Shown: one piece after another, positions 1-64,000 of the stretch
Numbering within the stretch: position 1 is the stretch's first letter
Layout: each line of letters opens with the position of its first letter
From: a virus
Lineage: Duplodnaviria; Caudoviricetes
Length of the DNA: 64,000 bases
Virus record (IMG/VR): IMGVR_UViG_3300025608_000006
Direction: 5' to 3' (one strand)
Position numbers and translations under genes: made by a program
The notes under the pieces: model-generated
Databases searched by the model: none
Told to the model about the DNA's origin: nothing
What the model saw: only the letters and a program-made list of their open reading frames with translations

Positions 1-1763
1 GCTGGAAAAAATATTTTACTCCTGTGCCAACAGGTGATAACCAAAACGGAAGCTATAGCCCGTTAACGAGCAGAGGCAATGGAAACATGGCAGGTCCTGC
101 TCGATCTAACTATAGTTCATATCTTCCTGATGTATATGTAGGTTCGCCAAATCGTGTTGAACGTTATGGTCAGTACAACACAATGGATCAAGATTCGGAA
201 GTTAATGCTGCGCTTGATATTCTTGCTGAATTTTGCACACAAAAGAACAAGCAAAACAATACTCCGTTCCTTGTAGACTACAGAGGCAAATCACCAACTA
301 ATAGCGAAGTTACTATTATTGGACAGTACTTGCAACAGTGGTGCAAACTACTGCAATTTGAAACAAAGATTTTTAGAATACTACGCAATGTATTCAAAAT
401 GGGCGACCAATTTTTTCTACGTGATCCAGAAACTAAACGTTGGTTTCATGTCGATCCTGCAAACGTAACACGTATCATTGTAAATGAATCTGAAGGCAAA
501 GTTCCTGAGCAGTATGTAATTAAAAATATAAACTTTAATTTTAAAGACGGCATTGCAACAACACCGTATGTAAACAACGGCAACATGAGCCCTGCAGGAG
601 GCGGACAATATAATAGTTCAAGTACTGTAGGCGGCGGCGGCGCAAAGGGAATGGTCGGCCCGCAATCAAGTATGAGTGGAAGTCGCTTTACAACCGACGA
701 CAGTGAATTTACTGTTGACGCAGAACATGTTGTGCATTTAAGTTTAAGTGAAGGCTTAGACAACAACTATCCATTTGGTAATAGTCTACTAGAAACTATT
801 TTTAAAGTATACAAACAAAAAGAATTACTCGAAGATGCTATTATTATCTATCGTGTACAACGTGCGCCTGAGCGCAGAGTATTCTACGTTGATGTGGGCA
901 ACATGCCTTCACACCTTGCAATGCAATTTGTTGAGCGTGTTAAAACTGAAATACATCAAAGACGTATCCCATCGGCGACAGGTGGAGGTCAAAATGTCAT
1001 AGACAGTTCTTACAATCCCCTGTCAATCAACGAAGACTACTTCTTCCCGCAAACAGCAGAAGGTCGCGGCAGTAAAGTTGAAACACTTCCGGGCGGTACT
1101 AACCTTGGAGAGATTGATGACTTACGATACTTTACTAATAAGCTGGTACGCGGATTACGTATCCCAAGTTCGTACTTACCAACTGGAGCAGATGATTCAG
1201 CTTCACAATACAATGATGGCAGAGTGGGAACAGCTTATATCCAAGAGCTACGCTTCAATACCTATTGTGAACGTTTGCAAAACTTAATTGTTGAAGAATT
1301 TGATACAGAGTTTAAACGTTACTTGTTAGATAAAGGTGTAAACATTGATACTGCAATGTTTGATCTCAAGTTCCAACCACCACAAAACTTTGCAAGCTAT
1401 AGACAAGCTGAAATTGATAACGCTCGTGTACCAACATATACACAAATGAGTGCTATACCTTATATTTCAAATCGTTTTGCAATGCAACGTTTCTTAGGAT
1501 TGAGTGAAGAAGAACTTGCAGAGAATGAACGTCTATGGCGTGAAGAGAATGAAGAAAACTTAGATCCAATTCCAGGAGACGCAAACGCAGAAATGCGAGA
1601 CGCAGGTATTAGCAGTGCAGGAATTGCTGACGATTTAGGTGGAATCGAAGACGAAGCACCAGATGCAGCCGGCGGAGAAGATGCAGGCGATGGCACAGCA
1701 CCAGACACAGTTACAGGTCAAGAGCTAGGCGCTCCGGCACCAGGAACTGAGCAAACGATATAA
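1..1763 (+). CDS. gp20: Portal (head-tail connector) protein, T4 gp20-like; 5' end lies just outside the window
   Basis: Motifs YRVQRAPERRVFYVDVG, NEDYFFPQTAEGRGSKVETLPGGTNLGEIDDLRYF and LRIPSSYL are typical of gp20. The frame is open from base 3 (WKKYFTPVPT...), so the GTG at 24 is probably internal. Acidic C-terminal tail. Confidence 0.95.
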   Translation, partial: WKKYFTPVPTGDNQNGSYSPLTSRGNGNMAGPARSNYSSYLPDVYVGSPNRVERYGQYNTMDQDSEVNAALDILAEFCTQKNKQNNTPFLVDYRGKSPTNSEVTIIGQYLQQWCKLLQFETKIFRILRNVFKMGDQFFLRDPETKRWFHVDPANVTRIIVNESEGKVPEQYVIKNINFNFKDGIATTPYVNNGNMSPAGGGQYNSSSTVGGGGAKGMVGPQSSMSGSRFTTDDSEFTVDAEHVVHLSLSEGLDNNYPFGNSLLETIFKVYKQKELLEDAIIIYRVQRAPERRVFYVDVGNMPSHLAMQFVERVKTEIHQRRIPSATGGGQNVIDSSYNPLSINEDYFFPQTAEGRGSKVETLPGGTNLGEIDDLRYFTNKLVRGLRIPSSYLPTGADDSASQYNDGRVGTAYIQELRFNTYCERLQNLIVEEFDTEFKRYLLDKGVNIDTAMFDLKFQPPQNFASYRQAEIDNARVPTYTQMSAIPYISNRFAMQRFLGLSEEELAENERLWREENEENLDPIPGDANAEMRDAGISSAGIADDLGGIEDEAPDAAGGEDAGDGTAPDTVTGQELGAPAPGTEQTI

Positions 1764-1766
1764 ATA
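1759..1766 (+). promoter_or_regulatory. T4-type late promoter TATAAATA overlapping the portal stop codon
   Basis: Exact T4 gp55 late consensus; ATG at 1771 follows 4 nt later. Confidence 0.75.
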
Positions 1767-1770
1767 CAAT

Positions 1771-2019
1771 ATGATACTTAGAGAATTATTTTATCACGAT
1801 CCAGAAACTGTTGACTCTGTAGAAGATAAACGCTACGAGGCAGACTATGATGACTCGCCTATGAAAAAAGACGATACTCGTAAAACACGACTTACTCTAA
1901 GTCAAATCAATCGAATCCGCAAAGCATCTGAGCTACATACAGAAGAAAAGCGTAAAGAACAAGAGTTCGTAAAGCAAATGTATGGTATAGCAGCAAACGC
2001 AGAAACAGGCGGAGTTTAA
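1771..2019 (+). CDS. Small hypothetical protein of the head module (82 aa)
   Basis: Fills the gap after the portal gene, directly behind the late promoter; charged, helical-looking sequence. Confidence 0.75.
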   Translation: MILRELFYHDPETVDSVEDKRYEADYDDSPMKKDDTRKTRLTLSQINRIRKASELHTEEKRKEQEFVKQMYGIAANAETGGV

Positions 2020-2022
2020 TTA

Positions 2023-2610
2023 TTGAAAAAAACAGTATTTGTGCTGGGCAACGGCACTAGTCGAAAATCTGTCGACTTAAATCAACTTAAAGACAAAGGA
2101 ACTATATACGGTTGTAATGCACTGTATAGAGAATTTGAACCTGATCATCTAGTTGCAGTTGACACTAAAATGATTTTAGAGATTAATAAAGCTGGGTATC
2201 AGCACAATCATAGTGTATGGACTAATCCTAATCGGGCATACCATAATATGAATGGATTTAATATTTTTAATCCATCTAAAGGATGGAGCAGTGGGCCTAC
2301 TGCTCTATGGCTTGCTAGTACACATGATACTACAGATATCTATATATTAGGATTTGACTATCAAGGAATAGATGATAAAATAAACAATGTATATTCAGAT
2401 ACTCCTAATTATAAAAAAAGTAGCGATCGTGCAACATTTCACGGCAATTGGTTGAAGCAAACTATGACTACTTGTCAAAAATTTTCTCAAAAGAGATATA
2501 TAAGAGTAGTACAGGAAGATACTCCTTTTATACCAAAAGAGTTTTCTAAACTAGAAAACTTAACACATATTACAGTCGAAGAATTTAAAAAAATCTTCGA
2601 TATTTTGTAA
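2023..2610 (+). CDS. Maf/DUF115 (MptE-like, GT29-like fold) putative glycosyltransferase
   Basis: Motifs VLGNGTSR, IYGCNALYR, SSGPTALWLA and IYILGFD match the Maf_flag10/DUF115-type Rossmann pattern; TTG start after GGAG. Confidence 0.6.
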   Translation: MKKTVFVLGNGTSRKSVDLNQLKDKGTIYGCNALYREFEPDHLVAVDTKMILEINKAGYQHNHSVWTNPNRAYHNMNGFNIFNPSKGWSSGPTALWLASTHDTTDIYILGFDYQGIDDKINNVYSDTPNYKKSSDRATFHGNWLKQTMTTCQKFSQKRYIRVVQEDTPFIPKEFSKLENLTHITVEEFKKIFDIL

Positions 2611-2736
2611 TTTTTATAAAACGGCCCGTTTTGGGCCTATTTCTACGTACTTTTCTATTAATAAAGTAAATATATTATGACAGCCCCGTACAGGAGTTAT
2701 CTTCTGTGCACCAAAAAACATTTATAGGAGTTTAAA

Positions 2737-3738
2737 ATGGCAGATCTAAATAAATTTGAACAGATGCTAGAGCTACTTGTTAACGAAAACAAGGAAGCAG
2801 CACAAGAATTATTCCACGAGATTGTGGTTGAAAAATCACGTGATATCTATGAGTCGCTACTAGAAGACGAAGCAGATGTTGACGAAGCAACAGACGAAGA
2901 AGTTGATGAAGCAGCAGACGAAGAAGTAGATGAATCAGACGAAGACCTAGACGAAGACGATTCAGAAGAAGTTGAAGAAAACTTTGACATGGATTCATTT
3001 GAAGTTGAAGCTGATGACGACATGGGCCCAATGGATGACACAGGCGATTTAGCTAACGACTTAGGCATGGACATGGACGGTGAAGAAGGCGACGAAGACG
3101 AAGGCGAAGAAGGCGATGTTGAAGATCGTGTAGAAGACCTTGAAGATGCGCTAGACGACCTAAAAGCAGAATTTGAAAAAATGATGGCTGGTGATGACGA
3201 AGGCGACGACATGGATGACATGGACGACGACGAAGGTGAAGAAGAGCCAGAAGAAGCATTTGCATTTGAAGCAACAGACGAAGAAGTTGAAGAATCAGCT
3301 GACGAAGAAGTTGAAGAAGGCGCACATAAAAGAGAAGTAACAGCTGACATGGAAAAAATGTCAAAAGCAGAATTTGCTAAAAAGCATGGCAAAGAAATGG
3401 CTGACGACATGTATGAAGCTGAAAAAAGCGCAGGCGAAACAATGCGTGAGTATGTAGAAAAAGTATCAGCAACAATGGGTGACAATGGCGCTAATACTAA
3501 AAGTGCAGTAGCAGGTCCAAACGATATGGGCGGAACGGCTGCAAACTTAGCACAAGGTGCAGACGAAAAAGGTGGATCAGCAGATTCAGCTAAAGAAGAC
3601 AATGCAGGTAACGTAAACGTACCAGGCGCAAAAGCTTCTAAGTCAATGACACCAAATGCTAAAGGCCACGGCGCTGAGAAAAAACAGAGCGGCGGCGAAA
3701 CTGGCACAAATGGTACAAAAAGTATTATTGGCCAATAA
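2737..3738 (+). CDS. Highly acidic prohead core/internal scaffold-like protein (333 aa)
   Basis: Long D/E tracts; lies immediately upstream of the prohead protease, where T4 has core genes 67/68; SD AGGAG. Confidence 0.65.
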   Translation: MADLNKFEQMLELLVNENKEAAQELFHEIVVEKSRDIYESLLEDEADVDEATDEEVDEAADEEVDESDEDLDEDDSEEVEENFDMDSFEVEADDDMGPMDDTGDLANDLGMDMDGEEGDEDEGEEGDVEDRVEDLEDALDDLKAEFEKMMAGDDEGDDMDDMDDDEGEEEPEEAFAFEATDEEVEESADEEVEEGAHKREVTADMEKMSKAEFAKKHGKEMADDMYEAEKSAGETMREYVEKVSATMGDNGANTKSAVAGPNDMGGTAANLAQGADEKGGSADSAKEDNAGNVNVPGAKASKSMTPNAKGHGAEKKQSGGETGTNGTKSIIGQ

Positions 3739-3755
3739 GTAGTAAGGAAATCTAG

Positions 3756-4379
3756 ATGAGAAACTTACAAGAGCATTTGACATTTGACCAAGCTAATATA
3801 GTGCTTGAGAATGCCAACGAAGGAAAAGACCTTTATCTAAAAGGTATTATGATCCAAGGCGGTGTTCGCAATGCTAATCAGCGAGTGTATCCTGTAAATG
3901 AAATAGGCAGGGCTGTCAAAACTCTCAATGATCAGATTACGAACGGGTTTAGTGTTCTCGGCGAAGTTGATCATCCAGAAGGACTTAATATTAATATTGA
4001 CCGTGTAAGCCATATGATAACTGAATGTTGGATGGATGGTGACAACGGTTACGGAAAGTTGAAAATTTTACCAACACCGATGGGGAACCTAGTTAAAACG
4101 ATGCTTGAAGCAGGCGTTAAACTAGGTGTCTCGTCACGTGGTAGTGGTAATGTAGCAGATGACGGCAGTAATACCGTTTCTGACTTTGAAATAATCACTG
4201 TGGACGTTGTGGCTCAGCCTAGCGCCCCTGGTGCATATCCTACACCAATTTATGAACATTTGATGAATGCACGTGGGGGAATGAAGGCATACGAATTAGC
4301 ACAGGCAACAAAACACGACGACAAGGCACAAAAGTATCTTAAGGAATCACTAATCAGTATGATTAGTAAACTCCAATGA
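3756..4379 (+). CDS. gp21: Prohead core protease, T4 gp21-like
   Basis: Motifs NANQRVYP, LGEVDHP, RVSHMI, GKLKILPTPMG and GVSSRGSG (catalytic His/Ser context). Confidence 0.95.
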   Translation: MRNLQEHLTFDQANIVLENANEGKDLYLKGIMIQGGVRNANQRVYPVNEIGRAVKTLNDQITNGFSVLGEVDHPEGLNINIDRVSHMITECWMDGDNGYGKLKILPTPMGNLVKTMLEAGVKLGVSSRGSGNVADDGSNTVSDFEIITVDVVAQPSAPGAYPTPIYEHLMNARGGMKAYELAQATKHDDKAQKYLKESLISMISKLQ

Positions 4380-4393
4380 AACAGGAGAATGTA

Positions 4394-5485
4394 ATGATAG
4401 ATGCACTAAAAACTCTATTTGAAAACGACGTTGTTTCAACTGAGATTAGAGAACAAATTGAAGAAGCTTGGGAAGCAAAAGTTCAAGAAAACAAAATGCA
4501 GGCAACTGCTGAGTTACGCGAAGAATTTGCTGAAAAGTATGAGCACGATAAGTCAACTATGGTTGAAGCTATTGACTCACTACTATCTGAGCGTCTTGCT
4601 GAAGAGATCGCAGAGTTTGCAGAAGACCGCAAGCAACTAGCAGAAGCAAAAGCAAAATATGCTGTTGCCCAACGTGAAAATGCAGATCTACTAAAGGGTT
4701 TCGTTGCTGAAAACTTAGCAGCTGAAATTAAAGAATTGAGAGCAGACAAGAAAGCAATGGCTGAATCATATGCCAAGCTAGAAGAGTTTGTTGTTGAGTC
4801 TCTAGCAGGTGAAATTGCAGAATTCAATGAAGACAAAAAAGATTTAGCAGAAACTAAAGTAAAATTAGTTCGTGAAGCTAAAACACACTTCGCAAAAGTC
4901 AAAGCTGACTTTATCGAAAGAAGTGCTACAGCAGTATCTGAAATGGTTGGTAAATCACTTAAAGGTGAAATTACTGCACTTAAAGAAGATATTGACACAG
5001 CACGTAGAAACGACTTTGGTCGTAAAATATTTGAAGCATTTGCAAACGAGTATACAACTTCACACTTGAATGAAAATTCAGAAGTTTCAAAACTCATGGG
5101 CGTACTAGCTGCTAAAGACAAGCAACTAGCAGAAGCTAAGGCATTTGCTACAAAAGCAAAAACTCTTGCAGAATCAGTAAACAAAGAGAAATCACGTTTA
5201 GTTGAATCAGCACGTAGAGAAAAGATTATGAACTCGTTGATTTCGCCACTAGGCAAAGACCAGCGTGAGATTATGACAGACTTACTGGAATCCGTACAGA
5301 CAGATAGACTACAAAAGTCTTTCGACAAGTACTTACCATCGGTTATCGACGGAAATACTCCAGCAAAGCGCAAGGCACCACTAACTGAAGGCAAAGAAGT
5401 AACAGGCAACCGTACGGAACCAATGACAACTAAAGCAGACGAATCAAATGTATTAGATATACGTCGTCTTGCTGGATTAAATTAA
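4394..5485 (+). CDS. gp22: Prohead core scaffold protein, T4 gp22-like
   Basis: Coiled-coil, E/K/A-rich; lies between protease and capsid. SD AGGAG at 4383-4387 favours the ATG at 4394 over 4376. Confidence 0.85.
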   Translation: MIDALKTLFENDVVSTEIREQIEEAWEAKVQENKMQATAELREEFAEKYEHDKSTMVEAIDSLLSERLAEEIAEFAEDRKQLAEAKAKYAVAQRENADLLKGFVAENLAAEIKELRADKKAMAESYAKLEEFVVESLAGEIAEFNEDKKDLAETKVKLVREAKTHFAKVKADFIERSATAVSEMVGKSLKGEITALKEDIDTARRNDFGRKIFEAFANEYTTSHLNENSEVSKLMGVLAAKDKQLAEAKAFATKAKTLAESVNKEKSRLVESARREKIMNSLISPLGKDQREIMTDLLESVQTDRLQKSFDKYLPSVIDGNTPAKRKAPLTEGKEVTGNRTEPMTTKADESNVLDIRRLAGLN

Positions 5486-5492
5486 GGAGATA

Positions 5493-6674
5493 ATGATGTC
5501 AGAACTACTAGAATCACGCTGGGTAGACACCAAAACTGCTCTTCTTGAAGGCCTGCAAGGCAACAAGAAGTCTGTAATGGCAGCTACACTAGAAAACACA
5601 CGCAAGTACTTGTCAGAGAGTGCTACAGCAGGCGCAACATCTGCTGGTAACGTAGCAACACTTAACCGTGTTATCCTACCAGTTATCAGACGTGTAATGC
5701 CAACAGTTATTGCTAACGAACTAGTCGGCGTACAGCCAATGACTGGCCCAGTTGGTCAAATTCACACACTACGTGTACGTTACTCGGATACAGTTGCAGC
5801 TAACGGTGACGTTACTGGAACAACAGCAGGCGAAGAAGCTCTAAGCCCATTCAAAATTGCTGAGCAGTATTCAGGTGCAAACACTGGTAAAGCAGACAGT
5901 ACAGCAACACTTGAAGGTGCAGCTGGACGTAAAATGTCAATCCAGATCTTAAAGCAGACAGTTGAAGCTAAGACACGTAAGTTGTCAGCTCGCTGGACGT
6001 TTGAAGCTGCACAAGACGCACAGTCTATGCACGGTATTGACGTTGAAGCAGAAATCATGGCAGCTCTTGCACAAGAGATTACTGCTGAGATTGACCAAGA
6101 AGTTCTTGGTTCGCTTCAAACACTAAGTGGTGCAGCAGCACAAACTTATGACCAAGCAGCAGTATCAGGTACAGCTACTTTTGTCGGTGACGAGCATGCA
6201 GCACTTGCAGTTCAAATCAACCGCGTAAGTAACTTGATCGCACAGCGTACACGTCGTGGCGCAGGTAACTGGGCAGTTGTATCGCCATTCGCGCTTACAA
6301 TTCTACAGTCTGCAACTACTTCAGCGTTCGCTCGTACAACAGAAGGTACATTCGAAGCACCAACTAACACTAAAATGGTTGGTACATTGAACAACGCAAT
6401 GAAAGTATATGTAAACACATATGCTGCTGATAGTGCACCAGTACTAATCGGCTACAAAGGTTCAAGTGAATCAGATGCAGCGGCATTCTACTGCCCATAC
6501 ATCCCACTAATGAGCTCAGGCGTTGTACTAGATCCAGGTACATTTGAACCAACAGTATCGTTCATGACACGTTATGGATATGTTGAGTTGAATAACACTG
6601 CATCGTCACTAGGCAATGCAGCTGATTACCTAGGCAATGTTGCTATTACTAATGGCAATGTAAGCTTCAGCTAA
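5493..6674 (+). CDS. gp23: Major capsid protein, T4 gp23-like
   Basis: Motifs VRRVMPTVIANELVGVQPMTGPVGQIHTLR, KTRKLSARWTFEAAQD and AFYCPYIPL...MTRYG. Confidence 0.97.
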   Translation: MMSELLESRWVDTKTALLEGLQGNKKSVMAATLENTRKYLSESATAGATSAGNVATLNRVILPVIRRVMPTVIANELVGVQPMTGPVGQIHTLRVRYSDTVAANGDVTGTTAGEEALSPFKIAEQYSGANTGKADSTATLEGAAGRKMSIQILKQTVEAKTRKLSARWTFEAAQDAQSMHGIDVEAEIMAALAQEITAEIDQEVLGSLQTLSGAAAQTYDQAAVSGTATFVGDEHAALAVQINRVSNLIAQRTRRGAGNWAVVSPFALTILQSATTSAFARTTEGTFEAPTNTKMVGTLNNAMKVYVNTYAADSAPVLIGYKGSSESDAAAFYCPYIPLMSSGVVLDPGTFEPTVSFMTRYGYVELNNTASSLGNAADYLGNVAITNGNVSFS

Positions 6675-6696
6675 GTTTTACTTTTTAGTAAAAACT

Positions 6697-6723
6697 AAAA
6701 TAGGCGCTACGGCGCCTATTTTT
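6697..6723 (+). terminator. Intrinsic terminator after the capsid gene
   Basis: AAAATAGGCGC-TACG-GCGCCTATTTTT: stem with C(UACG)G tetraloop and a T-tract. Confidence 0.9.
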
Positions 6724-6752
6724 ACGACTACATATCTATATCTATACAATTG

Positions 6753-6846
6753 ATAAATACTTATGTCGTAAATCGTGCCGTGTAACGCGGACTTATGCAG
6801 AACTGACCCACTGCGTAAACCTAGAACGTTTTAAAGGAGAAAACAA
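6753..6846 (+). promoter_or_regulatory. Late promoter ATAAATA (6753-6759) plus a two-hairpin 5' leader
   Basis: Hairpins CCGTG/CGCGG (6778-6790) and TTATGCAG/CTGCGTAA (6793-6818) lie before the SD AAGGAG. Confidence 0.55.
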
Positions 6847-7278
6847 ATGGGAAGACCAATTAATAAAAGATTCTTCGGACCACCTACAGCAGGCGGTGAC
6901 GAAATTAAAGTACAGTTTCACAACGGCGCCGGTTCAGTAAACGGCTGGATTGTAAAGCAGCTTGGAAGTAAAAAATTCCGTTGCACAGATGGTACAGCAA
7001 CAGAAGATTGTGTATTAGTAGACAAAGCTTCAGGTGATGTTGCAGCAGGCGAAATGACAATTACAGTTTTAGATGATGGCGCAACACCGCGTCAAGTAAC
7101 TAAAATTGCAGGACGCAAAGTAACACTTGACACAGGCGCAAGCATTGCTTGGAACTTCTCAGACAGCACAACAGACGGTGCAGTTGAAATAGAAGAAGCT
7201 GGTGATGATGCAACTATTGACAACGTTGACGGCGCACCAGACGCAGATGACTTTGAGTCAGACGATCCAGTTGATTAA
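6847..7278 (+). CDS. Hypothetical virion protein downstream of the capsid gene (143 aa)
   Basis: Strong SD; own late promoter and terminator; beta-rich with an acidic tail. Confidence 0.75.
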   Translation: MGRPINKRFFGPPTAGGDEIKVQFHNGAGSVNGWIVKQLGSKKFRCTDGTATEDCVLVDKASGDVAAGEMTITVLDDGATPRQVTKIAGRKVTLDTGASIAWNFSDSTTDGAVEIEEAGDDATIDNVDGAPDADDFESDDPVD

Positions 7279-7292
7279 TAAGCAAAGTAAAC

Positions 7293-7322
7293 GTGTAGGG
7301 GAGCAATCCCCTACACATTTTT
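7293..7322 (+). terminator. Intrinsic terminator
   Basis: GTGTAGGGGA-GCAA-TCCCCTACAC followed by ATTTTT; GNRA loop. Confidence 0.85.
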
Positions 7323-7334
7323 AAGGAATAGTAA

Positions 7335-8321
7335 ATGTCAAAGTATCTAAACGTACCAAACGGAAATTATAAAGTAACTGTAAAAACAGGCGGCACTATC
7401 TATTTGGATACAGGTTTTGAAACAGGCACTGTTGAAATTTCGGGTAATTTGCTAGTACGCGGCGACACTACTACCATTAATACTGCTGAACTAACTATTG
7501 AAGACAGAGTAATTGAACTTAATAGAGGAGACGAAAACTCAGCAGGTATTCAAGGTTTCGACTCATTTGCTGGTTTAGAAATAAATCGAGGGACATTGCC
7601 GCATGCATTTTTTGGATACGATGAAGATGTAAGTGGATTTATTGTTTATGACCAAAACAGTAACTTATTGTCTCTAAGAACTAATGAAATTAATACTGGC
7701 GGTCAAAATTTACTATTAGATGCAGGAGCTGGAAGACTACAAGTAAATCCAACAGTTGATTATGAAAGAAAAGTATTCACATATGACGGTTTTGGAGAAC
7801 TAACAGGATATGATGCTGCAAATGCAGATGTTATCCCAAATACGCAATCCGTAGTTGATTATATTGCATTTAACTTTGCAAACGTTTTCTTGCGTCAGAT
7901 TGGTGACGGCGTATTAAGTGTTAGTAGTATTACAATTGACGACGAAGAAAATACCGGCGTTGACAGTGTAATTACTTTTGCAATTGACGGTAACACTGTT
8001 AGCCAACTGTATGCAGATCGTTGGGAATTTGATGAAATTAGAATTGCAGGATCTACTATTGAAACTATTAGTAGTAATGAAGACTTAGTTTTAAAATCAT
8101 CAGGAACTGGCAGTATTAGAATAGACGACACACTGCATTTGAATAGAGTACCGAGTGACGATGATCCTAGTTTATTACCTCCTAATCCTTTAGATGGGAC
8201 TAAGATTTATGTAGCAGACGAGTACACAGGTAAATCGGGAATATTCTTTGCCAACGATCAAGACAACAGAGACGAATTAGTAAGTAAAAATAGAGCATTG
8301 CTGTTTAGCATGCTGTTTTAA
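7335..8321 (+). CDS. Fibre/appendage structural protein (328 aa)
   Basis: Beta-strand-rich fibre-shaft-like N-terminus (ISGNLLVRGDTTTINT...IELNRG, AGLEINRG); first gene of the fibre cluster. Confidence 0.65.
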   Translation: MSKYLNVPNGNYKVTVKTGGTIYLDTGFETGTVEISGNLLVRGDTTTINTAELTIEDRVIELNRGDENSAGIQGFDSFAGLEINRGTLPHAFFGYDEDVSGFIVYDQNSNLLSLRTNEINTGGQNLLLDAGAGRLQVNPTVDYERKVFTYDGFGELTGYDAANADVIPNTQSVVDYIAFNFANVFLRQIGDGVLSVSSITIDDEENTGVDSVITFAIDGNTVSQLYADRWEFDEIRIAGSTIETISSNEDLVLKSSGTGSIRIDDTLHLNRVPSDDDPSLLPPNPLDGTKIYVADEYTGKSGIFFANDQDNRDELVSKNRALLFSMLF

Positions 8322-8330
8322 GGATAAGAA

Positions 8331-8666
8331 ATGGCTATAGTAAACCAACAATTAACAACTACACAATTAGATATAGTAACTGTTCCTGCAAGTAAATCGT
8401 ATGCAATAACAAATATTCTAGTTTGTAATAATGATGCATCGGCATCGGCATCATTTGATATGCATTTAATTCCACAAAGTTCCAGTTTAAGTAATTCAGT
8501 AACACGAGTTATCAATAACTTAACATTGCCTGCGGGTGAAACATTTACTTTTGACAATGAAAAAATTGTACTAGAAGAAGGCGATAAAATTGCATTTGTA
8601 GCAGAACCTGATATAGGAAGCGACTTAACTAATCTAGCTGCTACCGTGAGTTACTTGGAAGTATAA
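8331..8666 (+). CDS. Small fibre-associated beta-sandwich protein (paralogue 1 of 3)
   Basis: Shares the pattern T/P-A...I..(L/I)..N...(L/V)PxxxT/S...EK(I/L)(V/I)L with 15239..15568 and 26246..26563. Confidence 0.65.
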   Translation: MAIVNQQLTTTQLDIVTVPASKSYAITNILVCNNDASASASFDMHLIPQSSSLSNSVTRVINNLTLPAGETFTFDNEKIVLEEGDKIAFVAEPDIGSDLTNLAATVSYLEV

Positions 8667-8667
8667 A

Positions 8668-9246
8668 ATGAGACTAATAAAACGTCAAACAACTAACTTA
8701 AGAAGTATTACAGGCAAAGGAGTACAATACGACATTGACGATCAAGTTATTGTTGACAGTCAACGTGCTATGGTTGTTCCTGTAGGACCGCTTTCTGAAC
8801 GTCCAGGCGAAGTTGGCGTAGCTACTAGTTCTAATGTCGGACAAGTTCGATATAATACAACGGATGAACAATTAGAAGTATATCAAAACGGCGCATGGAG
8901 AGAAGTACGTTTTAAAGAACCTAACCAAGATCCTGGAGTTGTTTGGCAAAACTTAGGCGTAGGCAATATAGCAGCAGATGAAACTGTATTTGGCGAATTA
9001 CAAAGTAACGACCCGGATTATCCTGTGCCTGCAACTGCTAATAATATTATTGTATTAATTGAAAATGTAGTACAAATACCTACCACAAACTACACAATAC
9101 ATCAAACTGCTGAAATTACTTCAGGCGGCGCAGAAGAAGGACCTAATCATCCTTATACTGAAACAGGCACAGGTTGGTGGATTAAATTTACAAGCCCAGT
9201 GCCTACAGGCAAACCAGTTACAGTAATTCATAACCTAGACAAATAA
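8668..9246 (+). CDS. Fibre-associated structural protein (192 aa)
   Basis: The VPVG..RP...GQVRYNTTDEQLEVY motif is shared with the C-termini of the neighbouring fibre proteins. Confidence 0.65.
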   Translation: MRLIKRQTTNLRSITGKGVQYDIDDQVIVDSQRAMVVPVGPLSERPGEVGVATSSNVGQVRYNTTDEQLEVYQNGAWREVRFKEPNQDPGVVWQNLGVGNIAADETVFGELQSNDPDYPVPATANNIIVLIENVVQIPTTNYTIHQTAEITSGGAEEGPNHPYTETGTGWWIKFTSPVPTGKPVTVIHNLDK

Positions 9247-9272
9247 ATACATTGTCAGAGGAGAAGTAGGGC

Positions 9273-11762
9273 ATGCCAGAACCACAGAATGGCCGTATCG
9301 GCGGCGGGGTATTAAAAGATAATCTATTACGTCAAGGCGTCAATCTTAACTTTAAAAATACAAGCGGCGACACTGCGTTACTTCACTTAGATGTTAATAA
9401 TGCTAAAATTGGTATTAATACAGAAGCTGCTTCTGATGCGCTAACTATTCCTAATACGTTAGCATCTTCAAATTTAATATCAACTTACAATAACATTGCA
9501 AATTTTACAATTGATACTAGTCGTATTGAAGCACTAGGAGGCGATGGATTTATTAATTTTAATGCTGCAACCAATATTAGTGCTACTGCTATAGCAACTG
9601 ACGATTTAAAAATAGACTTTAATACAATTAGTACAACTACTACTGATACTAATATTGAAATACGTCCAAACGGAAACGGTACAGTTAATATTAATAGTAA
9701 CTGGAATATTACAGGCGGACTACATGCAACTGGAAATATTACCACAAGTGGTGACTTTACGCTGGGTGATAATGACGAAGATAATGTTACGTTCGCGGCT
9801 GATGTTAATAGTGATATTGTTCCAGATCAAACTAATACTAGTGACTTAGGATCAGCATCTAAACAATGGTTAGATATTTACACTAGTTTAGTAAATGGTG
9901 AAGTAGTAGTGTTAGATACTCTGGAAGTCGGCAGTGGCTCTTCAAGTCTTGCACGAAGACAAGGCAATACATTTTATGTTAGTACACTAGGAAGTGACAC
10001 TAACGTAGGTGATCATCAGCATGGCGCCTTTCGTACACTAAAACATGCGCTTACACAAGTGGATGGCAGTACATCAGGACCAACTGTAATACATATATTT
10101 CCTGGAGAGTATGAAGAAGAATTTCCTCTAACTGTTCCGTCACATGTTGATGTAGTTGGCGAAGACATACGAAATGTAATAATCAAACCAACAGTTGCTA
10201 CACAAAGTAATAGTGCATTTTATTTAGAAGATGATGTTACTATTGAAAATTTAACCATCAAAGACTTCTATACAGGCTATGCATTCCAGTTCACAGCCAG
10301 CGGACTAGTAAGCACACGTTCTCCCTATATTAGAAACGTCACTGTAATTACAAAAGGTAGTGTTACAAGTGCAGACGATCCAAGAGGTTTTGCACAAGGC
10401 GATGCGGGCAAAGGCGCACTAATAGACGGCGCAACATTAGACAGTGCAAGTCTAGAAGCTAGTATGCTGTTTCACAGTTGTACATTTATGACGCCTGGTG
10501 TTGATTGTATTACAATGACCAATGGCGTAAGAGTAGAATGGTTAAATTCATTTACATATTTTGCAAATAGAGGATTATATGCAACACAAGGTGCAAGCGG
10601 CAAACTAATGCCGGATGCATCAATACGCTATGGTGCAGAACTGAGATCAATTGGCTCAGCAAATGTGTATGGTAACTACGGTGCAGAAGCAGACGGTGCT
10701 AACACGCTAATGTATCTAATAGGACATAACTTCGCTTATATTGGTACAGGTAAAGACACAAGTAATGATAACACACTTGCTATAAAAAGTCAAGAAGTAA
10801 CAGAATTAAATTCTGGAAGCATTGTACATACCAGTACAGATCAAAAAGGTAAATTTAGTGTAGGCGATGCGTTCTTTGTAGACTTTGATACAGGCGAAAC
10901 AAGCATTGATGCAAACTCAATTGACTTTAGCGGCATTGGAAGTATAAACGTAAACAACGGTTTAGAAATTACTTTTATTGATGGTGAAAGAGTTGATACA
11001 GGTAATATAAGAATTACTGGCAATACTGTTACTACACTTGATGGAGATTTAAATCTAAGTCCTCAAACAGAATTGTTTAATACTGATAATAATGCAAGTT
11101 TAATAATTAGTCGAGGCACTACACTTCAACAAAACAACGAAACTGCTGATATTAGATACAATACTGATACAAATTTATTTGAAGGTTATAGTTCAGGTAA
11201 TTTAAGTTTTGGTGGCATATATTCAAGTGATAGAGTCGATAGCATTGATGCACACGATACTAGTAATAATATTATTATTAGAGTAAACGATATTCAAGTT
11301 GGCTCAGTAGATTTTAACAGTACCAATTTACATGGATTATCAACAGGTGACGTATTATTTGATAATAATCTAATCACAACAACATTATCGAATTCAGATT
11401 TAGAACTTAGAAGAACTACAGCAACAAATGTTGTTGATATATTTGATATTGAAATAAAAGAAAATAATTTTTCTAATATTAGTGATAATTTACTAACACT
11501 TACTACAACAGGATTAGGATATGTGAAATTTAACGGAACCACAGGACTTGTTATTCCGTTTGGCGACAATGCACAACGAAATGTTTCACCTGTAACTGGC
11601 GAAACTAGGTATTCTACCGAAGCTGGGCCTGGTTTAGGTTTCCTAGAAGTATACAATGAATCTGACGGCGGCGCATGGCAACGTGCAGCAGGCGAAGGCG
11701 AAGAAGTTACTGAACCTATCTTAAAAGAACTAGTCGATATCTATACCCTTGTACTGGGTTAA
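9273..11762 (+). CDS. Large fibre/appendage protein (829 aa), paralogue of 11899..15234
   Basis: N-terminus GRIGGGVLKDNLLRQG; beta-helix-like core (PYIRNVTVIT, NGVRVEWLNSFTYFANRGLY); late promoter at 9243-9249. Confidence 0.8.
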   Translation: MPEPQNGRIGGGVLKDNLLRQGVNLNFKNTSGDTALLHLDVNNAKIGINTEAASDALTIPNTLASSNLISTYNNIANFTIDTSRIEALGGDGFINFNAATNISATAIATDDLKIDFNTISTTTTDTNIEIRPNGNGTVNINSNWNITGGLHATGNITTSGDFTLGDNDEDNVTFAADVNSDIVPDQTNTSDLGSASKQWLDIYTSLVNGEVVVLDTLEVGSGSSSLARRQGNTFYVSTLGSDTNVGDHQHGAFRTLKHALTQVDGSTSGPTVIHIFPGEYEEEFPLTVPSHVDVVGEDIRNVIIKPTVATQSNSAFYLEDDVTIENLTIKDFYTGYAFQFTASGLVSTRSPYIRNVTVITKGSVTSADDPRGFAQGDAGKGALIDGATLDSASLEASMLFHSCTFMTPGVDCITMTNGVRVEWLNSFTYFANRGLYATQGASGKLMPDASIRYGAELRSIGSANVYGNYGAEADGANTLMYLIGHNFAYIGTGKDTSNDNTLAIKSQEVTELNSGSIVHTSTDQKGKFSVGDAFFVDFDTGETSIDANSIDFSGIGSINVNNGLEITFIDGERVDTGNIRITGNTVTTLDGDLNLSPQTELFNTDNNASLIISRGTTLQQNNETADIRYNTDTNLFEGYSSGNLSFGGIYSSDRVDSIDAHDTSNNIIIRVNDIQVGSVDFNSTNLHGLSTGDVLFDNNLITTTLSNSDLELRRTTATNVVDIFDIEIKENNFSNISDNLLTLTTTGLGYVKFNGTTGLVIPFGDNAQRNVSPVTGETRYSTEAGPGLGFLEVYNESDGGAWQRAAGEGEEVTEPILKELVDIYTLVLG

Positions 11763-11774
11763 TCTTCAAAAACG

Positions 11775-11898
11775 ATAAATACTATTAATGCAAAGCAGCG
11801 ACCATTGTTTTGTGTGTCCATACTGTGGTTAACCAGCAAAGAGCCGAAAGGCTGAGAATTTGGCTAGAGGGACAGGATCCCCGTATTGAGGAGAAGAG
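11775..11898 (+). promoter_or_regulatory. Late promoter ATAAATA (11775-11781) plus a multi-hairpin 5' leader
   Basis: Stems at 11790-11813, AGCC-GAAA-GGCT at 11842-11853 and GGGA/TCCC at 11869-11881, then SD GAGGAG. Confidence 0.5.
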
Positions 11899-14800
11899 AT
11901 GGCTATCGGTCGCATATCGGGTCCGCTCTTAAAGGCAAACTTACTTCGTGAAGGAGTAAATATTGCGTTTGAGGACGACTTATTATATCTAGATGTTAAT
12001 AATAGCCGCATCGGTATAAACAATGCGTCGCCTCAATACGATTTAGATGTAATTGGTACAACTAGAGCACCTGCACTAGAAGTTAGCACACTCGCTAATA
12101 TCGGTGATGTTAATATCACTGGAACTACAATTTCAACAAATCAGCCCACACTTAATTTAGGTGCAGCTGATAATGTTATCTATCAAAATCGTCTAACAAT
12201 TGACAGTTTAGATTTAGAAAATAATGTTATTAGTTCAAATGAAACTAATACAAATATAGAGTTTTCGCCTAACGGTACTGGCACTGTAGAAATATTTGCA
12301 GATACTAATGTAACAGGAAATATTACTGCAACAGGCTCAATCACAGCAGATGGCAATATTACCATTGGTGATGCTGACACTGACAATATTACATTTAATG
12401 CGGAAATTAATTCAGACATTATTCCTGATGCAACAAATACGTATGCACTAGGAAGTGATCCTGCATCTGGCGGCAAACAATGGTCAGATGTATACACTCG
12501 AACACTGACAGCTGGAACAGTTAGAACAACTTCGATAGAAGTTGACGGCGTAGATATTGCACTGCGTCAAGGAAACATTTACTATGTTGCTGAAAACGGC
12601 AGTGATAGTTATACAGGTGATCACCCTAACGATCCGTACGGTTCGTTAAAGTATGCACTAAGTCAAGCAACTAGTGGTGATACAATACACATTTATCCAG
12701 GTGTTTATCAAGAAGAATTTCCAATGACTGTGCCTACAGGAGTTACTGTAAAAGGCCACAGCATACGTAGTATTAATATTACGCCAACAGTTGCTACAAA
12801 CAGTAATGATGCATTTTTATTGAATGGCGGCTCAACAGTTGAAGATTTAACTATTTCAGGATTCTACACAGGATATGCATTTAAGTTTGCTCCTGGCTTT
12901 ACAGTATCAGGAAACAACCGTTCACCTTACATTAGAAACATCAGTGTTATTACTCAAGGCAGCGTTACAAGCGCAGCAGATCCAAGAGGTTTCGACGAGG
13001 GTGATGCAGGGCGCGGAGCGTACATAGACGGCGCTGTAGCAGCAGCTACAAGCTTGGAAGCTACCATGCTGTTCCATAGTGCTACATTTATTACCCCAGG
13101 CGTAGACGCTATTACAGTAACTAACGGCGCTAGAGTAGAATGGCTAAACAGCTTTACATACTTTGCTAACCGTGGCATATACGGCGTAGATGGTTCTACA
13201 GGCTTACGAGGAACTGGACAGACAGCAGTTAGAGTAGACGGACTAACTGGTACTATCGCTAACGGAAACACCTTTACATACTACGACACAGACGGTACAA
13301 CAGTGCTTGCAACAGGTACTATCAACGGTGTAGATGCAGATGGGAAGTTTTATGTTGATGGTAATTTAACAGGATTAGAAACTGCCGGAGAGCGTGGCGG
13401 CAAAATAATAACCAAGTACGGAACTCCTACTACAGACACAACAATTAAAAAGTTTGGCGCTAGTAGTTTAGAGCTCAATGGAACTACTGATTATATTGGT
13501 ATTGCATCAAATAACGACTTCGGATTTGGCACAGGCGATTATACTGTTGAAGGTTGGTTCTATCTTACAGATGTATCTGTAACAAATAACTTATTTGACT
13601 TTAGAGCAGGCGCAGGCACAGACGTTGCTCCAGTACTTTATGTTAACTCAAGCGCACAACTTAATTTTTATTCTTTTAATGCAAATAGAATTACTGGACC
13701 TACATTATTAGTTAACACATGGTATCACATTGCAGTTAGTCGTAGCGCAGGAACTACAAAATTATTTGTAAACGGTGCAAGCCAAGGTACTCCTTGGGTA
13801 GATTCAACAGATTACGATATTGCTAAACCTTTAGTAATAGGTGCTACTTGGAACGGTGCAGACTTTACAAACGGATATATAGACGAGTTTAGAGTTACAA
13901 AAGGACTAGCAAGATACACATCAAACTTTGTGCAACCATCATCAGAGTTTGCAAGTGACGCTGATACTAAATTATTATTACATTTTAATAACGCAGTAGA
14001 TGGCTCGACTACAATCATTGACGATACTACCAATTCACAAGATTTAAGATTTAGCAACGGTGCAACTGCTAACTTTGTTACACTAGCAGATCAAACAGAA
14101 TTCGGAGGCGAAGTACGTTCAATTGCAAGTGCGTGTGTTTACGGCAACTACGGCATTGTAGGCGACGGACCAGGTGTGCTGATGTATCTAATCAGTCAAA
14201 ACTTAGCATACATTGGCGTAGGCAAAGAAACTGACAACGACGATAACAATGTAATTCAAGCAAACGAAATTGTCGAATCAAATAATGCACAAATAAGATT
14301 TAGTTCAGTAGATCACAAAGGCGACTTTAGAGTTGGCGATCTATTTTATGTAAATCAAGAAGACGGCACTGTAGACTTTAGTAGTTCAACTTTTAATATC
14401 AACACATCAAGTGGCATAACAATTACCACAGGCAGTAGTCAGACAACTATTACTGGCGATAAGATTGATACTGGTAATTTACGTTTAAGTGGCAATACTA
14501 TTGAAAGTTTAAGTGGAGACATCAACTTAGACGCAGACAGCGGCACAGTTAGAATCAATTCAACAAGTGCGCTACAATTGCCCAAAGGAGATACAGCAAG
14601 TCGCCCAACGCCAGCAACTGGTATGATTCGTTATAATACTGAAACCAACTTGTATGAAGGATATGACGGCAACTGGATTGCACTCAATGGTGTTTATGAT
14701 TTAGACTTAGATACACGTATTACAGCAGAACTAACCCCTGGTGCTAATGACGGTGTAATAAGATTCTATATACAAGATAATGTTGTAACAACAATCGATG

Positions 14801-15234
14801 CAGATAAACTAGAAACACCTAGAATTGAAGTAGATGATATTAGTATTGACGGTAACGTTATTACAACGGAAACAACAAATACCGACTTAACACTCAGTGC
14901 AAATGGCACAGGTTCTGTAATTATTGATAATATTGCATTTAAAGGTTCTACGATAACCAATACTGAGATAGATGGAGTACTTAATTTTGAACAACAAGGA
15001 AGCGGTTATTTTAAAATCGAAGGCAACAACGGATTTATTGTTCCAGTAGGATCAAACGTACAACGTCCAGCCGCAGCATACAGAGAAACTGGGATGGTGC
15101 GTTATAACACAGAACAACGATATTTAGAAATATGGGACGGATTTAGCTGGGTTTCAGTTGCAGGTGCAACAGGGTCAATTAGTTTTGCAGCAGCGGAAGA
15201 CTTAGCAATTGAATACGTATTAACATTAGGATAA
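11899..15234 (+). CDS. Large fibre/appendage protein (1111 aa) with an inserted LamG/ConA-like domain
   Basis: Paralogous to 9273..11762. The insert near 13450-14000 has FGTGDYTVEGWFY, WYHIAVSRS..TKLFVNG and GYIDEFRVTKG, typical of LamG-like domains. Confidence 0.85.
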   Translation: MAIGRISGPLLKANLLREGVNIAFEDDLLYLDVNNSRIGINNASPQYDLDVIGTTRAPALEVSTLANIGDVNITGTTISTNQPTLNLGAADNVIYQNRLTIDSLDLENNVISSNETNTNIEFSPNGTGTVEIFADTNVTGNITATGSITADGNITIGDADTDNITFNAEINSDIIPDATNTYALGSDPASGGKQWSDVYTRTLTAGTVRTTSIEVDGVDIALRQGNIYYVAENGSDSYTGDHPNDPYGSLKYALSQATSGDTIHIYPGVYQEEFPMTVPTGVTVKGHSIRSINITPTVATNSNDAFLLNGGSTVEDLTISGFYTGYAFKFAPGFTVSGNNRSPYIRNISVITQGSVTSAADPRGFDEGDAGRGAYIDGAVAAATSLEATMLFHSATFITPGVDAITVTNGARVEWLNSFTYFANRGIYGVDGSTGLRGTGQTAVRVDGLTGTIANGNTFTYYDTDGTTVLATGTINGVDADGKFYVDGNLTGLETAGERGGKIITKYGTPTTDTTIKKFGASSLELNGTTDYIGIASNNDFGFGTGDYTVEGWFYLTDVSVTNNLFDFRAGAGTDVAPVLYVNSSAQLNFYSFNANRITGPTLLVNTWYHIAVSRSAGTTKLFVNGASQGTPWVDSTDYDIAKPLVIGATWNGADFTNGYIDEFRVTKGLARYTSNFVQPSSEFASDADTKLLLHFNNAVDGSTTIIDDTTNSQDLRFSNGATANFVTLADQTEFGGEVRSIASACVYGNYGIVGDGPGVLMYLISQNLAYIGVGKETDNDDNNVIQANEIVESNNAQIRFSSVDHKGDFRVGDLFYVNQEDGTVDFSSSTFNINTSSGITITTGSSQTTITGDKIDTGNLRLSGNTIESLSGDINLDADSGTVRINSTSALQLPKGDTASRPTPATGMIRYNTETNLYEGYDGNWIALNGVYDLDLDTRITAELTPGANDGVIRFYIQDNVVTTIDADKLETPRIEVDDISIDGNVITTETTNTDLTLSANGTGSVIIDNIAFKGSTITNTEIDGVLNFEQQGSGYFKIEGNNGFIVPVGSNVQRPAAAYRETGMVRYNTEQRYLEIWDGFSWVSVAGATGSISFAAAEDLAIEYVLTLG

Positions 15235-15238
15235 ACAG

Positions 15239-15568
15239 ATGGCAACACAATTTAAAAATAAGGTAGTAAAAGAAGTAGGACCTATTCCTATACTTGCACT
15301 AGAAACAGACGCAGCTACACGTTCGACAATTATAGGTCTTAACTTAGCTAATCTAACAGACTTTGTAGTTTATGCAAGTGTGCTAATACATGATGATACT
15401 AGTGTCGAAGGTTACTTTATGAAAGATGTTATGGTGCCGCCTAATAGCAGTCTGCACGCTCTTGCAGCAGGAGAAAAATTAATTCTTGCTCCTACTAATG
15501 AACTTTATTTAGTAGCTGATCAAGATGAAGCATTAGATGCAGTTATTAGTTACGTAGATATTGTATAA
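15239..15568 (+). CDS. Small fibre-associated protein (paralogue 2 of 3)
   Basis: STIIGLNLAN...VPPNSSL...EKLIL pattern; follows a large fibre gene. Confidence 0.65.
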   Translation: MATQFKNKVVKEVGPIPILALETDAATRSTIIGLNLANLTDFVVYASVLIHDDTSVEGYFMKDVMVPPNSSLHALAAGEKLILAPTNELYLVADQDEALDAVISYVDIV

Positions 15569-15579
15569 GGAATAAAAAA

Positions 15580-15954
15580 ATGTCAGCAAATTACACAGGA
15601 TTTACTCCAGATCACATGCAAAATGCAGTACAAGATAGATTTTTCTATGGTCTGCGTAGAACAGACCAAGGAGAATTGTTTATTGGCAAGCTGGATCAAA
15701 TGAAAGCAACAGATACTATAATGATCAATAAACCCGGAGATCCGGTTCAAAATTATCCTAGTTTTGAACAAGGGCAAGACTTTTACGAAGGTCGCGATGT
15801 AAATCATGACCTAGTTTATGAAAACTTAAATTACGAGCAGTTCCGCTGGGATGATAGGAATATTTCTTACTATGTAAATGATGAAGGCGAGTTAATAGCA
15901 AGAATAAATCACAATTATATATATGATGAAAATTCATCATCTAACGGATTATAA
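15580..15954 (+). CDS. Hypothetical structural protein (124 aa)
   Basis: SD AAGGA; co-oriented and tightly packed within the fibre operon. Confidence 0.7.
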   Translation: MSANYTGFTPDHMQNAVQDRFFYGLRRTDQGELFIGKLDQMKATDTIMINKPGDPVQNYPSFEQGQDFYEGRDVNHDLVYENLNYEQFRWDDRNISYYVNDEGELIARINHNYIYDENSSSNGL

Positions 15955-15965
15955 GAGAGAAGAAA

Positions 15966-18900
15966 ATGGCAGATTTTAATTTAGATAGAATTAGATTTAG
16001 ATGGAAAGGCGACTGGACAATATCAACACAGTATGTTAAAGACGATATTGTTCGTTTTGAAGGAAAGTCATACGTATGTTTGATTGGTCACGAATCTAAT
16101 TCGAATAAAATCTATCCAGACTTGAACTTAGAAGCACCCAACACACGTTGGGAATTAATGTTTGACGGTAATCAATGGAGAGGTGATTGGCAATTTACTA
16201 CATACTATCATCTCGGAGACATAATTAAGTATAGTGGGTATGTTTATCAGTGTATCGAAGAACACGAATCTACAAATATTAGATCTCAGGCTCTAATACA
16301 AGATGTTTTGAAATGGACCATTGTAGCTACAACATACAATTGGCTTAATACGTGGACACCTAGTATTGCTCCTGATGGAGAAGACCTAGGTACACCGCAG
16401 TATTATAATTTAGGCGATGTTGTAATTTATAATGGCATAACATATATTTGTATTGAAAAGCATGTTGCTGCCGATTCTTATGCGTTAGGACTAGAAGACG
16501 ATCAATCGAAATGGTCAATTGTTACTAGAAGTGATAATTGGAGAACAGATTGGACCATTGATACTAGATATGCAGTTGACGATATCGTCAAATATGGTGC
16601 TATCAGTTATAGATGTATAGAAGGACACAATAGTGCTGCCGATGCTGATGACGGACTAGAAGAAGATCAATCTAAATGGGAAATATTTTTAGAAGGTATT
16701 GAATATACAGGAAACTGGGTTACTGAATATCGATATAAAAAATATGATGTTGTAAAATACGGCGGGTCGCTATGGAGAGCAATAGTAGGTCATTCTTCTG
16801 GAACCAGTCTAAGAAGTGATCAATCAAGTTGGGAAATTTATGTTCCAGGTCTAGAGTTTGACACTATATGGGTTAATGACGTTGAATACAACAAGGGAGA
16901 TATTGTTGTATACGGCGGATATGCTTATACTGCCTTACAAAATAACACTGACAGTGTGCCTAGTGTTAACGGACTGCTCCAAGACACTGGCGAATGGGAA
17001 TTACTTAAAGAAGGATATCGTCATTTAGGAGATTGGGTATCTGCAACATCTTATAAAACAGGAGATGTAGTAAGAGATCAAGGATATTTATATATTGCAA
17101 TTGCTGATAGTGCTGCAATTAATCCAGATTCGGACAACACAAAATGGCAAATTCTTGTAACAGGACGCAAATGGAAAAATTATTGGGTTGACAACATTGA
17201 ATATCACTTGGGTGATGTTGTAACATATGCAGGAACAACGTATATTTGTATATCAAGACATTTAGGAACCGAAAGCGATAGTCGTCCTGATCTCGATCTT
17301 GAAAATACTAATGAAAATTACTGGAGATTATTAATACAAGGTACTGCTAGTAATGTATTAACTAATCGCGGCGATTTAAGAACACACGACGATATTGAAA
17401 CTGCAAGATTTGCAATTGGAGAGCCTGGCAACCTTTTAAAGGCTGTTAACGGCAGTATTACATGGGAAAACTTTGAAGAAGTACCTAATGTATTTTTTGT
17501 AAGCCCAGCTGGCCTCGACGTACAAGGCGGCGGTTTAACTCTTAATGCTCCTTTTAAAACAGTAAAGTATGCATGCGAATACATCTCTGCAAATATTGAT
17601 ACTGACAATGTAAACACTACTATTTTTATCAAAACAGGAATTTATAGCGAACAACTTCCAATTAAGGTTCCTAGAAATTGTGCATTGTGTGGCGACGAAT
17701 TAAGAAGCACAGTAATACAACCGGCAATAGGATACGAACAAGGAAATATGTTCTATGTTAATAACGGAAGTGGAATTAGAAATATGACACTTCAAGGATT
17801 ATCAGGCACATTAGGAACTCCAAATCAATATTTAACACGCCGTCCGACAGCAGGTGCATTTGTAAGTCTCGATCCAGGTGCTGGACCAGATGACGAAACT
17901 GTGTGGATCATTAATAAATCGTGCTACGTACAAAATGTAACCACATTCGGTACTGGATGTATTGGTATGAAACTTGACGGATCGCTACACAACGGCGGCA
18001 ATAAGTCAGCAGTTGCAAACGATTTCACTCAAGTATTAAGTGACGGAATCGGATACTGGGCACTTAACGGCGGACGTTCAGAGCTTGTATCTGTGTTTAC
18101 GTATTTCTGTCATATTGGATATTTGTCTGAGAACGGCGGAATTTTACGTGCAACAAATGGTAACAATTCATATGGTTCATTTGGATCAGTTGCAGAAGGT
18201 TTTGACGAAACAGAAACTCCAATTACAGCAGAAATAGATAATAGAACACAAGAATCATTAGTACATGTTGTACATACAGACGGTACTCAGATTCTCGGAA
18301 TGGGATATTCACATGCTGGACAAAGTTACACTTCGGCAACTTCTACTATAGCTGGACCGGGCATTAATGCAACAGCTGAATACGGAGAATTTAGACAAAA
18401 TTCTCTAAGCCAAATTAGATTAATCGATCCAGCAGATTCAAGTACACCTGGAGGCTTAAATTATCAATACCTATTGAATAGCGCTCAGTCTGGAAATTCA
18501 ACACAAATTACACTAGCAGCATCTGATGAAACAGGAACAGCAGAAAAATATGTTGGTATGAGAATATTTCTAGACAGCGGCGCAGGGGTAGGGCAATATG
18601 CTTATATCACTGGATACGATCCATTAACAAAAATTGCAATAGTTAGTAGAGAATCTGACGGAGCAAGTGGATGGGATCATATATATCCAGGTTGGCCGAT
18701 TGCAAATGTTTTAGATGCCACAACTAGATATAAAATCGAACCGGCAGTAGTAGTTGACGATCCTAATTTTAGTGCAACACCTTTAGGCACTGGACTAAGC
18801 TCTAATACTTACAAATTTATTGTATCAGATAAAGATCAAAAAATTCTTGTTGTTCCTACAGATTTAGGAGAAACGCATGCTTATAGTATAAACGCAGGCG

Positions 18901-20684
18901 CTACTTGGACGAGTAATTCTAGCTTTTTAAGAACAGGTACATCTGCATTAGGAGCAATATATACTGGACAAGAATTTATAATTGTTGGAGACAGTACATA
19001 TTATTATACTTCACAAAGTGGTGCGCTCAATGACTTTGTTGAGTCTAGTGCTGCTTCTACAAATTATGTAAGTATAGCATCAGACGGCGCAGGCAAAGTT
19101 ATATTAGTTCTAGATGACGGTAGCGTGAGTTACTCGTCAGACCACGGTGCTAATTACTCGTCTGCTACTGGCGTTGCAGGGTCGTCTGCATACGGTAATA
19201 ACAAGTTTATTATTGTTAGTAGTACAGGAGACGTAGCATATTCAGAAGATTCTGGATCTTCCTGGACTACTACATCCTTAGCAATTTCACCAAGTGACTG
19301 GAAAGTTACATACGGAAATAATAGATTTGTTGCATTAGGATCAAACAATAAAACTGCTTATAGCTTTGATGGAATTACATGGTACGAAAGTGTTATTGAA
19401 AGTGACGATACATACGATACTATTTCGTACGGCGCTGGAATTTTTATTGCAACTGGCACATCTAATAAATTTGCAAAAACTGACGATGGCAATGTATGGA
19501 AAACATTTACTAGTGATAGTACAACGTATGCATTGTCTGACAATAGAGTATGGGGTCAAATGGAATATATGCCAAATACTAAAAATTGGATTGCTGTTGC
19601 AAACGGCCCTGATTGGGATACTGTAGAAGTTGGTTCGACTGCATTTGCTAGAGTTAACGTATCTTCTAGTAGATTGCAAGATTTTATTATTTACAATCCT
19701 GGAAGCAATTATAATACTACACCACTAGTAACTATTTTTGATCCCGAAAGTACGATATATGCAGAATATTCTGTAAGAATAAATGACGGAGTTCTTACAC
19801 AACCAATGTTTACTAACAGAGGCGAAGGATATATTACAGCAACATCGACTATTACCGGTGACGGATTCGCAGATATTTTCCAAATTGGAAAAACAGTAAA
19901 ACTTAAAAATGTTACTCGTGTACCAGGTCCTGGAGCAAACGTTGTTATTAACGGCATCGATGATCGTACATATAGATTAACTACTGTTGTATCAGAGTCT
20001 GGAATAGCGCCTAATTTAGATTTAACAGTTAATATTAGTCCTCCGCTTACTAATCAAAACTCTCCCGATCACGAAGAGACACTGATTATAAGAGAACAGT
20101 ACAGCCAAGTCCGTTTAACAGGACACGACTTCTTAGATATTGGTACTGGTAATACTACTAGTACTAGATATCCTAATTTATATTTAGAAGGAGAAGATCC
20201 AGAAAATCCAAGACAGCCGTTTAATGAAACTGCTGACTTTGGCGGCGGCAGAGTTTTCTACACAAGTACAGACCAAGACGGTAACTTTAGAGTTGGAGAA
20301 TTATTTGCAGTTGAACAGGCATCAGGTACTGTTACAGTTAATGCAGATTTATTCGAGCTCGGCGGGCTTTCAGAATTATCACTAGGCGGTATCCAAGTAG
20401 GCGGAAGTGCTGTTGTTATTCGAGAATTTAGTAAAGATGGAACGTTTGTAGCGAATTCAAATAATATTGTACCTACTCAAGCAGCAATTCTTAGTTACTT
20501 AGAAAGTAGAATTAGTAGTGGTGGTGCAGATGCACTGACTAACTCATTAATTGCTGGACAAGTTAAAGTTAGTGGAAATAATATTACAACTACTTCAGAC
20601 AATCAAATTAATATTCCTGTACCTGTAAATCAAATCGGCGGTATCGATGGCGGTATGTTGACCATACAATACTTTGGAATATAA
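15966..20684 (+). CDS. Giant fibre protein (1572 aa): Trp-rich CBM5/12-like repeats, beta-helix core, Asp-box (BNR) repeats
   Basis: N-terminal repeats W...Y..(G/N)D.V.Y.G..Y.C...H.S; Asp-box-like SSDHGANY, SEDSGSSW, SFDGITW and TDDGNVW; paralogue of 20730..26231. Confidence 0.85.
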   Translation: MADFNLDRIRFRWKGDWTISTQYVKDDIVRFEGKSYVCLIGHESNSNKIYPDLNLEAPNTRWELMFDGNQWRGDWQFTTYYHLGDIIKYSGYVYQCIEEHESTNIRSQALIQDVLKWTIVATTYNWLNTWTPSIAPDGEDLGTPQYYNLGDVVIYNGITYICIEKHVAADSYALGLEDDQSKWSIVTRSDNWRTDWTIDTRYAVDDIVKYGAISYRCIEGHNSAADADDGLEEDQSKWEIFLEGIEYTGNWVTEYRYKKYDVVKYGGSLWRAIVGHSSGTSLRSDQSSWEIYVPGLEFDTIWVNDVEYNKGDIVVYGGYAYTALQNNTDSVPSVNGLLQDTGEWELLKEGYRHLGDWVSATSYKTGDVVRDQGYLYIAIADSAAINPDSDNTKWQILVTGRKWKNYWVDNIEYHLGDVVTYAGTTYICISRHLGTESDSRPDLDLENTNENYWRLLIQGTASNVLTNRGDLRTHDDIETARFAIGEPGNLLKAVNGSITWENFEEVPNVFFVSPAGLDVQGGGLTLNAPFKTVKYACEYISANIDTDNVNTTIFIKTGIYSEQLPIKVPRNCALCGDELRSTVIQPAIGYEQGNMFYVNNGSGIRNMTLQGLSGTLGTPNQYLTRRPTAGAFVSLDPGAGPDDETVWIINKSCYVQNVTTFGTGCIGMKLDGSLHNGGNKSAVANDFTQVLSDGIGYWALNGGRSELVSVFTYFCHIGYLSENGGILRATNGNNSYGSFGSVAEGFDETETPITAEIDNRTQESLVHVVHTDGTQILGMGYSHAGQSYTSATSTIAGPGINATAEYGEFRQNSLSQIRLIDPADSSTPGGLNYQYLLNSAQSGNSTQITLAASDETGTAEKYVGMRIFLDSGAGVGQYAYITGYDPLTKIAIVSRESDGASGWDHIYPGWPIANVLDATTRYKIEPAVVVDDPNFSATPLGTGLSSNTYKFIVSDKDQKILVVPTDLGETHAYSINAGATWTSNSSFLRTGTSALGAIYTGQEFIIVGDSTYYYTSQSGALNDFVESSAASTNYVSIASDGAGKVILVLDDGSVSYSSDHGANYSSATGVAGSSAYGNNKFIIVSSTGDVAYSEDSGSSWTTTSLAISPSDWKVTYGNNRFVALGSNNKTAYSFDGITWYESVIESDDTYDTISYGAGIFIATGTSNKFAKTDDGNVWKTFTSDSTTYALSDNRVWGQMEYMPNTKNWIAVANGPDWDTVEVGSTAFARVNVSSSRLQDFIIYNPGSNYNTTPLVTIFDPESTIYAEYSVRINDGVLTQPMFTNRGEGYITATSTITGDGFADIFQIGKTVKLKNVTRVPGPGANVVINGIDDRTYRLTTVVSESGIAPNLDLTVNISPPLTNQNSPDHEETLIIREQYSQVRLTGHDFLDIGTGNTTSTRYPNLYLEGEDPENPRQPFNETADFGGGRVFYTSTDQDGNFRVGELFAVEQASGTVTVNADLFELGGLSELSLGGIQVGGSAVVIREFSKDGTFVANSNNIVPTQAAILSYLESRISSGGADALTNSLIAGQVKVSGNNITTTSDNQINIPVPVNQIGGIDGGMLTIQYFGI

Positions 20685-20729
20685 TAAAGATGGATATGAT
20701 AAATATATTAAATAGAGCGGAGTTTTTAA

Positions 20730-23700
20730 ATGGCAGAGTTTAAATTAGGTAGAATTAGATTTATTTGGAAGGGCGATTGGGCAGCTTCCACAGTCTACTA
20801 CAAAGACGATATTGTTCGCAACGGCGGAAACACATATGTTTGTATTGCAGGCCATACTGCTCCGACATTGTTTACAGACGAACAATCAACCTACTGGAAT
20901 AAAATTTCAGATGGTGTTGTATGGAAAGGCGACTGGGGCATACAAAATTACTATAAAGTAAATGATATTGTAAAGTACGGCGGATATTTATATATTGCAA
21001 ATACTGCACACACTAGTACATTTGATTCTGACTTAGGATTAGAATTTGAGCAAGGTACAACTACAGCAATAACAACTACGGACGCTCCAGATTTAAGCAG
21101 AACACTTGGAACATATACTGGTGTAGCTACATCTAGTAATCAACTCGGCAAAGGTTTAACTGTTGATGTTGTAGTTGTGTCCGGTGGTGGCGCAACTATT
21201 ACACTCAATGCGCCAGGCGACGGATATGTTGTTGGCGAAGTAATAACAATTTCTGATGCAGCTATAGGCGGCGGCGGAGCTGCTGATTTAACATTTACAA
21301 TTAGTGAAGTTATTAGCAAGTGGGACTTGTTTGCTGAAGGATTTGATTACAAAGCCGATTGGGAAATTGGTACTCGTTATAAAGTAAATGATATTGCAAA
21401 ATATAATGGCACTGTATACATTTGTATAGAAGATCATACCAGTTCTGGAACACTCTCCGACGGTCTAGAAGCAGATCAATCTAAATGGAATATATTCAGT
21501 GAAGGGTTTTATTGGACAGATATTTGGAATACTAGTACACGTTATAGAGTAAATGATATTGTGCGCTACGGCGGCACCTTATATATTTGTAATCAGGGCC
21601 ATACCAGTGCAGTATCAGATGCCGACGGTCTAGAAACAGATCAATCTAAATGGGATTATCTACACAAAGGTATCGAATACAAGTCAGACTGGGAAGGTTC
21701 TACACGCTATAAAATTAATGATGTTGTAAAATACGGCGGTGGTGTATGGATTTGTACAACACAACATACTAGTACAACCAGTTTGGCAACAGATGAATCT
21801 AATTGGGCGCAATTTGTTGAAGGACTAGAATTTGAAGATAGCTGGGATGCTTATGCTAGTTATCAGCCTGGAGATTTTGTAACCTATGGAGGCTATAGTT
21901 ATGTTTCTATTACAAATAACAGTGGATTAAAGCCTAGTGATAACGATAGTGATTGGGATCTATTTACTACAGGATTCCGCTTTTTAGGCGATTACGAAGA
22001 TGATAGTGCTACAGCAGAATATATAGAAGGTGATGTAATTCGTTTAGGCGGATATACATATCTTTGTATTCTAAAGCACGAAGGATTCCGTCCGCCCAAT
22101 CCTCTATACTGGCAGCGCTTAAACGAAGGTGTTGAGTGGAAAGGCGACTGGACCGATGCAACTTTCTACGATGCAGGCGATAGTGTACAGCATGGAGTAA
22201 ACAGTTATATCTGTATACTTGCTCATACTTCAGACGAAATTACAGCACAAAACAGACCAGACCAAGATGTAGACGGTAGTGAATGGAATCTGTTAGTAGC
22301 AGGCGCAGAATCAGGAAATTTAACTACTGAAGGTGATCTAGTTTACTACGGCGGCGCTGGCGCAACTAGATTGCCAGTCGGGACACCAGGCCAAGTGCTT
22401 AAAGTCAATGATGCAGCCGACGCTCCAGAATGGACAAGTTTTGGTGCAATCAACAATGTATTTTATGTAGAAACTAATGGAGGGGTTGATGATCCAGCAC
22501 CTAGTTATGGCGTTACATTAGACCGTCCTTGGAAAACAATACGTTATGCAACTGAACAAGTACAAGCGGGTGCAATTAGATATAATGCTAAAAGTCTTTT
22601 AGAAAGAAACAGAAGCTTTATACAAGATGAAGTTATTGAATATATCAAAGCAACTTACACAGATACTGCTACTGCTACTACAGCATCAACAGATGCTATT
22701 ACAATAACTGATACTAGTTGGTTAGTAGCAGGAGAAACAGCAGTTAAATTTACAGGTACAACTTTTGGCAATATTGTTGCTGATACAGAATACTTTGTAA
22801 ACACTGTTCTTGATGCAACTACATTTACAGTATCAGCAACAAAAGGCGGCGCCATACTTGCACTATCTGACGCAACAGGTTCAATGACTTTAGATCTTTC
22901 ATATCTCGAAGCATCGTGTCGCAGAGACACAGGACAAGTATTAGATGCAGTTATATGGGATTTGTCACACGGTGGTAATGAGCGCTCAAGAGCAGCAGCA
23001 CTAGCTTATTTTAACGCAGCTGGTGATACGTACCTTGCAGATAATCCTACACAAACAGCAGGTGCTCTTGGATATATTGTTACTCTTGCAGATGCAGTTA
23101 TGTCAAATCTTGCTCCAGCAACAGTACGCGGCAGTTTAAACCAGTATACTAATTCTGCATTCGTAGAAGAAGTAGATGCACTAACAACTGTAACAACATT
23201 AACAGCAATAGTTACTAATGCAATTACAGAAGGCAACACTGGAAATGTTCCAGCAGAAGTTAAACCGCAAACTAGTATATTTGTTAAAACAGGTAACTTT
23301 AGTGAAGTATTACCAATTATTGTTCCTGAAAATACAGCAGTTATAGGAGATGAATTGCGTTCAACACGTATTTCTCCGGCAGCTTCACTAGTAGATAGTG
23401 CAGATACACCGTATACGTTAGATGCAATTGATAGATTAAAAACTATTACATCTGCAATTGTTACCGCGCCGGGTACTGTTACTAAAACTACTGGAAATGC
23501 TGAGGATCCAGTTACTACAAGTCCAGTAGGAAGTGCAGCAGCAGGAACCTTTGCAACAGAATTATGGCAGCAGATTTATGATTATATTGACCATGGAGTT
23601 AATGGTGCATCGGGAGATAGTACAGTTCCTGTGTCGTATGGTTCGAATGATCCAAACACTACAACAGATTACACTTATGCTGTTGAGTCAATTGAAGCAA

Positions 23701-26231
23701 ACAGAAATTTCTTAGTAGAAGAAGCTATTGCTTATATTGCTGATACTTATCCTGCATATACATACGACGAAGATAAATGTCGTAGAGATGTAAACAGATA
23801 TATCGATGCAATTAAATATGATTTAATTTACACAGGAAATTACAAATCTTTATTATATGCACGTTATTATGTAAATGCTGTAGGCGGAAGTACACTAGAA
23901 GACATGTTCTACATGCGTAATGGTACAGGTCTACGCAACTGCACAGTAACCGGACTATCGGGTACATTAGGAGCAGATAATATATACGGAACCAAGCGTC
24001 CATCAGCAGGTGCGTTTGTAAGTCTTGATCCAGGATGGGGTCCAGCACATGTCGATGCATGGATTATCAATAAGTCACCATATGTACAAAACGTATCTAC
24101 ATTTGGTACAGGCTGTATTGGTTGTAAAATTGACGGCGACTTACACGATGGAGGTAATGACTCGATTGTTGCCAACGACTTTACACAAATTATATCAGAT
24201 GGTATTGGTGTATGGTGTACAAACCTAGGTAGAACAGAACTTGTTTCTGTGTTCTCATATTATGGACATATTGGATACCTAGCTGAAAATGGTGGTAAGA
24301 TTCGTGCTACCAACGGTAACAGTTCTTATGGTACATTTGGTACAGTAGCTGAAGGCGTTGACGAAACAGAGATTCCAATTACCGGTAAAGTAACTAACCA
24401 ATTCTTTGATGCGGTAGTTCACCGCGTACTTACTGATGGAAATAATGTATTAACACTTGAATATGCTAATGCAGGAAGCGACTATACTACAGCCACTGAT
24501 GCACTTTTAACCATTGAAAACGTCGGCGCAGCAGACGGTGACAGAACAGAAGGAACATATTATAATGTGTCTGGTTCGTCATCAGGAAGTGGAACAGGTC
24601 AAGACTTTGATATTATTGTTGACGAGTTTGGTTTAGCTACTGTAATTGTTAACAAAGGCGGCAGCGGACACGTAGTAGCAGATGTTATTACAATTTCTGA
24701 TAGTTTACTTGGCGGCGGCAGCGCACCTGATTTAACATTTGATGTTGCTACTATCGGCGATGCAACTCAGTTTACTGTTACTGGTGAAGGATTTGGAGCA
24801 GAAGTTGATAATGCACAAACAGTTAATGGCGGCGTATTTGAAGTTAGGCTTACAGATCCGGCAGACGACAGAGGCGGCGAAGGATATCTTGATGCACAAA
24901 ACGTTGCACAGCTTGGTAATGCAACAAGTATTACTCTTTCTAACACAGATGGAAGATTAAGCAGTCAATATGTAGGAATGGCGATTTACTTAACAGCAGG
25001 TGTCGGCGCAGGACAGTATGGGTACATTGACACATATAATAATGGAACAAAGGTTGCCACCGTTAAGAAAATGAGTGACGATACAGCTGGATGGGATCAT
25101 GTTACAGGTCTTGCAATAGAAGCAGCACTAAATGATACTACAAATTACAGTATTGAACCTAGAATTACATTTGCTGCACCGCCTAGTGGATTATATGCAG
25201 ACACAGCAAAAGGGAGAGCAATTGTTTCAGATGGAGCAATTACTCAAATAACTATCTGGGATCCAGGCACAGGGTACAATAGTGCTCCAGTAATGACCTT
25301 TACTGATCCAAATAATACAGCAGATGCTCCGCATACTGTTAGAATAGGTAACGGTGTTCTAGCACAGCCTACTTGGACCAACAGAGGCGCAGGATTTGTC
25401 ACTGCTACTTGTGATATCACAGGTGACGGACATGCTGATTTATATCAACCAGGTACGCTAGTTAGAGTTACAAATTTATCAGAAAAGCCACTTCCTGGAT
25501 CAAATATTGAATTTTCTGGAATTCCCGGCGAATATTATAAACTAGTCAACGTTCGAGATTTAATAGGTACTGGTCCGTATTCAGCACAACTTCAACTAAG
25601 TCCAGAAATAACTGTTAGTGAGGCTGTAGAACACGATAGTGATATTACAATGCGTATACGCTATTCACAAGTACGATTAACAGGACACGATTTCCTAGAT
25701 ATTGGTACTGGTAATTTTGGAGACACCAATTATCCAGGAATTCCAGCCAATCCAGTTGACCCCGAAAAAGAAACTGTTGTTGGCGGCGGCGGTCGAGTAT
25801 TCTACACCAGTACAGACCAAGATGGTAACTTCCGTGTTGGACGTTTGTTTAACGTTGAACAGGCAACAGGGGTCGCTACACTAAATGCTGATGCATTTAA
25901 TATTAGTGGACTAAACGAACTATCATTGGGTGCAGTCGAACTTGGTGGTACTGGAGCAACTATTACTGAATTTAGTGTAGACGGAACGTTTACAGCTAAT
26001 AGTGATAACATTGTTCCAACACAAAAAGCAATTAAAACCTATATTGCTTCACAAATTGGTGGCGGCGCTGGCGAACTTAATGTTAACAGCATTACTGCTG
26101 GCTCGGTATTAATTAGTGGGCAGGAAATAACAACAACGACAGGCGATCAGATAAATATATTACAGAAGGTAAATTACACTGGCGGAGTTAGTGGCTCACC
26201 AGTTGCAATGAATTACTTTTTACAACAGTAA
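20730..26231 (+). CDS. Giant fibre protein (1833 aa), paralogue of 15966..20684
   Basis: MAEFKLGRIRFIWKGDW versus MADFNLDRIRFRWKGDW; same repeats, core and C-terminus (YSQVRLTGHDFLDIGTGN, RVFYTSTDQDGNFRVG); late promoter at 20699-20705. Confidence 0.85.
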   Translation: MAEFKLGRIRFIWKGDWAASTVYYKDDIVRNGGNTYVCIAGHTAPTLFTDEQSTYWNKISDGVVWKGDWGIQNYYKVNDIVKYGGYLYIANTAHTSTFDSDLGLEFEQGTTTAITTTDAPDLSRTLGTYTGVATSSNQLGKGLTVDVVVVSGGGATITLNAPGDGYVVGEVITISDAAIGGGGAADLTFTISEVISKWDLFAEGFDYKADWEIGTRYKVNDIAKYNGTVYICIEDHTSSGTLSDGLEADQSKWNIFSEGFYWTDIWNTSTRYRVNDIVRYGGTLYICNQGHTSAVSDADGLETDQSKWDYLHKGIEYKSDWEGSTRYKINDVVKYGGGVWICTTQHTSTTSLATDESNWAQFVEGLEFEDSWDAYASYQPGDFVTYGGYSYVSITNNSGLKPSDNDSDWDLFTTGFRFLGDYEDDSATAEYIEGDVIRLGGYTYLCILKHEGFRPPNPLYWQRLNEGVEWKGDWTDATFYDAGDSVQHGVNSYICILAHTSDEITAQNRPDQDVDGSEWNLLVAGAESGNLTTEGDLVYYGGAGATRLPVGTPGQVLKVNDAADAPEWTSFGAINNVFYVETNGGVDDPAPSYGVTLDRPWKTIRYATEQVQAGAIRYNAKSLLERNRSFIQDEVIEYIKATYTDTATATTASTDAITITDTSWLVAGETAVKFTGTTFGNIVADTEYFVNTVLDATTFTVSATKGGAILALSDATGSMTLDLSYLEASCRRDTGQVLDAVIWDLSHGGNERSRAAALAYFNAAGDTYLADNPTQTAGALGYIVTLADAVMSNLAPATVRGSLNQYTNSAFVEEVDALTTVTTLTAIVTNAITEGNTGNVPAEVKPQTSIFVKTGNFSEVLPIIVPENTAVIGDELRSTRISPAASLVDSADTPYTLDAIDRLKTITSAIVTAPGTVTKTTGNAEDPVTTSPVGSAAAGTFATELWQQIYDYIDHGVNGASGDSTVPVSYGSNDPNTTTDYTYAVESIEANRNFLVEEAIAYIADTYPAYTYDEDKCRRDVNRYIDAIKYDLIYTGNYKSLLYARYYVNAVGGSTLEDMFYMRNGTGLRNCTVTGLSGTLGADNIYGTKRPSAGAFVSLDPGWGPAHVDAWIINKSPYVQNVSTFGTGCIGCKIDGDLHDGGNDSIVANDFTQIISDGIGVWCTNLGRTELVSVFSYYGHIGYLAENGGKIRATNGNSSYGTFGTVAEGVDETEIPITGKVTNQFFDAVVHRVLTDGNNVLTLEYANAGSDYTTATDALLTIENVGAADGDRTEGTYYNVSGSSSGSGTGQDFDIIVDEFGLATVIVNKGGSGHVVADVITISDSLLGGGSAPDLTFDVATIGDATQFTVTGEGFGAEVDNAQTVNGGVFEVRLTDPADDRGGEGYLDAQNVAQLGNATSITLSNTDGRLSSQYVGMAIYLTAGVGAGQYGYIDTYNNGTKVATVKKMSDDTAGWDHVTGLAIEAALNDTTNYSIEPRITFAAPPSGLYADTAKGRAIVSDGAITQITIWDPGTGYNSAPVMTFTDPNNTADAPHTVRIGNGVLAQPTWTNRGAGFVTATCDITGDGHADLYQPGTLVRVTNLSEKPLPGSNIEFSGIPGEYYKLVNVRDLIGTGPYSAQLQLSPEITVSEAVEHDSDITMRIRYSQVRLTGHDFLDIGTGNFGDTNYPGIPANPVDPEKETVVGGGGRVFYTSTDQDGNFRVGRLFNVEQATGVATLNADAFNISGLNELSLGAVELGGTGATITEFSVDGTFTANSDNIVPTQKAIKTYIASQIGGGAGELNVNSITAGSVLISGQEITTTTGDQINILQKVNYTGGVSGSPVAMNYFLQQ

Positions 26232-26245
26232 CGGAGAAATAAAAA

Positions 26246-26563
26246 ATGGCCACAGGTAGACTAGCAGGAGCAGATCTCGCAGCAGGCACAAATACAACAG
26301 TTTACGAAACGCCCGCAGATATTTATACTGTGGCAAGTTTAAATATTGTAAACAGAGGCACACAGCCTACAGTAATAAATGTTGCTATAGCAGATCTTGA
26401 TACACCAACACTTGGTGAGTATATAGAATTCGAAACAGAATTACTGCCAAAAAACATATTAGAACGCACTGGTATAGTACTAGGTGCAAGTCAGAAAATA
26501 GTTGTGCGTTCCTCGCAAGCAAACGTAAGTGTTGTAGCGTTTGGAATTGAAACAACTGCATAA
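26246..26563 (+). CDS. Small fibre-associated protein (paralogue 3 of 3)
   Basis: TVYETPA...VASLNIVN...LERTGIVL pattern; follows a giant fibre gene. Confidence 0.65.
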   Translation: MATGRLAGADLAAGTNTTVYETPADIYTVASLNIVNRGTQPTVINVAIADLDTPTLGEYIEFETELLPKNILERTGIVLGASQKIVVRSSQANVSVVAFGIETTA

Positions 26564-26589
26564 ATACAAGTAACAAAGGAAGAACTCTT

Positions 26590-26916
26590 ATGGGAAGATA
26601 TATCACAAGTACACTGACTTATGCTACTACTACTGTCACTACAGGGACCAGTTATCAAGCTGTTACCAATGACAGAGTACTATGTACGTCGGGTGGAATT
26701 ACAATTACATTACCGGCGGCAGCAGATGCATTAGTCGGCGATACTGTACAAGTTTTAGATGCCGCCGGTAACGCAGGCACAAGTGCAATTACAGTAGCAA
26801 GAAATGGAGCCAATATACAAGGCACCGCAGAAAATTTAACAATCGACATCAACAATGCTGCACCTGTTTTAGTATATTCAGGAGCAACATATGGATGGGT
26901 AATTTCAGGAAGCTAA
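26590..26916 (+). CDS. Stand-alone tail-fibre repeat-domain protein (resembles T4 gp34-type repeat)
   Basis: ITITLPAAA...GDTVQVLDAAGNAGTSAITVARNGANIQG..ENLTID....VLVYSGATYGW; late promoter at 26560-26566. Confidence 0.6.
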   Translation: MGRYITSTLTYATTTVTTGTSYQAVTNDRVLCTSGGITITLPAAADALVGDTVQVLDAAGNAGTSAITVARNGANIQGTAENLTIDINNAAPVLVYSGATYGWVISGS

Positions 26917-26917
26917 T

Positions 26918-27667
26918 ATGCCAAGTTTACGCACACTACTATCAGATTTAGCACCGCAGCCGATCGGCAATCCGAATAGGGTTTTTTACGTCCGAGATAC
27001 TGACACTGGAGCAAGCAACGGCGGATGCTGTTGTTTATGGACAGCCCCTGCAGGCACAACCAGTGTTACATTTGAAATGTACGGCGCAGGCGGCGGCGGA
27101 GCTGGAGCAAGATGCTGTGAGCGTGCAGGAACTATGGCAACAGGCGGCTCTTATGCACTTAAAACAATAGCTACAACAGAAGGATGTCAATATAGAATAT
27201 GCGCAGGCGGATCAACTGACTGTGGAGGATGCTGCGGAATCATTGGCAGATCTAATCCAAGCTATGTGTTTGACATCACAGCAGGAAGTACAATTGGATG
27301 TGCCATTGGTGGCACAGGCGGTTGTAGTCAAATGACACGAGGGGGTTTTTGTTACGGATATATCTGTTGCTGGGGCCTACTGTCTGGAACAGGACTTGGC
27401 GACATAGTTATGGATGGCACTGGCGGAATAAGTTTTGTTAGCTGCCACTGTAACAATGACATACACATGATCACTGCTGGAGGCGTAGGCGCAGAAAGAA
27501 AAACTGCTTCGTTCTGTGCTAAAGAACCGGCCGGAAGTGGACCTTATCATATGTGTTCAGTGCCATCATGGCCAGCAGGCGGCGGCACATCAGGAAGAGC
27601 TTGTAGCGATGGACGTTGCCATGGTCAGCACGGCGCAGCCGGATTTGTTAAAATAACATACACATAA
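26918..27667 (+). CDS. Cys/Gly-rich putative adhesin/fibre-tip protein A
   Basis: Motif GGCCCLWTAP...FEMYGAGGGGAG; about 21 Cys; ends G-F-V-K-I-T-Y. Confidence 0.7.
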   Translation: MPSLRTLLSDLAPQPIGNPNRVFYVRDTDTGASNGGCCCLWTAPAGTTSVTFEMYGAGGGGAGARCCERAGTMATGGSYALKTIATTEGCQYRICAGGSTDCGGCCGIIGRSNPSYVFDITAGSTIGCAIGGTGGCSQMTRGGFCYGYICCWGLLSGTGLGDIVMDGTGGISFVSCHCNNDIHMITAGGVGAERKTASFCAKEPAGSGPYHMCSVPSWPAGGGTSGRACSDGRCHGQHGAAGFVKITYT

Positions 27668-27678
27668 GAGGAATTAAA

Positions 27679-28326
27679 ATGCCAACACCAATTACAGAAA
27701 CAACAGTAAGTTTTACTTATGATATTGCAGACAAGTTGTATGCAACGACCACTAGTTTAAATAGAACAGCATCTGCATCATACACAGGGCCAGATAGAAT
27801 TTGGCAGTTTGTAGATAACGATACTGGATTGATATCACGAGAACAGCCTCCGTTAACTAGTGAAGATGACGGAGCAGATGTACCAGTACCTGAAGGATTA
27901 CGCAAAGTTGAAGTTGTAGCAGCAGACGATCCTGTTATTATATCAATTATTCGTGAATACGATGTAACTTATGCAGATACATCAACAACAACTGACACTT
28001 TGCCGGATGGAAGCGAATGTACATATGAAACTACAGCTACATTAAGCCAAACTTACGATTTAGACGGCCTAGTACACAATGGAACTGCGTGGGTTTTAGG
28101 AAGTATGATTGAAACCTATGTAACATGGGATGATGTAATCGACTCGAGAAATGGTGCACTTACTGCAACAGACGGTAAGATATCACCAGATCAGCCAGAT
28201 TCAATCAAACAACCTTGGATAGACTATAGACAGGCACTAAGAGATTTGCCAGTTACGTTTGGTTACGGTACTGATAATGAAATCGAAGCATGGAAAGTAA
28301 ACATGCCAGATCACCCAGAGGATTAA
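27679..28326 (+). CDS. Tail-fibre assembly chaperone-like protein
   Basis: C-terminal RNGALTATD...WIDYRQALRDLP is the signature of phage tail assembly chaperones. Confidence 0.75.
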   Translation: MPTPITETTVSFTYDIADKLYATTTSLNRTASASYTGPDRIWQFVDNDTGLISREQPPLTSEDDGADVPVPEGLRKVEVVAADDPVIISIIREYDVTYADTSTTTDTLPDGSECTYETTATLSQTYDLDGLVHNGTAWVLGSMIETYVTWDDVIDSRNGALTATDGKISPDQPDSIKQPWIDYRQALRDLPVTFGYGTDNEIEAWKVNMPDHPED

Positions 28327-28330
28327 TAAC

Positions 28331-29089
28331 ATGGCAGGCTTAAGAACACTTTTACAAATTGGCGGATCTCAAGATACAACTTTAGATATTAATGAAGTTC
28401 ATATCTTTAACGCTAATAAAACAACACAAAATAACGGCGGCGCTTGTTGTCTATTTACTGTACCAGACAGTACTTCATGGTTTGCTATAGAACTATGGGG
28501 AGGCGGCGGCGGAGGCGCAGGTGCTTGTTGCTGTAGAAGTGGCTGGCCTGGCGGTTCTGGATCGTATGCTAGAAAGATTATTACTGGATTAACTGGCGGC
28601 GAAGAATATACTATATGTGCAGCAGGAACAACATATTGTAGTCGCGACAACGGAACTGGCTGTACAGGAAGCCCAAGCTTTGTAAATATAAATGGCGGCG
28701 CAGTTCAAGTATGTGCAGCAGGTGGCGGACCAGGCGGCACAAGATGTTATTTCCAAATTAACTGTAGTTGTCAATTTTGCGCACAATATCAGTGCGGTTC
28801 TTGGTGTGGATCATTTGGGTTATGTGGAGTAAACGGCGCTGCAAAAGGAAGCCCAATGTGTGGTGCAGACGCATACGGATTTATGCCTTCTGCTCCTTAT
28901 ACACTAGGCGGAAACAGACCTACAATGTCTTATTGCACACATACTAGCGGAAATGGTGTAGGCGGCAGTGCTATGTGGCCAGGAGGCGGCGGCGCAAGTG
29001 CTGTAGCAAGTTCTACAGGCTTTAACTGCGGAGCACCGGGCGCCGGTGGCTTGGTTTCGATCTATTATTCAACAACAGCAGGCGCATAA
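28331..29089 (+). CDS. Cys/Gly-rich putative adhesin/fibre-tip protein B
   Basis: GGACCLFTVP...IELWGGGGGGAGACCC; about 19 Cys; paralogue of A and C. Confidence 0.7.
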   Translation: MAGLRTLLQIGGSQDTTLDINEVHIFNANKTTQNNGGACCLFTVPDSTSWFAIELWGGGGGGAGACCCRSGWPGGSGSYARKIITGLTGGEEYTICAAGTTYCSRDNGTGCTGSPSFVNINGGAVQVCAAGGGPGGTRCYFQINCSCQFCAQYQCGSWCGSFGLCGVNGAAKGSPMCGADAYGFMPSAPYTLGGNRPTMSYCTHTSGNGVGGSAMWPGGGGASAVASSTGFNCGAPGAGGLVSIYYSTTAGA

Positions 29090-29101
29090 GGAAAATATAA
29101 C

Positions 29102-29875
29102 ATGGCAAATTTAAGAGATTATTTATTCGGATATGAAGAAGGCGCACCTATTGAGCCAGGAGAATTCAGTGTTTGGAACAGCAGTAGAAGTAGTTCAAAT
29201 GGTGGATGCTGTTGCTTGTGGACTGTGCCAACAGGAAAAAGCTACGCAGTATTTGAAATATGGAGCGGAGGCGGCAGTGGTGCAGGAGTATGTTGTTGTC
29301 AACAAGGCCCAGGCGCAGGCAGTGGCGGTTACGCTATTAAAAGTGTTAGCGTAAATCCAGGAGATACATTTACAATCTGTGCAGCAAGCTCAGGAAGATG
29401 TACTGATCCTAGTTGGCAATGTGGATGCTGCGGCTGTTCATCTTACATATGTTCAAACGGAGGCGGCGGCAGTCCAAGTTGGAAACTATGCGTTTGTGGT
29501 GGTATGAATACAGCATACGATAGACGCTGCTTTTTCATGGGCAACTGCTATGATTGTTGTTCAATGTGTTTCTGCTGTTTAGGCACATACGGCACCTCCG
29601 ACGGCAACGCAACACCAGATTTTCATGTAGGTGGAACAAACGGTAGTATACACCCCAATCAGTACTGTTTCGGAAACGGATACCAAGTAACTGCAAATGC
29701 TCCATTTACTGCTGGCGGGTTTAGAGCTGGCCCGGGCGGTTGCAGATCATGGCACGGCGGCTGCGGCTGCGGAATGTTCCCAGGAGGCGGCGGTCTATCG
29801 GCTTCAAAGTTCGATAACCAATGTTGTGGCGGCGAGCATGGCGGCGGCGGCATGGTTTATGTGGTGTATTACTAA
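29102..29875 (+). CDS. Cys/Gly-rich putative adhesin/fibre-tip protein C
   Basis: GGCCCLWTVP...FEIWSGGGSGAGVCCC; about 28 Cys; ends GGGGMVYVVYY. Confidence 0.7.
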   Translation: MANLRDYLFGYEEGAPIEPGEFSVWNSSRSSSNGGCCCLWTVPTGKSYAVFEIWSGGGSGAGVCCCQQGPGAGSGGYAIKSVSVNPGDTFTICAASSGRCTDPSWQCGCCGCSSYICSNGGGGSPSWKLCVCGGMNTAYDRRCFFMGNCYDCCSMCFCCLGTYGTSDGNATPDFHVGGTNGSIHPNQYCFGNGYQVTANAPFTAGGFRAGPGGCRSWHGGCGCGMFPGGGGLSASKFDNQCCGGEHGGGGMVYVVYY

Positions 29876-29884
29876 TAGGAAACA

Positions 29885-30850
29885 ATGATGACAAATATAA
29901 CAAAAGAGTTTACATACGACCAAACCGACGATCAATATTCGCAAACCAATGTAGATCTTACTAAAGCAACAATGACGTATTCAGGTCCTGCATACAAATA
30001 TGTGGTATTTGATAGTACAACAAATAAAATGGTTAATGCAACTATTCCAGAAGAACAATGGGATAATGGTGAATTCAATAATCAAGATGACGGCCAATAT
30101 GCTGTTAGAATTGACTGCAATGAAGAAACTTTAATTTGCGCTCTACTACCAGCTGACGGTAATTTTGATATTGACACGCTGTCAACAGTTAGCGAAGAAG
30201 TTCCAGGATCTGCAATTCCTTATGTTAGAAATGATCCAATGTTGCCAGATCACGTTTACGAAGTTACTGAAATAGTATATAATCCTGACACTGAGAGTTT
30301 TGTTAAACCGTTTCCTTGGAAGGCTCCAATAATGGATTGGGAAACATTTATTAACTACAGAAACAATTTATTGAATAATGCGGATCGCAGTCTGTCAGAA
30401 GATTTACCAGAATCGGTATATAACAAAGTAGCTAAGTTTAAAAAATATTTGAGAAATTTGCCTACAACCTGCGGTGCCGCTTGGGATATTACATTGGATA
30501 ATGCTGGATCTGGATATGCTGTAGGAGACAGTATTTTACTATCAGATCCTGCATTTAAAAATAATACTAATGCAGCAGATATTCTACTTACTGTTTCAGA
30601 GGTAGATGACTCCGGAGCAATTACTGCATTTACTTCATCTTCGAAACACTGTTACAACTATCATAAAGAAGCAGGTTCGTACACAAATGTGTTTTATACA
30701 TCAGACTCTAGCAATGGATCAGGTGCAACAATTGATATGTCAAAAATTGCAACAGTTGCTCCGCATAAGATTACAATAATTAGAAATCCTATCGAAAACG
30801 TCGACAGAGTAGACGGGCATTCTTCTGCGTTAGATAATCTTCCAGATTAA
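29885..30850 (+). CDS. Tail-fibre assembly chaperone-like protein with an extra C-terminal repeat domain
   Basis: YRNNLLNNAD...KKYLRNLP motif; paralogous N-terminus to 27679..28326 (FTYD...A...Y.GP). Confidence 0.65.
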   Translation: MMTNITKEFTYDQTDDQYSQTNVDLTKATMTYSGPAYKYVVFDSTTNKMVNATIPEEQWDNGEFNNQDDGQYAVRIDCNEETLICALLPADGNFDIDTLSTVSEEVPGSAIPYVRNDPMLPDHVYEVTEIVYNPDTESFVKPFPWKAPIMDWETFINYRNNLLNNADRSLSEDLPESVYNKVAKFKKYLRNLPTTCGAAWDITLDNAGSGYAVGDSILLSDPAFKNNTNAADILLTVSEVDDSGAITAFTSSSKHCYNYHKEAGSYTNVFYTSDSSNGSGATIDMSKIATVAPHKITIIRNPIENVDRVDGHSSALDNLPD

Positions 30851-30868
30851 TACTCAACTACTGTTACT

Positions 30869-30898
30869 AAAAAAGGCGCTAGGTGCGCCTTTTTTTTT
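30869..30898 (+). terminator. Intrinsic (potentially bidirectional) terminator
   Basis: AAAAAAGGCGC-TAGGT-GCGCC-T9. Confidence 0.9.
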
Positions 30899-30973
30899 GA
30901 GTTCAGTTTGGTCCATTCAGCATACATCCTACTAATAAATAAATGCATACATAACTTAGATAGGACTTTATAT

Positions 30974-31933
30974 ATGTCAAGAAATAAAGCATTTTTTATT
31001 AATGGCGGCGCAGGAAGAGTAGTGTGCTCTATACCCGCATTAGAAAAATTTCACGAAGAAAATCCAGACAACGACTTCCTTATTGTTTGCGAAGGCGGCA
31101 CTGATTTTTACAAAGGACACCCGGTTTTACATGCTAAAGCATATGATGTGTGGCATAAAAACTTGTTTGAAGATAAACTAAAAGATATGGAACTAGTAAG
31201 TCCAGAACCTTACAGAGTTTGGGAATATTATAACCAAAAAGCAAATCTATCACAAGCATACGATATTGAAATAAACAATAAAGGTGTAAGAGATTTGCCC
31301 AAACCTACTATTAGATTAAGCAAGCAAGAAAAACTTTCCGCAGCACAAGTAGTACGAGAAGTAAAAGAAAAAACAGGAAAAGATAAAGCTGTAGTATTTC
31401 AACCGTTTGGCCGAGGTGTTGTAAATGACAATGGAATGATTACAGACTTTAGTGGAAGAAGCTTTGAACCAGAAACTGTTGTTAATCTTGTTAAAGAACT
31501 ATCCAAGGAGTATGCTATAATTTTTATGGGTGAAATTGCAATTGAATTTCAAAAACATGGAATAACACAGCCAATCGCAATCCCGCAAAATATTGATTTA
31601 AGAACATGGACTGCAATCATTAGTCAATCAGACCACTTCCTGGGTTGTGATAGTGTTGGACAGCATTTAGCATATTCTTTAGATATACCTGCAACTGTTG
31701 TCGTCGGAAGTACATTTAAAGAAAATGTATCGTATCCAGATCATAAACCATTTAATGTATTGGATATGGGCGAAGGTGCTAGAATTTACAGTCCTATTCG
31801 TATTACACAAGACGAGTATACAGACAGAATGAATGAAGGCATTATGGCAATGAACGATAAGGTCGAAGAGGTTATTATTTCTACTGTAAAAGATTCAATG
31901 TCTGATAAAAAGAAAGCCGATAAAAAGAAATAA
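30974..31933 (+). CDS. GT9-like (ADP-heptose heptosyltransferase-type) glycosyltransferase
   Basis: N-terminal GGAGRVVCSIPAL and C-terminal SDHFLGCDSVGQHLAYSLDIPATVVVGST resemble GT9 (G.DSG..H.A.A...P...LFG.T). Start moved to the ATG at 30974 after AGGA; late promoter at 30935-30941. Confidence 0.75.
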   Translation: MSRNKAFFINGGAGRVVCSIPALEKFHEENPDNDFLIVCEGGTDFYKGHPVLHAKAYDVWHKNLFEDKLKDMELVSPEPYRVWEYYNQKANLSQAYDIEINNKGVRDLPKPTIRLSKQEKLSAAQVVREVKEKTGKDKAVVFQPFGRGVVNDNGMITDFSGRSFEPETVVNLVKELSKEYAIIFMGEIAIEFQKHGITQPIAIPQNIDLRTWTAIISQSDHFLGCDSVGQHLAYSLDIPATVVVGSTFKENVSYPDHKPFNVLDMGEGARIYSPIRITQDEYTDRMNEGIMAMNDKVEEVIISTVKDSMSDKKKADKKK

Positions 31934-31934
31934 T

Positions 31935-32804
31935 ATGTCAAGGCTGTTTACATTCGGATGTAGTTTTACTAATTATGCTTGGCCAACTTGGGCAGATTTT
32001 CTTGGATTAGAATTTGATTATTTTGAAAATTGGGGCGTCCCGGGTATTGGCAATGTTGCTATTGCTAATAGAGTAGCTGAGTGTTTTGTAAAAAATAATA
32101 TTACTAATGAAGATACTGTGATTATACAATGGACAAGCCATATTAGACATGATTATCATTTGTTCAAAGAAGAAACAGATAGAGATGCAGCAAACGGATG
32201 GAAAACCAAAGGAAGCATATTTGGTTATACTAATTTAGAACTGTATGATAAAAAATGGTTAGACACTTTTTTCGATGAAAATTCGTATATAATGCTGTCT
32301 TTAAATGCAATTTATTCTACACTAGAGCTTGTTAAATCTAAAAAATGCAATTGGAAAATGACTAGTATAGGAGAGTTTGAAAAGCTAGGAACGGATTTTA
32401 CAATAAATCCTGGAGGATACGGAGAAATTAATTCTTTAACATCTGATAGCTTGTGGGATCACGAGTTATTTCTTCCTTATAAGAAAGTATGGAATGAGCC
32501 AAACTGGCTTGAGCCTATAGGATGTTACACCTGGAAAAATAAAGAAGAGTTATATACATGGGATGTTGGTGAAAGTAAAAAAACTTGGACGGATCCACAT
32601 CCGTCACCTAACTTGGGCATTGATTGGTTATATAATGTAGTTAAGCCGAGTTTAAATATGCCGAATAATAAATTAACATTAAAACAAATAGAATGGCTTG
32701 AAATATGCCGAGAAGCTCGAACGAATATTCCAGATTTACAAATGTTTGGTGACGTGTTAGAGTTTGAATTAGATGCTTACGATAAAAGATATAGAGGATA
32801 TTAA
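31935..32804 (+). CDS. SGNH/GDSL-like fold protein (possible sugar acyl-esterase/transferase)
   Basis: Block I FGCSFT, block II WGVPGIGN, IIQWTSHIR, and C-terminal DPHP. Confidence 0.55.
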   Translation: MSRLFTFGCSFTNYAWPTWADFLGLEFDYFENWGVPGIGNVAIANRVAECFVKNNITNEDTVIIQWTSHIRHDYHLFKEETDRDAANGWKTKGSIFGYTNLELYDKKWLDTFFDENSYIMLSLNAIYSTLELVKSKKCNWKMTSIGEFEKLGTDFTINPGGYGEINSLTSDSLWDHELFLPYKKVWNEPNWLEPIGCYTWKNKEELYTWDVGESKKTWTDPHPSPNLGIDWLYNVVKPSLNMPNNKLTLKQIEWLEICREARTNIPDLQMFGDVLEFELDAYDKRYRGY

Positions 32805-32805
32805 A

Positions 32806-34605
32806 ATGAAAAAACATACGTGGATTGCTGGTATTGCTAGAGGACACAATGCAGGAGTATGTCTTTTAAAAGACGGCGAAATTGTGTTCAGTATTGAGGA
32901 AGAAAGACTCACCCGTTCAAAATACGACGGCGGTCCTTTAGCAAGTATGCTTAAAATTAAAGAGTATACAGATAAAATAGATTTTCTTTGTATTTCGCAT
33001 ACAACTCCATTGTCTGCTACTGCTGGAAAACTAGATTACACTGGAGAAGATGTTTACAGTGGACTTGCAAGAAAAGTAGGGTTAATTGATAAATTGGCGC
33101 TTGACGAATACGGACGCCATCCTCAAGTTATTGATATGGCAATGTATCACCACAAGATGCATGCAGGTATGGCTTTTTATCGTAGCGGCTTTGAAGAGGC
33201 AGTTGCAGTTATAGTCGACGGTGCTGGGACATTCTTCCCAATTACAATCGACGGTGATAGTCTTACAGTTTATGAAACTGAAAGTATCTATAAATGCGAA
33301 TACCCAGCAACTATCAAAACTTTACATAAAACTATGGGCGCAAGAGAAATGATAGTAAATGCTTATGTTGAAGACTTTGATGCTGGAGAATGGGAACCCG
33401 GCGCGAAATTTGATTTGAGTATTTCAGATAAAGCAGGAATTGTTAAGTCCTATGAAGCAGTAACAGAGTACTGCGGCTGGAGTAGTATCGAAGCCGGCAA
33501 AACAATGGGACTATTTCCGTACGGTAAAGAAAATGATCAAATACCAAACATCGTTGATAAAAATGATTATCCATTTCCTACGATAAACAGGAATTCAATA
33601 TTGCCGAGATATCCAAACGGAGCAGTTGTAAATACTTCACCTTATGAATATTTAAGAGATAATACAGATGGCGATATTACATTATTACAAAATAGAAGAG
33701 ACATGGCATATGCTGTGCAAACCGAAACACAAAAAGCAGTTGCGGATTTAATTAGACATGCTGTAAATATTAGTGGATCTAAAAATGTAGTTATCAGTGG
33801 CGGATATGGATTAAATTGTGTTGCTAACTATTATTATTTAAAAGAACTCCAAAACGAAGGAATCAATATTTACGTAGAGCCTATATCAAACGACGCGGGT
33901 ACTGCAATGGGCGCCGCACTAATATGGCATCATCAACATACACAGAGTATCGAAGTTAAGCCACAAGCTGATAATGTATACTTAGGACCAGAGTATAACT
34001 ATTCAGAAGACGATATTACTGAAGTTGTTGAAAAATACAATGTTGAAATTTCAGAAGCAACAGAACAAGATGCAGTTGATTTAATTGTAGATAGGAACAT
34101 TGTAACACTATTTCAAGGCAGATCCGAAAATGGACCTAGAGCTTTAGGAAATAGAAGTATTATGTATGATCCAACAGATGATAATGCAAAAGATTTTGTT
34201 AACAGTGTCAAGCATCGAGAATACTTCCGTCCATTTGCAGGAAGTATTCTAGAAGAAGATGTACACGAATGGTTTGATTTAAGAGGAATGAAAAATTCTC
34301 CTACAATGATGTATGCTGTAAATTGTATGCCCGGCATTGAAGAAAAAATACCAGGAATTATACATGTAGATGGAACATGTCGTATTCAAACAGTAACAAA
34401 GGAACAAAATCCAAATTACTACAGTATTATTAAAGCATTTAAAGAAAAGACAGGATGTCCAATAATTTTCAATACTAGTTTTAATCTAGGCGGGGAGCCA
34501 TTAGTAGAAACATTGGACGATGCTGTACGTACACTTGTTGAAAGTGAAATTGAATACTTATACTTGCCGGAATACAATAAGTTAATAACTGTCAAAAACC
34601 GATAA
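32806..34605 (+). CDS. O-carbamoyltransferase, NodU/CmcH family
   Basis: GHNAGVCLL..EEERLTRSK, HHKMHAGMAFY, VDGAG, AGKTMGL, GGYGLNCVAN, NDAGTAMGAA, GPRALGNRSI, KHREYFRPFA, HVDGTCRIQTV and NTSFNLGGEPLV. Confidence 0.93.
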   Translation: MKKHTWIAGIARGHNAGVCLLKDGEIVFSIEEERLTRSKYDGGPLASMLKIKEYTDKIDFLCISHTTPLSATAGKLDYTGEDVYSGLARKVGLIDKLALDEYGRHPQVIDMAMYHHKMHAGMAFYRSGFEEAVAVIVDGAGTFFPITIDGDSLTVYETESIYKCEYPATIKTLHKTMGAREMIVNAYVEDFDAGEWEPGAKFDLSISDKAGIVKSYEAVTEYCGWSSIEAGKTMGLFPYGKENDQIPNIVDKNDYPFPTINRNSILPRYPNGAVVNTSPYEYLRDNTDGDITLLQNRRDMAYAVQTETQKAVADLIRHAVNISGSKNVVISGGYGLNCVANYYYLKELQNEGINIYVEPISNDAGTAMGAALIWHHQHTQSIEVKPQADNVYLGPEYNYSEDDITEVVEKYNVEISEATEQDAVDLIVDRNIVTLFQGRSENGPRALGNRSIMYDPTDDNAKDFVNSVKHREYFRPFAGSILEEDVHEWFDLRGMKNSPTMMYAVNCMPGIEEKIPGIIHVDGTCRIQTVTKEQNPNYYSIIKAFKEKTGCPIIFNTSFNLGGEPLVETLDDAVRTLVESEIEYLYLPEYNKLITVKNR

Positions 34606-34627
34606 ATACTAAAAATAGGGGCAGTTA

Positions 34628-35065
34628 ATGCAAAATTTAAAAAAGTTTTTGACAAATGGTTTGAAGAACACAATTTTATTTAAGAATAATCTAGGGACTA
34701 GTCACAATGGTCCTTGGAAACAAGTACATACAGATACTTTACTAGACAGATGGCACGTAGGAGAATTTTCTAGTGTAGAGTATACTATAAGTGCTGATTA
34801 TGATGTTGAAAATAAAGAAGTTATAAAAGTTTTAGTTACTGCGTCAAAAGACCGTGCAAGTATAGTAGTATTTGCAAGAAATCATACACTTGATGATATT
34901 CTTACAATAAGTGCTACTGTAAATAATAGTTATGTAGATGTTATTTTAAATCCTGTAATTGTTGCAGAAGATCTAGAAAACGCTATCACTGCAAAAGACT
35001 TTACAGGAACAAAGGTCATTTATACTGCACAATATTTTCACACACAAACTCCGTTAGTAGTCTGA
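34628..35065 (+). CDS. Hypothetical structural protein (145 aa)
   Basis: Late promoter at 34602-34608; beta-rich sequence. Confidence 0.7.
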   Translation: MQNLKKFLTNGLKNTILFKNNLGTSHNGPWKQVHTDTLLDRWHVGEFSSVEYTISADYDVENKEVIKVLVTASKDRASIVVFARNHTLDDILTISATVNNSYVDVILNPVIVAEDLENAITAKDFTGTKVIYTAQYFHTQTPLVV

Positions 35066-35101
35066 ACTGTAGTCAGATAAATAACATATAGGAGAATGTA
35101 A

Positions 35102-35989
35102 ATGCCGATAGTAAACTCGCCATTTGAATCGCAGTATGGTTTTAAAGGACCGGGATTTTCTGTCGATTCTGAAGGTAACATTATTGCTGCATCTATTACT
35201 ACAGTAGATGAAGCTGATACAGATGAAGTTTTATTTGTAAATTTTACTGTTACTGATGCAGACAACGACTTTTTTATTGCAGAATTAGGTGAAGCACCAA
35301 ATCCTACTATTACAGTTTCTAGACAAGAAACATACAGTTTCAGTCTTGACATACCAGATTTAAAAATTCAAATTCTTACAGGCAATGAGCTTGAATCACT
35401 ACAGTACAACAGTGGCATAAGTCACTCTGACGGATCTCAAGGGGCTGATGCACAACTTAAAGTAGACGGTGTACTAAGATGGAGTGTTCCATTAAATGCT
35501 CCGGATACATTATATTATTCAGATGAACTTAGAAATAACATTGGAGTAATCAATGTTGTTGATCCTACTGGACTGTTTAGTACAATAGATGTTAACTCTA
35601 CAACTAACTCAACTAGTGCAACAACTGGTGCAATTACTGTAGCTGGCGGCGTTGGAATTGAAAAAGATTTACATGTAGCCGGCGAACTGAATTTATCCGG
35701 AGTAGGAATACCAAAACTAAGTTCATTAACCAATTTAGAACTAAATGCAGAAAACAAGATAATTCTTCAAGTTGCTGATATAAAACTTGGCGAATTAAAT
35801 TCTTCTGGATTAAGTATTACAATAAATAACAGCACTATAGACAATACGGCAATTGGAGGAACTGCTCCAGCAGCAGCAGCATTTACATCAGCAACAGTAA
35901 CACAGACACCTGTGACTAATACTAGTGTAACTAATCGGCAGTATGTGGATAGTACGGCACTATCATTAGCAATAGCATTTGGATTATAA
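35102..35989 (+). CDS. Fibre-associated protein with a degenerate cupredoxin-like domain
   Basis: NPTITVSRQETYSF...WSVPLNAPDTLYYSDELRNNIGVINV, with the metal ligands absent; late promoter at 35077-35083. Confidence 0.65.
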   Translation: MPIVNSPFESQYGFKGPGFSVDSEGNIIAASITTVDEADTDEVLFVNFTVTDADNDFFIAELGEAPNPTITVSRQETYSFSLDIPDLKIQILTGNELESLQYNSGISHSDGSQGADAQLKVDGVLRWSVPLNAPDTLYYSDELRNNIGVINVVDPTGLFSTIDVNSTTNSTSATTGAITVAGGVGIEKDLHVAGELNLSGVGIPKLSSLTNLELNAENKIILQVADIKLGELNSSGLSITINNSTIDNTAIGGTAPAAAAFTSATVTQTPVTNTSVTNRQYVDSTALSLAIAFGL

Positions 35990-35992
35990 AAC

Positions 35993-38900
35993 ATGGCAAA
36001 GACGCAAATAAAAAATTATGTATTTAAACCGGGAATTGGAGCGAATGATTACCGATATCCAAACGCTTACAGTTTAATAAACTCTAACAAAGAGTTTATA
36101 CAAAAAGAATCTACAGCATGGATACAATCTCAAGTTGATGCCGACGCAGCAGGATTTGTAGGGTATACATACAATCAAGAAAAATGCGAAAGAGATGTAG
36201 GTTATATAATTGATGCATACTTAAACGATTTGAGATATGGCGGCAATGAAAAACTTTATAATACAGTAAAATACTATTGGGATCAAGGTGTAGCACAGGT
36301 TGACGGCGATCGTGAACCAGAAATACAAACACACACATGGATCGGTAATTTAATTCAAGACAATATTCTTGCACAAGTTGCATATTCTGCTTTAAATACC
36401 AAAGTGTCTCAAACGCTTACTGGCACAGCTAGTGAATCAACATCAACATTTACTCCAACAGGTGCAACATATACACCAACTACAGGAGTTATGAATGTAA
36501 CAATTGGCACACACACGTTGTCAGTAGGAGACGAAATTTTTATTGCTCCAGGCGGAATATCATTTACATGTACTTTAGATGGCGATGCTACTGAACACCC
36601 ATATCCAAGAGCTTCAGGAGTGCCCAACGATACTGGAAAAGATCCGTTTTATTATGCACCGCTTATTATTACTGATACTACTTCAACAACAATTACAGTT
36701 AATGTAGGAATTAGCTCAGATACCAGTACGCATACATTCTCGAGTGCCTTGGCGGATTCAGTTACGTCGGGCCCTGCTACTAAAATTAATACACTAGCAT
36801 TTAATACAGTGGATGTTATTACAAATGGTTTAGGAGCACAGCCGACACTTGTTCCTGTCGGCGTTGGAACCATTAAAATACAAGGACGCTATAGTATTGA
36901 TGAATTGCTATTAATATCAAATTCTACACGAAGTGAAGTTTTATATAACTTTACCAATGTTAATACAGGCGCATTAATTGAAATTAAGGATACAATTGAT
37001 GAAGATTTCTTAAAGTTTAAAGAAACCACCGACGGCGTCTCGACTATTAAATTAAATTACGATACTAGTGATCACTTGTCAACTGATGACATACAAATAT
37101 TTGTGGAAGAAAAAGAAGTTAGAACTAGACCATTTGATTTTGGTACAGATGCTATTGAACGTCCACGTGCTGCTATGCCTGTATCCATGCTCGATGCTGA
37201 CTTTGAGTACGGATTACAGCCTACAAAATGGAGTGCTATAGGCACAATGCGCGGATATCCTAGTGTGTATGAAATACCAGGAACCGATACTGATGTAGTC
37301 AGAGTTGTTACAGATTCAAGTTTAAGTGAACCTGTTAGAATATTTACTGCAGATGTTACAAACTCTGGAACTAATGATTGGGTATGGAGTAATGCTCAAG
37401 ACAGAAATGGCAACGTTACCGGTAATGATCCAAGTATTACGTTGATCGAAGGTGATACTTTAATTGTTACAAACAATGCTAACAGTAGTCATCCGTTTTA
37501 TTTTAAAACAATACAAGGCACAGGCACAGCAAATCCAGTTAGCAATGTTACTAACAATGGCGGCAATACCGGAGAAGAAATAATATGGGTTACTCAGCCT
37601 GGCGATGCTGGCACCTATTTTTACCAATGTAGTTCTCATGCAAATATGGTAGGCACAATTACAGTACTAGCAAACGATCAAGGGTCTGGTGTTGGTCAGT
37701 CATTAATTACTGTAAGTACTGTAGCCGCACACGGCTTTGAAGCAGGCACTCCTATAAGTATTAAAGCATTAGAAAATAGTATTGCAGGCGCCTCTAGAGC
37801 AGAAGGCACGTTTATTATTGTCAACGTTCCTAGTAACACTACATTCCAGTATTTTGCAAAAGCAAAAGTTGGATCAACAGTAGGAGAAGTTTTATCTACT
37901 GGTTATACACAATTAAGAGAAGCTGGATTTTATACAGGTGCATCTATCGGACAACCAGAATTTACCATAGCAAGTAATGGTAGTTCTGGAACAATGTTTG
38001 CACAGTTAGGCGTATTATCCGGCGAAGTAGTGATACCATTTGACGGCTCAGCGCCAGAACTTGGCTCGCCTCTAAGTCAATCAAGTATACCAGTTGGCTC
38101 TCAAGTAACAAGTATTATCGATCAAAGTGAAGGCGGCGGCACATTTGTAACACCATTATCTAATAGTAATATTCCAGCTGGTCAAAATCAAATCACAGTG
38201 CAAGATATTACAGGTGTTGTAGAAAATTTAGCAGTCGATCGTGGAGATGGAAATGCAATATATATTACATCTGTTGATGGAAATACAATTACGTTTAATG
38301 GCAATTTTACACGCGAAATTATAGGCAATAGAAACGAATATATTGGAGTTGAGCCGGACAATGATACTGGAATTGGTTCAGGTGCTAAGTTTGATATATC
38401 ATATTCAGGAGATTCTAGTTTAACCTACGTGATTGATGCAATCGAAAATGATGGCATTAATTACAAAGTAGGAGACAGAATAACAATTTTAGGTACTCAG
38501 TTAGGCGGCGCGACTCCTGCTAATGATGCAGTTATTGTTGTAGATGAAGTAGGCAGTGCAAATTCAATTGCCGTGGCATCTATCAATGGTTTGCATTTCG
38601 ATAACGATCTTCTTTTAGAAGGGCAAACTGCAACATTCACAGGCGGCAACGGCGCAGGTGCTGGTTTTGATATTTCATTCCAAGATGGAATTTTTAGTTC
38701 AGTTGATGTTACCGCAGCACAAACTGGTGCAGATTATGCCATCGGCGATGTTCTAACTGCGGCGGCAGACGTATTGGTGCCAGGTTATAGCGGACCAGAA
38801 CGTATCTTGTATATATCTGTAGACGAAGTTGAAACGACTGGTGGACAGGCAACTAGTGTACAATTACAAGATGGAGGTACTGGTTATACTAGTGGCACTA

Positions 38901-41900
38901 CTGTTGCAACAACAGGCGGCTCTGGCACCGGACTAACATTGACGATTACTGAAGGCGGCGACGGAATTATTACAGATGTTACAATCGTAGACGCAGGATC
39001 AGGGTATGCTGAATTTGATGTAGTAACACTATCAACTGGCAACGGCGATGCAACTGTAAGAATTGGTAGTGTAAAATCTATAGGAGCAATTAACACAGTT
39101 ACATTTGCTGGTTCAGCTCCACAAGTAGATAAAACATTTACAGGGGTTGCATATACTACAACATCAGCTAGTGGTTCTGCCGCAGTTATTGATGTTCAAG
39201 TTACAGGCGATTCGTATACAGTAATATTTACAAATAATGGAATAAATTTTGTTCCTACTGAGACCATCACTGTTGCAGGCGATCAGTTAGGCGGCGCCAC
39301 ACCAGCTAACGATTTAACAATTACAATTGATAATGTTGACGCCAACGGCACCATTACATCGTTTACTGCTGTTGGTGTGACATTTAATGGAGACACTTTA
39401 TCAGGAATACCTGGTATAAATAGAGTTCCGATAGATGCTACATTTGATGTTACTCAAAACCCCGAGGGTGTATTTAACGCTACATTAGTAGCACCTGGAG
39501 AAGGGTACAACGTTGGACAAATACATACTATTTCCGGAACTGTTTTCGGAGGCACGACACCTGAAAACGACTTATCGATTACTATAACATCAATTACTGA
39601 CTTGGAAGGAGGCGAAATACAAACAATTACAGCATCAGGCACAGGATACATTCCTATTGGTGTATATATTGATGTTGTCGGAACTAACAATCCTTCTTTA
39701 GGTACAGGTGCAGAATTTACTATAATTAGAAATTCAGGAAATTATTCAAGTATTTCTATTACTAATCCTGGTTCAGGATATGAACCAGGAAACAGACTAG
39801 AAGTTGAAGCTTCGGTAGTTGACGGAGTATCTCCACTAAATGATATTCTTATAAATGTTACAACTGTTGATGAAACTGGCGGCATTTCGGCATTTACTAC
39901 ATCATCAGTAGAAGCAGCACCTGGAGAAAATATAGATTTAATATCAACAGTAACGATGTCGGAAGCAACAACGGCGCCAATCGTATCAGGGGCTCCGATT
40001 ACGTTTAGTGCTGTCGCTACAATTGAGGCAGAATTTGAAACAGCACACGGATTAGTTCCGGGTGATACATTTATTACCAGTATTGATTCTGACGATGGAT
40101 CAAACAATCACGAATTAGCAGCAGGATCTTATATTGCTACTGAGATACCGTCTACATTAACGTTACGATTCCAAGCAAGAACAGTGGGATCGATTGATAT
40201 TGATAATAATAATGATCCGATACTCGGATCAGTATACCCAAGACCTGATAGCTTCTTTATACACAGACCGTTTGACGGCGGCGTACAACTAGGAACAGGC
40301 GGTCCGCAACACGGTGCGCAAGCAATTCGTCAAAGTAAAAAGTACATTCGTTATCAGTCAGGTAAAGGCATTATGTACACAACTGGTGCGCTATTTGCTC
40401 CAAGTTATGATATACGTAGTGTTACAGCTGACGGCGTAGAAGTTGGATCAGAAATTACAATTACAACAGACGACAACGATCACGGTGTACAAGTTGGCGG
40501 AATAATTAGATTATTGGGTGTAGACACTCCTGGCTATAACAGTGGACCACAAACTGCTGTCCCGCCACAATTTGATTACGAAGTTGTTGAAGTAGTAAAC
40601 GAGCGTACATTTAAAGTTTTATCTCAACGCAGACTTGGCGCAACAACAGCGGTATTGGGCTTTGCAGCACAAATGAGTGTTGTTAGATGGCACGGCGCCA
40701 CTGTACGTTCAGGTATCTTTGATGATCAAAATGGAATTTTCTGGGAATACGATGGCACACAGATCAACGTGGTACAACGTACTGGTACATATCAAGTAGC
40801 AGGCACTATTGCAATCGATGTTGACAAAAATGCTGTAACTGGAACTGATACTAGATTTAGAGATCAACTTAAAGCTGGCGATAGGATTATTATTAGAGGT
40901 ATGACACATGTTGTGTCTCATGTTATTGATCAAACTAATATGACAGTAACGCCTGACTTTAGAGGTGTATCTAATGTTACTGGTGCCAAAGCAATGCTAG
41001 TGTTTGACAAGCGTACCAAGCAAGCAGACTTTAACTTAGATAGATTAGACGGAACAGGACCTAGCGGATACGATATTGACATTGCTAAGATGCAGATGAT
41101 CGGAATTCAATACAGTTGGTACGGTGCTGGTTTCATTGACTTTATGCTACGTGGTGCAGACGGTAACTTTGTATTTGCACACAGAATGCGTAACTCAAAC
41201 GTGAACACAGAAGCGTTTATGAGATCAGGTAACTTGCCTGTTCGTTACGAAGTTACTAATGAAGGTCCTAATGCAAAACTAGCTGCTGACATGAACAGCA
41301 CTCAAGTTACTGTGCCTTTGGATAGCGAAAACGGCAAGTTTTTCCCGACATCTGGTACTGTTTATATAGACAATGAAATTATTAATTTTACAGGAAGAAC
41401 AGGCAATACTTTAACAGGATGCACAAGATCTGCTGTATTTACAAATTTCCAAGGCGGATCTGTAAGAAGTTATACAGCAGGAGATGCTTCTGCGCATAGT
41501 AGCAGTACTGGAGTGGTACTAATATCTCAAACTACTACGCCATTAATTAGTCACTGGGGTAGTGCGTTTATTACAGACGGCGGATTTGACGAAGATCGAG
41601 GATACATTTTCTCATATGCTGAAACTGGTGTTACTATTAGTACTACTAAACAGACTGCATTTATGATTAGACTATCACCTAGTGTGTCAAATGCTATTGT
41701 AGGCGACTTAGGCGAAAGAGAACTACTAAACCGTGCGCAGCTTCTACTACAGGGACTTGAAATTACATCAGCTTCTGGCGCAGCAGGCGAAGGCGGCATC
41801 ATTGTTGAAGGTGTGTTGAATCCGCAAAACTTCCCAATTGATCCAGGAAGTGTAAGTTGGCAAGGACTAAGCGGTGTTGCTCAAGGTGGACAGCCCAGTT

Positions 41901-42721
41901 TTGCTCAGATTGCTCCGGGCGGTGGTACACAGTGGAGTACAGGTGATGCTGCTACTACAGCTACTGCAACTGCACAAGCAAATATCGAAACTACAGCTGA
42001 TGTACGTTATAATAGATCAAATACTAGCTATGTAGATGTTCGACAAGCTTCCTTTGAAAGCACAGGTGCTCAGGTTGGAGACTTTGTATCGGGAACGTCG
42101 GGATCTGCTAATTCAAGTTTCTCAACTCCCAGGCAAATAACTTTCATAAATGGACCGTGGGGAAGAGGCGATCAAAATAGTAGATATTATAGACTGTATT
42201 TTAACAGTAGGTATTCAGGCACAGTAAGCGGAACAGTTACTCTACAGCGCCAAACGTCACTGACCAACTCAAGTTTTGCATATTTAGATGTTAACACTTT
42301 CTTAGCATCAAATGCAATTCCCGGCACCGCAGTTACACAAACAGGCGGGTCCGTAACATTCCCAGCTAGTACACTAATTTCTTCTATTGCACTGGAAGAA
42401 TTTGGGAATACGGAATATTATAAAGTTTCGTTCAATCAGACGTTTAGTGGAACATTAGTACAAAATACAGGCACTGTTCAATTTGAATTTGTTCAACCAC
42501 CATTTGCCCAACCGGGAGAAACAGTATTCTCGTTTATTGCGACTCCAGGTGAACGTTCTACACTAGATCTATCGGCATTGAAAGAACTTACAAACACTCC
42601 GTTGGGAGGCAGAGGGACGTTCCCCAATGGCCCTGATGTATTAGCTATTAATGTTTATAAGATTAGTGGCGCTGATATCGACGGTAACTTGATTCTAAAA
42701 TGGGGCGAAGCGCAGGCTTAA
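35993..42721 (+). CDS. Giant fibre/appendage protein (2242 aa) with a cupredoxin-like domain and internal repeats
   Basis: G/T/S-rich; HPFYF...YFYQCSSHANMVGTITV at about 37490-37670; repeated G.GA.FD(I/V)...G..Y..GD...GG.TP.ND units; WYGAG-containing C-terminal domain. Confidence 0.85.
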   Translation: MAKTQIKNYVFKPGIGANDYRYPNAYSLINSNKEFIQKESTAWIQSQVDADAAGFVGYTYNQEKCERDVGYIIDAYLNDLRYGGNEKLYNTVKYYWDQGVAQVDGDREPEIQTHTWIGNLIQDNILAQVAYSALNTKVSQTLTGTASESTSTFTPTGATYTPTTGVMNVTIGTHTLSVGDEIFIAPGGISFTCTLDGDATEHPYPRASGVPNDTGKDPFYYAPLIITDTTSTTITVNVGISSDTSTHTFSSALADSVTSGPATKINTLAFNTVDVITNGLGAQPTLVPVGVGTIKIQGRYSIDELLLISNSTRSEVLYNFTNVNTGALIEIKDTIDEDFLKFKETTDGVSTIKLNYDTSDHLSTDDIQIFVEEKEVRTRPFDFGTDAIERPRAAMPVSMLDADFEYGLQPTKWSAIGTMRGYPSVYEIPGTDTDVVRVVTDSSLSEPVRIFTADVTNSGTNDWVWSNAQDRNGNVTGNDPSITLIEGDTLIVTNNANSSHPFYFKTIQGTGTANPVSNVTNNGGNTGEEIIWVTQPGDAGTYFYQCSSHANMVGTITVLANDQGSGVGQSLITVSTVAAHGFEAGTPISIKALENSIAGASRAEGTFIIVNVPSNTTFQYFAKAKVGSTVGEVLSTGYTQLREAGFYTGASIGQPEFTIASNGSSGTMFAQLGVLSGEVVIPFDGSAPELGSPLSQSSIPVGSQVTSIIDQSEGGGTFVTPLSNSNIPAGQNQITVQDITGVVENLAVDRGDGNAIYITSVDGNTITFNGNFTREIIGNRNEYIGVEPDNDTGIGSGAKFDISYSGDSSLTYVIDAIENDGINYKVGDRITILGTQLGGATPANDAVIVVDEVGSANSIAVASINGLHFDNDLLLEGQTATFTGGNGAGAGFDISFQDGIFSSVDVTAAQTGADYAIGDVLTAAADVLVPGYSGPERILYISVDEVETTGGQATSVQLQDGGTGYTSGTTVATTGGSGTGLTLTITEGGDGIITDVTIVDAGSGYAEFDVVTLSTGNGDATVRIGSVKSIGAINTVTFAGSAPQVDKTFTGVAYTTTSASGSAAVIDVQVTGDSYTVIFTNNGINFVPTETITVAGDQLGGATPANDLTITIDNVDANGTITSFTAVGVTFNGDTLSGIPGINRVPIDATFDVTQNPEGVFNATLVAPGEGYNVGQIHTISGTVFGGTTPENDLSITITSITDLEGGEIQTITASGTGYIPIGVYIDVVGTNNPSLGTGAEFTIIRNSGNYSSISITNPGSGYEPGNRLEVEASVVDGVSPLNDILINVTTVDETGGISAFTTSSVEAAPGENIDLISTVTMSEATTAPIVSGAPITFSAVATIEAEFETAHGLVPGDTFITSIDSDDGSNNHELAAGSYIATEIPSTLTLRFQARTVGSIDIDNNNDPILGSVYPRPDSFFIHRPFDGGVQLGTGGPQHGAQAIRQSKKYIRYQSGKGIMYTTGALFAPSYDIRSVTADGVEVGSEITITTDDNDHGVQVGGIIRLLGVDTPGYNSGPQTAVPPQFDYEVVEVVNERTFKVLSQRRLGATTAVLGFAAQMSVVRWHGATVRSGIFDDQNGIFWEYDGTQINVVQRTGTYQVAGTIAIDVDKNAVTGTDTRFRDQLKAGDRIIIRGMTHVVSHVIDQTNMTVTPDFRGVSNVTGAKAMLVFDKRTKQADFNLDRLDGTGPSGYDIDIAKMQMIGIQYSWYGAGFIDFMLRGADGNFVFAHRMRNSNVNTEAFMRSGNLPVRYEVTNEGPNAKLAADMNSTQVTVPLDSENGKFFPTSGTVYIDNEIINFTGRTGNTLTGCTRSAVFTNFQGGSVRSYTAGDASAHSSSTGVVLISQTTTPLISHWGSAFITDGGFDEDRGYIFSYAETGVTISTTKQTAFMIRLSPSVSNAIVGDLGERELLNRAQLLLQGLEITSASGAAGEGGIIVEGVLNPQNFPIDPGSVSWQGLSGVAQGGQPSFAQIAPGGGTQWSTGDAATTATATAQANIETTADVRYNRSNTSYVDVRQASFESTGAQVGDFVSGTSGSANSSFSTPRQITFINGPWGRGDQNSRYYRLYFNSRYSGTVSGTVTLQRQTSLTNSSFAYLDVNTFLASNAIPGTAVTQTGGSVTFPASTLISSIALEEFGNTEYYKVSFNQTFSGTLVQNTGTVQFEFVQPPFAQPGETVFSFIATPGERSTLDLSALKELTNTPLGGRGTFPNGPDVLAINVYKISGADIDGNLILKWGEAQA

Positions 42722-43341
42722 ACTTGCGCTTCCATCCAATCTGCGAAAGATTTAAGATCATCAAATATGATGGTCTTTTTTCTTATGTCGCGGTAGGTAA
42801 ACTTCTTTAATTCTTTTTCAGTTTCAGAGCCGTAACCGGTTCGAACTAATACAGGTTTTGCACCTATTTTGTGGGCAGCTTTGAGATCACTCATTTTATC
42901 ACCCACATAGTATCCGCGATTAAATTTAATTTTTTTATGTTTTTGTTCTTTTTCGCAACGTTTGAACATTCCAGTATTGGGTTTAGCATACATATCAGAT
43001 TTATGACTACTTGCACTATAGTAAATGGCATCGATGCTTGGACAACCAGCTTTACCCAATAATTCTAACATGTACATATGCAATGCTTCGACATCTTCTT
43101 CAGTAAATAATCCTTTTTCGATGCCGCCTTGATTTGTTATGATAGCAATTCCGTGGCCTAACTTGCGCAATCGTGCAATTGCTTCTAGACTGCCTTCAAT
43201 AGGATCAAAGTCAGATCCCTTCCAAGTATATGTGCCGCGATCAACATTTATTACGCCATCTCTATCTAATCCAATTACACACTTGGGTGCAACATAATCA
43301 GGCGAAGATAATTGGTCGTCTCCCCAGTAAATATCAATCAT
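42718..43341 (-). CDS. gmhB: D-glycero-D-manno-heptose-1,7-bisphosphate phosphatase (HAD)
   Basis: GLDRDGVINVD, IITNQGGI, KPNTGM, YYVGDKMSDLKAA and LVRTGYG. Confidence 0.9.
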   Translation of the reverse strand: MIDIYWGDDQLSSPDYVAPKCVIGLDRDGVINVDRGTYTWKGSDFDPIEGSLEAIARLRKLGHGIAIITNQGGIEKGLFTEEDVEALHMYMLELLGKAGCPSIDAIYYSASSHKSDMYAKPNTGMFKRCEKEQKHKKIKFNRGYYVGDKMSDLKAAHKIGAKPVLVRTGYGSETEKELKKFTYRDIRKKTIIFDDLKSFADWMEAQV

Positions 43342-43756
43342 CTTGATCTTCTGGATTTAAATTAGGCTCGTATTGATGTTTTTGACTATCGCCTGGAGCA
43401 ACGCGATAATTATCTTCAACACTATCAGCAGTACTCACTTCGGTAATACTAGAACCTTCTTCTAAACAAATTAACTGATGTGGTTGTAGAGGAGGATTGT
43501 GCCAAACATCGCCTTCTTTTAATACTTTTTCATATAACACTGCATCATTGGTGTCAATCCATCTTACCTTAAACCGTCCATTATTTACAAACCAAGTTTC
43601 GTCCTTTTCCTTGTGGAAATGCATGCTAAATTTTGCATTAGACTTTTCAAAGAACATAATTTTACCACAATACTTGTCGTTAGTGGCCCAAATTAATTCA
43701 TAACCCCATCCTTTAGGCACAACGCCGGTTAGTCTAGTTGGCTCTTCATTTTTCAT
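43334..43756 (-). CDS. Cupin-fold sugar isomerase-like protein (mannose-6-phosphate isomerase C-terminal type)
   Basis: KGWGYE, FSMHFHKEKDETW and PPLQPHQL form the two cupin metal motifs. Confidence 0.8.
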   Translation of the reverse strand: MKNEEPTRLTGVVPKGWGYELIWATNDKYCGKIMFFEKSNAKFSMHFHKEKDETWFVNNGRFKVRWIDTNDAVLYEKVLKEGDVWHNPPLQPHQLICLEEGSSITEVSTADSVEDNYRVAPGDSQKHQYEPNLNPEDQDD

Positions 43757-44564
43757 TGATGTAATCCTTTATACTAGTCCATTCCATATCTACTACAGAA
43801 TTTAATTTGTCTAAGTTTGCACATGTATACTTTTGATACTGTGATTTTAAATTATCTGGCATCGGTATATATTGTACGTCTGCAGAATATTTTTTAGCAA
43901 TTTCACGACCCACTGTATCGAAACTGGTAACAGCGCCTGTGCCTGCATTGAAAATGCCACTTGTATCTACACCCATCATTTTATCATGTAATCGGCAGAT
44001 ATCTTCTACACAAACAAAATCACGCTTATAGTTTTTGCTATCTTCAAAAAGTTTTACAACTCCATTGTTTATTGCTTGTTGTGTAAATTTAGTGTAAGGA
44101 CTAGCTTGATCGCCTTTGTGTTCTTCATTAGGACCGTATACATTAAAGTAGCGAAACCCTTGAATCGTAATTTGAAATTCGTCAATATACTGATTAATAA
44201 ATCTGTCAAACAAATATTTTGACCATGCATACGGACTTTGGGGCAACAATGACATGTCCTCTGTAAAGTGATCAGTAGGACCATATACGCTTGCACTACT
44301 TGCATATTGAAAATTAGTACCAAAGTTTTCACACACTTGTGCTAATCTTACACTAAACTCAAAATTTTGTTCAAGTATTTGATTTACGTCTGTGTATGTT
44401 GTACTACTGATTGCACCTAAGTGTATGCACCAGTCATAATCTTCTGTACTAGGAAGTATTCCTGGTTCCCATTCCCATCCTTCTACTTCATGACCTTGTG
44501 ATTGTAGATAGTGTGCAATATTCTTTCCAACAAATCCTTCGTGACCTGTTACTAATATTCTCAT
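43746..44564 (-). CDS. hldD: ADP-L-glycero-D-manno-heptose 6-epimerase (extended SDR)
   Basis: ILVTGHEGFVG, HLGAISSTT, YASSASVYG, PQSPYAWSKYLFD, GFRYFNVYGPNEEHKGDQAS, RDFVCVED and YQKYTCA. Confidence 0.88.
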   Translation of the reverse strand: MRILVTGHEGFVGKNIAHYLQSQGHEVEGWEWEPGILPSTEDYDWCIHLGAISSTTYTDVNQILEQNFEFSVRLAQVCENFGTNFQYASSASVYGPTDHFTEDMSLLPQSPYAWSKYLFDRFINQYIDEFQITIQGFRYFNVYGPNEEHKGDQASPYTKFTQQAINNGVVKLFEDSKNYKRDFVCVEDICRLHDKMMGVDTSGIFNAGTGAVTSFDTVGREIAKKYSADVQYIPMPDNLKSQYQKYTCANLDKLNSVVDMEWTSIKDYINEK

Positions 44565-45700
44565 TTGCTTGCCTCTATAATACTAGTTGTTGAATAACCT
44601 TCTTGTGTTTGTACTAGATGCACATCTGCTAAGTCGTGACCGACAACTTCGTCTACTGTGTAATCGCCGCCTTTAACAATAACATGCGGCTTTATTTCTT
44701 TAATTAATTCGTAAGGTGTATCTTCGTGAAACACAACTACTTGATCTACCCACGGTAATATTTCTAATTGACTGATGCGTTTCATTTGGTTGTTAACAGG
44801 GCGTGTTTCGCCCTTAAGGCGCTTTACACTAGCATCGCTGTTAATGCCTACAATTAGTTTTTCACCCAGTGTTCGTGCTTCTGCTAACAGCTCAAAATGA
44901 CCCTTGTGTAGTATATCAAAAACTCCGTTAGTAAACACTACTCTTTCTTCCAAGTCGCTTACAGCAAGCGTATACGTGCCCGTGTGCTGAACACTTTTGC
45001 GTGAGCCTTTAACTGCTAGTTCAATTGCTTTTTTGTAATCATAATCTTTTGTAAGGGCATAAACAAATGCAGCTAGAAAACAGTCTCCAGCACCAGTTAC
45101 ATCACTAACTTCAACAATGTCAACATCTACTTCGTAAACTTCATTGTCAATCTTAGCAACAACACTTTTGCCTGCTCTTGTTGTAATAATATTACCATGC
45201 CAATTAAGGAAGTATTCTTGAAATTCCTTTTCGTTGGGTTTAACTAACCATGCACCTTCGTAGTTTTCTGCATGTGACTTAGGATCAACAATTACACGGC
45301 ATCCAAATTTATTAAGATGTTCGATAATCTTAATAGACTCGTCTAATACACCTTTGTTGTAATCGCTTAGGATTACATACTCGTATTTGCTAAAGTCGTT
45401 GCGAAGAATTGTGTTGCAAACTTCGACGCCGTCTGCATAGTGATCGTCATCTATACGTGTAACATAGTGACCGTCGCACATAACGCGAGTCTTTACACAT
45501 TTTTTAGATGCATACTCAAACAGCTCAACATCAACACCGAGACTTTTTAAGTTTTCGTAAACAAGTCCTGCACCGCCTGTAGTTTCTACAACACGTTTTT
45601 GTGCTACTACAGGTACAGGCGCTTCGGGACTCAACCGTGTCGATGTTCCGTAAATATATTTGTCAATAATTATATCGCCAATAACTAACACTTTATTCAT
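44561..45700 (-). CDS. hldE: Bifunctional heptose-7-phosphate kinase / heptose-1-phosphate adenylyltransferase
   Basis: Kinase half: VIGDIIIDKY, RLSPEAPVPV, SDYNKGVL, DVTGAGDCF. NTase half: FTNGVFDILHKGH, GINSDASVKRLKGETRP, KGGDY, STTSII. Start moved to the ATG at 45700. Confidence 0.93.
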   Translation of the reverse strand: MNKVLVIGDIIIDKYIYGTSTRLSPEAPVPVVAQKRVVETTGGAGLVYENLKSLGVDVELFEYASKKCVKTRVMCDGHYVTRIDDDHYADGVEVCNTILRNDFSKYEYVILSDYNKGVLDESIKIIEHLNKFGCRVIVDPKSHAENYEGAWLVKPNEKEFQEYFLNWHGNIITTRAGKSVVAKIDNEVYEVDVDIVEVSDVTGAGDCFLAAFVYALTKDYDYKKAIELAVKGSRKSVQHTGTYTLAVSDLEERVVFTNGVFDILHKGHFELLAEARTLGEKLIVGINSDASVKRLKGETRPVNNQMKRISQLEILPWVDQVVVFHEDTPYELIKEIKPHVIVKGGDYTVDEVVGHDLADVHLVQTQEGYSTTSIIEASK

Positions 45701-45706
45701 AACATT

Positions 45707-45735
45707 ATTATACAATTATTTTTCTTAACTGTCAA
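45707..45735 (-). promoter_or_regulatory. Consensus sigma70 promoter for the hldE operon
   Basis: On the minus strand: TTGACA (45735-45730), 17 nt, TATAAT (45712-45707), 6 nt, then ATG at 45700. Confidence 0.85.
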
Positions 45736-46165
45736 GTAAATTAATAGTTTTAAATACAGTTTCTAGTTTAGCTAGATTAATTTTACTTTGGAGTGTATTA
45801 CGCAACCCGTGATGCAAAGGCTTTGGCCACTTAGTGAAACTGCACCATGCATATCCATTGTGTTCGTTGTTTAGTTGAGGAATAAATTCCTCATCCACAA
45901 CACAAAGATATGTGTGAAAATAAAATCTACTATCGTGAGATACAAAACTTTCTAGCGGAAGTGTTTTTTTAATAGACGGCAAGAAGCCAATTTCTTCTTC
46001 TATTTCTCGCCTCAGTCCTTCAAATGGTGTTTCAACGCCCTCATTAGTGCCGCCTACTAATCCCCAAAGATCAGATTTTTTACCATGAGCTCGATGTAGA
46101 AATAAAAATCTATGTGTATCTAATGTATAAAACAGTGCGCCACTGCAAGTAATCATATTGTTCAT
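45725..46165 (-). CDS. NUDIX hydrolase
   Basis: Nudix box variant WGLVGGTNEGVETPFEGLRREIEEEIG. Confidence 0.88.
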   Translation of the reverse strand: MNNMITCSGALFYTLDTHRFLFLHRAHGKKSDLWGLVGGTNEGVETPFEGLRREIEEEIGFLPSIKKTLPLESFVSHDSRFYFHTYLCVVDEEFIPQLNNEHNGYAWCSFTKWPKPLHHGLRNTLQSKINLAKLETVFKTINLLDS

Positions 46166-46173
46166 ACATATAA

Positions 46174-47586
46174 TTAGCCTGCTAGTTCAACTCTCCAGGT
46201 GCCAACTGGATAATCTCCATCGATGCTCAATAGCCAATCACCATTGTTAAATCTGTATTGTACGCCTGTGTTTAAATTTGTAGTGTATGTAACTTCTGTT
46301 GCAGCACTTGCATCAAACACAATGTTCCATGTACTGCCGTCCCACTCAACAATGTCATTAGCACTTGCAACTAGCGCACTAGTGTCTGCGTTTTGCCAAG
46401 CAACTGGGGATTCAGTAGCATCTTCATTGCCTACATCTTCCAAGAGTAGTAATCTTACTCCGTTGGTTTTAATTGAACTAGGATTAAAGTTAGCTGGATT
46501 AATAATGTAATCGATACTAGTACGTCCTGCAATCACAGTATCACTCGGAAAACTATCAGAGTCCCAGTTAATTAATATTTTGCCTTCATCAAACGGACTT
46601 AGTGTAAATGTTCCTGTGACAGTTTTTGAATTGTCTTGACTGGTAAGGTATATTCTACTTACATCAGCAGCATATTGTCCAGGTAACGCTTCAAAAATTT
46701 CTCTCCAATTTTTATTACCAACGGCGCCGTTTGAAAATATTTGAGCACTGTCGCTATTTACAAATACACCGTAGGTATTGTAATTAACATTAGCCATCTC
46801 AGCAGCAGTATCAGATATAGACTTTCTGCCAAATTCATTCTCTGTGATACCAGCTCGCGGCACATCATCATATGCATTCAGCACAGGAGCACTTACTCCT
46901 GATTCAATGTCGCCTAATGTTTCGTCGAACATACTTGTAATAATATTAGTAATAACACCCATCTTGCGTACTTTAGTAGGCGGACTGATATAGATAGGTA
47001 CACTAAATGTAAGAGTAGCAATATCAATTTCGCTGTCGACTCCTACAGGAACACTTCTATTTGACCATGTTACGTTTTCTAAATTAACAACAGTAATACT
47101 GGTCCAGTCGATAAAGTTATCTGTGGTTTGCATTTCCAAACTAGGATTGAACAGAACTAGAATTTGCTCAAGCAACTGTAGCTTTTGATCAGTATTACTA
47201 GTCCATATATCTGCATTAACACGCATCATATACGGAGTTGGAATTAGTCGTTCTACTGTATAGTTTTTGCCCTGCGTATTTAGGTATTCACCTGCTTCAT
47301 CGTCGTATGCACGTTCTCTAATATTTGTTTTACGAGTATATGTTGAATCTGTAAGTCTGTCTTTGTCTAGTTCAAGACCTGTTAAGTAAACAGCAATGCG
47401 TGGCGCACTGGGCAATTTGTTTTCGCTGTTTTCTCTAATAATATTAGCAACTTGACGAGTTAAATCTCCGTAAGTAACCGGAACATCTTTTTGCACACCC
47501 TTTCCGTCTTGTACAGGAAAGTTTGCAAGTATGCGCATCATTTGTGTAAGATATCTTCTTACTTGTCCGTCATAAAAATGTTGCAT
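46174..47586 (-). CDS. gp15: Tail sheath stabiliser/terminator, T4 gp15-like
   Basis: HFYDGQVRRYLTQ, PTPYMMRVNADIWTSNTDQKLQLLEQILVLFNPSLE; adjacent to the neck genes. Confidence 0.7.
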   Translation of the reverse strand: MQHFYDGQVRRYLTQMMRILANFPVQDGKGVQKDVPVTYGDLTRQVANIIRENSENKLPSAPRIAVYLTGLELDKDRLTDSTYTRKTNIRERAYDDEAGEYLNTQGKNYTVERLIPTPYMMRVNADIWTSNTDQKLQLLEQILVLFNPSLEMQTTDNFIDWTSITVVNLENVTWSNRSVPVGVDSEIDIATLTFSVPIYISPPTKVRKMGVITNIITSMFDETLGDIESGVSAPVLNAYDDVPRAGITENEFGRKSISDTAAEMANVNYNTYGVFVNSDSAQIFSNGAVGNKNWREIFEALPGQYAADVSRIYLTSQDNSKTVTGTFTLSPFDEGKILINWDSDSFPSDTVIAGRTSIDYIINPANFNPSSIKTNGVRLLLLEDVGNEDATESPVAWQNADTSALVASANDIVEWDGSTWNIVFDASAATEVTYTTNLNTGVQYRFNNGDWLLSIDGDYPVGTWRVELAG

Positions 47587-48746
47587 TAATTATCTGCCTT
47601 GGGTCTAAGAGCTTTACTAAGACTTTGTCTTTCATCAACAGTTTCGCCGTCGATTTCGTTAGTATTAGTATTATTAATAAATGTCGTTTTATAAGTTTGA
47701 CGCTCGAGTGTATTGCTCAGTGTCATTCTAATATCGTCTTGAACTTTAACCCAACGTGATCCGTCATAACGGAACATTCTATTAGGTAAAAAGTCTGTAC
47801 GTAAAAAATAGTCGCCTTCTTCATTGAGTATCGGAAACGATATTCCAAAACCAAACGGTGCTCCATTTGGTGCAGCATCTCCAGTTCCTACTAGGTATCC
47901 AGTATACCCTTCTCGTTCGGGTCTGCTAGTAATTTCATCAACTGTTCTGCCTATATTACTTGCTTCGATGTCAGTATCGTCAGCTGTTTGTAGTGCAACA
48001 CTACCGTCGTCGTTTGTACTTACTGTGTAATAATGACTAATGTCGTATCCGCTTTTTGGAGCATCTGCTTCAGCTTGTGCAACTACGGCATTTGAAATTT
48101 GCATTTCTTTTTCGTATGTTGACAGCATGTCACGTAATGTATCGTCGCTGCCTTCTTCTGCAGGCAAGTCTAATATTTCATTATATTCTTGTCCATCATA
48201 TATTTGTTTTAGTTTTAAGCGATATAAGTGTGGATACCAAGTTTGGCTGAATCCTTCTGCTGCACGGTTAACGTCTTCTACAACATAGAATCTTTTAAGT
48301 GCAACACTATAATCGTTAAGTGCATATTCGTCTTTTAAATGAGGCAATTCGATTACATCGCCACTTATAATTTTTCTGCCCAGTGTTTTAACACTTGAAT
48401 TAATATGTATAGTTAACATAAGTGTGTCATTGCTTAAAAATAAACCAAACGCACTGAGATCGAAGTCTATATCTTGAACATTATAAATTCCGCGAATGTT
48501 ATAAACATCAGGATCGTACTTTCTGTCTCTATTTTCTAAGAACAGTAAGTCTTGTATGTTAGTTTCTGCAACAGCATCGTATGTAGGCTGATCAGCCGTT
48601 CCTTCACCTTCTTCTGGATTTACTGCTCCAAGAAACTTGTGAATATTGATATCAGTGCCGCCAATGGTAAACATCTCTTGGATTTGTTTGTCCAAAAAAT
48701 GATAATCATTACCGCGTTCCGGTTTGTATAATGATAAGCGAGGGAT
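47586..48746 (-). CDS. gp14: Neck protein, T4 gp14-like; probable non-canonical ATC start at 48746
   Basis: IQDLLFLENRDRKY, LSAFGLFL, GDVIELPH, WYPHLYRLKL. The frame extends 17 codons upstream of the TTG call (IPRLSLYKPERGNDYHF) to an ATC 7 nt after AGGAG. Confidence 0.7.
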   Translation of the reverse strand: MPRLSLYKPERGNDYHFLDKQIQEMFTIGGTDINIHKFLGAVNPEEGEGTADQPTYDAVAETNIQDLLFLENRDRKYDPDVYNIRGIYNVQDIDFDLSAFGLFLSNDTLMLTIHINSSVKTLGRKIISGDVIELPHLKDEYALNDYSVALKRFYVVEDVNRAAEGFSQTWYPHLYRLKLKQIYDGQEYNEILDLPAEEGSDDTLRDMLSTYEKEMQISNAVVAQAEADAPKSGYDISHYYTVSTNDDGSVALQTADDTDIEASNIGRTVDEITSRPEREGYTGYLVGTGDAAPNGAPFGFGISFPILNEEGDYFLRTDFLPNRMFRYDGSRWVKVQDDIRMTLSNTLERQTYKTTFINNTNTNEIDGETVDERQSLSKALRPKADN

Positions 48747-48770
48747 AGCTCTTCTCCTATTCGTTATATA

Positions 48771-48791
48771 TATTTATCCGACGGATAAATA
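48771..48791. promoter_or_regulatory. Back-to-back divergent late promoters forming a perfect inverted repeat
   Basis: TATTTATCCG-A-CGGATAAATA; ATAAATA is present on each strand. Confidence 0.8.
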
Positions 48792-48807
48792 CTATTGGAG
48801 AACCAAT

Positions 48808-49566
48808 ATGGCAGATTTAGCGACACAAAAACAAGAAGTATTTGACTATGTAAATGCAATGCTCGGCGGGGGCATGGTTGATGTTGAACTTGACCCGATA
48901 CATTATAATACTGCACTTACAAAGGCGCTAACACGCTTTAGACAACGCAGCGATAACGCAGTCGAAGAAAGCTATATGTTTTTAACTACAGTTGTAGATC
49001 AAAACGAATATGTGTTACCTAATGAAGTTATGGAAGTACGTAAACTATTTCGTAGAAGTATTGGTTCACGTACTGGCGGCGGAGACGGCGGCAGTTTGTT
49101 TGAACCGTTTAACATGGCTTATACAAATACATATTTGTTGTCAGGATCTAAACTTGGCGGACTAGCAACATACGATATGTTTGCGCAACATCAAGAATTA
49201 GTTGGCAGAATGTTTGGTAGCTTTATTGAATTTAATTGGAGTAATACCAGCAAGAAGCTAACACTGCTACAGCGCCCGAGAGCAGAAGAAGGATTATTAC
49301 TTTACTGCTACAACTATCGTCCTGATAGTGAACTATTAAATGACTATCTAGCAGTGCAGTGGATCAAAGATTATACGTTAGCAGCCTGTAAATATATGCT
49401 CGGAGAAGCACGTAGTAAATTTGCTACTATTGCAGGTCCTCAAGGCGGATCAACACTTAACGGCGACACACTAAAAGCTGAAGCACAAGCTGAAATGGAA
49501 AAACTTGAAGTTGAAGTTAGTATGGCTGTACCAGGCGGCACGGGCTATGGATTCTTAATAGGTTAA
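48808..49566 (+). CDS. gp13: Neck protein, T4 gp13-like
   Basis: LGGGMVDVELD, WIKDYTLAACKYMLGEARSKF...GPQGGSTLNG; start moved to the ATG at 48808 after GGAG. Confidence 0.85.
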   Translation: MADLATQKQEVFDYVNAMLGGGMVDVELDPIHYNTALTKALTRFRQRSDNAVEESYMFLTTVVDQNEYVLPNEVMEVRKLFRRSIGSRTGGGDGGSLFEPFNMAYTNTYLLSGSKLGGLATYDMFAQHQELVGRMFGSFIEFNWSNTSKKLTLLQRPRAEEGLLLYCYNYRPDSELLNDYLAVQWIKDYTLAACKYMLGEARSKFATIAGPQGGSTLNGDTLKAEAQAEMEKLEVEVSMAVPGGTGYGFLIG

Positions 49567-49633
49567 AAAACACCCGAGTTTACGCTAACATTTACATATG
49601 CTGTAAATACAATATAACAAAGGAGTTACTATT

Positions 49634-49864
49634 GTGTGCAGTCCGTTTGTAAGAAAAGAAGCCAACCGCTTTTACTGGATAGTAAAAGGTTCATTAATCC
49701 CCCAATCATGGTCCGACAAAGATGTAGAAGGAATATACGATAGCTATATGAAACGCATCTGGGGCAATCACGAAAATTGTGTTCATGAAAAAGGATTCCC
49801 TGCTGCTTGGGCAGAAAGAGAAGCAGAAGAAATAAACCGAGTTGCAGTATTAGGTTACGATTAA
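49634..49864 (+). CDS. Small hypothetical protein (76 aa)
   Basis: TTG start with SD AAGGAG; TAAATA upstream; fills the gap between genes. Confidence 0.6.
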   Translation: MCSPFVRKEANRFYWIVKGSLIPQSWSDKDVEGIYDSYMKRIWGNHENCVHEKGFPAAWAEREAEEINRVAVLGYD

Positions 49865-49866
49865 GG

Positions 49867-49894
49867 TTGACAAATACATAAGTTCTGTTATAAT
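49867..49894 (+). promoter_or_regulatory. Consensus sigma70 promoter with extended -10
   Basis: TTGACA (49867-49872), 16 nt ending in TGT, TATAAT (49889-49894); SD AGGAG before 49917. Confidence 0.8.
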
Positions 49895-49916
49895 AATATA
49901 ATTATAGGAGAACAAT

Positions 49917-50441
49917 ATGAAACTAAAACTGCTAGTTATAGGTCACGGACGTCACGGTAAAGACACTGTATGTGAAATGCTTCGCGACAAATATGGTTAT
50001 AGTTTTGAAAGCAGCAGCAAGTTCTGTAGCAAGTTGTTTATCTATAATGATCTAAAAGACAAGTACGGATACACTGACGAAGAGCAGTGTTATGCAGATA
50101 GACATAACCATCGTCAAGAATGGTATGAAGCTATCTGTGATTACAATGTACCCGATGCAGGTACACTGGGTAGAGAAATATTCAAAGCACATGACATCTA
50201 TTGCGGCTTGCGTAATAAGCGTGAATTCCATGCTATGAAGAATACTGGTGTATTTGACAAAGCTATTTGGGTAGATCGCAGTGATCATCTTCCTCCCGAA
50301 AGCAAAAACTCAATGAGCTTAGAACAGTGGATGGCAGATTATACTATTGACAATAACGGCACACTTGAAGATTTAGAGTTTAACTTGGCTCAACTTATTG
50401 AGCACATTGATCCTTATAGTGTATCAGAAGTCGGGAGTTAA
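49917..50441 (+). CDS. Deoxynucleoside monophosphate kinase-like P-loop protein (T4 gp1-like)
   Basis: P-loop IGHGRHGKDTV; CGLRNKREF; IDNNGTLEDL. Confidence 0.75.
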   Translation: MKLKLLVIGHGRHGKDTVCEMLRDKYGYSFESSSKFCSKLFIYNDLKDKYGYTDEEQCYADRHNHRQEWYEAICDYNVPDAGTLGREIFKAHDIYCGLRNKREFHAMKNTGVFDKAIWVDRSDHLPPESKNSMSLEQWMADYTIDNNGTLEDLEFNLAQLIEHIDPYSVSEVGS

Positions 50442-50759
50442 ATCTCCTTGCTTCCATTTAACTCCTTCTTTTTGTAAAGTACGCTGACAGTTAGCACATA
50501 TAGTTTTTAGATTATTGTGACGGCAATTATTTAAATCGCCGTCTATATGAAACACATTAAACACTTCTATATGCTTGCTTGAAAAATTACATTTTTCGCA
50601 AGTATTTTTTTTCTCATACCCTCGTTGTTTCCACTTAGGAATTCCGTGTCCTTCACCGTTGCGTAAACAAGTCTCGCATAGTTTACGATAGTAGGTTTTA
50701 TTACCTTTTTTGTAGTTTATTGCTGCTGGACGCTGTTTACACTTGCATAATGGTCTCAT
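50424..50759 (-). CDS. Zn-finger HNH-like protein
   Basis: CKC..CETC, CEKC and FHIDGDLNNCRHNNLKTICANC; TAAATA sits 4 nt before the ATG. Confidence 0.75.
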   Translation of the reverse strand: MRPLCKCKQRPAAINYKKGNKTYYRKLCETCLRNGEGHGIPKWKQRGYEKKNTCEKCNFSSKHIEVFNVFHIDGDLNNCRHNNLKTICANCQRTLQKEGVKWKQGDLTPDF

Positions 50760-50872
50760 ATTGTATTTAGCTCACCTTTTCGGTCCCTTTTTCGGGGTGT
50801 TATAACAGGTGTTTTACTATGAATATAATAAATACTGTATAGAACACACTAACATCCAACAGGAGAAATAAC

Positions 50873-53800
50873 ATGGCATTAGTATCACCAGGCGTAGAGG
50901 TCAATGTAATTGACGAATCATTCTACACCCCAGCAGCAGCTGGAACGGTACCTATGATCTTTGTTGCTACTGCGACTAATAAAACTAAAAGCAGTGGCAC
51001 AGGAACAGCAGCAGGTACAACAAAAGCAAATGCGGGAAGACCTTATTTGATCACCAGTCAGCGTGAGCTTGGTGAAACATTTGGCGACGCATTATTTTAT
51101 AGCGACAACAACGGTAACATGATTCACGGCGGAGAGCTTAACGAATATGGCTTACAGGCTGCATACTCGACACTGGGTGTAAGTAACCGTGCATATGTTG
51201 TTCGTGCAGATTTAGATTTAGCAGAATTAACAGCAAGTGCTACAGCACCAGGCGGAGAGCCAGCAGACGGTGCATACTGGATGGATACATCTACAAGTAA
51301 CTACGGTATCCTTGCATGGAATTCAGCAGAAATTTCAACGTCAGGCGGACAGAGTTTTACTGCACAAGATCCACTTGTTATTACTGTAGTCACAGACTTA
51401 GTCGGAAACACAGAAGGTAATTATCCAAAAGAATCAATTGGTTCAATTGGGCAATATGCAGTAGATGCAAACGACAATATGAATAGACTGTACTTCAAAT
51501 CAGCTGGTAACACAGAAGCAGGCGTCGATGCAGGCGAATGGGTTGAAGTAGGTAGCGATGCATGGAAAAACAGCCACGCAACACTTACTACTGCAAAACT
51601 TTCTACAACAACACTTACACTAGGCGACACACTTACTATCAACGGTTTGACAACTACACCAACAACTGGCACTACAATGGCCGACGTAGTTACTGGTATT
51701 AATGACAGAGCTATAGACGGTATTACTGCTGCACTAGTTGACAATCAGGTAGAAATTTATGCAGATAGTACTGCAATGTCAGATGGTGCAACTGCCGACG
51801 GCAAAATTGCAATTTCTGCAGGCACAGGTGATTTGCTAACAGACTTAGCGTTAACAGCAGGAACATACAGTTCGCCTAGAGTTGCAACAGCACCGCATAC
51901 TAATGTTCCAGAATTTAAAGACAGTGATGACAACCCAGCCCCAACAGGTTCAGTTTGGATCAAAACAACTACTCCAAACGGCGGCGCGAAGCTTAGTATT
52001 AGACAGTATAACGCAGCTACACAGCTATGGTCTTCAGTAACAACACCAATTTATACAACTTCAGAAGGTGCTATCTATGGTCTCGATGCAGCAGGCGGCG
52101 GCGCAAATCTTGCAGCAGGCGCCCTTTATGCTAAAGTGAATACAGAAGAGCTAACAAATCCAATTGTTAACTACAAAGTGTTTACAAGAGCAACTACAGG
52201 CGCAACAACTGTTACTGGTAGTGTTATTTCTAATCAGTTTACTGCGGCTGCCACTTATACATTTACGCTTCAGGAAACTAAAGTAGCATCTAATTCATTA
52301 TCAACTTCGTCTGGAGTTAGTATTACTGCTGCTGGTGACTCATCTGATTCAGAAACAATAGTAGCAGCAATTAACGCACTGGGCATGACAAATGTCGTAG
52401 CACTAGTTGATTCACAAAATAGAATTGTTATTTCTCATAAGCTAGGTGGCGATATTAAGATGATCGATACAGATGGAGGTCTGGCACTAGCAGGATTTGT
52501 TCCAGCTTCGGTTGCTAACCTTTACAATGGTCCAGATAGTGACAATGACGATGCTGCAGATACTGCTGAAGGTATTGTTGCTTCTAACTGGAAACCTTTA
52601 GTTTATACAGCATCAGGCACAGAGCCACTTAACTTACCTGCACAAGGTCAGCTATGGTACAATAGTGTTGTTGACGAAGTTGATCTCCTAGTACACAACG
52701 GCGAAGCTTGGGTAGGACTTGCATATGACGGCGCAAGCGGTTTAAGTGATATTGCTAGCCCATACAGCGGCACAGATCCAGAAGGACCAATTGTTGCTGC
52801 TTCAGAACCTACCAAACAAGCAGATGGTACAACTGATCTAGTTAATGGCGATATTTGGATATCAACTGCAGATATTGAAAACTATCCAGCAATTTACAGA
52901 TATAACGGCACACTAAGTGAGTGGGTATTACTTGATAAAGCAGACCAAACTACTGAAAACGGAGTGTTATTCGCAGATGCACGTCAAGGCGACACTGGTG
53001 GAACAGCAGATGATGCACCAAGTGCGACTATTGCAGAATTAATGCTAAGTGATTATGTAGACACAGACTGTCCAGATCCTGCTCTATATCCAAAAGGTAT
53101 GTTGCTATGGAACCTACGCAAGAGTGGATTTAACGTTAAGCGTTTTGAGCGTAACTATGTAGATACAGCAGAGAAAAACATTCGTCAAGGCGGAGTTGAT
53201 GCTGGCGCTTCAATGGCAGCTTACTATCCACACCGTTGGGTTACTGACTCAGGTAACCAAGCAGACGGTTCGGGTAGCTTCGGACGTCACGCACAGCGTA
53301 AGAGTGTTGTACAAGCATTACAAGCAACTGTTAACAGCAACCAGGATATTCGTGACGAAGAAAGTCGTCAGTTTAACCTAATTGCTACTCCAGGTTATCC
53401 AGAGCTAATTGGCGAAATGATCACACTAAACTATGACAGACGCTTAACAGCATTTGTTATTGGTGATACACCATTCCGTTTAACACCAGATGCAACTTCA
53501 TTAAACGAATGGGCAACTAACGTTAAACTAGCACTTGAAGACAACGACAATGGTGCAGTTAGCTTTGACGAGTACATGGCTATGTATTACGGTTCAGGTT
53601 TCACAAGTGATAATGCAGGAAACAACATTGTTGTTCCACCAAGTCATATGGCACTACGCACTATCGTACTAAATGATCAGGTTGCTTTCCCTTGGTTTGC
53701 GCCAGCAGGCACAAGACGAGGCGGCGTGAGCAACGCTACAAGTTCAGGATATATTACAAGTGAAGGCGAATTTAAGTCTGTAGCACTTAATACTGGACAG

Positions 53801-54226
53801 CGTGATACACTATATTCAAACGCAATTAACCCAATTACGTTTATTAGTGGCGCAGGACTTGTTGTATTTGGTCAAAAGACTCGTGCAAGAAATGCAAGTG
53901 CATTGGATCGTGTGAACGTAGCACGTCTAACTGTTTACTTACGTGGACAGCTTGAGCTATTGGCTAAGCCATACTTGTTTGAACCAAATGATAAGATCAC
54001 AAGAGATCAAGTCAAAGCAGCAGCAGATGCATTGCTACTAGAGCTAGTAGCACTAAGAGCACTATACGACTTCCTAGTAGTGTGTGATGAATCAAACAAC
54101 ACACCATCAAGAATTGATCGTAACGAGCTTTACTTAGATATTGCCATTGAGCCAGTTAAAGCAATTGAATTTATCTACATTCCATTGCGTATTAAAAACA
54201 CAGGCGAGATTGCAGCACTAGGTTAA
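50873..54226 (+). CDS. gp18: Tail sheath protein, T4 gp18-like, with large insertions (1117 aa)
   Basis: MALVSPGVEVNVIDES, WFAPAGTRRG, RDTLYSNAINPI, FGQKT, ALDRVNVARL, LFEPND and DESNNTPSRIDRNEL; late promoter at 50828-50834. Confidence 0.95.
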   Translation: MALVSPGVEVNVIDESFYTPAAAGTVPMIFVATATNKTKSSGTGTAAGTTKANAGRPYLITSQRELGETFGDALFYSDNNGNMIHGGELNEYGLQAAYSTLGVSNRAYVVRADLDLAELTASATAPGGEPADGAYWMDTSTSNYGILAWNSAEISTSGGQSFTAQDPLVITVVTDLVGNTEGNYPKESIGSIGQYAVDANDNMNRLYFKSAGNTEAGVDAGEWVEVGSDAWKNSHATLTTAKLSTTTLTLGDTLTINGLTTTPTTGTTMADVVTGINDRAIDGITAALVDNQVEIYADSTAMSDGATADGKIAISAGTGDLLTDLALTAGTYSSPRVATAPHTNVPEFKDSDDNPAPTGSVWIKTTTPNGGAKLSIRQYNAATQLWSSVTTPIYTTSEGAIYGLDAAGGGANLAAGALYAKVNTEELTNPIVNYKVFTRATTGATTVTGSVISNQFTAAATYTFTLQETKVASNSLSTSSGVSITAAGDSSDSETIVAAINALGMTNVVALVDSQNRIVISHKLGGDIKMIDTDGGLALAGFVPASVANLYNGPDSDNDDAADTAEGIVASNWKPLVYTASGTEPLNLPAQGQLWYNSVVDEVDLLVHNGEAWVGLAYDGASGLSDIASPYSGTDPEGPIVAASEPTKQADGTTDLVNGDIWISTADIENYPAIYRYNGTLSEWVLLDKADQTTENGVLFADARQGDTGGTADDAPSATIAELMLSDYVDTDCPDPALYPKGMLLWNLRKSGFNVKRFERNYVDTAEKNIRQGGVDAGASMAAYYPHRWVTDSGNQADGSGSFGRHAQRKSVVQALQATVNSNQDIRDEESRQFNLIATPGYPELIGEMITLNYDRRLTAFVIGDTPFRLTPDATSLNEWATNVKLALEDNDNGAVSFDEYMAMYYGSGFTSDNAGNNIVVPPSHMALRTIVLNDQVAFPWFAPAGTRRGGVSNATSSGYITSEGEFKSVALNTGQRDTLYSNAINPITFISGAGLVVFGQKTRARNASALDRVNVARLTVYLRGQLELLAKPYLFEPNDKITRDQVKAAADALLLELVALRALYDFLVVCDESNNTPSRIDRNELYLDIAIEPVKAIEFIYIPLRIKNTGEIAALG

Positions 54227-54237
54227 TATGCGCATAT

Positions 54238-54265
54238 AATGAGTGGAGAATAATCTCCACTCATT
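54238..54265. terminator. Perfect 12-bp hairpin between sheath and tube genes (terminator or processing/stability element)
   Basis: AATGAGTGGAGA-ATAA-TCTCCACTCATT, followed by late promoter ATAAATA at 54271-54277. Confidence 0.6.
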
Positions 54266-54295
54266 TAAGCATAAATACTGTATAGGAGATTAAGA

Positions 54296-54940
54296 ATGCC
54301 AATCACAACATTACAAAATATTAGTGTACCTACAGAAGGTGCTGGATCTAACTCGTCATTATTGATGCCTAAGTTACAGTATCGCTTTAGAGTATTACTA
54401 GACAACTTCGGTACAACTGGTGGACCAGACGGTACAAGAGAAGTTTCAAGACAAGTAGTAGACGTAACTCGTCCAAACGTAAGTTTTGAGCAAATGACAA
54501 TTGAAGCTTACAACTCAAGAACATATCTTGCTGGTAAGCATACATGGGAACCAATTACACTTACACTACGCGAAGATGCAAACAACAACGTACAAAAAGT
54601 TGTTGGACAGCAGCTACAAAAGCAGTTCGACTTCTTCGAACAGTCCAGCGCAGTATCAAGTGGTACTTACAAGTTCCAAACTAGTATCGAAATACTAGAC
54701 GGCGGCAACGGCGCAAATGGTGCAAACATAATTGACCGATTCCGCTTAGTAGGTTGCTATATTGAATCGGCTAATTATAATACATTAGCATATGCTACTA
54801 ACGAAGCAGTTACTACTTCATTAACTATTCGTTATGATAACGCTATCCAATTTGGTGCAGACGAGTCATTCGAAGGCATCGGCGAAGCAGTTACAAGAGC
54901 AGTAGCAGCAGGCATCGGCGGCACAACTGTAACTGGCTAA
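54296..54940 (+). CDS. gp19: Tail tube protein, T4 gp19-like
   Basis: Follows the sheath; PKLQYRFRV, YLAGKHTWEPITLTLRED, LTIRYDNA. Confidence 0.9.
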   Translation: MPITTLQNISVPTEGAGSNSSLLMPKLQYRFRVLLDNFGTTGGPDGTREVSRQVVDVTRPNVSFEQMTIEAYNSRTYLAGKHTWEPITLTLREDANNNVQKVVGQQLQKQFDFFEQSSAVSSGTYKFQTSIEILDGGNGANGANIIDRFRLVGCYIESANYNTLAYATNEAVTTSLTIRYDNAIQFGADESFEGIGEAVTRAVAAGIGGTTVTG

Positions 54941-54971
54941 TACGTTTAGTTAAGGTTGGTGTTTTATATAG

Positions 54972-55008
54972 AAAGCGGAGATTGTTAATTCAGTCTTCGC
55001 TTTTCTTT
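54972..55008 (+). terminator. Intrinsic terminator after the tail tube gene
   Basis: AAAGCGGAGATTG-TTAATT-CAGTCTTCGCTTT followed by TCTTT. Confidence 0.75.
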
Positions 55009-55043
55009 ATATATGCACATTATACATAAGGATAAATATTAGT

Positions 55044-56270
55044 ATGAGTTTAAAAGATGCATTCCTGTTCAACCTACAATCAGAAACACACTTGCGTGAT
55101 GCTCGTCATGCGAACCAAATTTATACTCAAAATAATTTTGCCTTTTCGCCTAAAACAAAATACATGTATCATGTTAGGTTTGAACCTAACGAAGAAGTCG
55201 GCAACAGTGCTACATCAAATGTATTTAGATTTCAAAAAGAAATAGGTATACTTGTTAAAAGTGCAGATCTGCCAAGTTTTAGAGCAAGTGTAGAAAACAA
55301 ACAACAGTACAATCGTAAAAAGAATGTACAAACTCGTGTTGATTATCAAGACTGTAGAATTGCATTTCATGATGATAATACTGGAGTTACTAGAGCGTTA
55401 TTGGAAGAATACTATAGATACTATTTTGTTGATGCTAATCAAGCAACAACTGGAAGTAATGGTGCATACGTACCTAGAGACAAGTATTTTGAAAAAGTAC
55501 CTTCGTACGGATTAGATAACGGCAAAAGAAATCCGTTTTTTAAATACATCACAATATATCAATTATCACGCAGAGAGTGGGTAGCTTATACACTAGTTAA
55601 TCCGTTACTTACAGCGTGGGATCACGGTAGTGTTGAGTCTAGCGGCACAGACTTTAACGAAAACACAATAAGTGTTGCATACGAAGCAGTTCAATATACT
55701 AGTGGAACAGTTGCAGGAGATACACCAGCAGGGTTTGCAGACGCAAACACAGGTTACGATGTAGAACCAAGTCCACTAGGGTATCTCGATAACGCAATGA
55801 TTCAAGGTAATGACGGCGGCAAAGGATTACTTCCTTCGATATTAGGCTTGGGAACATCTGCATTATTAAACAAGGCTTTTGGCAATAGCAATAGTCCAAG
55901 TAAAAATATAATTAAACAAGTGGCAACTGGTGTAATAGGCAGCGTAGTGTCTAACGTAATATCACAAAATCGATTACCGGTGCCTGATCCGCAAAATCAA
56001 CAAGAAGCAGCAACTTCGCAATCGGATAATTCAAGATCGTTAAGAGCATCCACTATCAATACGCTATTGTCAAATCCTGCTATTGCAAGTCAAGTAAATC
56101 CTGCATTAATTAATAGTGGCGCTCTTCCCAACGTAAGTATTAACGATTATAATAATGCATCAGCTTCGCAAAAAGCATCATACGATGCACAAATATCGAC
56201 TAGTATTGCTAATGGTGACCAAAAGTTAACACAAGTCGCATCAAATACGTTAAGTAAATTAGGTTATTAA
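55044..56270 (+). CDS. Tube-fold protein (gp19/gp54/gp48-like tail tube initiator or baseplate protein)
   Basis: LVKSADLPSF, KQQYNRKKNVQTRVDY, FHDDN, ISVAYE resemble the tube fold; ATAAATA at 55032-55038. Confidence 0.6.
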   Translation: MSLKDAFLFNLQSETHLRDARHANQIYTQNNFAFSPKTKYMYHVRFEPNEEVGNSATSNVFRFQKEIGILVKSADLPSFRASVENKQQYNRKKNVQTRVDYQDCRIAFHDDNTGVTRALLEEYYRYYFVDANQATTGSNGAYVPRDKYFEKVPSYGLDNGKRNPFFKYITIYQLSRREWVAYTLVNPLLTAWDHGSVESSGTDFNENTISVAYEAVQYTSGTVAGDTPAGFADANTGYDVEPSPLGYLDNAMIQGNDGGKGLLPSILGLGTSALLNKAFGNSNSPSKNIIKQVATGVIGSVVSNVISQNRLPVPDPQNQQEAATSQSDNSRSLRASTINTLLSNPAIASQVNPALINSGALPNVSINDYNNASASQKASYDAQISTSIANGDQKLTQVASNTLSKLGY

Positions 56271-56280
56271 GGAACATCAT

Positions 56281-56655
56281 ATGTCTAAGTCTGTATCAGA
56301 TAGTACAAATATTAATAGTAATTTAGAACTAACACCTGAATATTTTAATAATTTTTATAACATAGAAATAAGTTATAATCCTGGTGAAGTTGATGCAGTT
56401 ATTGGTTATTTCCTTAAAAGAGGTTTTGAAAAAACTGCTGCAATCAACACAGCAAGTGTACTATTACAACAGGCAAAAATAGACAATCTAAATGTTCAAA
56501 CACTAATTGATACATTAAAAGGTGTAACAGACGTACAACTAAGTTTAATTGTCGCTCAGATACTTAATTTTAATAGAGCTAAAACTAGTGTATTAGGGTT
56601 TAGAGACAGTAATACTCAGCAAGAATTGTTCGAACAAAGAAACGTTGTAATATGA
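56281..56655 (+). CDS. Hypothetical protein (124 aa)
   Basis: SD AAGGA; co-oriented and tightly packed. Confidence 0.7.
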   Translation: MSKSVSDSTNINSNLELTPEYFNNFYNIEISYNPGEVDAVIGYFLKRGFEKTAAINTASVLLQQAKIDNLNVQTLIDTLKGVTDVQLSLIVAQILNFNRAKTSVLGFRDSNTQQELFEQRNVVI

Positions 56656-56656
56656 C

Positions 56657-57094
56657 ATGTCTAGATTTGCTCAAGGTAAATTCAATCTAAAAAATCCAGA
56701 AAAATATATAGGTAATAAGGCACCTACATATCGTTCAGGATGGGAATTTACTTTTATGAAATTCTGTGACGAGCATCCTGCAATTGAACAATGGGCAAGT
56801 GAAGCAGTACGTATTCCTTATCGTAATCCTCTAACTGGCAAACAGACTATCTATGTACCTGACTTCTTTATTTCTTATGCAGATAAAAGTACTAAAAAAC
56901 GTGTAGAACTTATTGAAGTTAAACCTGCTAATCAAGCAATGAGAGAAAGATTAGGCAAATCAAAACATAATCAAGCACATTATGTTGTTAATCAAGCCAA
57001 ATGGGAAGCCGCAAGAGCATGGTGCAAGCAAAAAGGAATTACATTCCGTATCGTTACTGAAGATGATATATTTCATACTGGGCGCAAAAGATAA
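56657..57094 (+). CDS. gp4: Head completion nuclease, T4 gp4-like (TnsA-type PD-(D/E)XK)
   Basis: KNPEKYIG, YRSGWE, WASEAVRIPY, YVPDF, IEVKP, AKWEAA, FRIVTE. Confidence 0.9.
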   Translation: MSRFAQGKFNLKNPEKYIGNKAPTYRSGWEFTFMKFCDEHPAIEQWASEAVRIPYRNPLTGKQTIYVPDFFISYADKSTKKRVELIEVKPANQAMRERLGKSKHNQAHYVVNQAKWEAARAWCKQKGITFRIVTEDDIFHTGRKR

Positions 57095-57123
57095 ATAATA
57101 GTAGCATATAATGGAAGGCTACC

Positions 57124-57633
57124 ATGACTAAGAAATTAGAAGATTTATTGAACTTGCCTGATTCAAAAGAAATTATTGAAGATGCAGAAGTCCAAGAAGC
57201 AGAGCAAAAGAAATACGAAATTGATCAAGCTGAAACATTTCGTGATATTGAAGAATTTGATAAAATTGCAAGTGCATTGCCTAGTGTAAGAGGACTGGGA
57301 CAAAAAGCAGACGAAGAACTAAACGAAATTGCCGACAAGGCAATGCAAGCATATGACGACTTAATGGACCTAGGCATGAACGTCGAAGCACGATACAGTG
57401 GTAGAGTATTTGAAACTGCTGGCGGCATGCTTAAAACATCTCTAGATGCTAAAGTTGCAAAGTTAGATAAAAAACTTAAGATGGTAGAATTGCAACTTAA
57501 AAAAGAGAAGATGGACAAAGATAGTACAGCACCCGGCGACGGCGACATTGTTAACGGAGCAGGGTATGTTGTTACTGACCGTAATAGTTTATTAGAGAAG
57601 CTCAAAGGTCTAGATAGTAGCGATAAAAAATAA
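57124..57633 (+). CDS. Helical protein, possibly small terminase subunit
   Basis: Coiled-coil, about 170 aa, near gp4/gp17; the function is positional inference only. Confidence 0.4.
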   Translation: MTKKLEDLLNLPDSKEIIEDAEVQEAEQKKYEIDQAETFRDIEEFDKIASALPSVRGLGQKADEELNEIADKAMQAYDDLMDLGMNVEARYSGRVFETAGGMLKTSLDAKVAKLDKKLKMVELQLKKEKMDKDSTAPGDGDIVNGAGYVVTDRNSLLEKLKGLDSSDKK

Positions 57634-58454
57634 TGCTAATATATGGATCGTATGCTTTAAATTACTGGTTTGACGACTATTATAAATCTCCAACAGATAT
57701 TGATGTAGTTGTATATGATTCAAAATTATACAACTCCGAAATAATTAATGAATTAAAAGCTACAAAATTACCAGTTGAAATAACAGATTCGAGTGAGTCA
57801 TATTTTTTTAAAGAACTAGAAAATATGATAGAAGATTACTATCTAAATCCAACTGGGTTGCTCACTGTAAAAATGTCTCATGCAATGTATAATTACAACT
57901 TAGACAAAACAGTAAACGATATTATATTCTTGCAGCAAAAAGGCGTGACATACGATTTAGAAATCTTAAATATGCTACGTACACATTGGAAAGAACGTTA
58001 CAAAAATTTTAGAGAGACGATGAATTTTAATTTACCTCCTGAAGAGTTTTTTAATAGTTCAGTTAGTCGTTATGTTGAACACGACGAATTACATGATATA
58101 TTAAAATTAGATAGTATTCCTGCGTATAAGAAAATATTAGACAACGATGTAACTGTAAAAGTATCTCGAAAAAAGTTTGATGCACTTAGTCATGAAGAGC
58201 AAATGGCAACTGTTATTGAAGAAATATCTGTATTAGCATGTGAACGTTATTTTTATATTTTAGACGCAAAGACTGCGTTTATTCAAGCAGCGCAAGATTT
58301 TCTTACACGAATGACATCAGGCTGGTATAATATTTTTCTGTTAGAAAATATTCAAGCAGTATTTAATTTTAATAACGTCTCGCATTTTAATACTATGAAA
58401 CAGATTATGCAGTTTATCAGACGTGAACAATATCAACACAACGAAGATAAATAA
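57633..58454 (+). CDS. Pol-beta-like nucleotidyltransferase-fold phage protein
   Basis: N-terminal IYGSYAL...TDIDVVV (GS..DxD); HDELH; visibly AT-rich relative to its neighbours. Confidence 0.6.
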   Translation: MLIYGSYALNYWFDDYYKSPTDIDVVVYDSKLYNSEIINELKATKLPVEITDSSESYFFKELENMIEDYYLNPTGLLTVKMSHAMYNYNLDKTVNDIIFLQQKGVTYDLEILNMLRTHWKERYKNFRETMNFNLPPEEFFNSSVSRYVEHDELHDILKLDSIPAYKKILDNDVTVKVSRKKFDALSHEEQMATVIEEISVLACERYFYILDAKTAFIQAAQDFLTRMTSGWYNIFLLENIQAVFNFNNVSHFNTMKQIMQFIRREQYQHNEDK

Positions 58455-58481
58455 TACATATAGAACAGGGATCATTGCGCA

Positions 58482-59039
58482 ATGAGATCATTTACAGAAA
58501 TACTTACAGAGTCTAAAAAGACTTATGAATTTAAAATTGGAGTTGCTGGACCGTTACCAGAAGGCTTTGCAGACTCTATGGAAACATCACTTAAAAAGTT
58601 TAATGTTTCTAATATGACGTCAGGAAAGAAAACTCCAATTCAAGAACGTCCACTAGATTTCCCACAACTACAAAATATGGAAGTAACATACTTTGAAGTT
58701 GCTGTTGAATATCCAACTACAAGTCAAGTACTACAAGAGTATGTAGGTAAATGCTGCGGCGTTGATCAGGCATACATTATTGTACGCAATGCAAACGATC
58801 CAAGAGAAGAATATCAAGAAATGAAAGACGATACTCCGTATGAAGCTATGTTGACCAAAGAAGACATGGGCGGAGAAACTGCACAAGAAGATGTAGCAGG
58901 CAATCGTGTAATGAGTTTATTAAAAGAATTAGAAACTGCTCGCAAGGAAAATGAACACAGTGGTGCAGAAGGTGCTCCAGTTGGAGAATCATCTGATATT
59001 GGTGATGCAGAGAATACTAAAGCAGTTGTAGGAGGCTGA
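58482..59039 (+). CDS. Putative internal head protein with a capsid-targeting-like N-terminus
   Basis: MRSFTEILTE resembles the T4 CTS MKTYQEFIAE; late promoter at 58447-58453. Confidence 0.55.
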   Translation: MRSFTEILTESKKTYEFKIGVAGPLPEGFADSMETSLKKFNVSNMTSGKKTPIQERPLDFPQLQNMEVTYFEVAVEYPTTSQVLQEYVGKCCGVDQAYIIVRNANDPREEYQEMKDDTPYEAMLTKEDMGGETAQEDVAGNRVMSLLKELETARKENEHSGAEGAPVGESSDIGDAENTKAVVGG

Positions 59040-59043
59040 AATT

Positions 59044-59937
59044 ATGGATATGAAAAAACTTTTAGAATCGATGGATCACATTGAAGAATGTGGAATGACA
59101 GAAATGCCAGCAGCAGCACTACCTGCACCAGAAATGGACAAAGGCAATCCAGTAACAGTAAATGTTAGTATGAACGCAAGTGGTAAAGAACATGTTGCAG
59201 ATCTACTAGACATGATGAAAAATGCAGGACTAGGTGGTGCAGAACCAGTAGGTGCTAAAATGCTTTCACCACGCATGGACATGGAACGTTTGTCAGCAAT
59301 GATGGATGAACCAGGCTTTGACGATAAAGAAATGCCACTTCCTAGCGGCGCTGAAGCAGATATGGAAGAAGTCGAAGAAGGCCAGTACGACGGTAAGAGC
59401 CGTGAAGAACTGTTGAAAATGAAAGCCCAAGCTGAAGCTGGTATTAAGAATATGCAATCCAGCGGCGACGGCGCACACGAAAAATTTTACGATGAAACAC
59501 AGATGATGATGGCGCAACAGCATCTTGACGACATCAACAATGCACTAAAGAAAGCAGAAGAAAGCGTTGAAGAAGAAGATTATGCTAACGAGCCTGATCC
59601 ACAATACGGTGACATGCGTGACGCTATCCCAGACGGCAATGATCTAAACCGTAAAAAGAAATCATATGCTGCTACACAAGATGGCGACAATCCAATGGCT
59701 GTTGAAAATATCAAAGCAGCATTGTATGCAGCATTAACTGAAAAGAAAAAGACTATGGTCAAAGGCCCAGATGGAAAAATGGTGCCAGACTATGCAGCAG
59801 ACGGCAAAGGCAAAGACGATCTCGGCAAAGGTAAAAAAGATACCAAAACTACTGAAGGTCGTGGCAAAGTAATGGCTGGACGCGGACGCGGCAAAGACAA
59901 GCTAATGGCTGGCAGAGGCCGCGGCAAGAAAAAATAA
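59044..59937 (+). CDS. Acidic protein with a basic GRGK-repeat C-terminus; putative internal head protein
   Basis: E/D/M-rich body, ending GRGKVMAGRGRGKDKLMAGRGRGKKK. Confidence 0.6.
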   Translation: MDMKKLLESMDHIEECGMTEMPAAALPAPEMDKGNPVTVNVSMNASGKEHVADLLDMMKNAGLGGAEPVGAKMLSPRMDMERLSAMMDEPGFDDKEMPLPSGAEADMEEVEEGQYDGKSREELLKMKAQAEAGIKNMQSSGDGAHEKFYDETQMMMAQQHLDDINNALKKAEESVEEEDYANEPDPQYGDMRDAIPDGNDLNRKKKSYAATQDGDNPMAVENIKAALYAALTEKKKTMVKGPDGKMVPDYAADGKGKDDLGKGKKDTKTTEGRGKVMAGRGRGKDKLMAGRGRGKKK

Positions 59938-59956
59938 ACTACGGTGGGGTTACGCC

Positions 59957-59984
59957 AAATAGGACCTTCGGGTCCTATTTTCTT
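59957..59984 (+). terminator. Intrinsic terminator
   Basis: AAATAGGACC-TTCG-GGTCCTATTT-TCTT; C(UUCG)G tetraloop. Confidence 0.9.
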
Positions 59985-59998
59985 GAGTAAATAACTGT

Positions 59999-60349
59999 AT
60001 GACACAACACGATATTGATTGGTCCGCATATTTTGATAGTATAAAACCTGTTTGTCCATGGAGTGCAGCAGCATGGAAAAAGAGCGAAATTAAAATTACT
60101 CAATGGACAGGCGAATGGGAACACTTGGGCAACAATCAAGCTATTGTGTATATTGTTCCTAACTACAATCGTAGACGTTTAAAGAAACTGTGCAGCAAAT
60201 TAGATGTTAGTTTAGAATACGAATGGCTGTGGAGCGAACCAAGATACGGCGAGTATGCTGCACCTACACACATCTTAATTCAACAAGATCGCCGTAGACT
60301 GTTCGACCTAAGATTCGACACTGGTTATTACGACGATATAATAGGTTAA
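59999..60349 (+). CDS. Hypothetical protein (116 aa)
   Basis: TAAATA sits 5 nt before the ATG; contains VCPWS; fills the gap before the terminase. Confidence 0.7.
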   Translation: MTQHDIDWSAYFDSIKPVCPWSAAAWKKSEIKITQWTGEWEHLGNNQAIVYIVPNYNRRRLKKLCSKLDVSLEYEWLWSEPRYGEYAAPTHILIQQDRRRLFDLRFDTGYYDDIIG

Positions 60350-60356
60350 ATACAAT

Positions 60357-61937
60357 ATGGCAGCATCATTGGACGGCGTCTTAATTAAGAAGGCCAATAA
60401 ACAAGAAACATATACAAACGAGCAAGTTGAAGACTTGATGAAATGCATGGATCCCAATGAAGGATACTTGTACTTTGCTCGCAAGTTTGCTTTTATTCAA
60501 CACCCCGTTAAAGGCAAGTTGTTGTTCGATCCGTTTGAGTATCAGTTACGATTGATGCACAGCTATCACAACTATCGCTTTAATATTAACATGATGCCTA
60601 GACAAACAGGCAAGACCACATGTGCAAGTATCTATTTGGCATGGTATGCTATGTTTAATCCAGATCAAACTATTCTTGTTGCTGCACACAAGTACACAGG
60701 TGCGCAAGAGATTATGTCACGCATACGTTTTGTATATGAAACTTGCCCTGATCATATTAGAGCAGGTGTTACAAGTTACAACAAACAATCAATTGAATTT
60801 GAAAATGGATCACGTATTGTAGCACAGACTACAACAGGCAACACAGGACGCGGCATGTCAATCTCGCTACTATACTGCGACGAGTTTGCATTTGTGCAAC
60901 CTAACATTGCCGAAGAGTTTTGGACTTCAATTTCGCCTACACTAGCAACAGGTGGTCGTGCTATTATTACTAGCACACCTAACAGTGACGAAGATACATT
61001 TGCTACTATTTGGAAACAAGCAGAAGAAAAGTTTGATGCACATGGCAACGAACAAGAACTAGGATCAAACGGCTTTCACAGTTTTGTTGCACAGTGGGAC
61101 GAACATCCTGACAGAGACGACAAGTGGAAAGAAGAAGAGATTGGACGTATTGGTGAAGAAAAGTTCCGTCGAGAATACGGTTGCGAATTCCTAGTATTTG
61201 ACGAAACATTAATCAACAGTTTAAAACTTGCTGTTATGGAAGGTGCTTCGCCTATACTCAACATGGGACAAACACGTTGGTATAAAAAGCCAAGTCCACA
61301 ATACACATATGCTGTTGCATTAGATCCTAGTATGGGCACAGGCGGCGATAATGCTGCTATACAAGTGTTTGAATTACCGTCATATGAACAAGTAGCAGAA
61401 TGGCAACACAACCAAACTGCTATTCCAGGTCAGGTAAGAGTGCTTGCAGACATATGCAAATACCTACAACAAGAAACTAATAACACAAACGGTATATATT
61501 GGAGTGTAGAGAACAACGGCATCGGTGAAGCATGTTTGCTGGTTATTAACGACTTCGGTGAAGAAAACATTCCAGGCCTGTTTGTAAGTGAGCCTATGCG
61601 TAAAGGACATGTAAGAAAGTTCCGCAAGGGATTTAACACTACACATGGTACTAAAATCACAGCGTGTAGTAGATTAAAAACTATGATTGAAAACGACAAA
61701 ATGACTATTCATAGTAAACCATTATTATCAGAACTAAAAGGATTTGTTGCAACAGGTTCAAGTTATCAAGCTAAAAGTGGAATGGGAGACGATCTAGTGA
61801 GTGCTACACTATTGGCACTGAGAATGATGGCTGTACTCAAAGACTGGGATCCACGAATCTATAATACCTTTACACAAGCAGAAGATCAAGAAGATTATGA
61901 AGCACCTATGCCTATCTTTATAAGCACAAACTTTTAA
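60357..61937 (+). CDS. gp17: Large terminase subunit, T4 gp17-like
   Basis: Walker A MPRQTGKTT, Walker B LLYCDEFAF, coupling motif ITSTPN, nuclease LDPSMGTGGD and DDLV. Confidence 0.96.
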   Translation: MAASLDGVLIKKANKQETYTNEQVEDLMKCMDPNEGYLYFARKFAFIQHPVKGKLLFDPFEYQLRLMHSYHNYRFNINMMPRQTGKTTCASIYLAWYAMFNPDQTILVAAHKYTGAQEIMSRIRFVYETCPDHIRAGVTSYNKQSIEFENGSRIVAQTTTGNTGRGMSISLLYCDEFAFVQPNIAEEFWTSISPTLATGGRAIITSTPNSDEDTFATIWKQAEEKFDAHGNEQELGSNGFHSFVAQWDEHPDRDDKWKEEEIGRIGEEKFRREYGCEFLVFDETLINSLKLAVMEGASPILNMGQTRWYKKPSPQYTYAVALDPSMGTGGDNAAIQVFELPSYEQVAEWQHNQTAIPGQVRVLADICKYLQQETNNTNGIYWSVENNGIGEACLLVINDFGEENIPGLFVSEPMRKGHVRKFRKGFNTTHGTKITACSRLKTMIENDKMTIHSKPLLSELKGFVATGSSYQAKSGMGDDLVSATLLALRMMAVLKDWDPRIYNTFTQAEDQEDYEAPMPIFISTNF

Positions 61938-61956
61938 TCAAGCGGATAAATACATT

Positions 61957-63876
61957 ATGCAAGAATTTGACTTAATAGGCGAAGACCTTTTTAATAAAAT
62001 TAGAGGACGTTTTCCAGAAGTTACTATAGGTGACGAAACTGGAACAGTTACCAACGAGCCGACTATGGCACGTTTCTTTGATTTTGACTATAATGGACTA
62101 GGTAAAGTAAGTGTAAGTATTTCAGAAGATGAAGGCCTAACTGTTATCTATAGCAAAGACTTTATGGAAGATCAAGACGAAATGACACAAGATGCGTGGT
62201 ACGATTTCCTAAAAGAACTACGTGTGTTTAGCAAAAAGCGTATGTTAGACTACAGCGTAAGAGATATTACAAAGTCAAATTTAAATAAAAGAGATTATAA
62301 ATTCTTAGCGAAAACTCCTGAGGACGGACAAATGACAGAATCAAAACTATACGGCACAAGTAAAATTAGTTACCAAAAAGTAGGCGAAGCACGTATTGTA
62401 ATTCAACATACTGAAAACATCAATCAAGAAAGTGCAACAGGACGCACACAAAAAATTGGTAAGATTTACATTGAAAGTGCAGACGGCGAAAGATTCCGTT
62501 ATCCATACAAGCATCTAAGTGGTGCAAGAGCAATGGCACGTCACGTAGCAGAAGGTGGCAACACATATGATGACTTTGGTAAGCACATTGTAGGCCTATC
62601 AGAAGAAATGGGCAAACTACGCAAGTTTAAAAACTACATGGGACGCAGTGCTGTAATGGCAGAAAGTCTCGCAGGGTATGTAGATGTTGTTAAAGAGCGT
62701 ATTGCTACAGTTAAGAAAACAATTGAGTCACTTCAAAAGCCAGCATACTATGCAGAAACTGTTGCAGCATTTGAAACACCAATGATGGAAGATGTACCAG
62801 CAGATGTTAAAGAAAACTGGATTGACCAATTAACTATCAAACAGTTTAATGAAGAACTAGCAGATGTATTTCCATACATTTACAAACTAGTTAGTGAAGC
62901 AACTAAGGCCAAAGAACTAGGACCAAATGACTTAGTGTCAGAAGATAGTAAAGACGAAGAAGTAGACGAAACAAATAACAGCAAAACAACACGTACTAAA
63001 GAAGAAATTGCACTTGAGCAAGGCTTTGAAGAAATGATGGGTCAGTTTGCAGAAGCAAAAGAGTGCGAAGAATGTAATTGCGCACCTTGCGAATGTGACA
63101 CAAACGAAGGCAATGTACAAGAAGCAATGATTAAGACAAGCAAAGACGCCAGTGACGCACTAGGTGTATTACGTGGTAAAGGCAAAAAGATCGAAACAGG
63201 TGACGGTGAGTATGAAGGCAACCTAGCAAACGAGTATGCTAATGAAGTATGGGATGTTTATTCTTGGATTGAAGCAAGAACAAGCGGATTTCAAGGTATA
63301 GATCCAAAGTTTCAAGAAGCAATCGATGCTATGATGGCATTGCGTAAAGAAGCAAAGAAATTAGAAACTCAACCAGGCTCAGGCAAAAATGCACGTTTTG
63401 GTAATCAAATAGTAAACACATTATATCCTGTAATGCAGTATATAGATGCACACGACTTTGATAAAAAAGAAGACGACGGCACTGAAGAGCCAAAAGAACA
63501 AAAAACCCCAATCGGTGAGTTTATACTAAGTTACTTTGATAGAGAGACAGGCGTGTTTCCTAAAGGCGAAACAGCAGTACTAACAATGATTGAAAAAGAT
63601 TATGGCGAGCAGTTCATAGAACCTGCTAAGGCATTTATTGAACAAATCACAGCAAAGTTTGACGAGTGGCAGATGCGCTCACAGCCACAGCAAATGGAAG
63701 ATGAAGTAGACGAAAACTTTACACAGGCAGCAGCGGCAGCAGCAAGAGCACACAAAACAGAATTTGAATATCCCAAAGGATCAGGCAAAATGCATCCTGT
63801 AAAAATGGACAAAGGCACTGCACACGAAATAAATGACGATTACGACAGAATGAGAGAGTTAGCAGGTTTACGTTAA
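61957..63876 (+). CDS. Large acidic hypothetical protein, putative head-associated/internal (639 aa)
   Basis: ATAAATA sits 4 nt before the ATG; C-terminus RMRELAGLR resembles the scaffold C-terminus. Confidence 0.65.
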   Translation: MQEFDLIGEDLFNKIRGRFPEVTIGDETGTVTNEPTMARFFDFDYNGLGKVSVSISEDEGLTVIYSKDFMEDQDEMTQDAWYDFLKELRVFSKKRMLDYSVRDITKSNLNKRDYKFLAKTPEDGQMTESKLYGTSKISYQKVGEARIVIQHTENINQESATGRTQKIGKIYIESADGERFRYPYKHLSGARAMARHVAEGGNTYDDFGKHIVGLSEEMGKLRKFKNYMGRSAVMAESLAGYVDVVKERIATVKKTIESLQKPAYYAETVAAFETPMMEDVPADVKENWIDQLTIKQFNEELADVFPYIYKLVSEATKAKELGPNDLVSEDSKDEEVDETNNSKTTRTKEEIALEQGFEEMMGQFAEAKECEECNCAPCECDTNEGNVQEAMIKTSKDASDALGVLRGKGKKIETGDGEYEGNLANEYANEVWDVYSWIEARTSGFQGIDPKFQEAIDAMMALRKEAKKLETQPGSGKNARFGNQIVNTLYPVMQYIDAHDFDKKEDDGTEEPKEQKTPIGEFILSYFDRETGVFPKGETAVLTMIEKDYGEQFIEPAKAFIEQITAKFDEWQMRSQPQQMEDEVDENFTQAAAAAARAHKTEFEYPKGSGKMHPVKMDKGTAHEINDDYDRMRELAGLR

Positions 63877-63922
63877 TCTGCTAGCACTCATAAGTTTTTA
63901 TGTTTTTTCTTTCAAAAAAGAC

Positions 63923-63951
63923 TTGACGAACGTTGTAGACGGTGTTATTAT
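63923..63951 (+). promoter_or_regulatory. sigma70-type early promoter marking the start of the next (early) region
   Basis: TTGACG (63923-63928), 17 nt ending in TGT, TATTAT (63946-63951), with an A-tract upstream. Confidence 0.7.
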
Positions 63952-64000
63952 TAATACTGTGCTATAACATATAAAGGCACAGAGCAACATAAGTTGTTCT

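What the first reader, a model, noticed from the sequence alone, without database searches (positions are those of the whole stretch)
30974..45735. Split, temporally staged phage heptose-glycosylation system embedded in the fibre genes
Seen: hldE-hldD-cupin-gmhB on the minus strand behind a perfect sigma70 promoter. About 8 kb away, a GT9-like transferase, an SGNH-like protein and a carbamoyltransferase lie behind a T4-type late promoter, directly after the Cys-rich tip genes. Known: HldE/GmhB/HldD make ADP-L-glycero-D-manno-heptose; GT9 enzymes use it; some bacterial enzymes (Aah/TibC) heptosylate Ser-rich adhesins; LPS-type genes have been reported in T4-like cyanophages without a defined target. 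Inference: the donor is made early and the transferases late, which fits heptosylation (with carbamoyl/acyl tailoring) of virion fibres better than general host-LPS support. Alternatives are remodelling of host LPS for superinfection exclusion, or DNA modification.
Basis: partly seen in the sequence, partly recalled or inferred. Interest (0 to 1): 0.88.

Follow-up and report, generated by a model that had tools for sequence, protein, structure and literature searches.

The report
Phage fibre-linked heptose-carbamoyl sugar module
A giant marine phage carries, among its tail-fibre genes, an unusual heptose-transferring enzyme always paired with a carbamoyl-adding enzyme, plus a separate optional cassette that makes the activated sugar; it probably decorates a virion protein, but the target is unproven and the proposed early/late "staging" is not a conserved feature.

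Summary
The genes are there as described. HldE-, HldD-, cupin- and GmhB-like genes lie on the minus strand behind a perfect sigma70-type promoter. On the plus strand a divergent GT9-fold transferase, a possible SGNH-like protein and an O-carbamoyltransferase follow a T4-type late motif, directly after Cys-rich fibre-tip genes.

- GT9-like and carbamoyltransferase genes are adjacent in 80 of 80 related viral loci, always in fibre modules.
- The heptose cassette is optional. It was found in 9 of 15 long related contigs, is absent from a 223-kb relative, and occurs in other cyanophages without this transferase.
- In cyanomyoviruses such as P-SSM2 and S-CAM1 all the genes are contiguous.
- The cassette also lies downstream of late structural genes with no terminator between them.
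- The promoter is conserved in only one sub-clade. Staging is therefore lineage-specific at best.

Neither cluster version has GmhA. The conserved cupin probably replaces it, and the cyanophage "phosphoheptose isomerase" is really a HAD phosphatase. The transferase keeps the GT9 donor motifs but has Arg where WaaC has its catalytic Asp.

The acceptor (virion protein, host envelope or DNA) remains untested. This scan has reported both themes before on other DNA, and the genes have been known since 2005-2010 as cyanophage "LPS genes".

The parts
26918..30850 (+). Five fibre-tip genes: three Cys/Gly-rich paralogues (249, 252 and 257 aa; phrog_4205, Gly_rich_2) and two chaperone-like proteins (215 and 321 aa; phrog_9740, Phage_tail_APC)
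   Evidence: syntenic with S-CAM1 gp105-108 and P-SSM2 gp304-306
30869..30895 (+). Intrinsic-terminator-like hairpin (11 pairs, followed by a T run) after the last tip gene
   Evidence: sequence
30935..30941 (+). T4-type late promoter-like motif (A)ATAAATA, 33 nt before the GT9-like ATG
   Evidence: positional enrichment P=7e-13
30974..31933 (+). Divergent GT9-fold glycosyltransferase (319 aa, phrog_8954), presumed heptosyltransferase
31935..32804 (+). orf289, a virus-only family, possibly SGNH/GDSL-like. Invariant G-C-S10, G-x-G-N40 and D-x-H222. Present in only part of the related loci
   Evidence: no Pfam or PDB sequence support
32821..34605 (+). NodU/TobZ-type O-carbamoyltransferase. The ORF opens at 32773; homology begins near residue 17
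34628..35065 (+). orf145, unknown function, with its own ATAAATA motif at 34602
35102..35989 (+). orf295, resembling a baseplate-wedge/tail-fibre connector, with an ATAAATA motif at 35077
35993..42721 (+). Giant virion structural protein (2242 aa; 20% Ser+Thr). It separates the two enzyme modules and converges on gmhB with a 4-nt overlap
42718..43341 (-). GmhB-like D,D-heptose 1,7-bisphosphate phosphatase (HAD-IIIA)
43334..43756 (-). Metal-binding cupin (phrog_7851, mislabelled 'cysteine dioxygenase'); candidate sedoheptulose-7-P isomerase replacing GmhA
43746..44564 (-). Short HldD-like ADP-heptose 6-epimerase (272 aa)
44561..45700 (-). HldE-like bifunctional heptose-7-P kinase and heptose-1-P adenylyltransferase (379 aa from the ATG at 45700)
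45707..45735 (-). Perfect sigma70-type promoter (TTGACA, 17 nt, TATAAT). The ATG lies 6 nt after the -10 box, which implies a leaderless or near-leaderless mRNA
45725..48695 (-). Upstream co-oriented backbone genes: a virion structural protein (369 aa), a gp15-like tail sheath stabiliser (470 aa) and NUDIX (146 aa). They are not part of the pathway, but late read-through into the cassette would come from here
48771..48777 (-). Late promoter-like ATAAATA on the minus strand, upstream of the 369-aa structural gene

Best explanation
Two linked but separable modules.

(1) A core tailoring pair is built into the tail-fibre module. It consists of a divergent GT9-fold glycosyltransferase and an O-carbamoyltransferase, here with an extra esterase-like orf289 between them. 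It sits behind a late-type promoter directly after the Cys-rich fibre-tip genes.

(2) An accessory, moron-like supply cassette (HldE, HldD, cupin, GmhB) is inserted between the backbone NUDIX gene and the giant virion gene. It has its own host-type promoter.

Proposed chemistry, all inferred:
- The cupin isomerises sedoheptulose-7-P to D-glycero-D-manno-heptose-7-P in place of GmhA.
- The HldE kinase domain makes the 1,7-bisphosphate.
- GmhB removes the 7-phosphate.
- The HldE adenylyltransferase domain makes ADP-D,D-heptose.
- HldD epimerises it to ADP-L,D-heptose.
- The GT9-like enzyme transfers the heptose to an acceptor.
- The carbamoyltransferase O-carbamoylates it. 7-O-carbamoyl-heptose in the Pseudomonas LPS core is the chemical precedent.

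The most likely acceptor is a virion host-recognition protein (fibre tip or giant fibre protein) made at the same time.

Shown here: the gene identities, the fold, the linkage statistics and the promoter motifs. Inferred: the donor, the acceptor, the role of the cupin and all timing. Early-donor/late-transferase staging is possible in this sub-clade but is not a conserved design.
For: Enzyme identities.

GT9-like protein:
- GT9 fold: model pLDDT 95.7; top 31 PDB hits are GT9 (3TOV 1.5e-11, WaaC, WaaF, TibC).
- 36 of 84 family members hit PF01075.
- Donor motifs align to WaaF and WaaC: R162~K192, D226~D261, H231~H266.

Linkage:
- The GT9-like gene and the carbamoyltransferase are adjacent in 80 of 80 IMG/VR loci, with tip-gene homologues beside them in nearly all.
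- The whole block (fibre, small proteins, Cys-rich tips, GT9-like, carbamoyltransferase) is syntenic with the cyanomyoviruses S-CAM1 and P-SSM2, although the backbone resembles PA5oct/Atu_ph07-type jumbo phages.
- A distant homologue in Vibrio phage K479 sits between two giant virion/tail proteins.
- HldE lies within 8 kb of the pair in nine cyanophage-type genomes and in 9 of 15 long related contigs.

Promoter and cassette:
- Late-motif positional enrichment, P=7e-13.
- Cassette nature: a 223-kb relative has NUDIX abutting the giant gene and no heptose genes.
- The promoter hexamers and the 17-nt spacing are conserved while the spacer sequence varies.

Cupin:
- It is conserved in both cluster versions, and no SIS/GmhA gene is present.
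- HxH..E..H is invariant.
- Weak but consistent hits to D-lyxose and mannose-6-P isomerases.

Other:
- Carbamoyl-heptose precedent: PMC8005017.
- Contigs from an RNA library, identical to the window, cover genes of both modules. This is weak, because DNA carry-over is possible.
Against: - No experiment or computation here identifies the acceptor; gene context is the only argument for a virion target.
- The GT9-like family has a near-invariant Arg where WaaC and WaaF have the catalytic Asp13, so even its activity and mechanism are unverified.
- The window protein itself has no Pfam hit.
- The heptose cassette is absent from some relatives. In S-T4 and P-TIM68 it is combined with other glycosyltransferases away from fibre genes. 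It is therefore not dedicated to this transferase.
- Unchecked first-reader notes say the same genome has other large glycan-tailoring islands that could use the donor.
- The cupin fold search does not discriminate isomerases from oxalate decarboxylase or CapF-type epimerases.
- No virion proteome exists for any carrier of the module; the published proteomes are for S-SM1, S-PM2 and Syn9.
Confidence: 0.45

Rival explanations
1. Host envelope remodelling. The phage makes ADP-heptose and uses the GT9-like enzyme and the carbamoyltransferase to add carbamoyl-heptose to host LPS core or another surface glycan. This would block superinfection, prevent progeny from re-adsorbing to lysing cells, or support LPS synthesis. 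It is the classical 'LPS genes' reading.
For: - All characterised GT9 enzymes with this fold except TibC/Aah act on LPS.
- 7-O-carbamoyl-heptose is an LPS core feature.
- The literature interprets these genes this way (PMC7029224; PMC3037559; PMC7378029).
- The host-type promoter would allow early expression of the donor.
- In S-T4 and P-TIM68 the heptose genes sit with several other glycosyltransferases in LPS-like clusters far from fibre genes.
Against: - The transferase carries a late-type motif and is embedded in fibre genes in 80 of 80 loci.
- A late-made cytoplasmic enzyme has little time to change the cell surface of a lytic host (inference).
- The catalytic Asp used by WaaC on Kdo/heptose acceptors is replaced by Arg.
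- From general knowledge, not tested here: marine picocyanobacterial LPS is reported to lack heptose, so there is no obvious core acceptor in the hosts of the cyanophage carriers.
Confidence: 0.25
2. The modules are not a dedicated pair. The heptose cassette is a general sugar-nucleotide supply moron that feeds other glycosyltransferases of the phage or relieves a host bottleneck. The GT9-like enzyme and the carbamoyltransferase use another donor or make a soluble or non-protein glycoconjugate.
For: - The cassette is present or absent independently of the GT9-like/carbamoyltransferase pair.
- It travels with other glycosyltransferases in S-T4 and P-TIM68.
- It has its own promoter.
- Unchecked notes describe other glycan-tailoring islands in the same genome.
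- Carbamoyltransferases occur in 146 phage records, most of them without the GT9-like gene.
Against: - Donor-binding motifs shared with ADP-heptose-using WaaC and WaaF are invariant.
- In nine cyanophage-type genomes the heptose genes directly follow the GT9-like and carbamoyltransferase genes in one cluster.
- In the window's lineage the cassette lies at the other end of the same fibre block in at least ten contigs.
Confidence: 0.2
3. DNA hypermodification. Heptose, possibly carbamoylated, is attached to a modified base of the phage genome to evade restriction.
For: - Heptose and di-heptose on 5hmC have been produced from metagenomic phage gene clusters (bioRxiv 10.1101/2023.12.21.572611).
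- Those clusters were also seen near structural genes.
Against: - The DNA heptosyltransferases described there are T4 beta-GT-like GT-B enzymes paired with a HAD/APH kinase and a cytidylyltransferase, not GT9.
- The fold hits here are GT9, not beta-GT.
- No hydroxymethylase, methyltransferase or TET gene lies in the window region examined.
- A late promoter and a position in the fibre module are atypical for DNA-modification genes (inference).
Confidence: 0.05

Closest known systems
Cyanomyovirus 'LPS gene' cluster T4-GC 302-308 (P-SSM2 gp307-313, S-CAM1, S-CAM3, S-SSM7, P-SSM5; Sullivan et al. 2010, PMC3037559)
   Same: Orthologous GT9-like (49-61% identity), carbamoyltransferase (47-62%), cupin (38-41%) and HldD-like (37-40%) genes. 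The upstream fibre and Cys-rich tip block is the same and syntenic.
   Different: - There the genes are contiguous and mostly on one strand. The kinase and nucleotidyltransferase are separate genes in the opposite order, and the phosphatase is a small EcbF/BcbF-type HAD protein mislabelled 'phosphoheptose isomerase'.
- Here HldE is fused as in bacteria and GmhB is of the standard type.
- Here the cassette is 8 kb away on the other strand with its own promoter, and orf289 is inserted.
- The backbone is a jumbo phage, not Kyanoviridae.
LPS inner-core heptosyltransferases WaaC/WaaF (CAZy GT9, PF01075; PDB 2H1H, 1PSW) with the putative Pseudomonas carbamoyltransferase WapO
   Same: GT-B fold, with GT9 enzymes as best structural matches. 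Conserved D-S/T-G-x-x-H and K/R donor-site positions. Heptose plus O-carbamoyl chemistry has a precedent in the Pseudomonas core.
   Different: - 11-14% identity.
- No Pfam hit for the window protein.
- Arg in place of the catalytic Asp13.
- A family-specific invariant E-P-Y motif.
- Encoded among phage fibre genes rather than in an LPS core operon.
Bacterial autotransporter heptosyltransferases TibC / Aah (protein O-heptosylation of the adhesins TibA and AIDA-I; PDB 4RAP, 4RB4)
   Same: GT9-type fold match (E about 3e-8). These are the only known GT9-type enzymes that put heptose on a protein, and that protein is a surface adhesin encoded next to the enzyme. This is the functional analogy for fibre-tip glycosylation.
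   Different: - No closer to TibC than to WaaC.
- The iron-finger and dodecamer features were not examined.
- The phage enzyme is shorter (319 aa against about 400 aa).
- No evidence of a protein acceptor here; the complex prediction with a tip protein gave no verdict.
Bacterial ADP-L-glycero-beta-D-manno-heptose pathway (GmhA, HldE, GmhB, HldD)
   Same: HldE, GmhB and HldD homologues with catalytic motifs.
   Different: - GmhA is absent, and a cupin is conserved in its place.
- HldD lacks about 26 residues of the NADP-binding region.
- The HldE kinase domain is shortened.
- All scores fall below NCBIfam equivalog cut-offs.

Membership tests
CAZy GT9 / Pfam PF01075 heptosyltransferase | GT-B two-Rossmann fold closest to solved GT9 enzymes | tested here: met
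   AF2 model pLDDT 95.7. Foldseek top 31 PDB hits are all GT9: 3TOV 1.5e-11 with TM 0.69, then WaaC, WaaF and TibC.
CAZy GT9 / Pfam PF01075 heptosyltransferase | Sequence match to the family model above threshold | tested here: not met
   The window protein has no Pfam or NCBIfam hit. 36 of 84 relatives hit PF01075 at E<0.01, best 1.2e-8. The family profile hits WaaF at E=0.011. hhalign against WaaC gives E=2.2e-4, probability 45%.
CAZy GT9 / Pfam PF01075 heptosyltransferase | C-domain ADP-heptose binding positions (WaaC K192, D261, H266) | tested here: met
   R162, D226 and H231 align to them. D226 and H231 are invariant in 84 sequences.
CAZy GT9 / Pfam PF01075 heptosyltransferase | N-domain catalytic Asp (WaaC D13 in the G-D motif) | tested here: not met
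   MAFFT places the near-invariant R15 (GGAGR) at the WaaC/WaaF G-D position. That D13 is the catalytic base is taken from general knowledge.
CAZy GT9 / Pfam PF01075 heptosyltransferase | Uses ADP-heptose as donor | not testable with these tools
   Only gene linkage to HldE, HldD and GmhB.
BAHT protein heptosyltransferases (TibC/Aah) | Heptosylates Ser residues of a co-encoded adhesin; iron-finger, dodecamer | not tested
   Fold similarity only.
ADP-heptose biosynthesis pathway | HldE kinase and adenylyltransferase domains | tested here: met
   NF008454 E=1.9e-84; TIGR02198 E=8e-50; TIGR02199 E=1.4e-49. All are below the curated cut-offs. PDB HldA 4E84 and the cytidylyltransferase-like 5X9Q also match.
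ADP-heptose biosynthesis pathway | GmhB phosphatase | tested here: met
   NF006506 E=3e-40. PDB 4PNH E=1.6e-21, with the DxDG motif.
ADP-heptose biosynthesis pathway | HldD 6-epimerase with the S/YxxxK/K catalytic set | tested here: met
   TIGR02197 E=2e-67. The alignment to 1EQ2 keeps the YASSA, YxxSK and HKG motifs; about 26 residues of the N-terminal Rossmann part are missing.
ADP-heptose biosynthesis pathway | GmhA (SIS-fold sedoheptulose-7-P isomerase) | tested here: not met
   No SIS gene in the operon. PF13580 is absent from 5 long related contigs. The cyanophage 'phosphoheptose isomerase' is a HAD phosphatase and has no homologue in the window.
NodU/CmcH/TobZ O-carbamoyltransferases | Carbam_trans_N and Carbam_trans_C domains above Pfam thresholds | tested here: met
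   PF16861 E=4e-59 and PF02543 E=7e-24; phrog_1601 E=3.5e-165.
SGNH/GDSL hydrolases (orf289) | Sequence or fold match, plus Ser, Gly, Asn and His in blocks I, II, III and V | tested here: inconclusive
   No Pfam or PDB sequence hit, even with a 22-sequence profile. Invariant G-C-S10, G37/G39-N40 and D-x-H222 fit the blocks. The Atlas model matches a viral cluster auto-named GDSL-like at TM 0.62-0.70, but only 10-18% of that cluster's members carry the Pfam family.
Cupin-type aldose-ketose isomerases (D-lyxose/mannose isomerase, PMI) | Cupin fold with metal ligands and specific similarity to sugar isomerases | tested here: inconclusive
   HxH..E..H invariant. Lyx_isomer hits in 19 of 19 and MannoseP_isomer hits in 16 of 19, all weak. 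Profile hit to 2Y0O at 7.5e-6, among generic cupins. Foldseek is undiscriminating.
T4-type late promoter | (T/A)ATAAATA positioned shortly upstream of late genes | tested here: met
   Motif at 30935. 12 of 19 plus-strand copies lie within 60 nt upstream of gene starts, P=7e-13. Actual late transcription could not be tested.
Sigma70-type early promoter | -35 and -10 consensus with 17-nt spacing, conserved in relatives | tested here: met
   12 of 12 matches. Conserved in 6 of 10 related contigs with a variable spacer sequence. Activity and timing could not be tested. The -35 box overlaps the NUDIX coding sequence.

The most novel reading that the evidence does not exclude
Thousands of marine phages, of several backbones, would post-translationally O-heptosylate and carbamoylate their own receptor-binding fibre-tip proteins. 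They would do this with a dedicated GT9-derived enzyme that has swapped the catalytic Asp for Arg. Where the host cannot provide the donor, a portable ADP-heptose cassette supplies it, and its first step is run by a cupin isomerase instead of GmhA. This would be the first protein-heptosylation system in viruses. It would also be a new layer of host-range determination in ocean phages.
Probability: 0.35. Interest if true: 0.8.

Novelty: new variant of a known kind. Interest (0 to 1): 0.5.

Why it matters
These genes have been annotated as 'LPS genes' or 'hypothetical proteins' in ocean phages since 2005-2010 with no known function, and they are very abundant. More than 4,600 relatives of the transferase and more than 4,900 relatives of the cupin were found in metagenomes.

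The transferase is a GT9 derivative locked to a carbamoyltransferase and to fibre-tip genes, while the sugar supply is a detachable cassette. That turns a vague annotation into specific experiments on cultured carriers such as P-SSM2, S-CAM1 and S-SSM7.

If virion proteins are the target, phage host recognition in the sea would involve a virus-made glycan. If the cupin is the isomerase, the textbook ADP-heptose pathway has an unrecognised alternative first enzyme.

The specific claim of this finding, temporal staging of donor and transferase, turns out to be a lineage-specific arrangement rather than a principle.

Tried and rejected
- Complex prediction of the GT9-like protein with the Cys-rich tip protein o257 gave no verdict (median score 0.04). 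It is evidence neither way.
- No whole genome is held for the window. Metagenome loci from the look-up of encoding contigs could not be searched as records.
- The search for related loci with the 84-sequence alignment failed because no stretch was conserved enough. The single protein worked.
- The DNA-level search of the heptose operon against isolated phages found only short pieces of about 70% identity. orf289 has no homologue in isolated phages.
- The single-sequence PDB search with the GT9-like protein gave only chance hits.
- The Foldseek search with the cupin model gave generic cupins, so it does not settle isomerase against epimerase.
- Host: psbA (PF00124) was not found in five related fragments of 104-223 kb. 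These fragments are 30-60% complete, so the host stays unknown.
- Public runs place the sequence in marine metagenomes. Only assembled contigs were available, so no transcript ends, strand or timing could be read.
- Literature searches for cyanophage + heptose + carbamoyltransferase, virion glycosylation + heptosyltransferase, and glycosylated tail fibre + phage-encoded glycosyltransferase found no paper that assigns a target.
- I considered and rejected NUDIX as part of the pathway. The gp15-NUDIX adjacency is a backbone feature of PA5oct-like jumbo phages that lack heptose genes.

Full report
**What is in the sequence**

The region holds two enzyme modules separated by a 2242-aa virion protein gene.

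Plus strand, in order:
- The last fibre-tip gene ends at 30850.
- A strong terminator-like hairpin follows at 30869-30895.
- The motif AATAAATA lies at 30934-30941.
- A 319-aa ORF starts at the ATG at 30974. tblastn alignments to relatives begin there, not at the TTG at 30908.
- A 289-aa ORF follows.
- Next is a carbamoyltransferase with Carbam_trans_N and Carbam_trans_C above the Pfam thresholds.
- Two small ORFs follow, each with its own ATAAATA, and then the giant gene.

Minus strand, in order:
- An ATAAATA motif at 48777-48771.
- A 369-aa virion structural protein.
- A gp15-like sheath stabiliser.
- NUDIX.
- A perfect TTGACA-17-TATAAT promoter at 45735-45707.
- The HldE-like, HldD-like, cupin and GmhB-like genes.

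The hldE start is the ATG at 45700, which gives the usual MNKVLVIGD N-terminus. The TTG at 45715 lies inside the promoter. The three tip paralogues are 7.5-10.9% Cys and about 20% Gly.

**The promoter motifs are more than chance**

The total count of ATAAATA is not enriched. However, 12 of the 19 plus-strand copies lie within 60 nt upstream of a plus-strand gene start, a zone that makes up 4% of the window (P=7e-13). Only two perfect sigma70 consensus sites exist in the 64 kb. The other, at 49867, precedes a small P-loop/dNMP-kinase-like gene.

**The transferase**

- The 319-aa protein has no Pfam or NCBIfam hit and belongs to phrog_8954, of unknown function.
- It has more than 4,600 relatives in metagenomes. 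Some sources name them COG-style as ADP-heptose:LPS heptosyltransferase.
- An AlphaFold model built on 84 diverse relatives has pLDDT 95.7.
- Its 31 best PDB matches are all GT9 enzymes: Veillonella GT9 3TOV at E=1.5e-11 and TM 0.69, then WaaC, WaaF and TibC.
- 36 of the 84 relatives hit PF01075 weakly.
- The family profile aligns to WaaF and WaaC over the donor site. R162 matches WaaC K192, and the invariant D226 and H231 match D261 and H266.
- In the N-domain the near-invariant GGAGR motif puts Arg15 where WaaC and WaaF have the Gly-Asp motif. From general knowledge, that Asp13 is the catalytic base.
- An invariant E78-P79-Y80 motif is specific to the phage family.

The protein is therefore a GT9-fold enzyme with a conserved donor pocket and a changed acceptor/catalytic side. 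It should be called GT9-like, not a verified heptosyltransferase.

**The supply cassette**

- HldE-like: both the kinase and the adenylyltransferase domain are present.
- GmhB-like: matches solved heptose bisphosphate phosphatases.
- HldD-like: aligns to E. coli AGME with the catalytic Ser, YxxxK and Lys retained, but lacks about 26 residues of the NADP-binding part. The cyanophage orthologues have about the same length, 272-274 aa.
- No SIS-type GmhA is present here or in five long related contigs.
- The gene annotated 'phosphoheptose isomerase' in S-CAM1 and P-SSM2 is a small HAD phosphatase (TIGR01689).
- Both versions of the cluster therefore encode a kinase, a nucleotidyltransferase, a phosphatase, an epimerase and a cupin, and neither has GmhA.
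- The cupin has invariant HxH..E..H metal ligands plus KGWGYE and YCGK motifs.
- It gives weak but consistent hits to D-lyxose isomerase (19 of 19 members) and to the mannose-6-P isomerase C-terminal domain (16 of 19).
- Its profile hits the B. subtilis D-lyxose isomerase 2Y0O at 7.5e-6, among generic cupins.
- The fold search does not discriminate.

The most economical reading is that the cupin supplies the missing aldose-ketose isomerisation. A role as a sugar-nucleotide epimerase is not excluded.

**Relatives and linkage**

Backbone and synteny:
- The backbone (gp15-like, sheath) resembles the jumbo phages PA5oct, Atu_ph07 and SCTP-2 at about 33% identity. The gp15-NUDIX adjacency also occurs in the PA5oct group.
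- The fibre block (giant fibres, two small proteins, Cys-rich tips and chaperone-like proteins, the GT9-like gene and the carbamoyltransferase) is syntenic with the cyanomyoviruses S-CAM1 and P-SSM2.
- There the heptose genes follow immediately in one cluster.

Linkage of the transferase pair:
- In 80 IMG/VR loci with a transferase at least 60% identical, the carbamoyltransferase is adjacent in all 80. Tip homologues are nearby in nearly all.
- A distant homologue in Vibrio phage K479 lies between two giant virion/tail proteins, with no heptose genes nearby.

The split arrangement:
- It recurs in this lineage: contigs of 264, 162 and 146 kb and several IMG/VR loci.

Variable presence of the cassette:
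- HldE was found in 9 of 15 long related contigs.
- A 223-kb relative has NUDIX directly abutting the giant gene. It has no heptose gene anywhere, yet it keeps the GT9-like gene, two orf289 copies and the carbamoyltransferase.
- Conversely, S-T4 and P-TIM68 carry the heptose set, including the cupin and the HAD phosphatase, next to hli genes and other glycosyltransferases. They have no GT9-like gene or fibre genes nearby.

The transferase pair is thus the fixed part of the fibre module. The heptose cassette is a portable supply unit.

**Is the system 'temporally staged'?**

- In six of ten related contigs the TTGAC(A/G)-17-TATAAT promoter is conserved while the spacer sequence varies. The hldE ATG lies 5-6 nt after the -10 box, which implies a leaderless mRNA.
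- The -35 box overlaps the last NUDIX codons, so part of its conservation may be due to coding.
- In the other four contigs there is no promoter. A GGAG site overlapping the NUDIX stop couples hldE to the upstream genes.
- All ten keep the order gp15, NUDIX, hldE.
- In the window, no credible terminator separates the late-motif-driven structural genes from the cassette. Late read-through is therefore expected in addition to any early transcription.
- In cyanomyoviruses the donor and transferase genes share one cluster.

Staging is thus possible in this sub-clade but untested, and it is not a conserved property of the system.

The only expression data available were assembled contigs from one marine RNA library. 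Contigs identical to the window cover the last tip gene, the GT9-like gene, orf295, the giant gene and the hldD/hldE junction. This is weak evidence that both modules are transcribed, and it carries no timing information.

**The acceptor**

Nothing here identifies it.

For a virion protein:
- The invariable position among fibre-tip genes, across three backbones.
- The late motif.
- The loss of the Asp that LPS heptosyltransferases use.
- The fact that TibC and Aah show a GT9-type enzyme can heptosylate an adjacent adhesin.

For the host envelope:
- The biochemical precedent: WaaC, WaaF and the putative WapO carbamoyl-heptose step.
- The published interpretation.

For DNA:
- Heptosyl-5hmC exists, but it is made by beta-GT-like enzymes with a different sugar-activation set.

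I put a virion protein at about 0.45, the host envelope at 0.25, unlinked or other at 0.2, and DNA at 0.05.

**Novelty**

The gene set has been known since 2005-2010 as cyanophage 'LPS genes' of unknown function.

Earlier follow-ups of this scan reached the same two readings on other DNA: a fibre-linked GT9-like/carbamoyltransferase module, and a cupin replacing GmhA. I reached both readings before looking those notes up.

What this window adds:
- The module in a jumbo-phage backbone.
- The cassette as a detachable unit with a conserved host-type, probably leaderless, promoter in one sub-clade.
- A direct test, largely negative, of the staging idea.

Noticed in passing
window 49867-49895 (+), upstream of ORF 49917-50441: The only other perfect TTGACA-N17-TATAAT site in the window. 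It precedes a 174-aa ORF with a weak dNMP-kinase P-loop hit and sits inside the late structural region. This suggests the phage marks inserted early-type genes with consensus host promoters.
   Followed up: partly
window 45698-45712 (-) and L101-L105: The hldE ATG lies 5-6 nt downstream of the -10 hexamer in all six contigs that keep the promoter, so the transcript would be leaderless. The four contigs without the promoter have a GGAG site overlapping the NUDIX stop instead.
   Followed up: partly
window 48771-48791: An inverted repeat, TATTTATccgtcggATAAATA, places two late-promoter-like motifs back to back in the divergent region between the 369-aa structural gene (minus strand) and the head-tail adaptor-like gene (plus strand).
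   Followed up: no
L001:12916-13239 (S-CAM1) and L002:13027-13371 (P-SSM2): Genes annotated 'phosphoheptose isomerase' in public cyanophage records are small HAD phosphatases (TIGR01689 EcbF/BcbF type), not SIS-fold GmhA. The neighbouring 'cysteine dioxygenase' or 'nucleotidyltransferase' is the cupin.
   Followed up: yes
window about 37319-37667 (residues 443-558 of the 2242-aa protein): The giant virion protein contains a segment with a plastocyanin/cupredoxin-like motif (HPFYF...YFYQCSSHANM) that matches phrog_9158.
   Followed up: no
G001 (L091) 57625-59292: orf289 is tandemly duplicated in the heptose-cassette-free relatives, and it is absent from other relatives and from cyanomyoviruses. 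It is a variable add-on to the GT9-like/carbamoyltransferase pair.
   Followed up: partly
window 15966-26231: Two very large paralogous fibre genes (1572 and 1833 aa, phrog_9851) share their N- and C-terminal parts with the S-CAM1 'polymorphic membrane protein' and the P-SSM2 tail fibre gp301. Related contigs show weak CBM_5_12 hits.
   Followed up: no
window 42718-42721: The giant gene (plus strand) and gmhB (minus strand) converge and overlap by 4 nt at their stop codons. A terminator-like hairpin for the plus strand lies inside the 3' end of gmhB (42754-42777).
   Followed up: no
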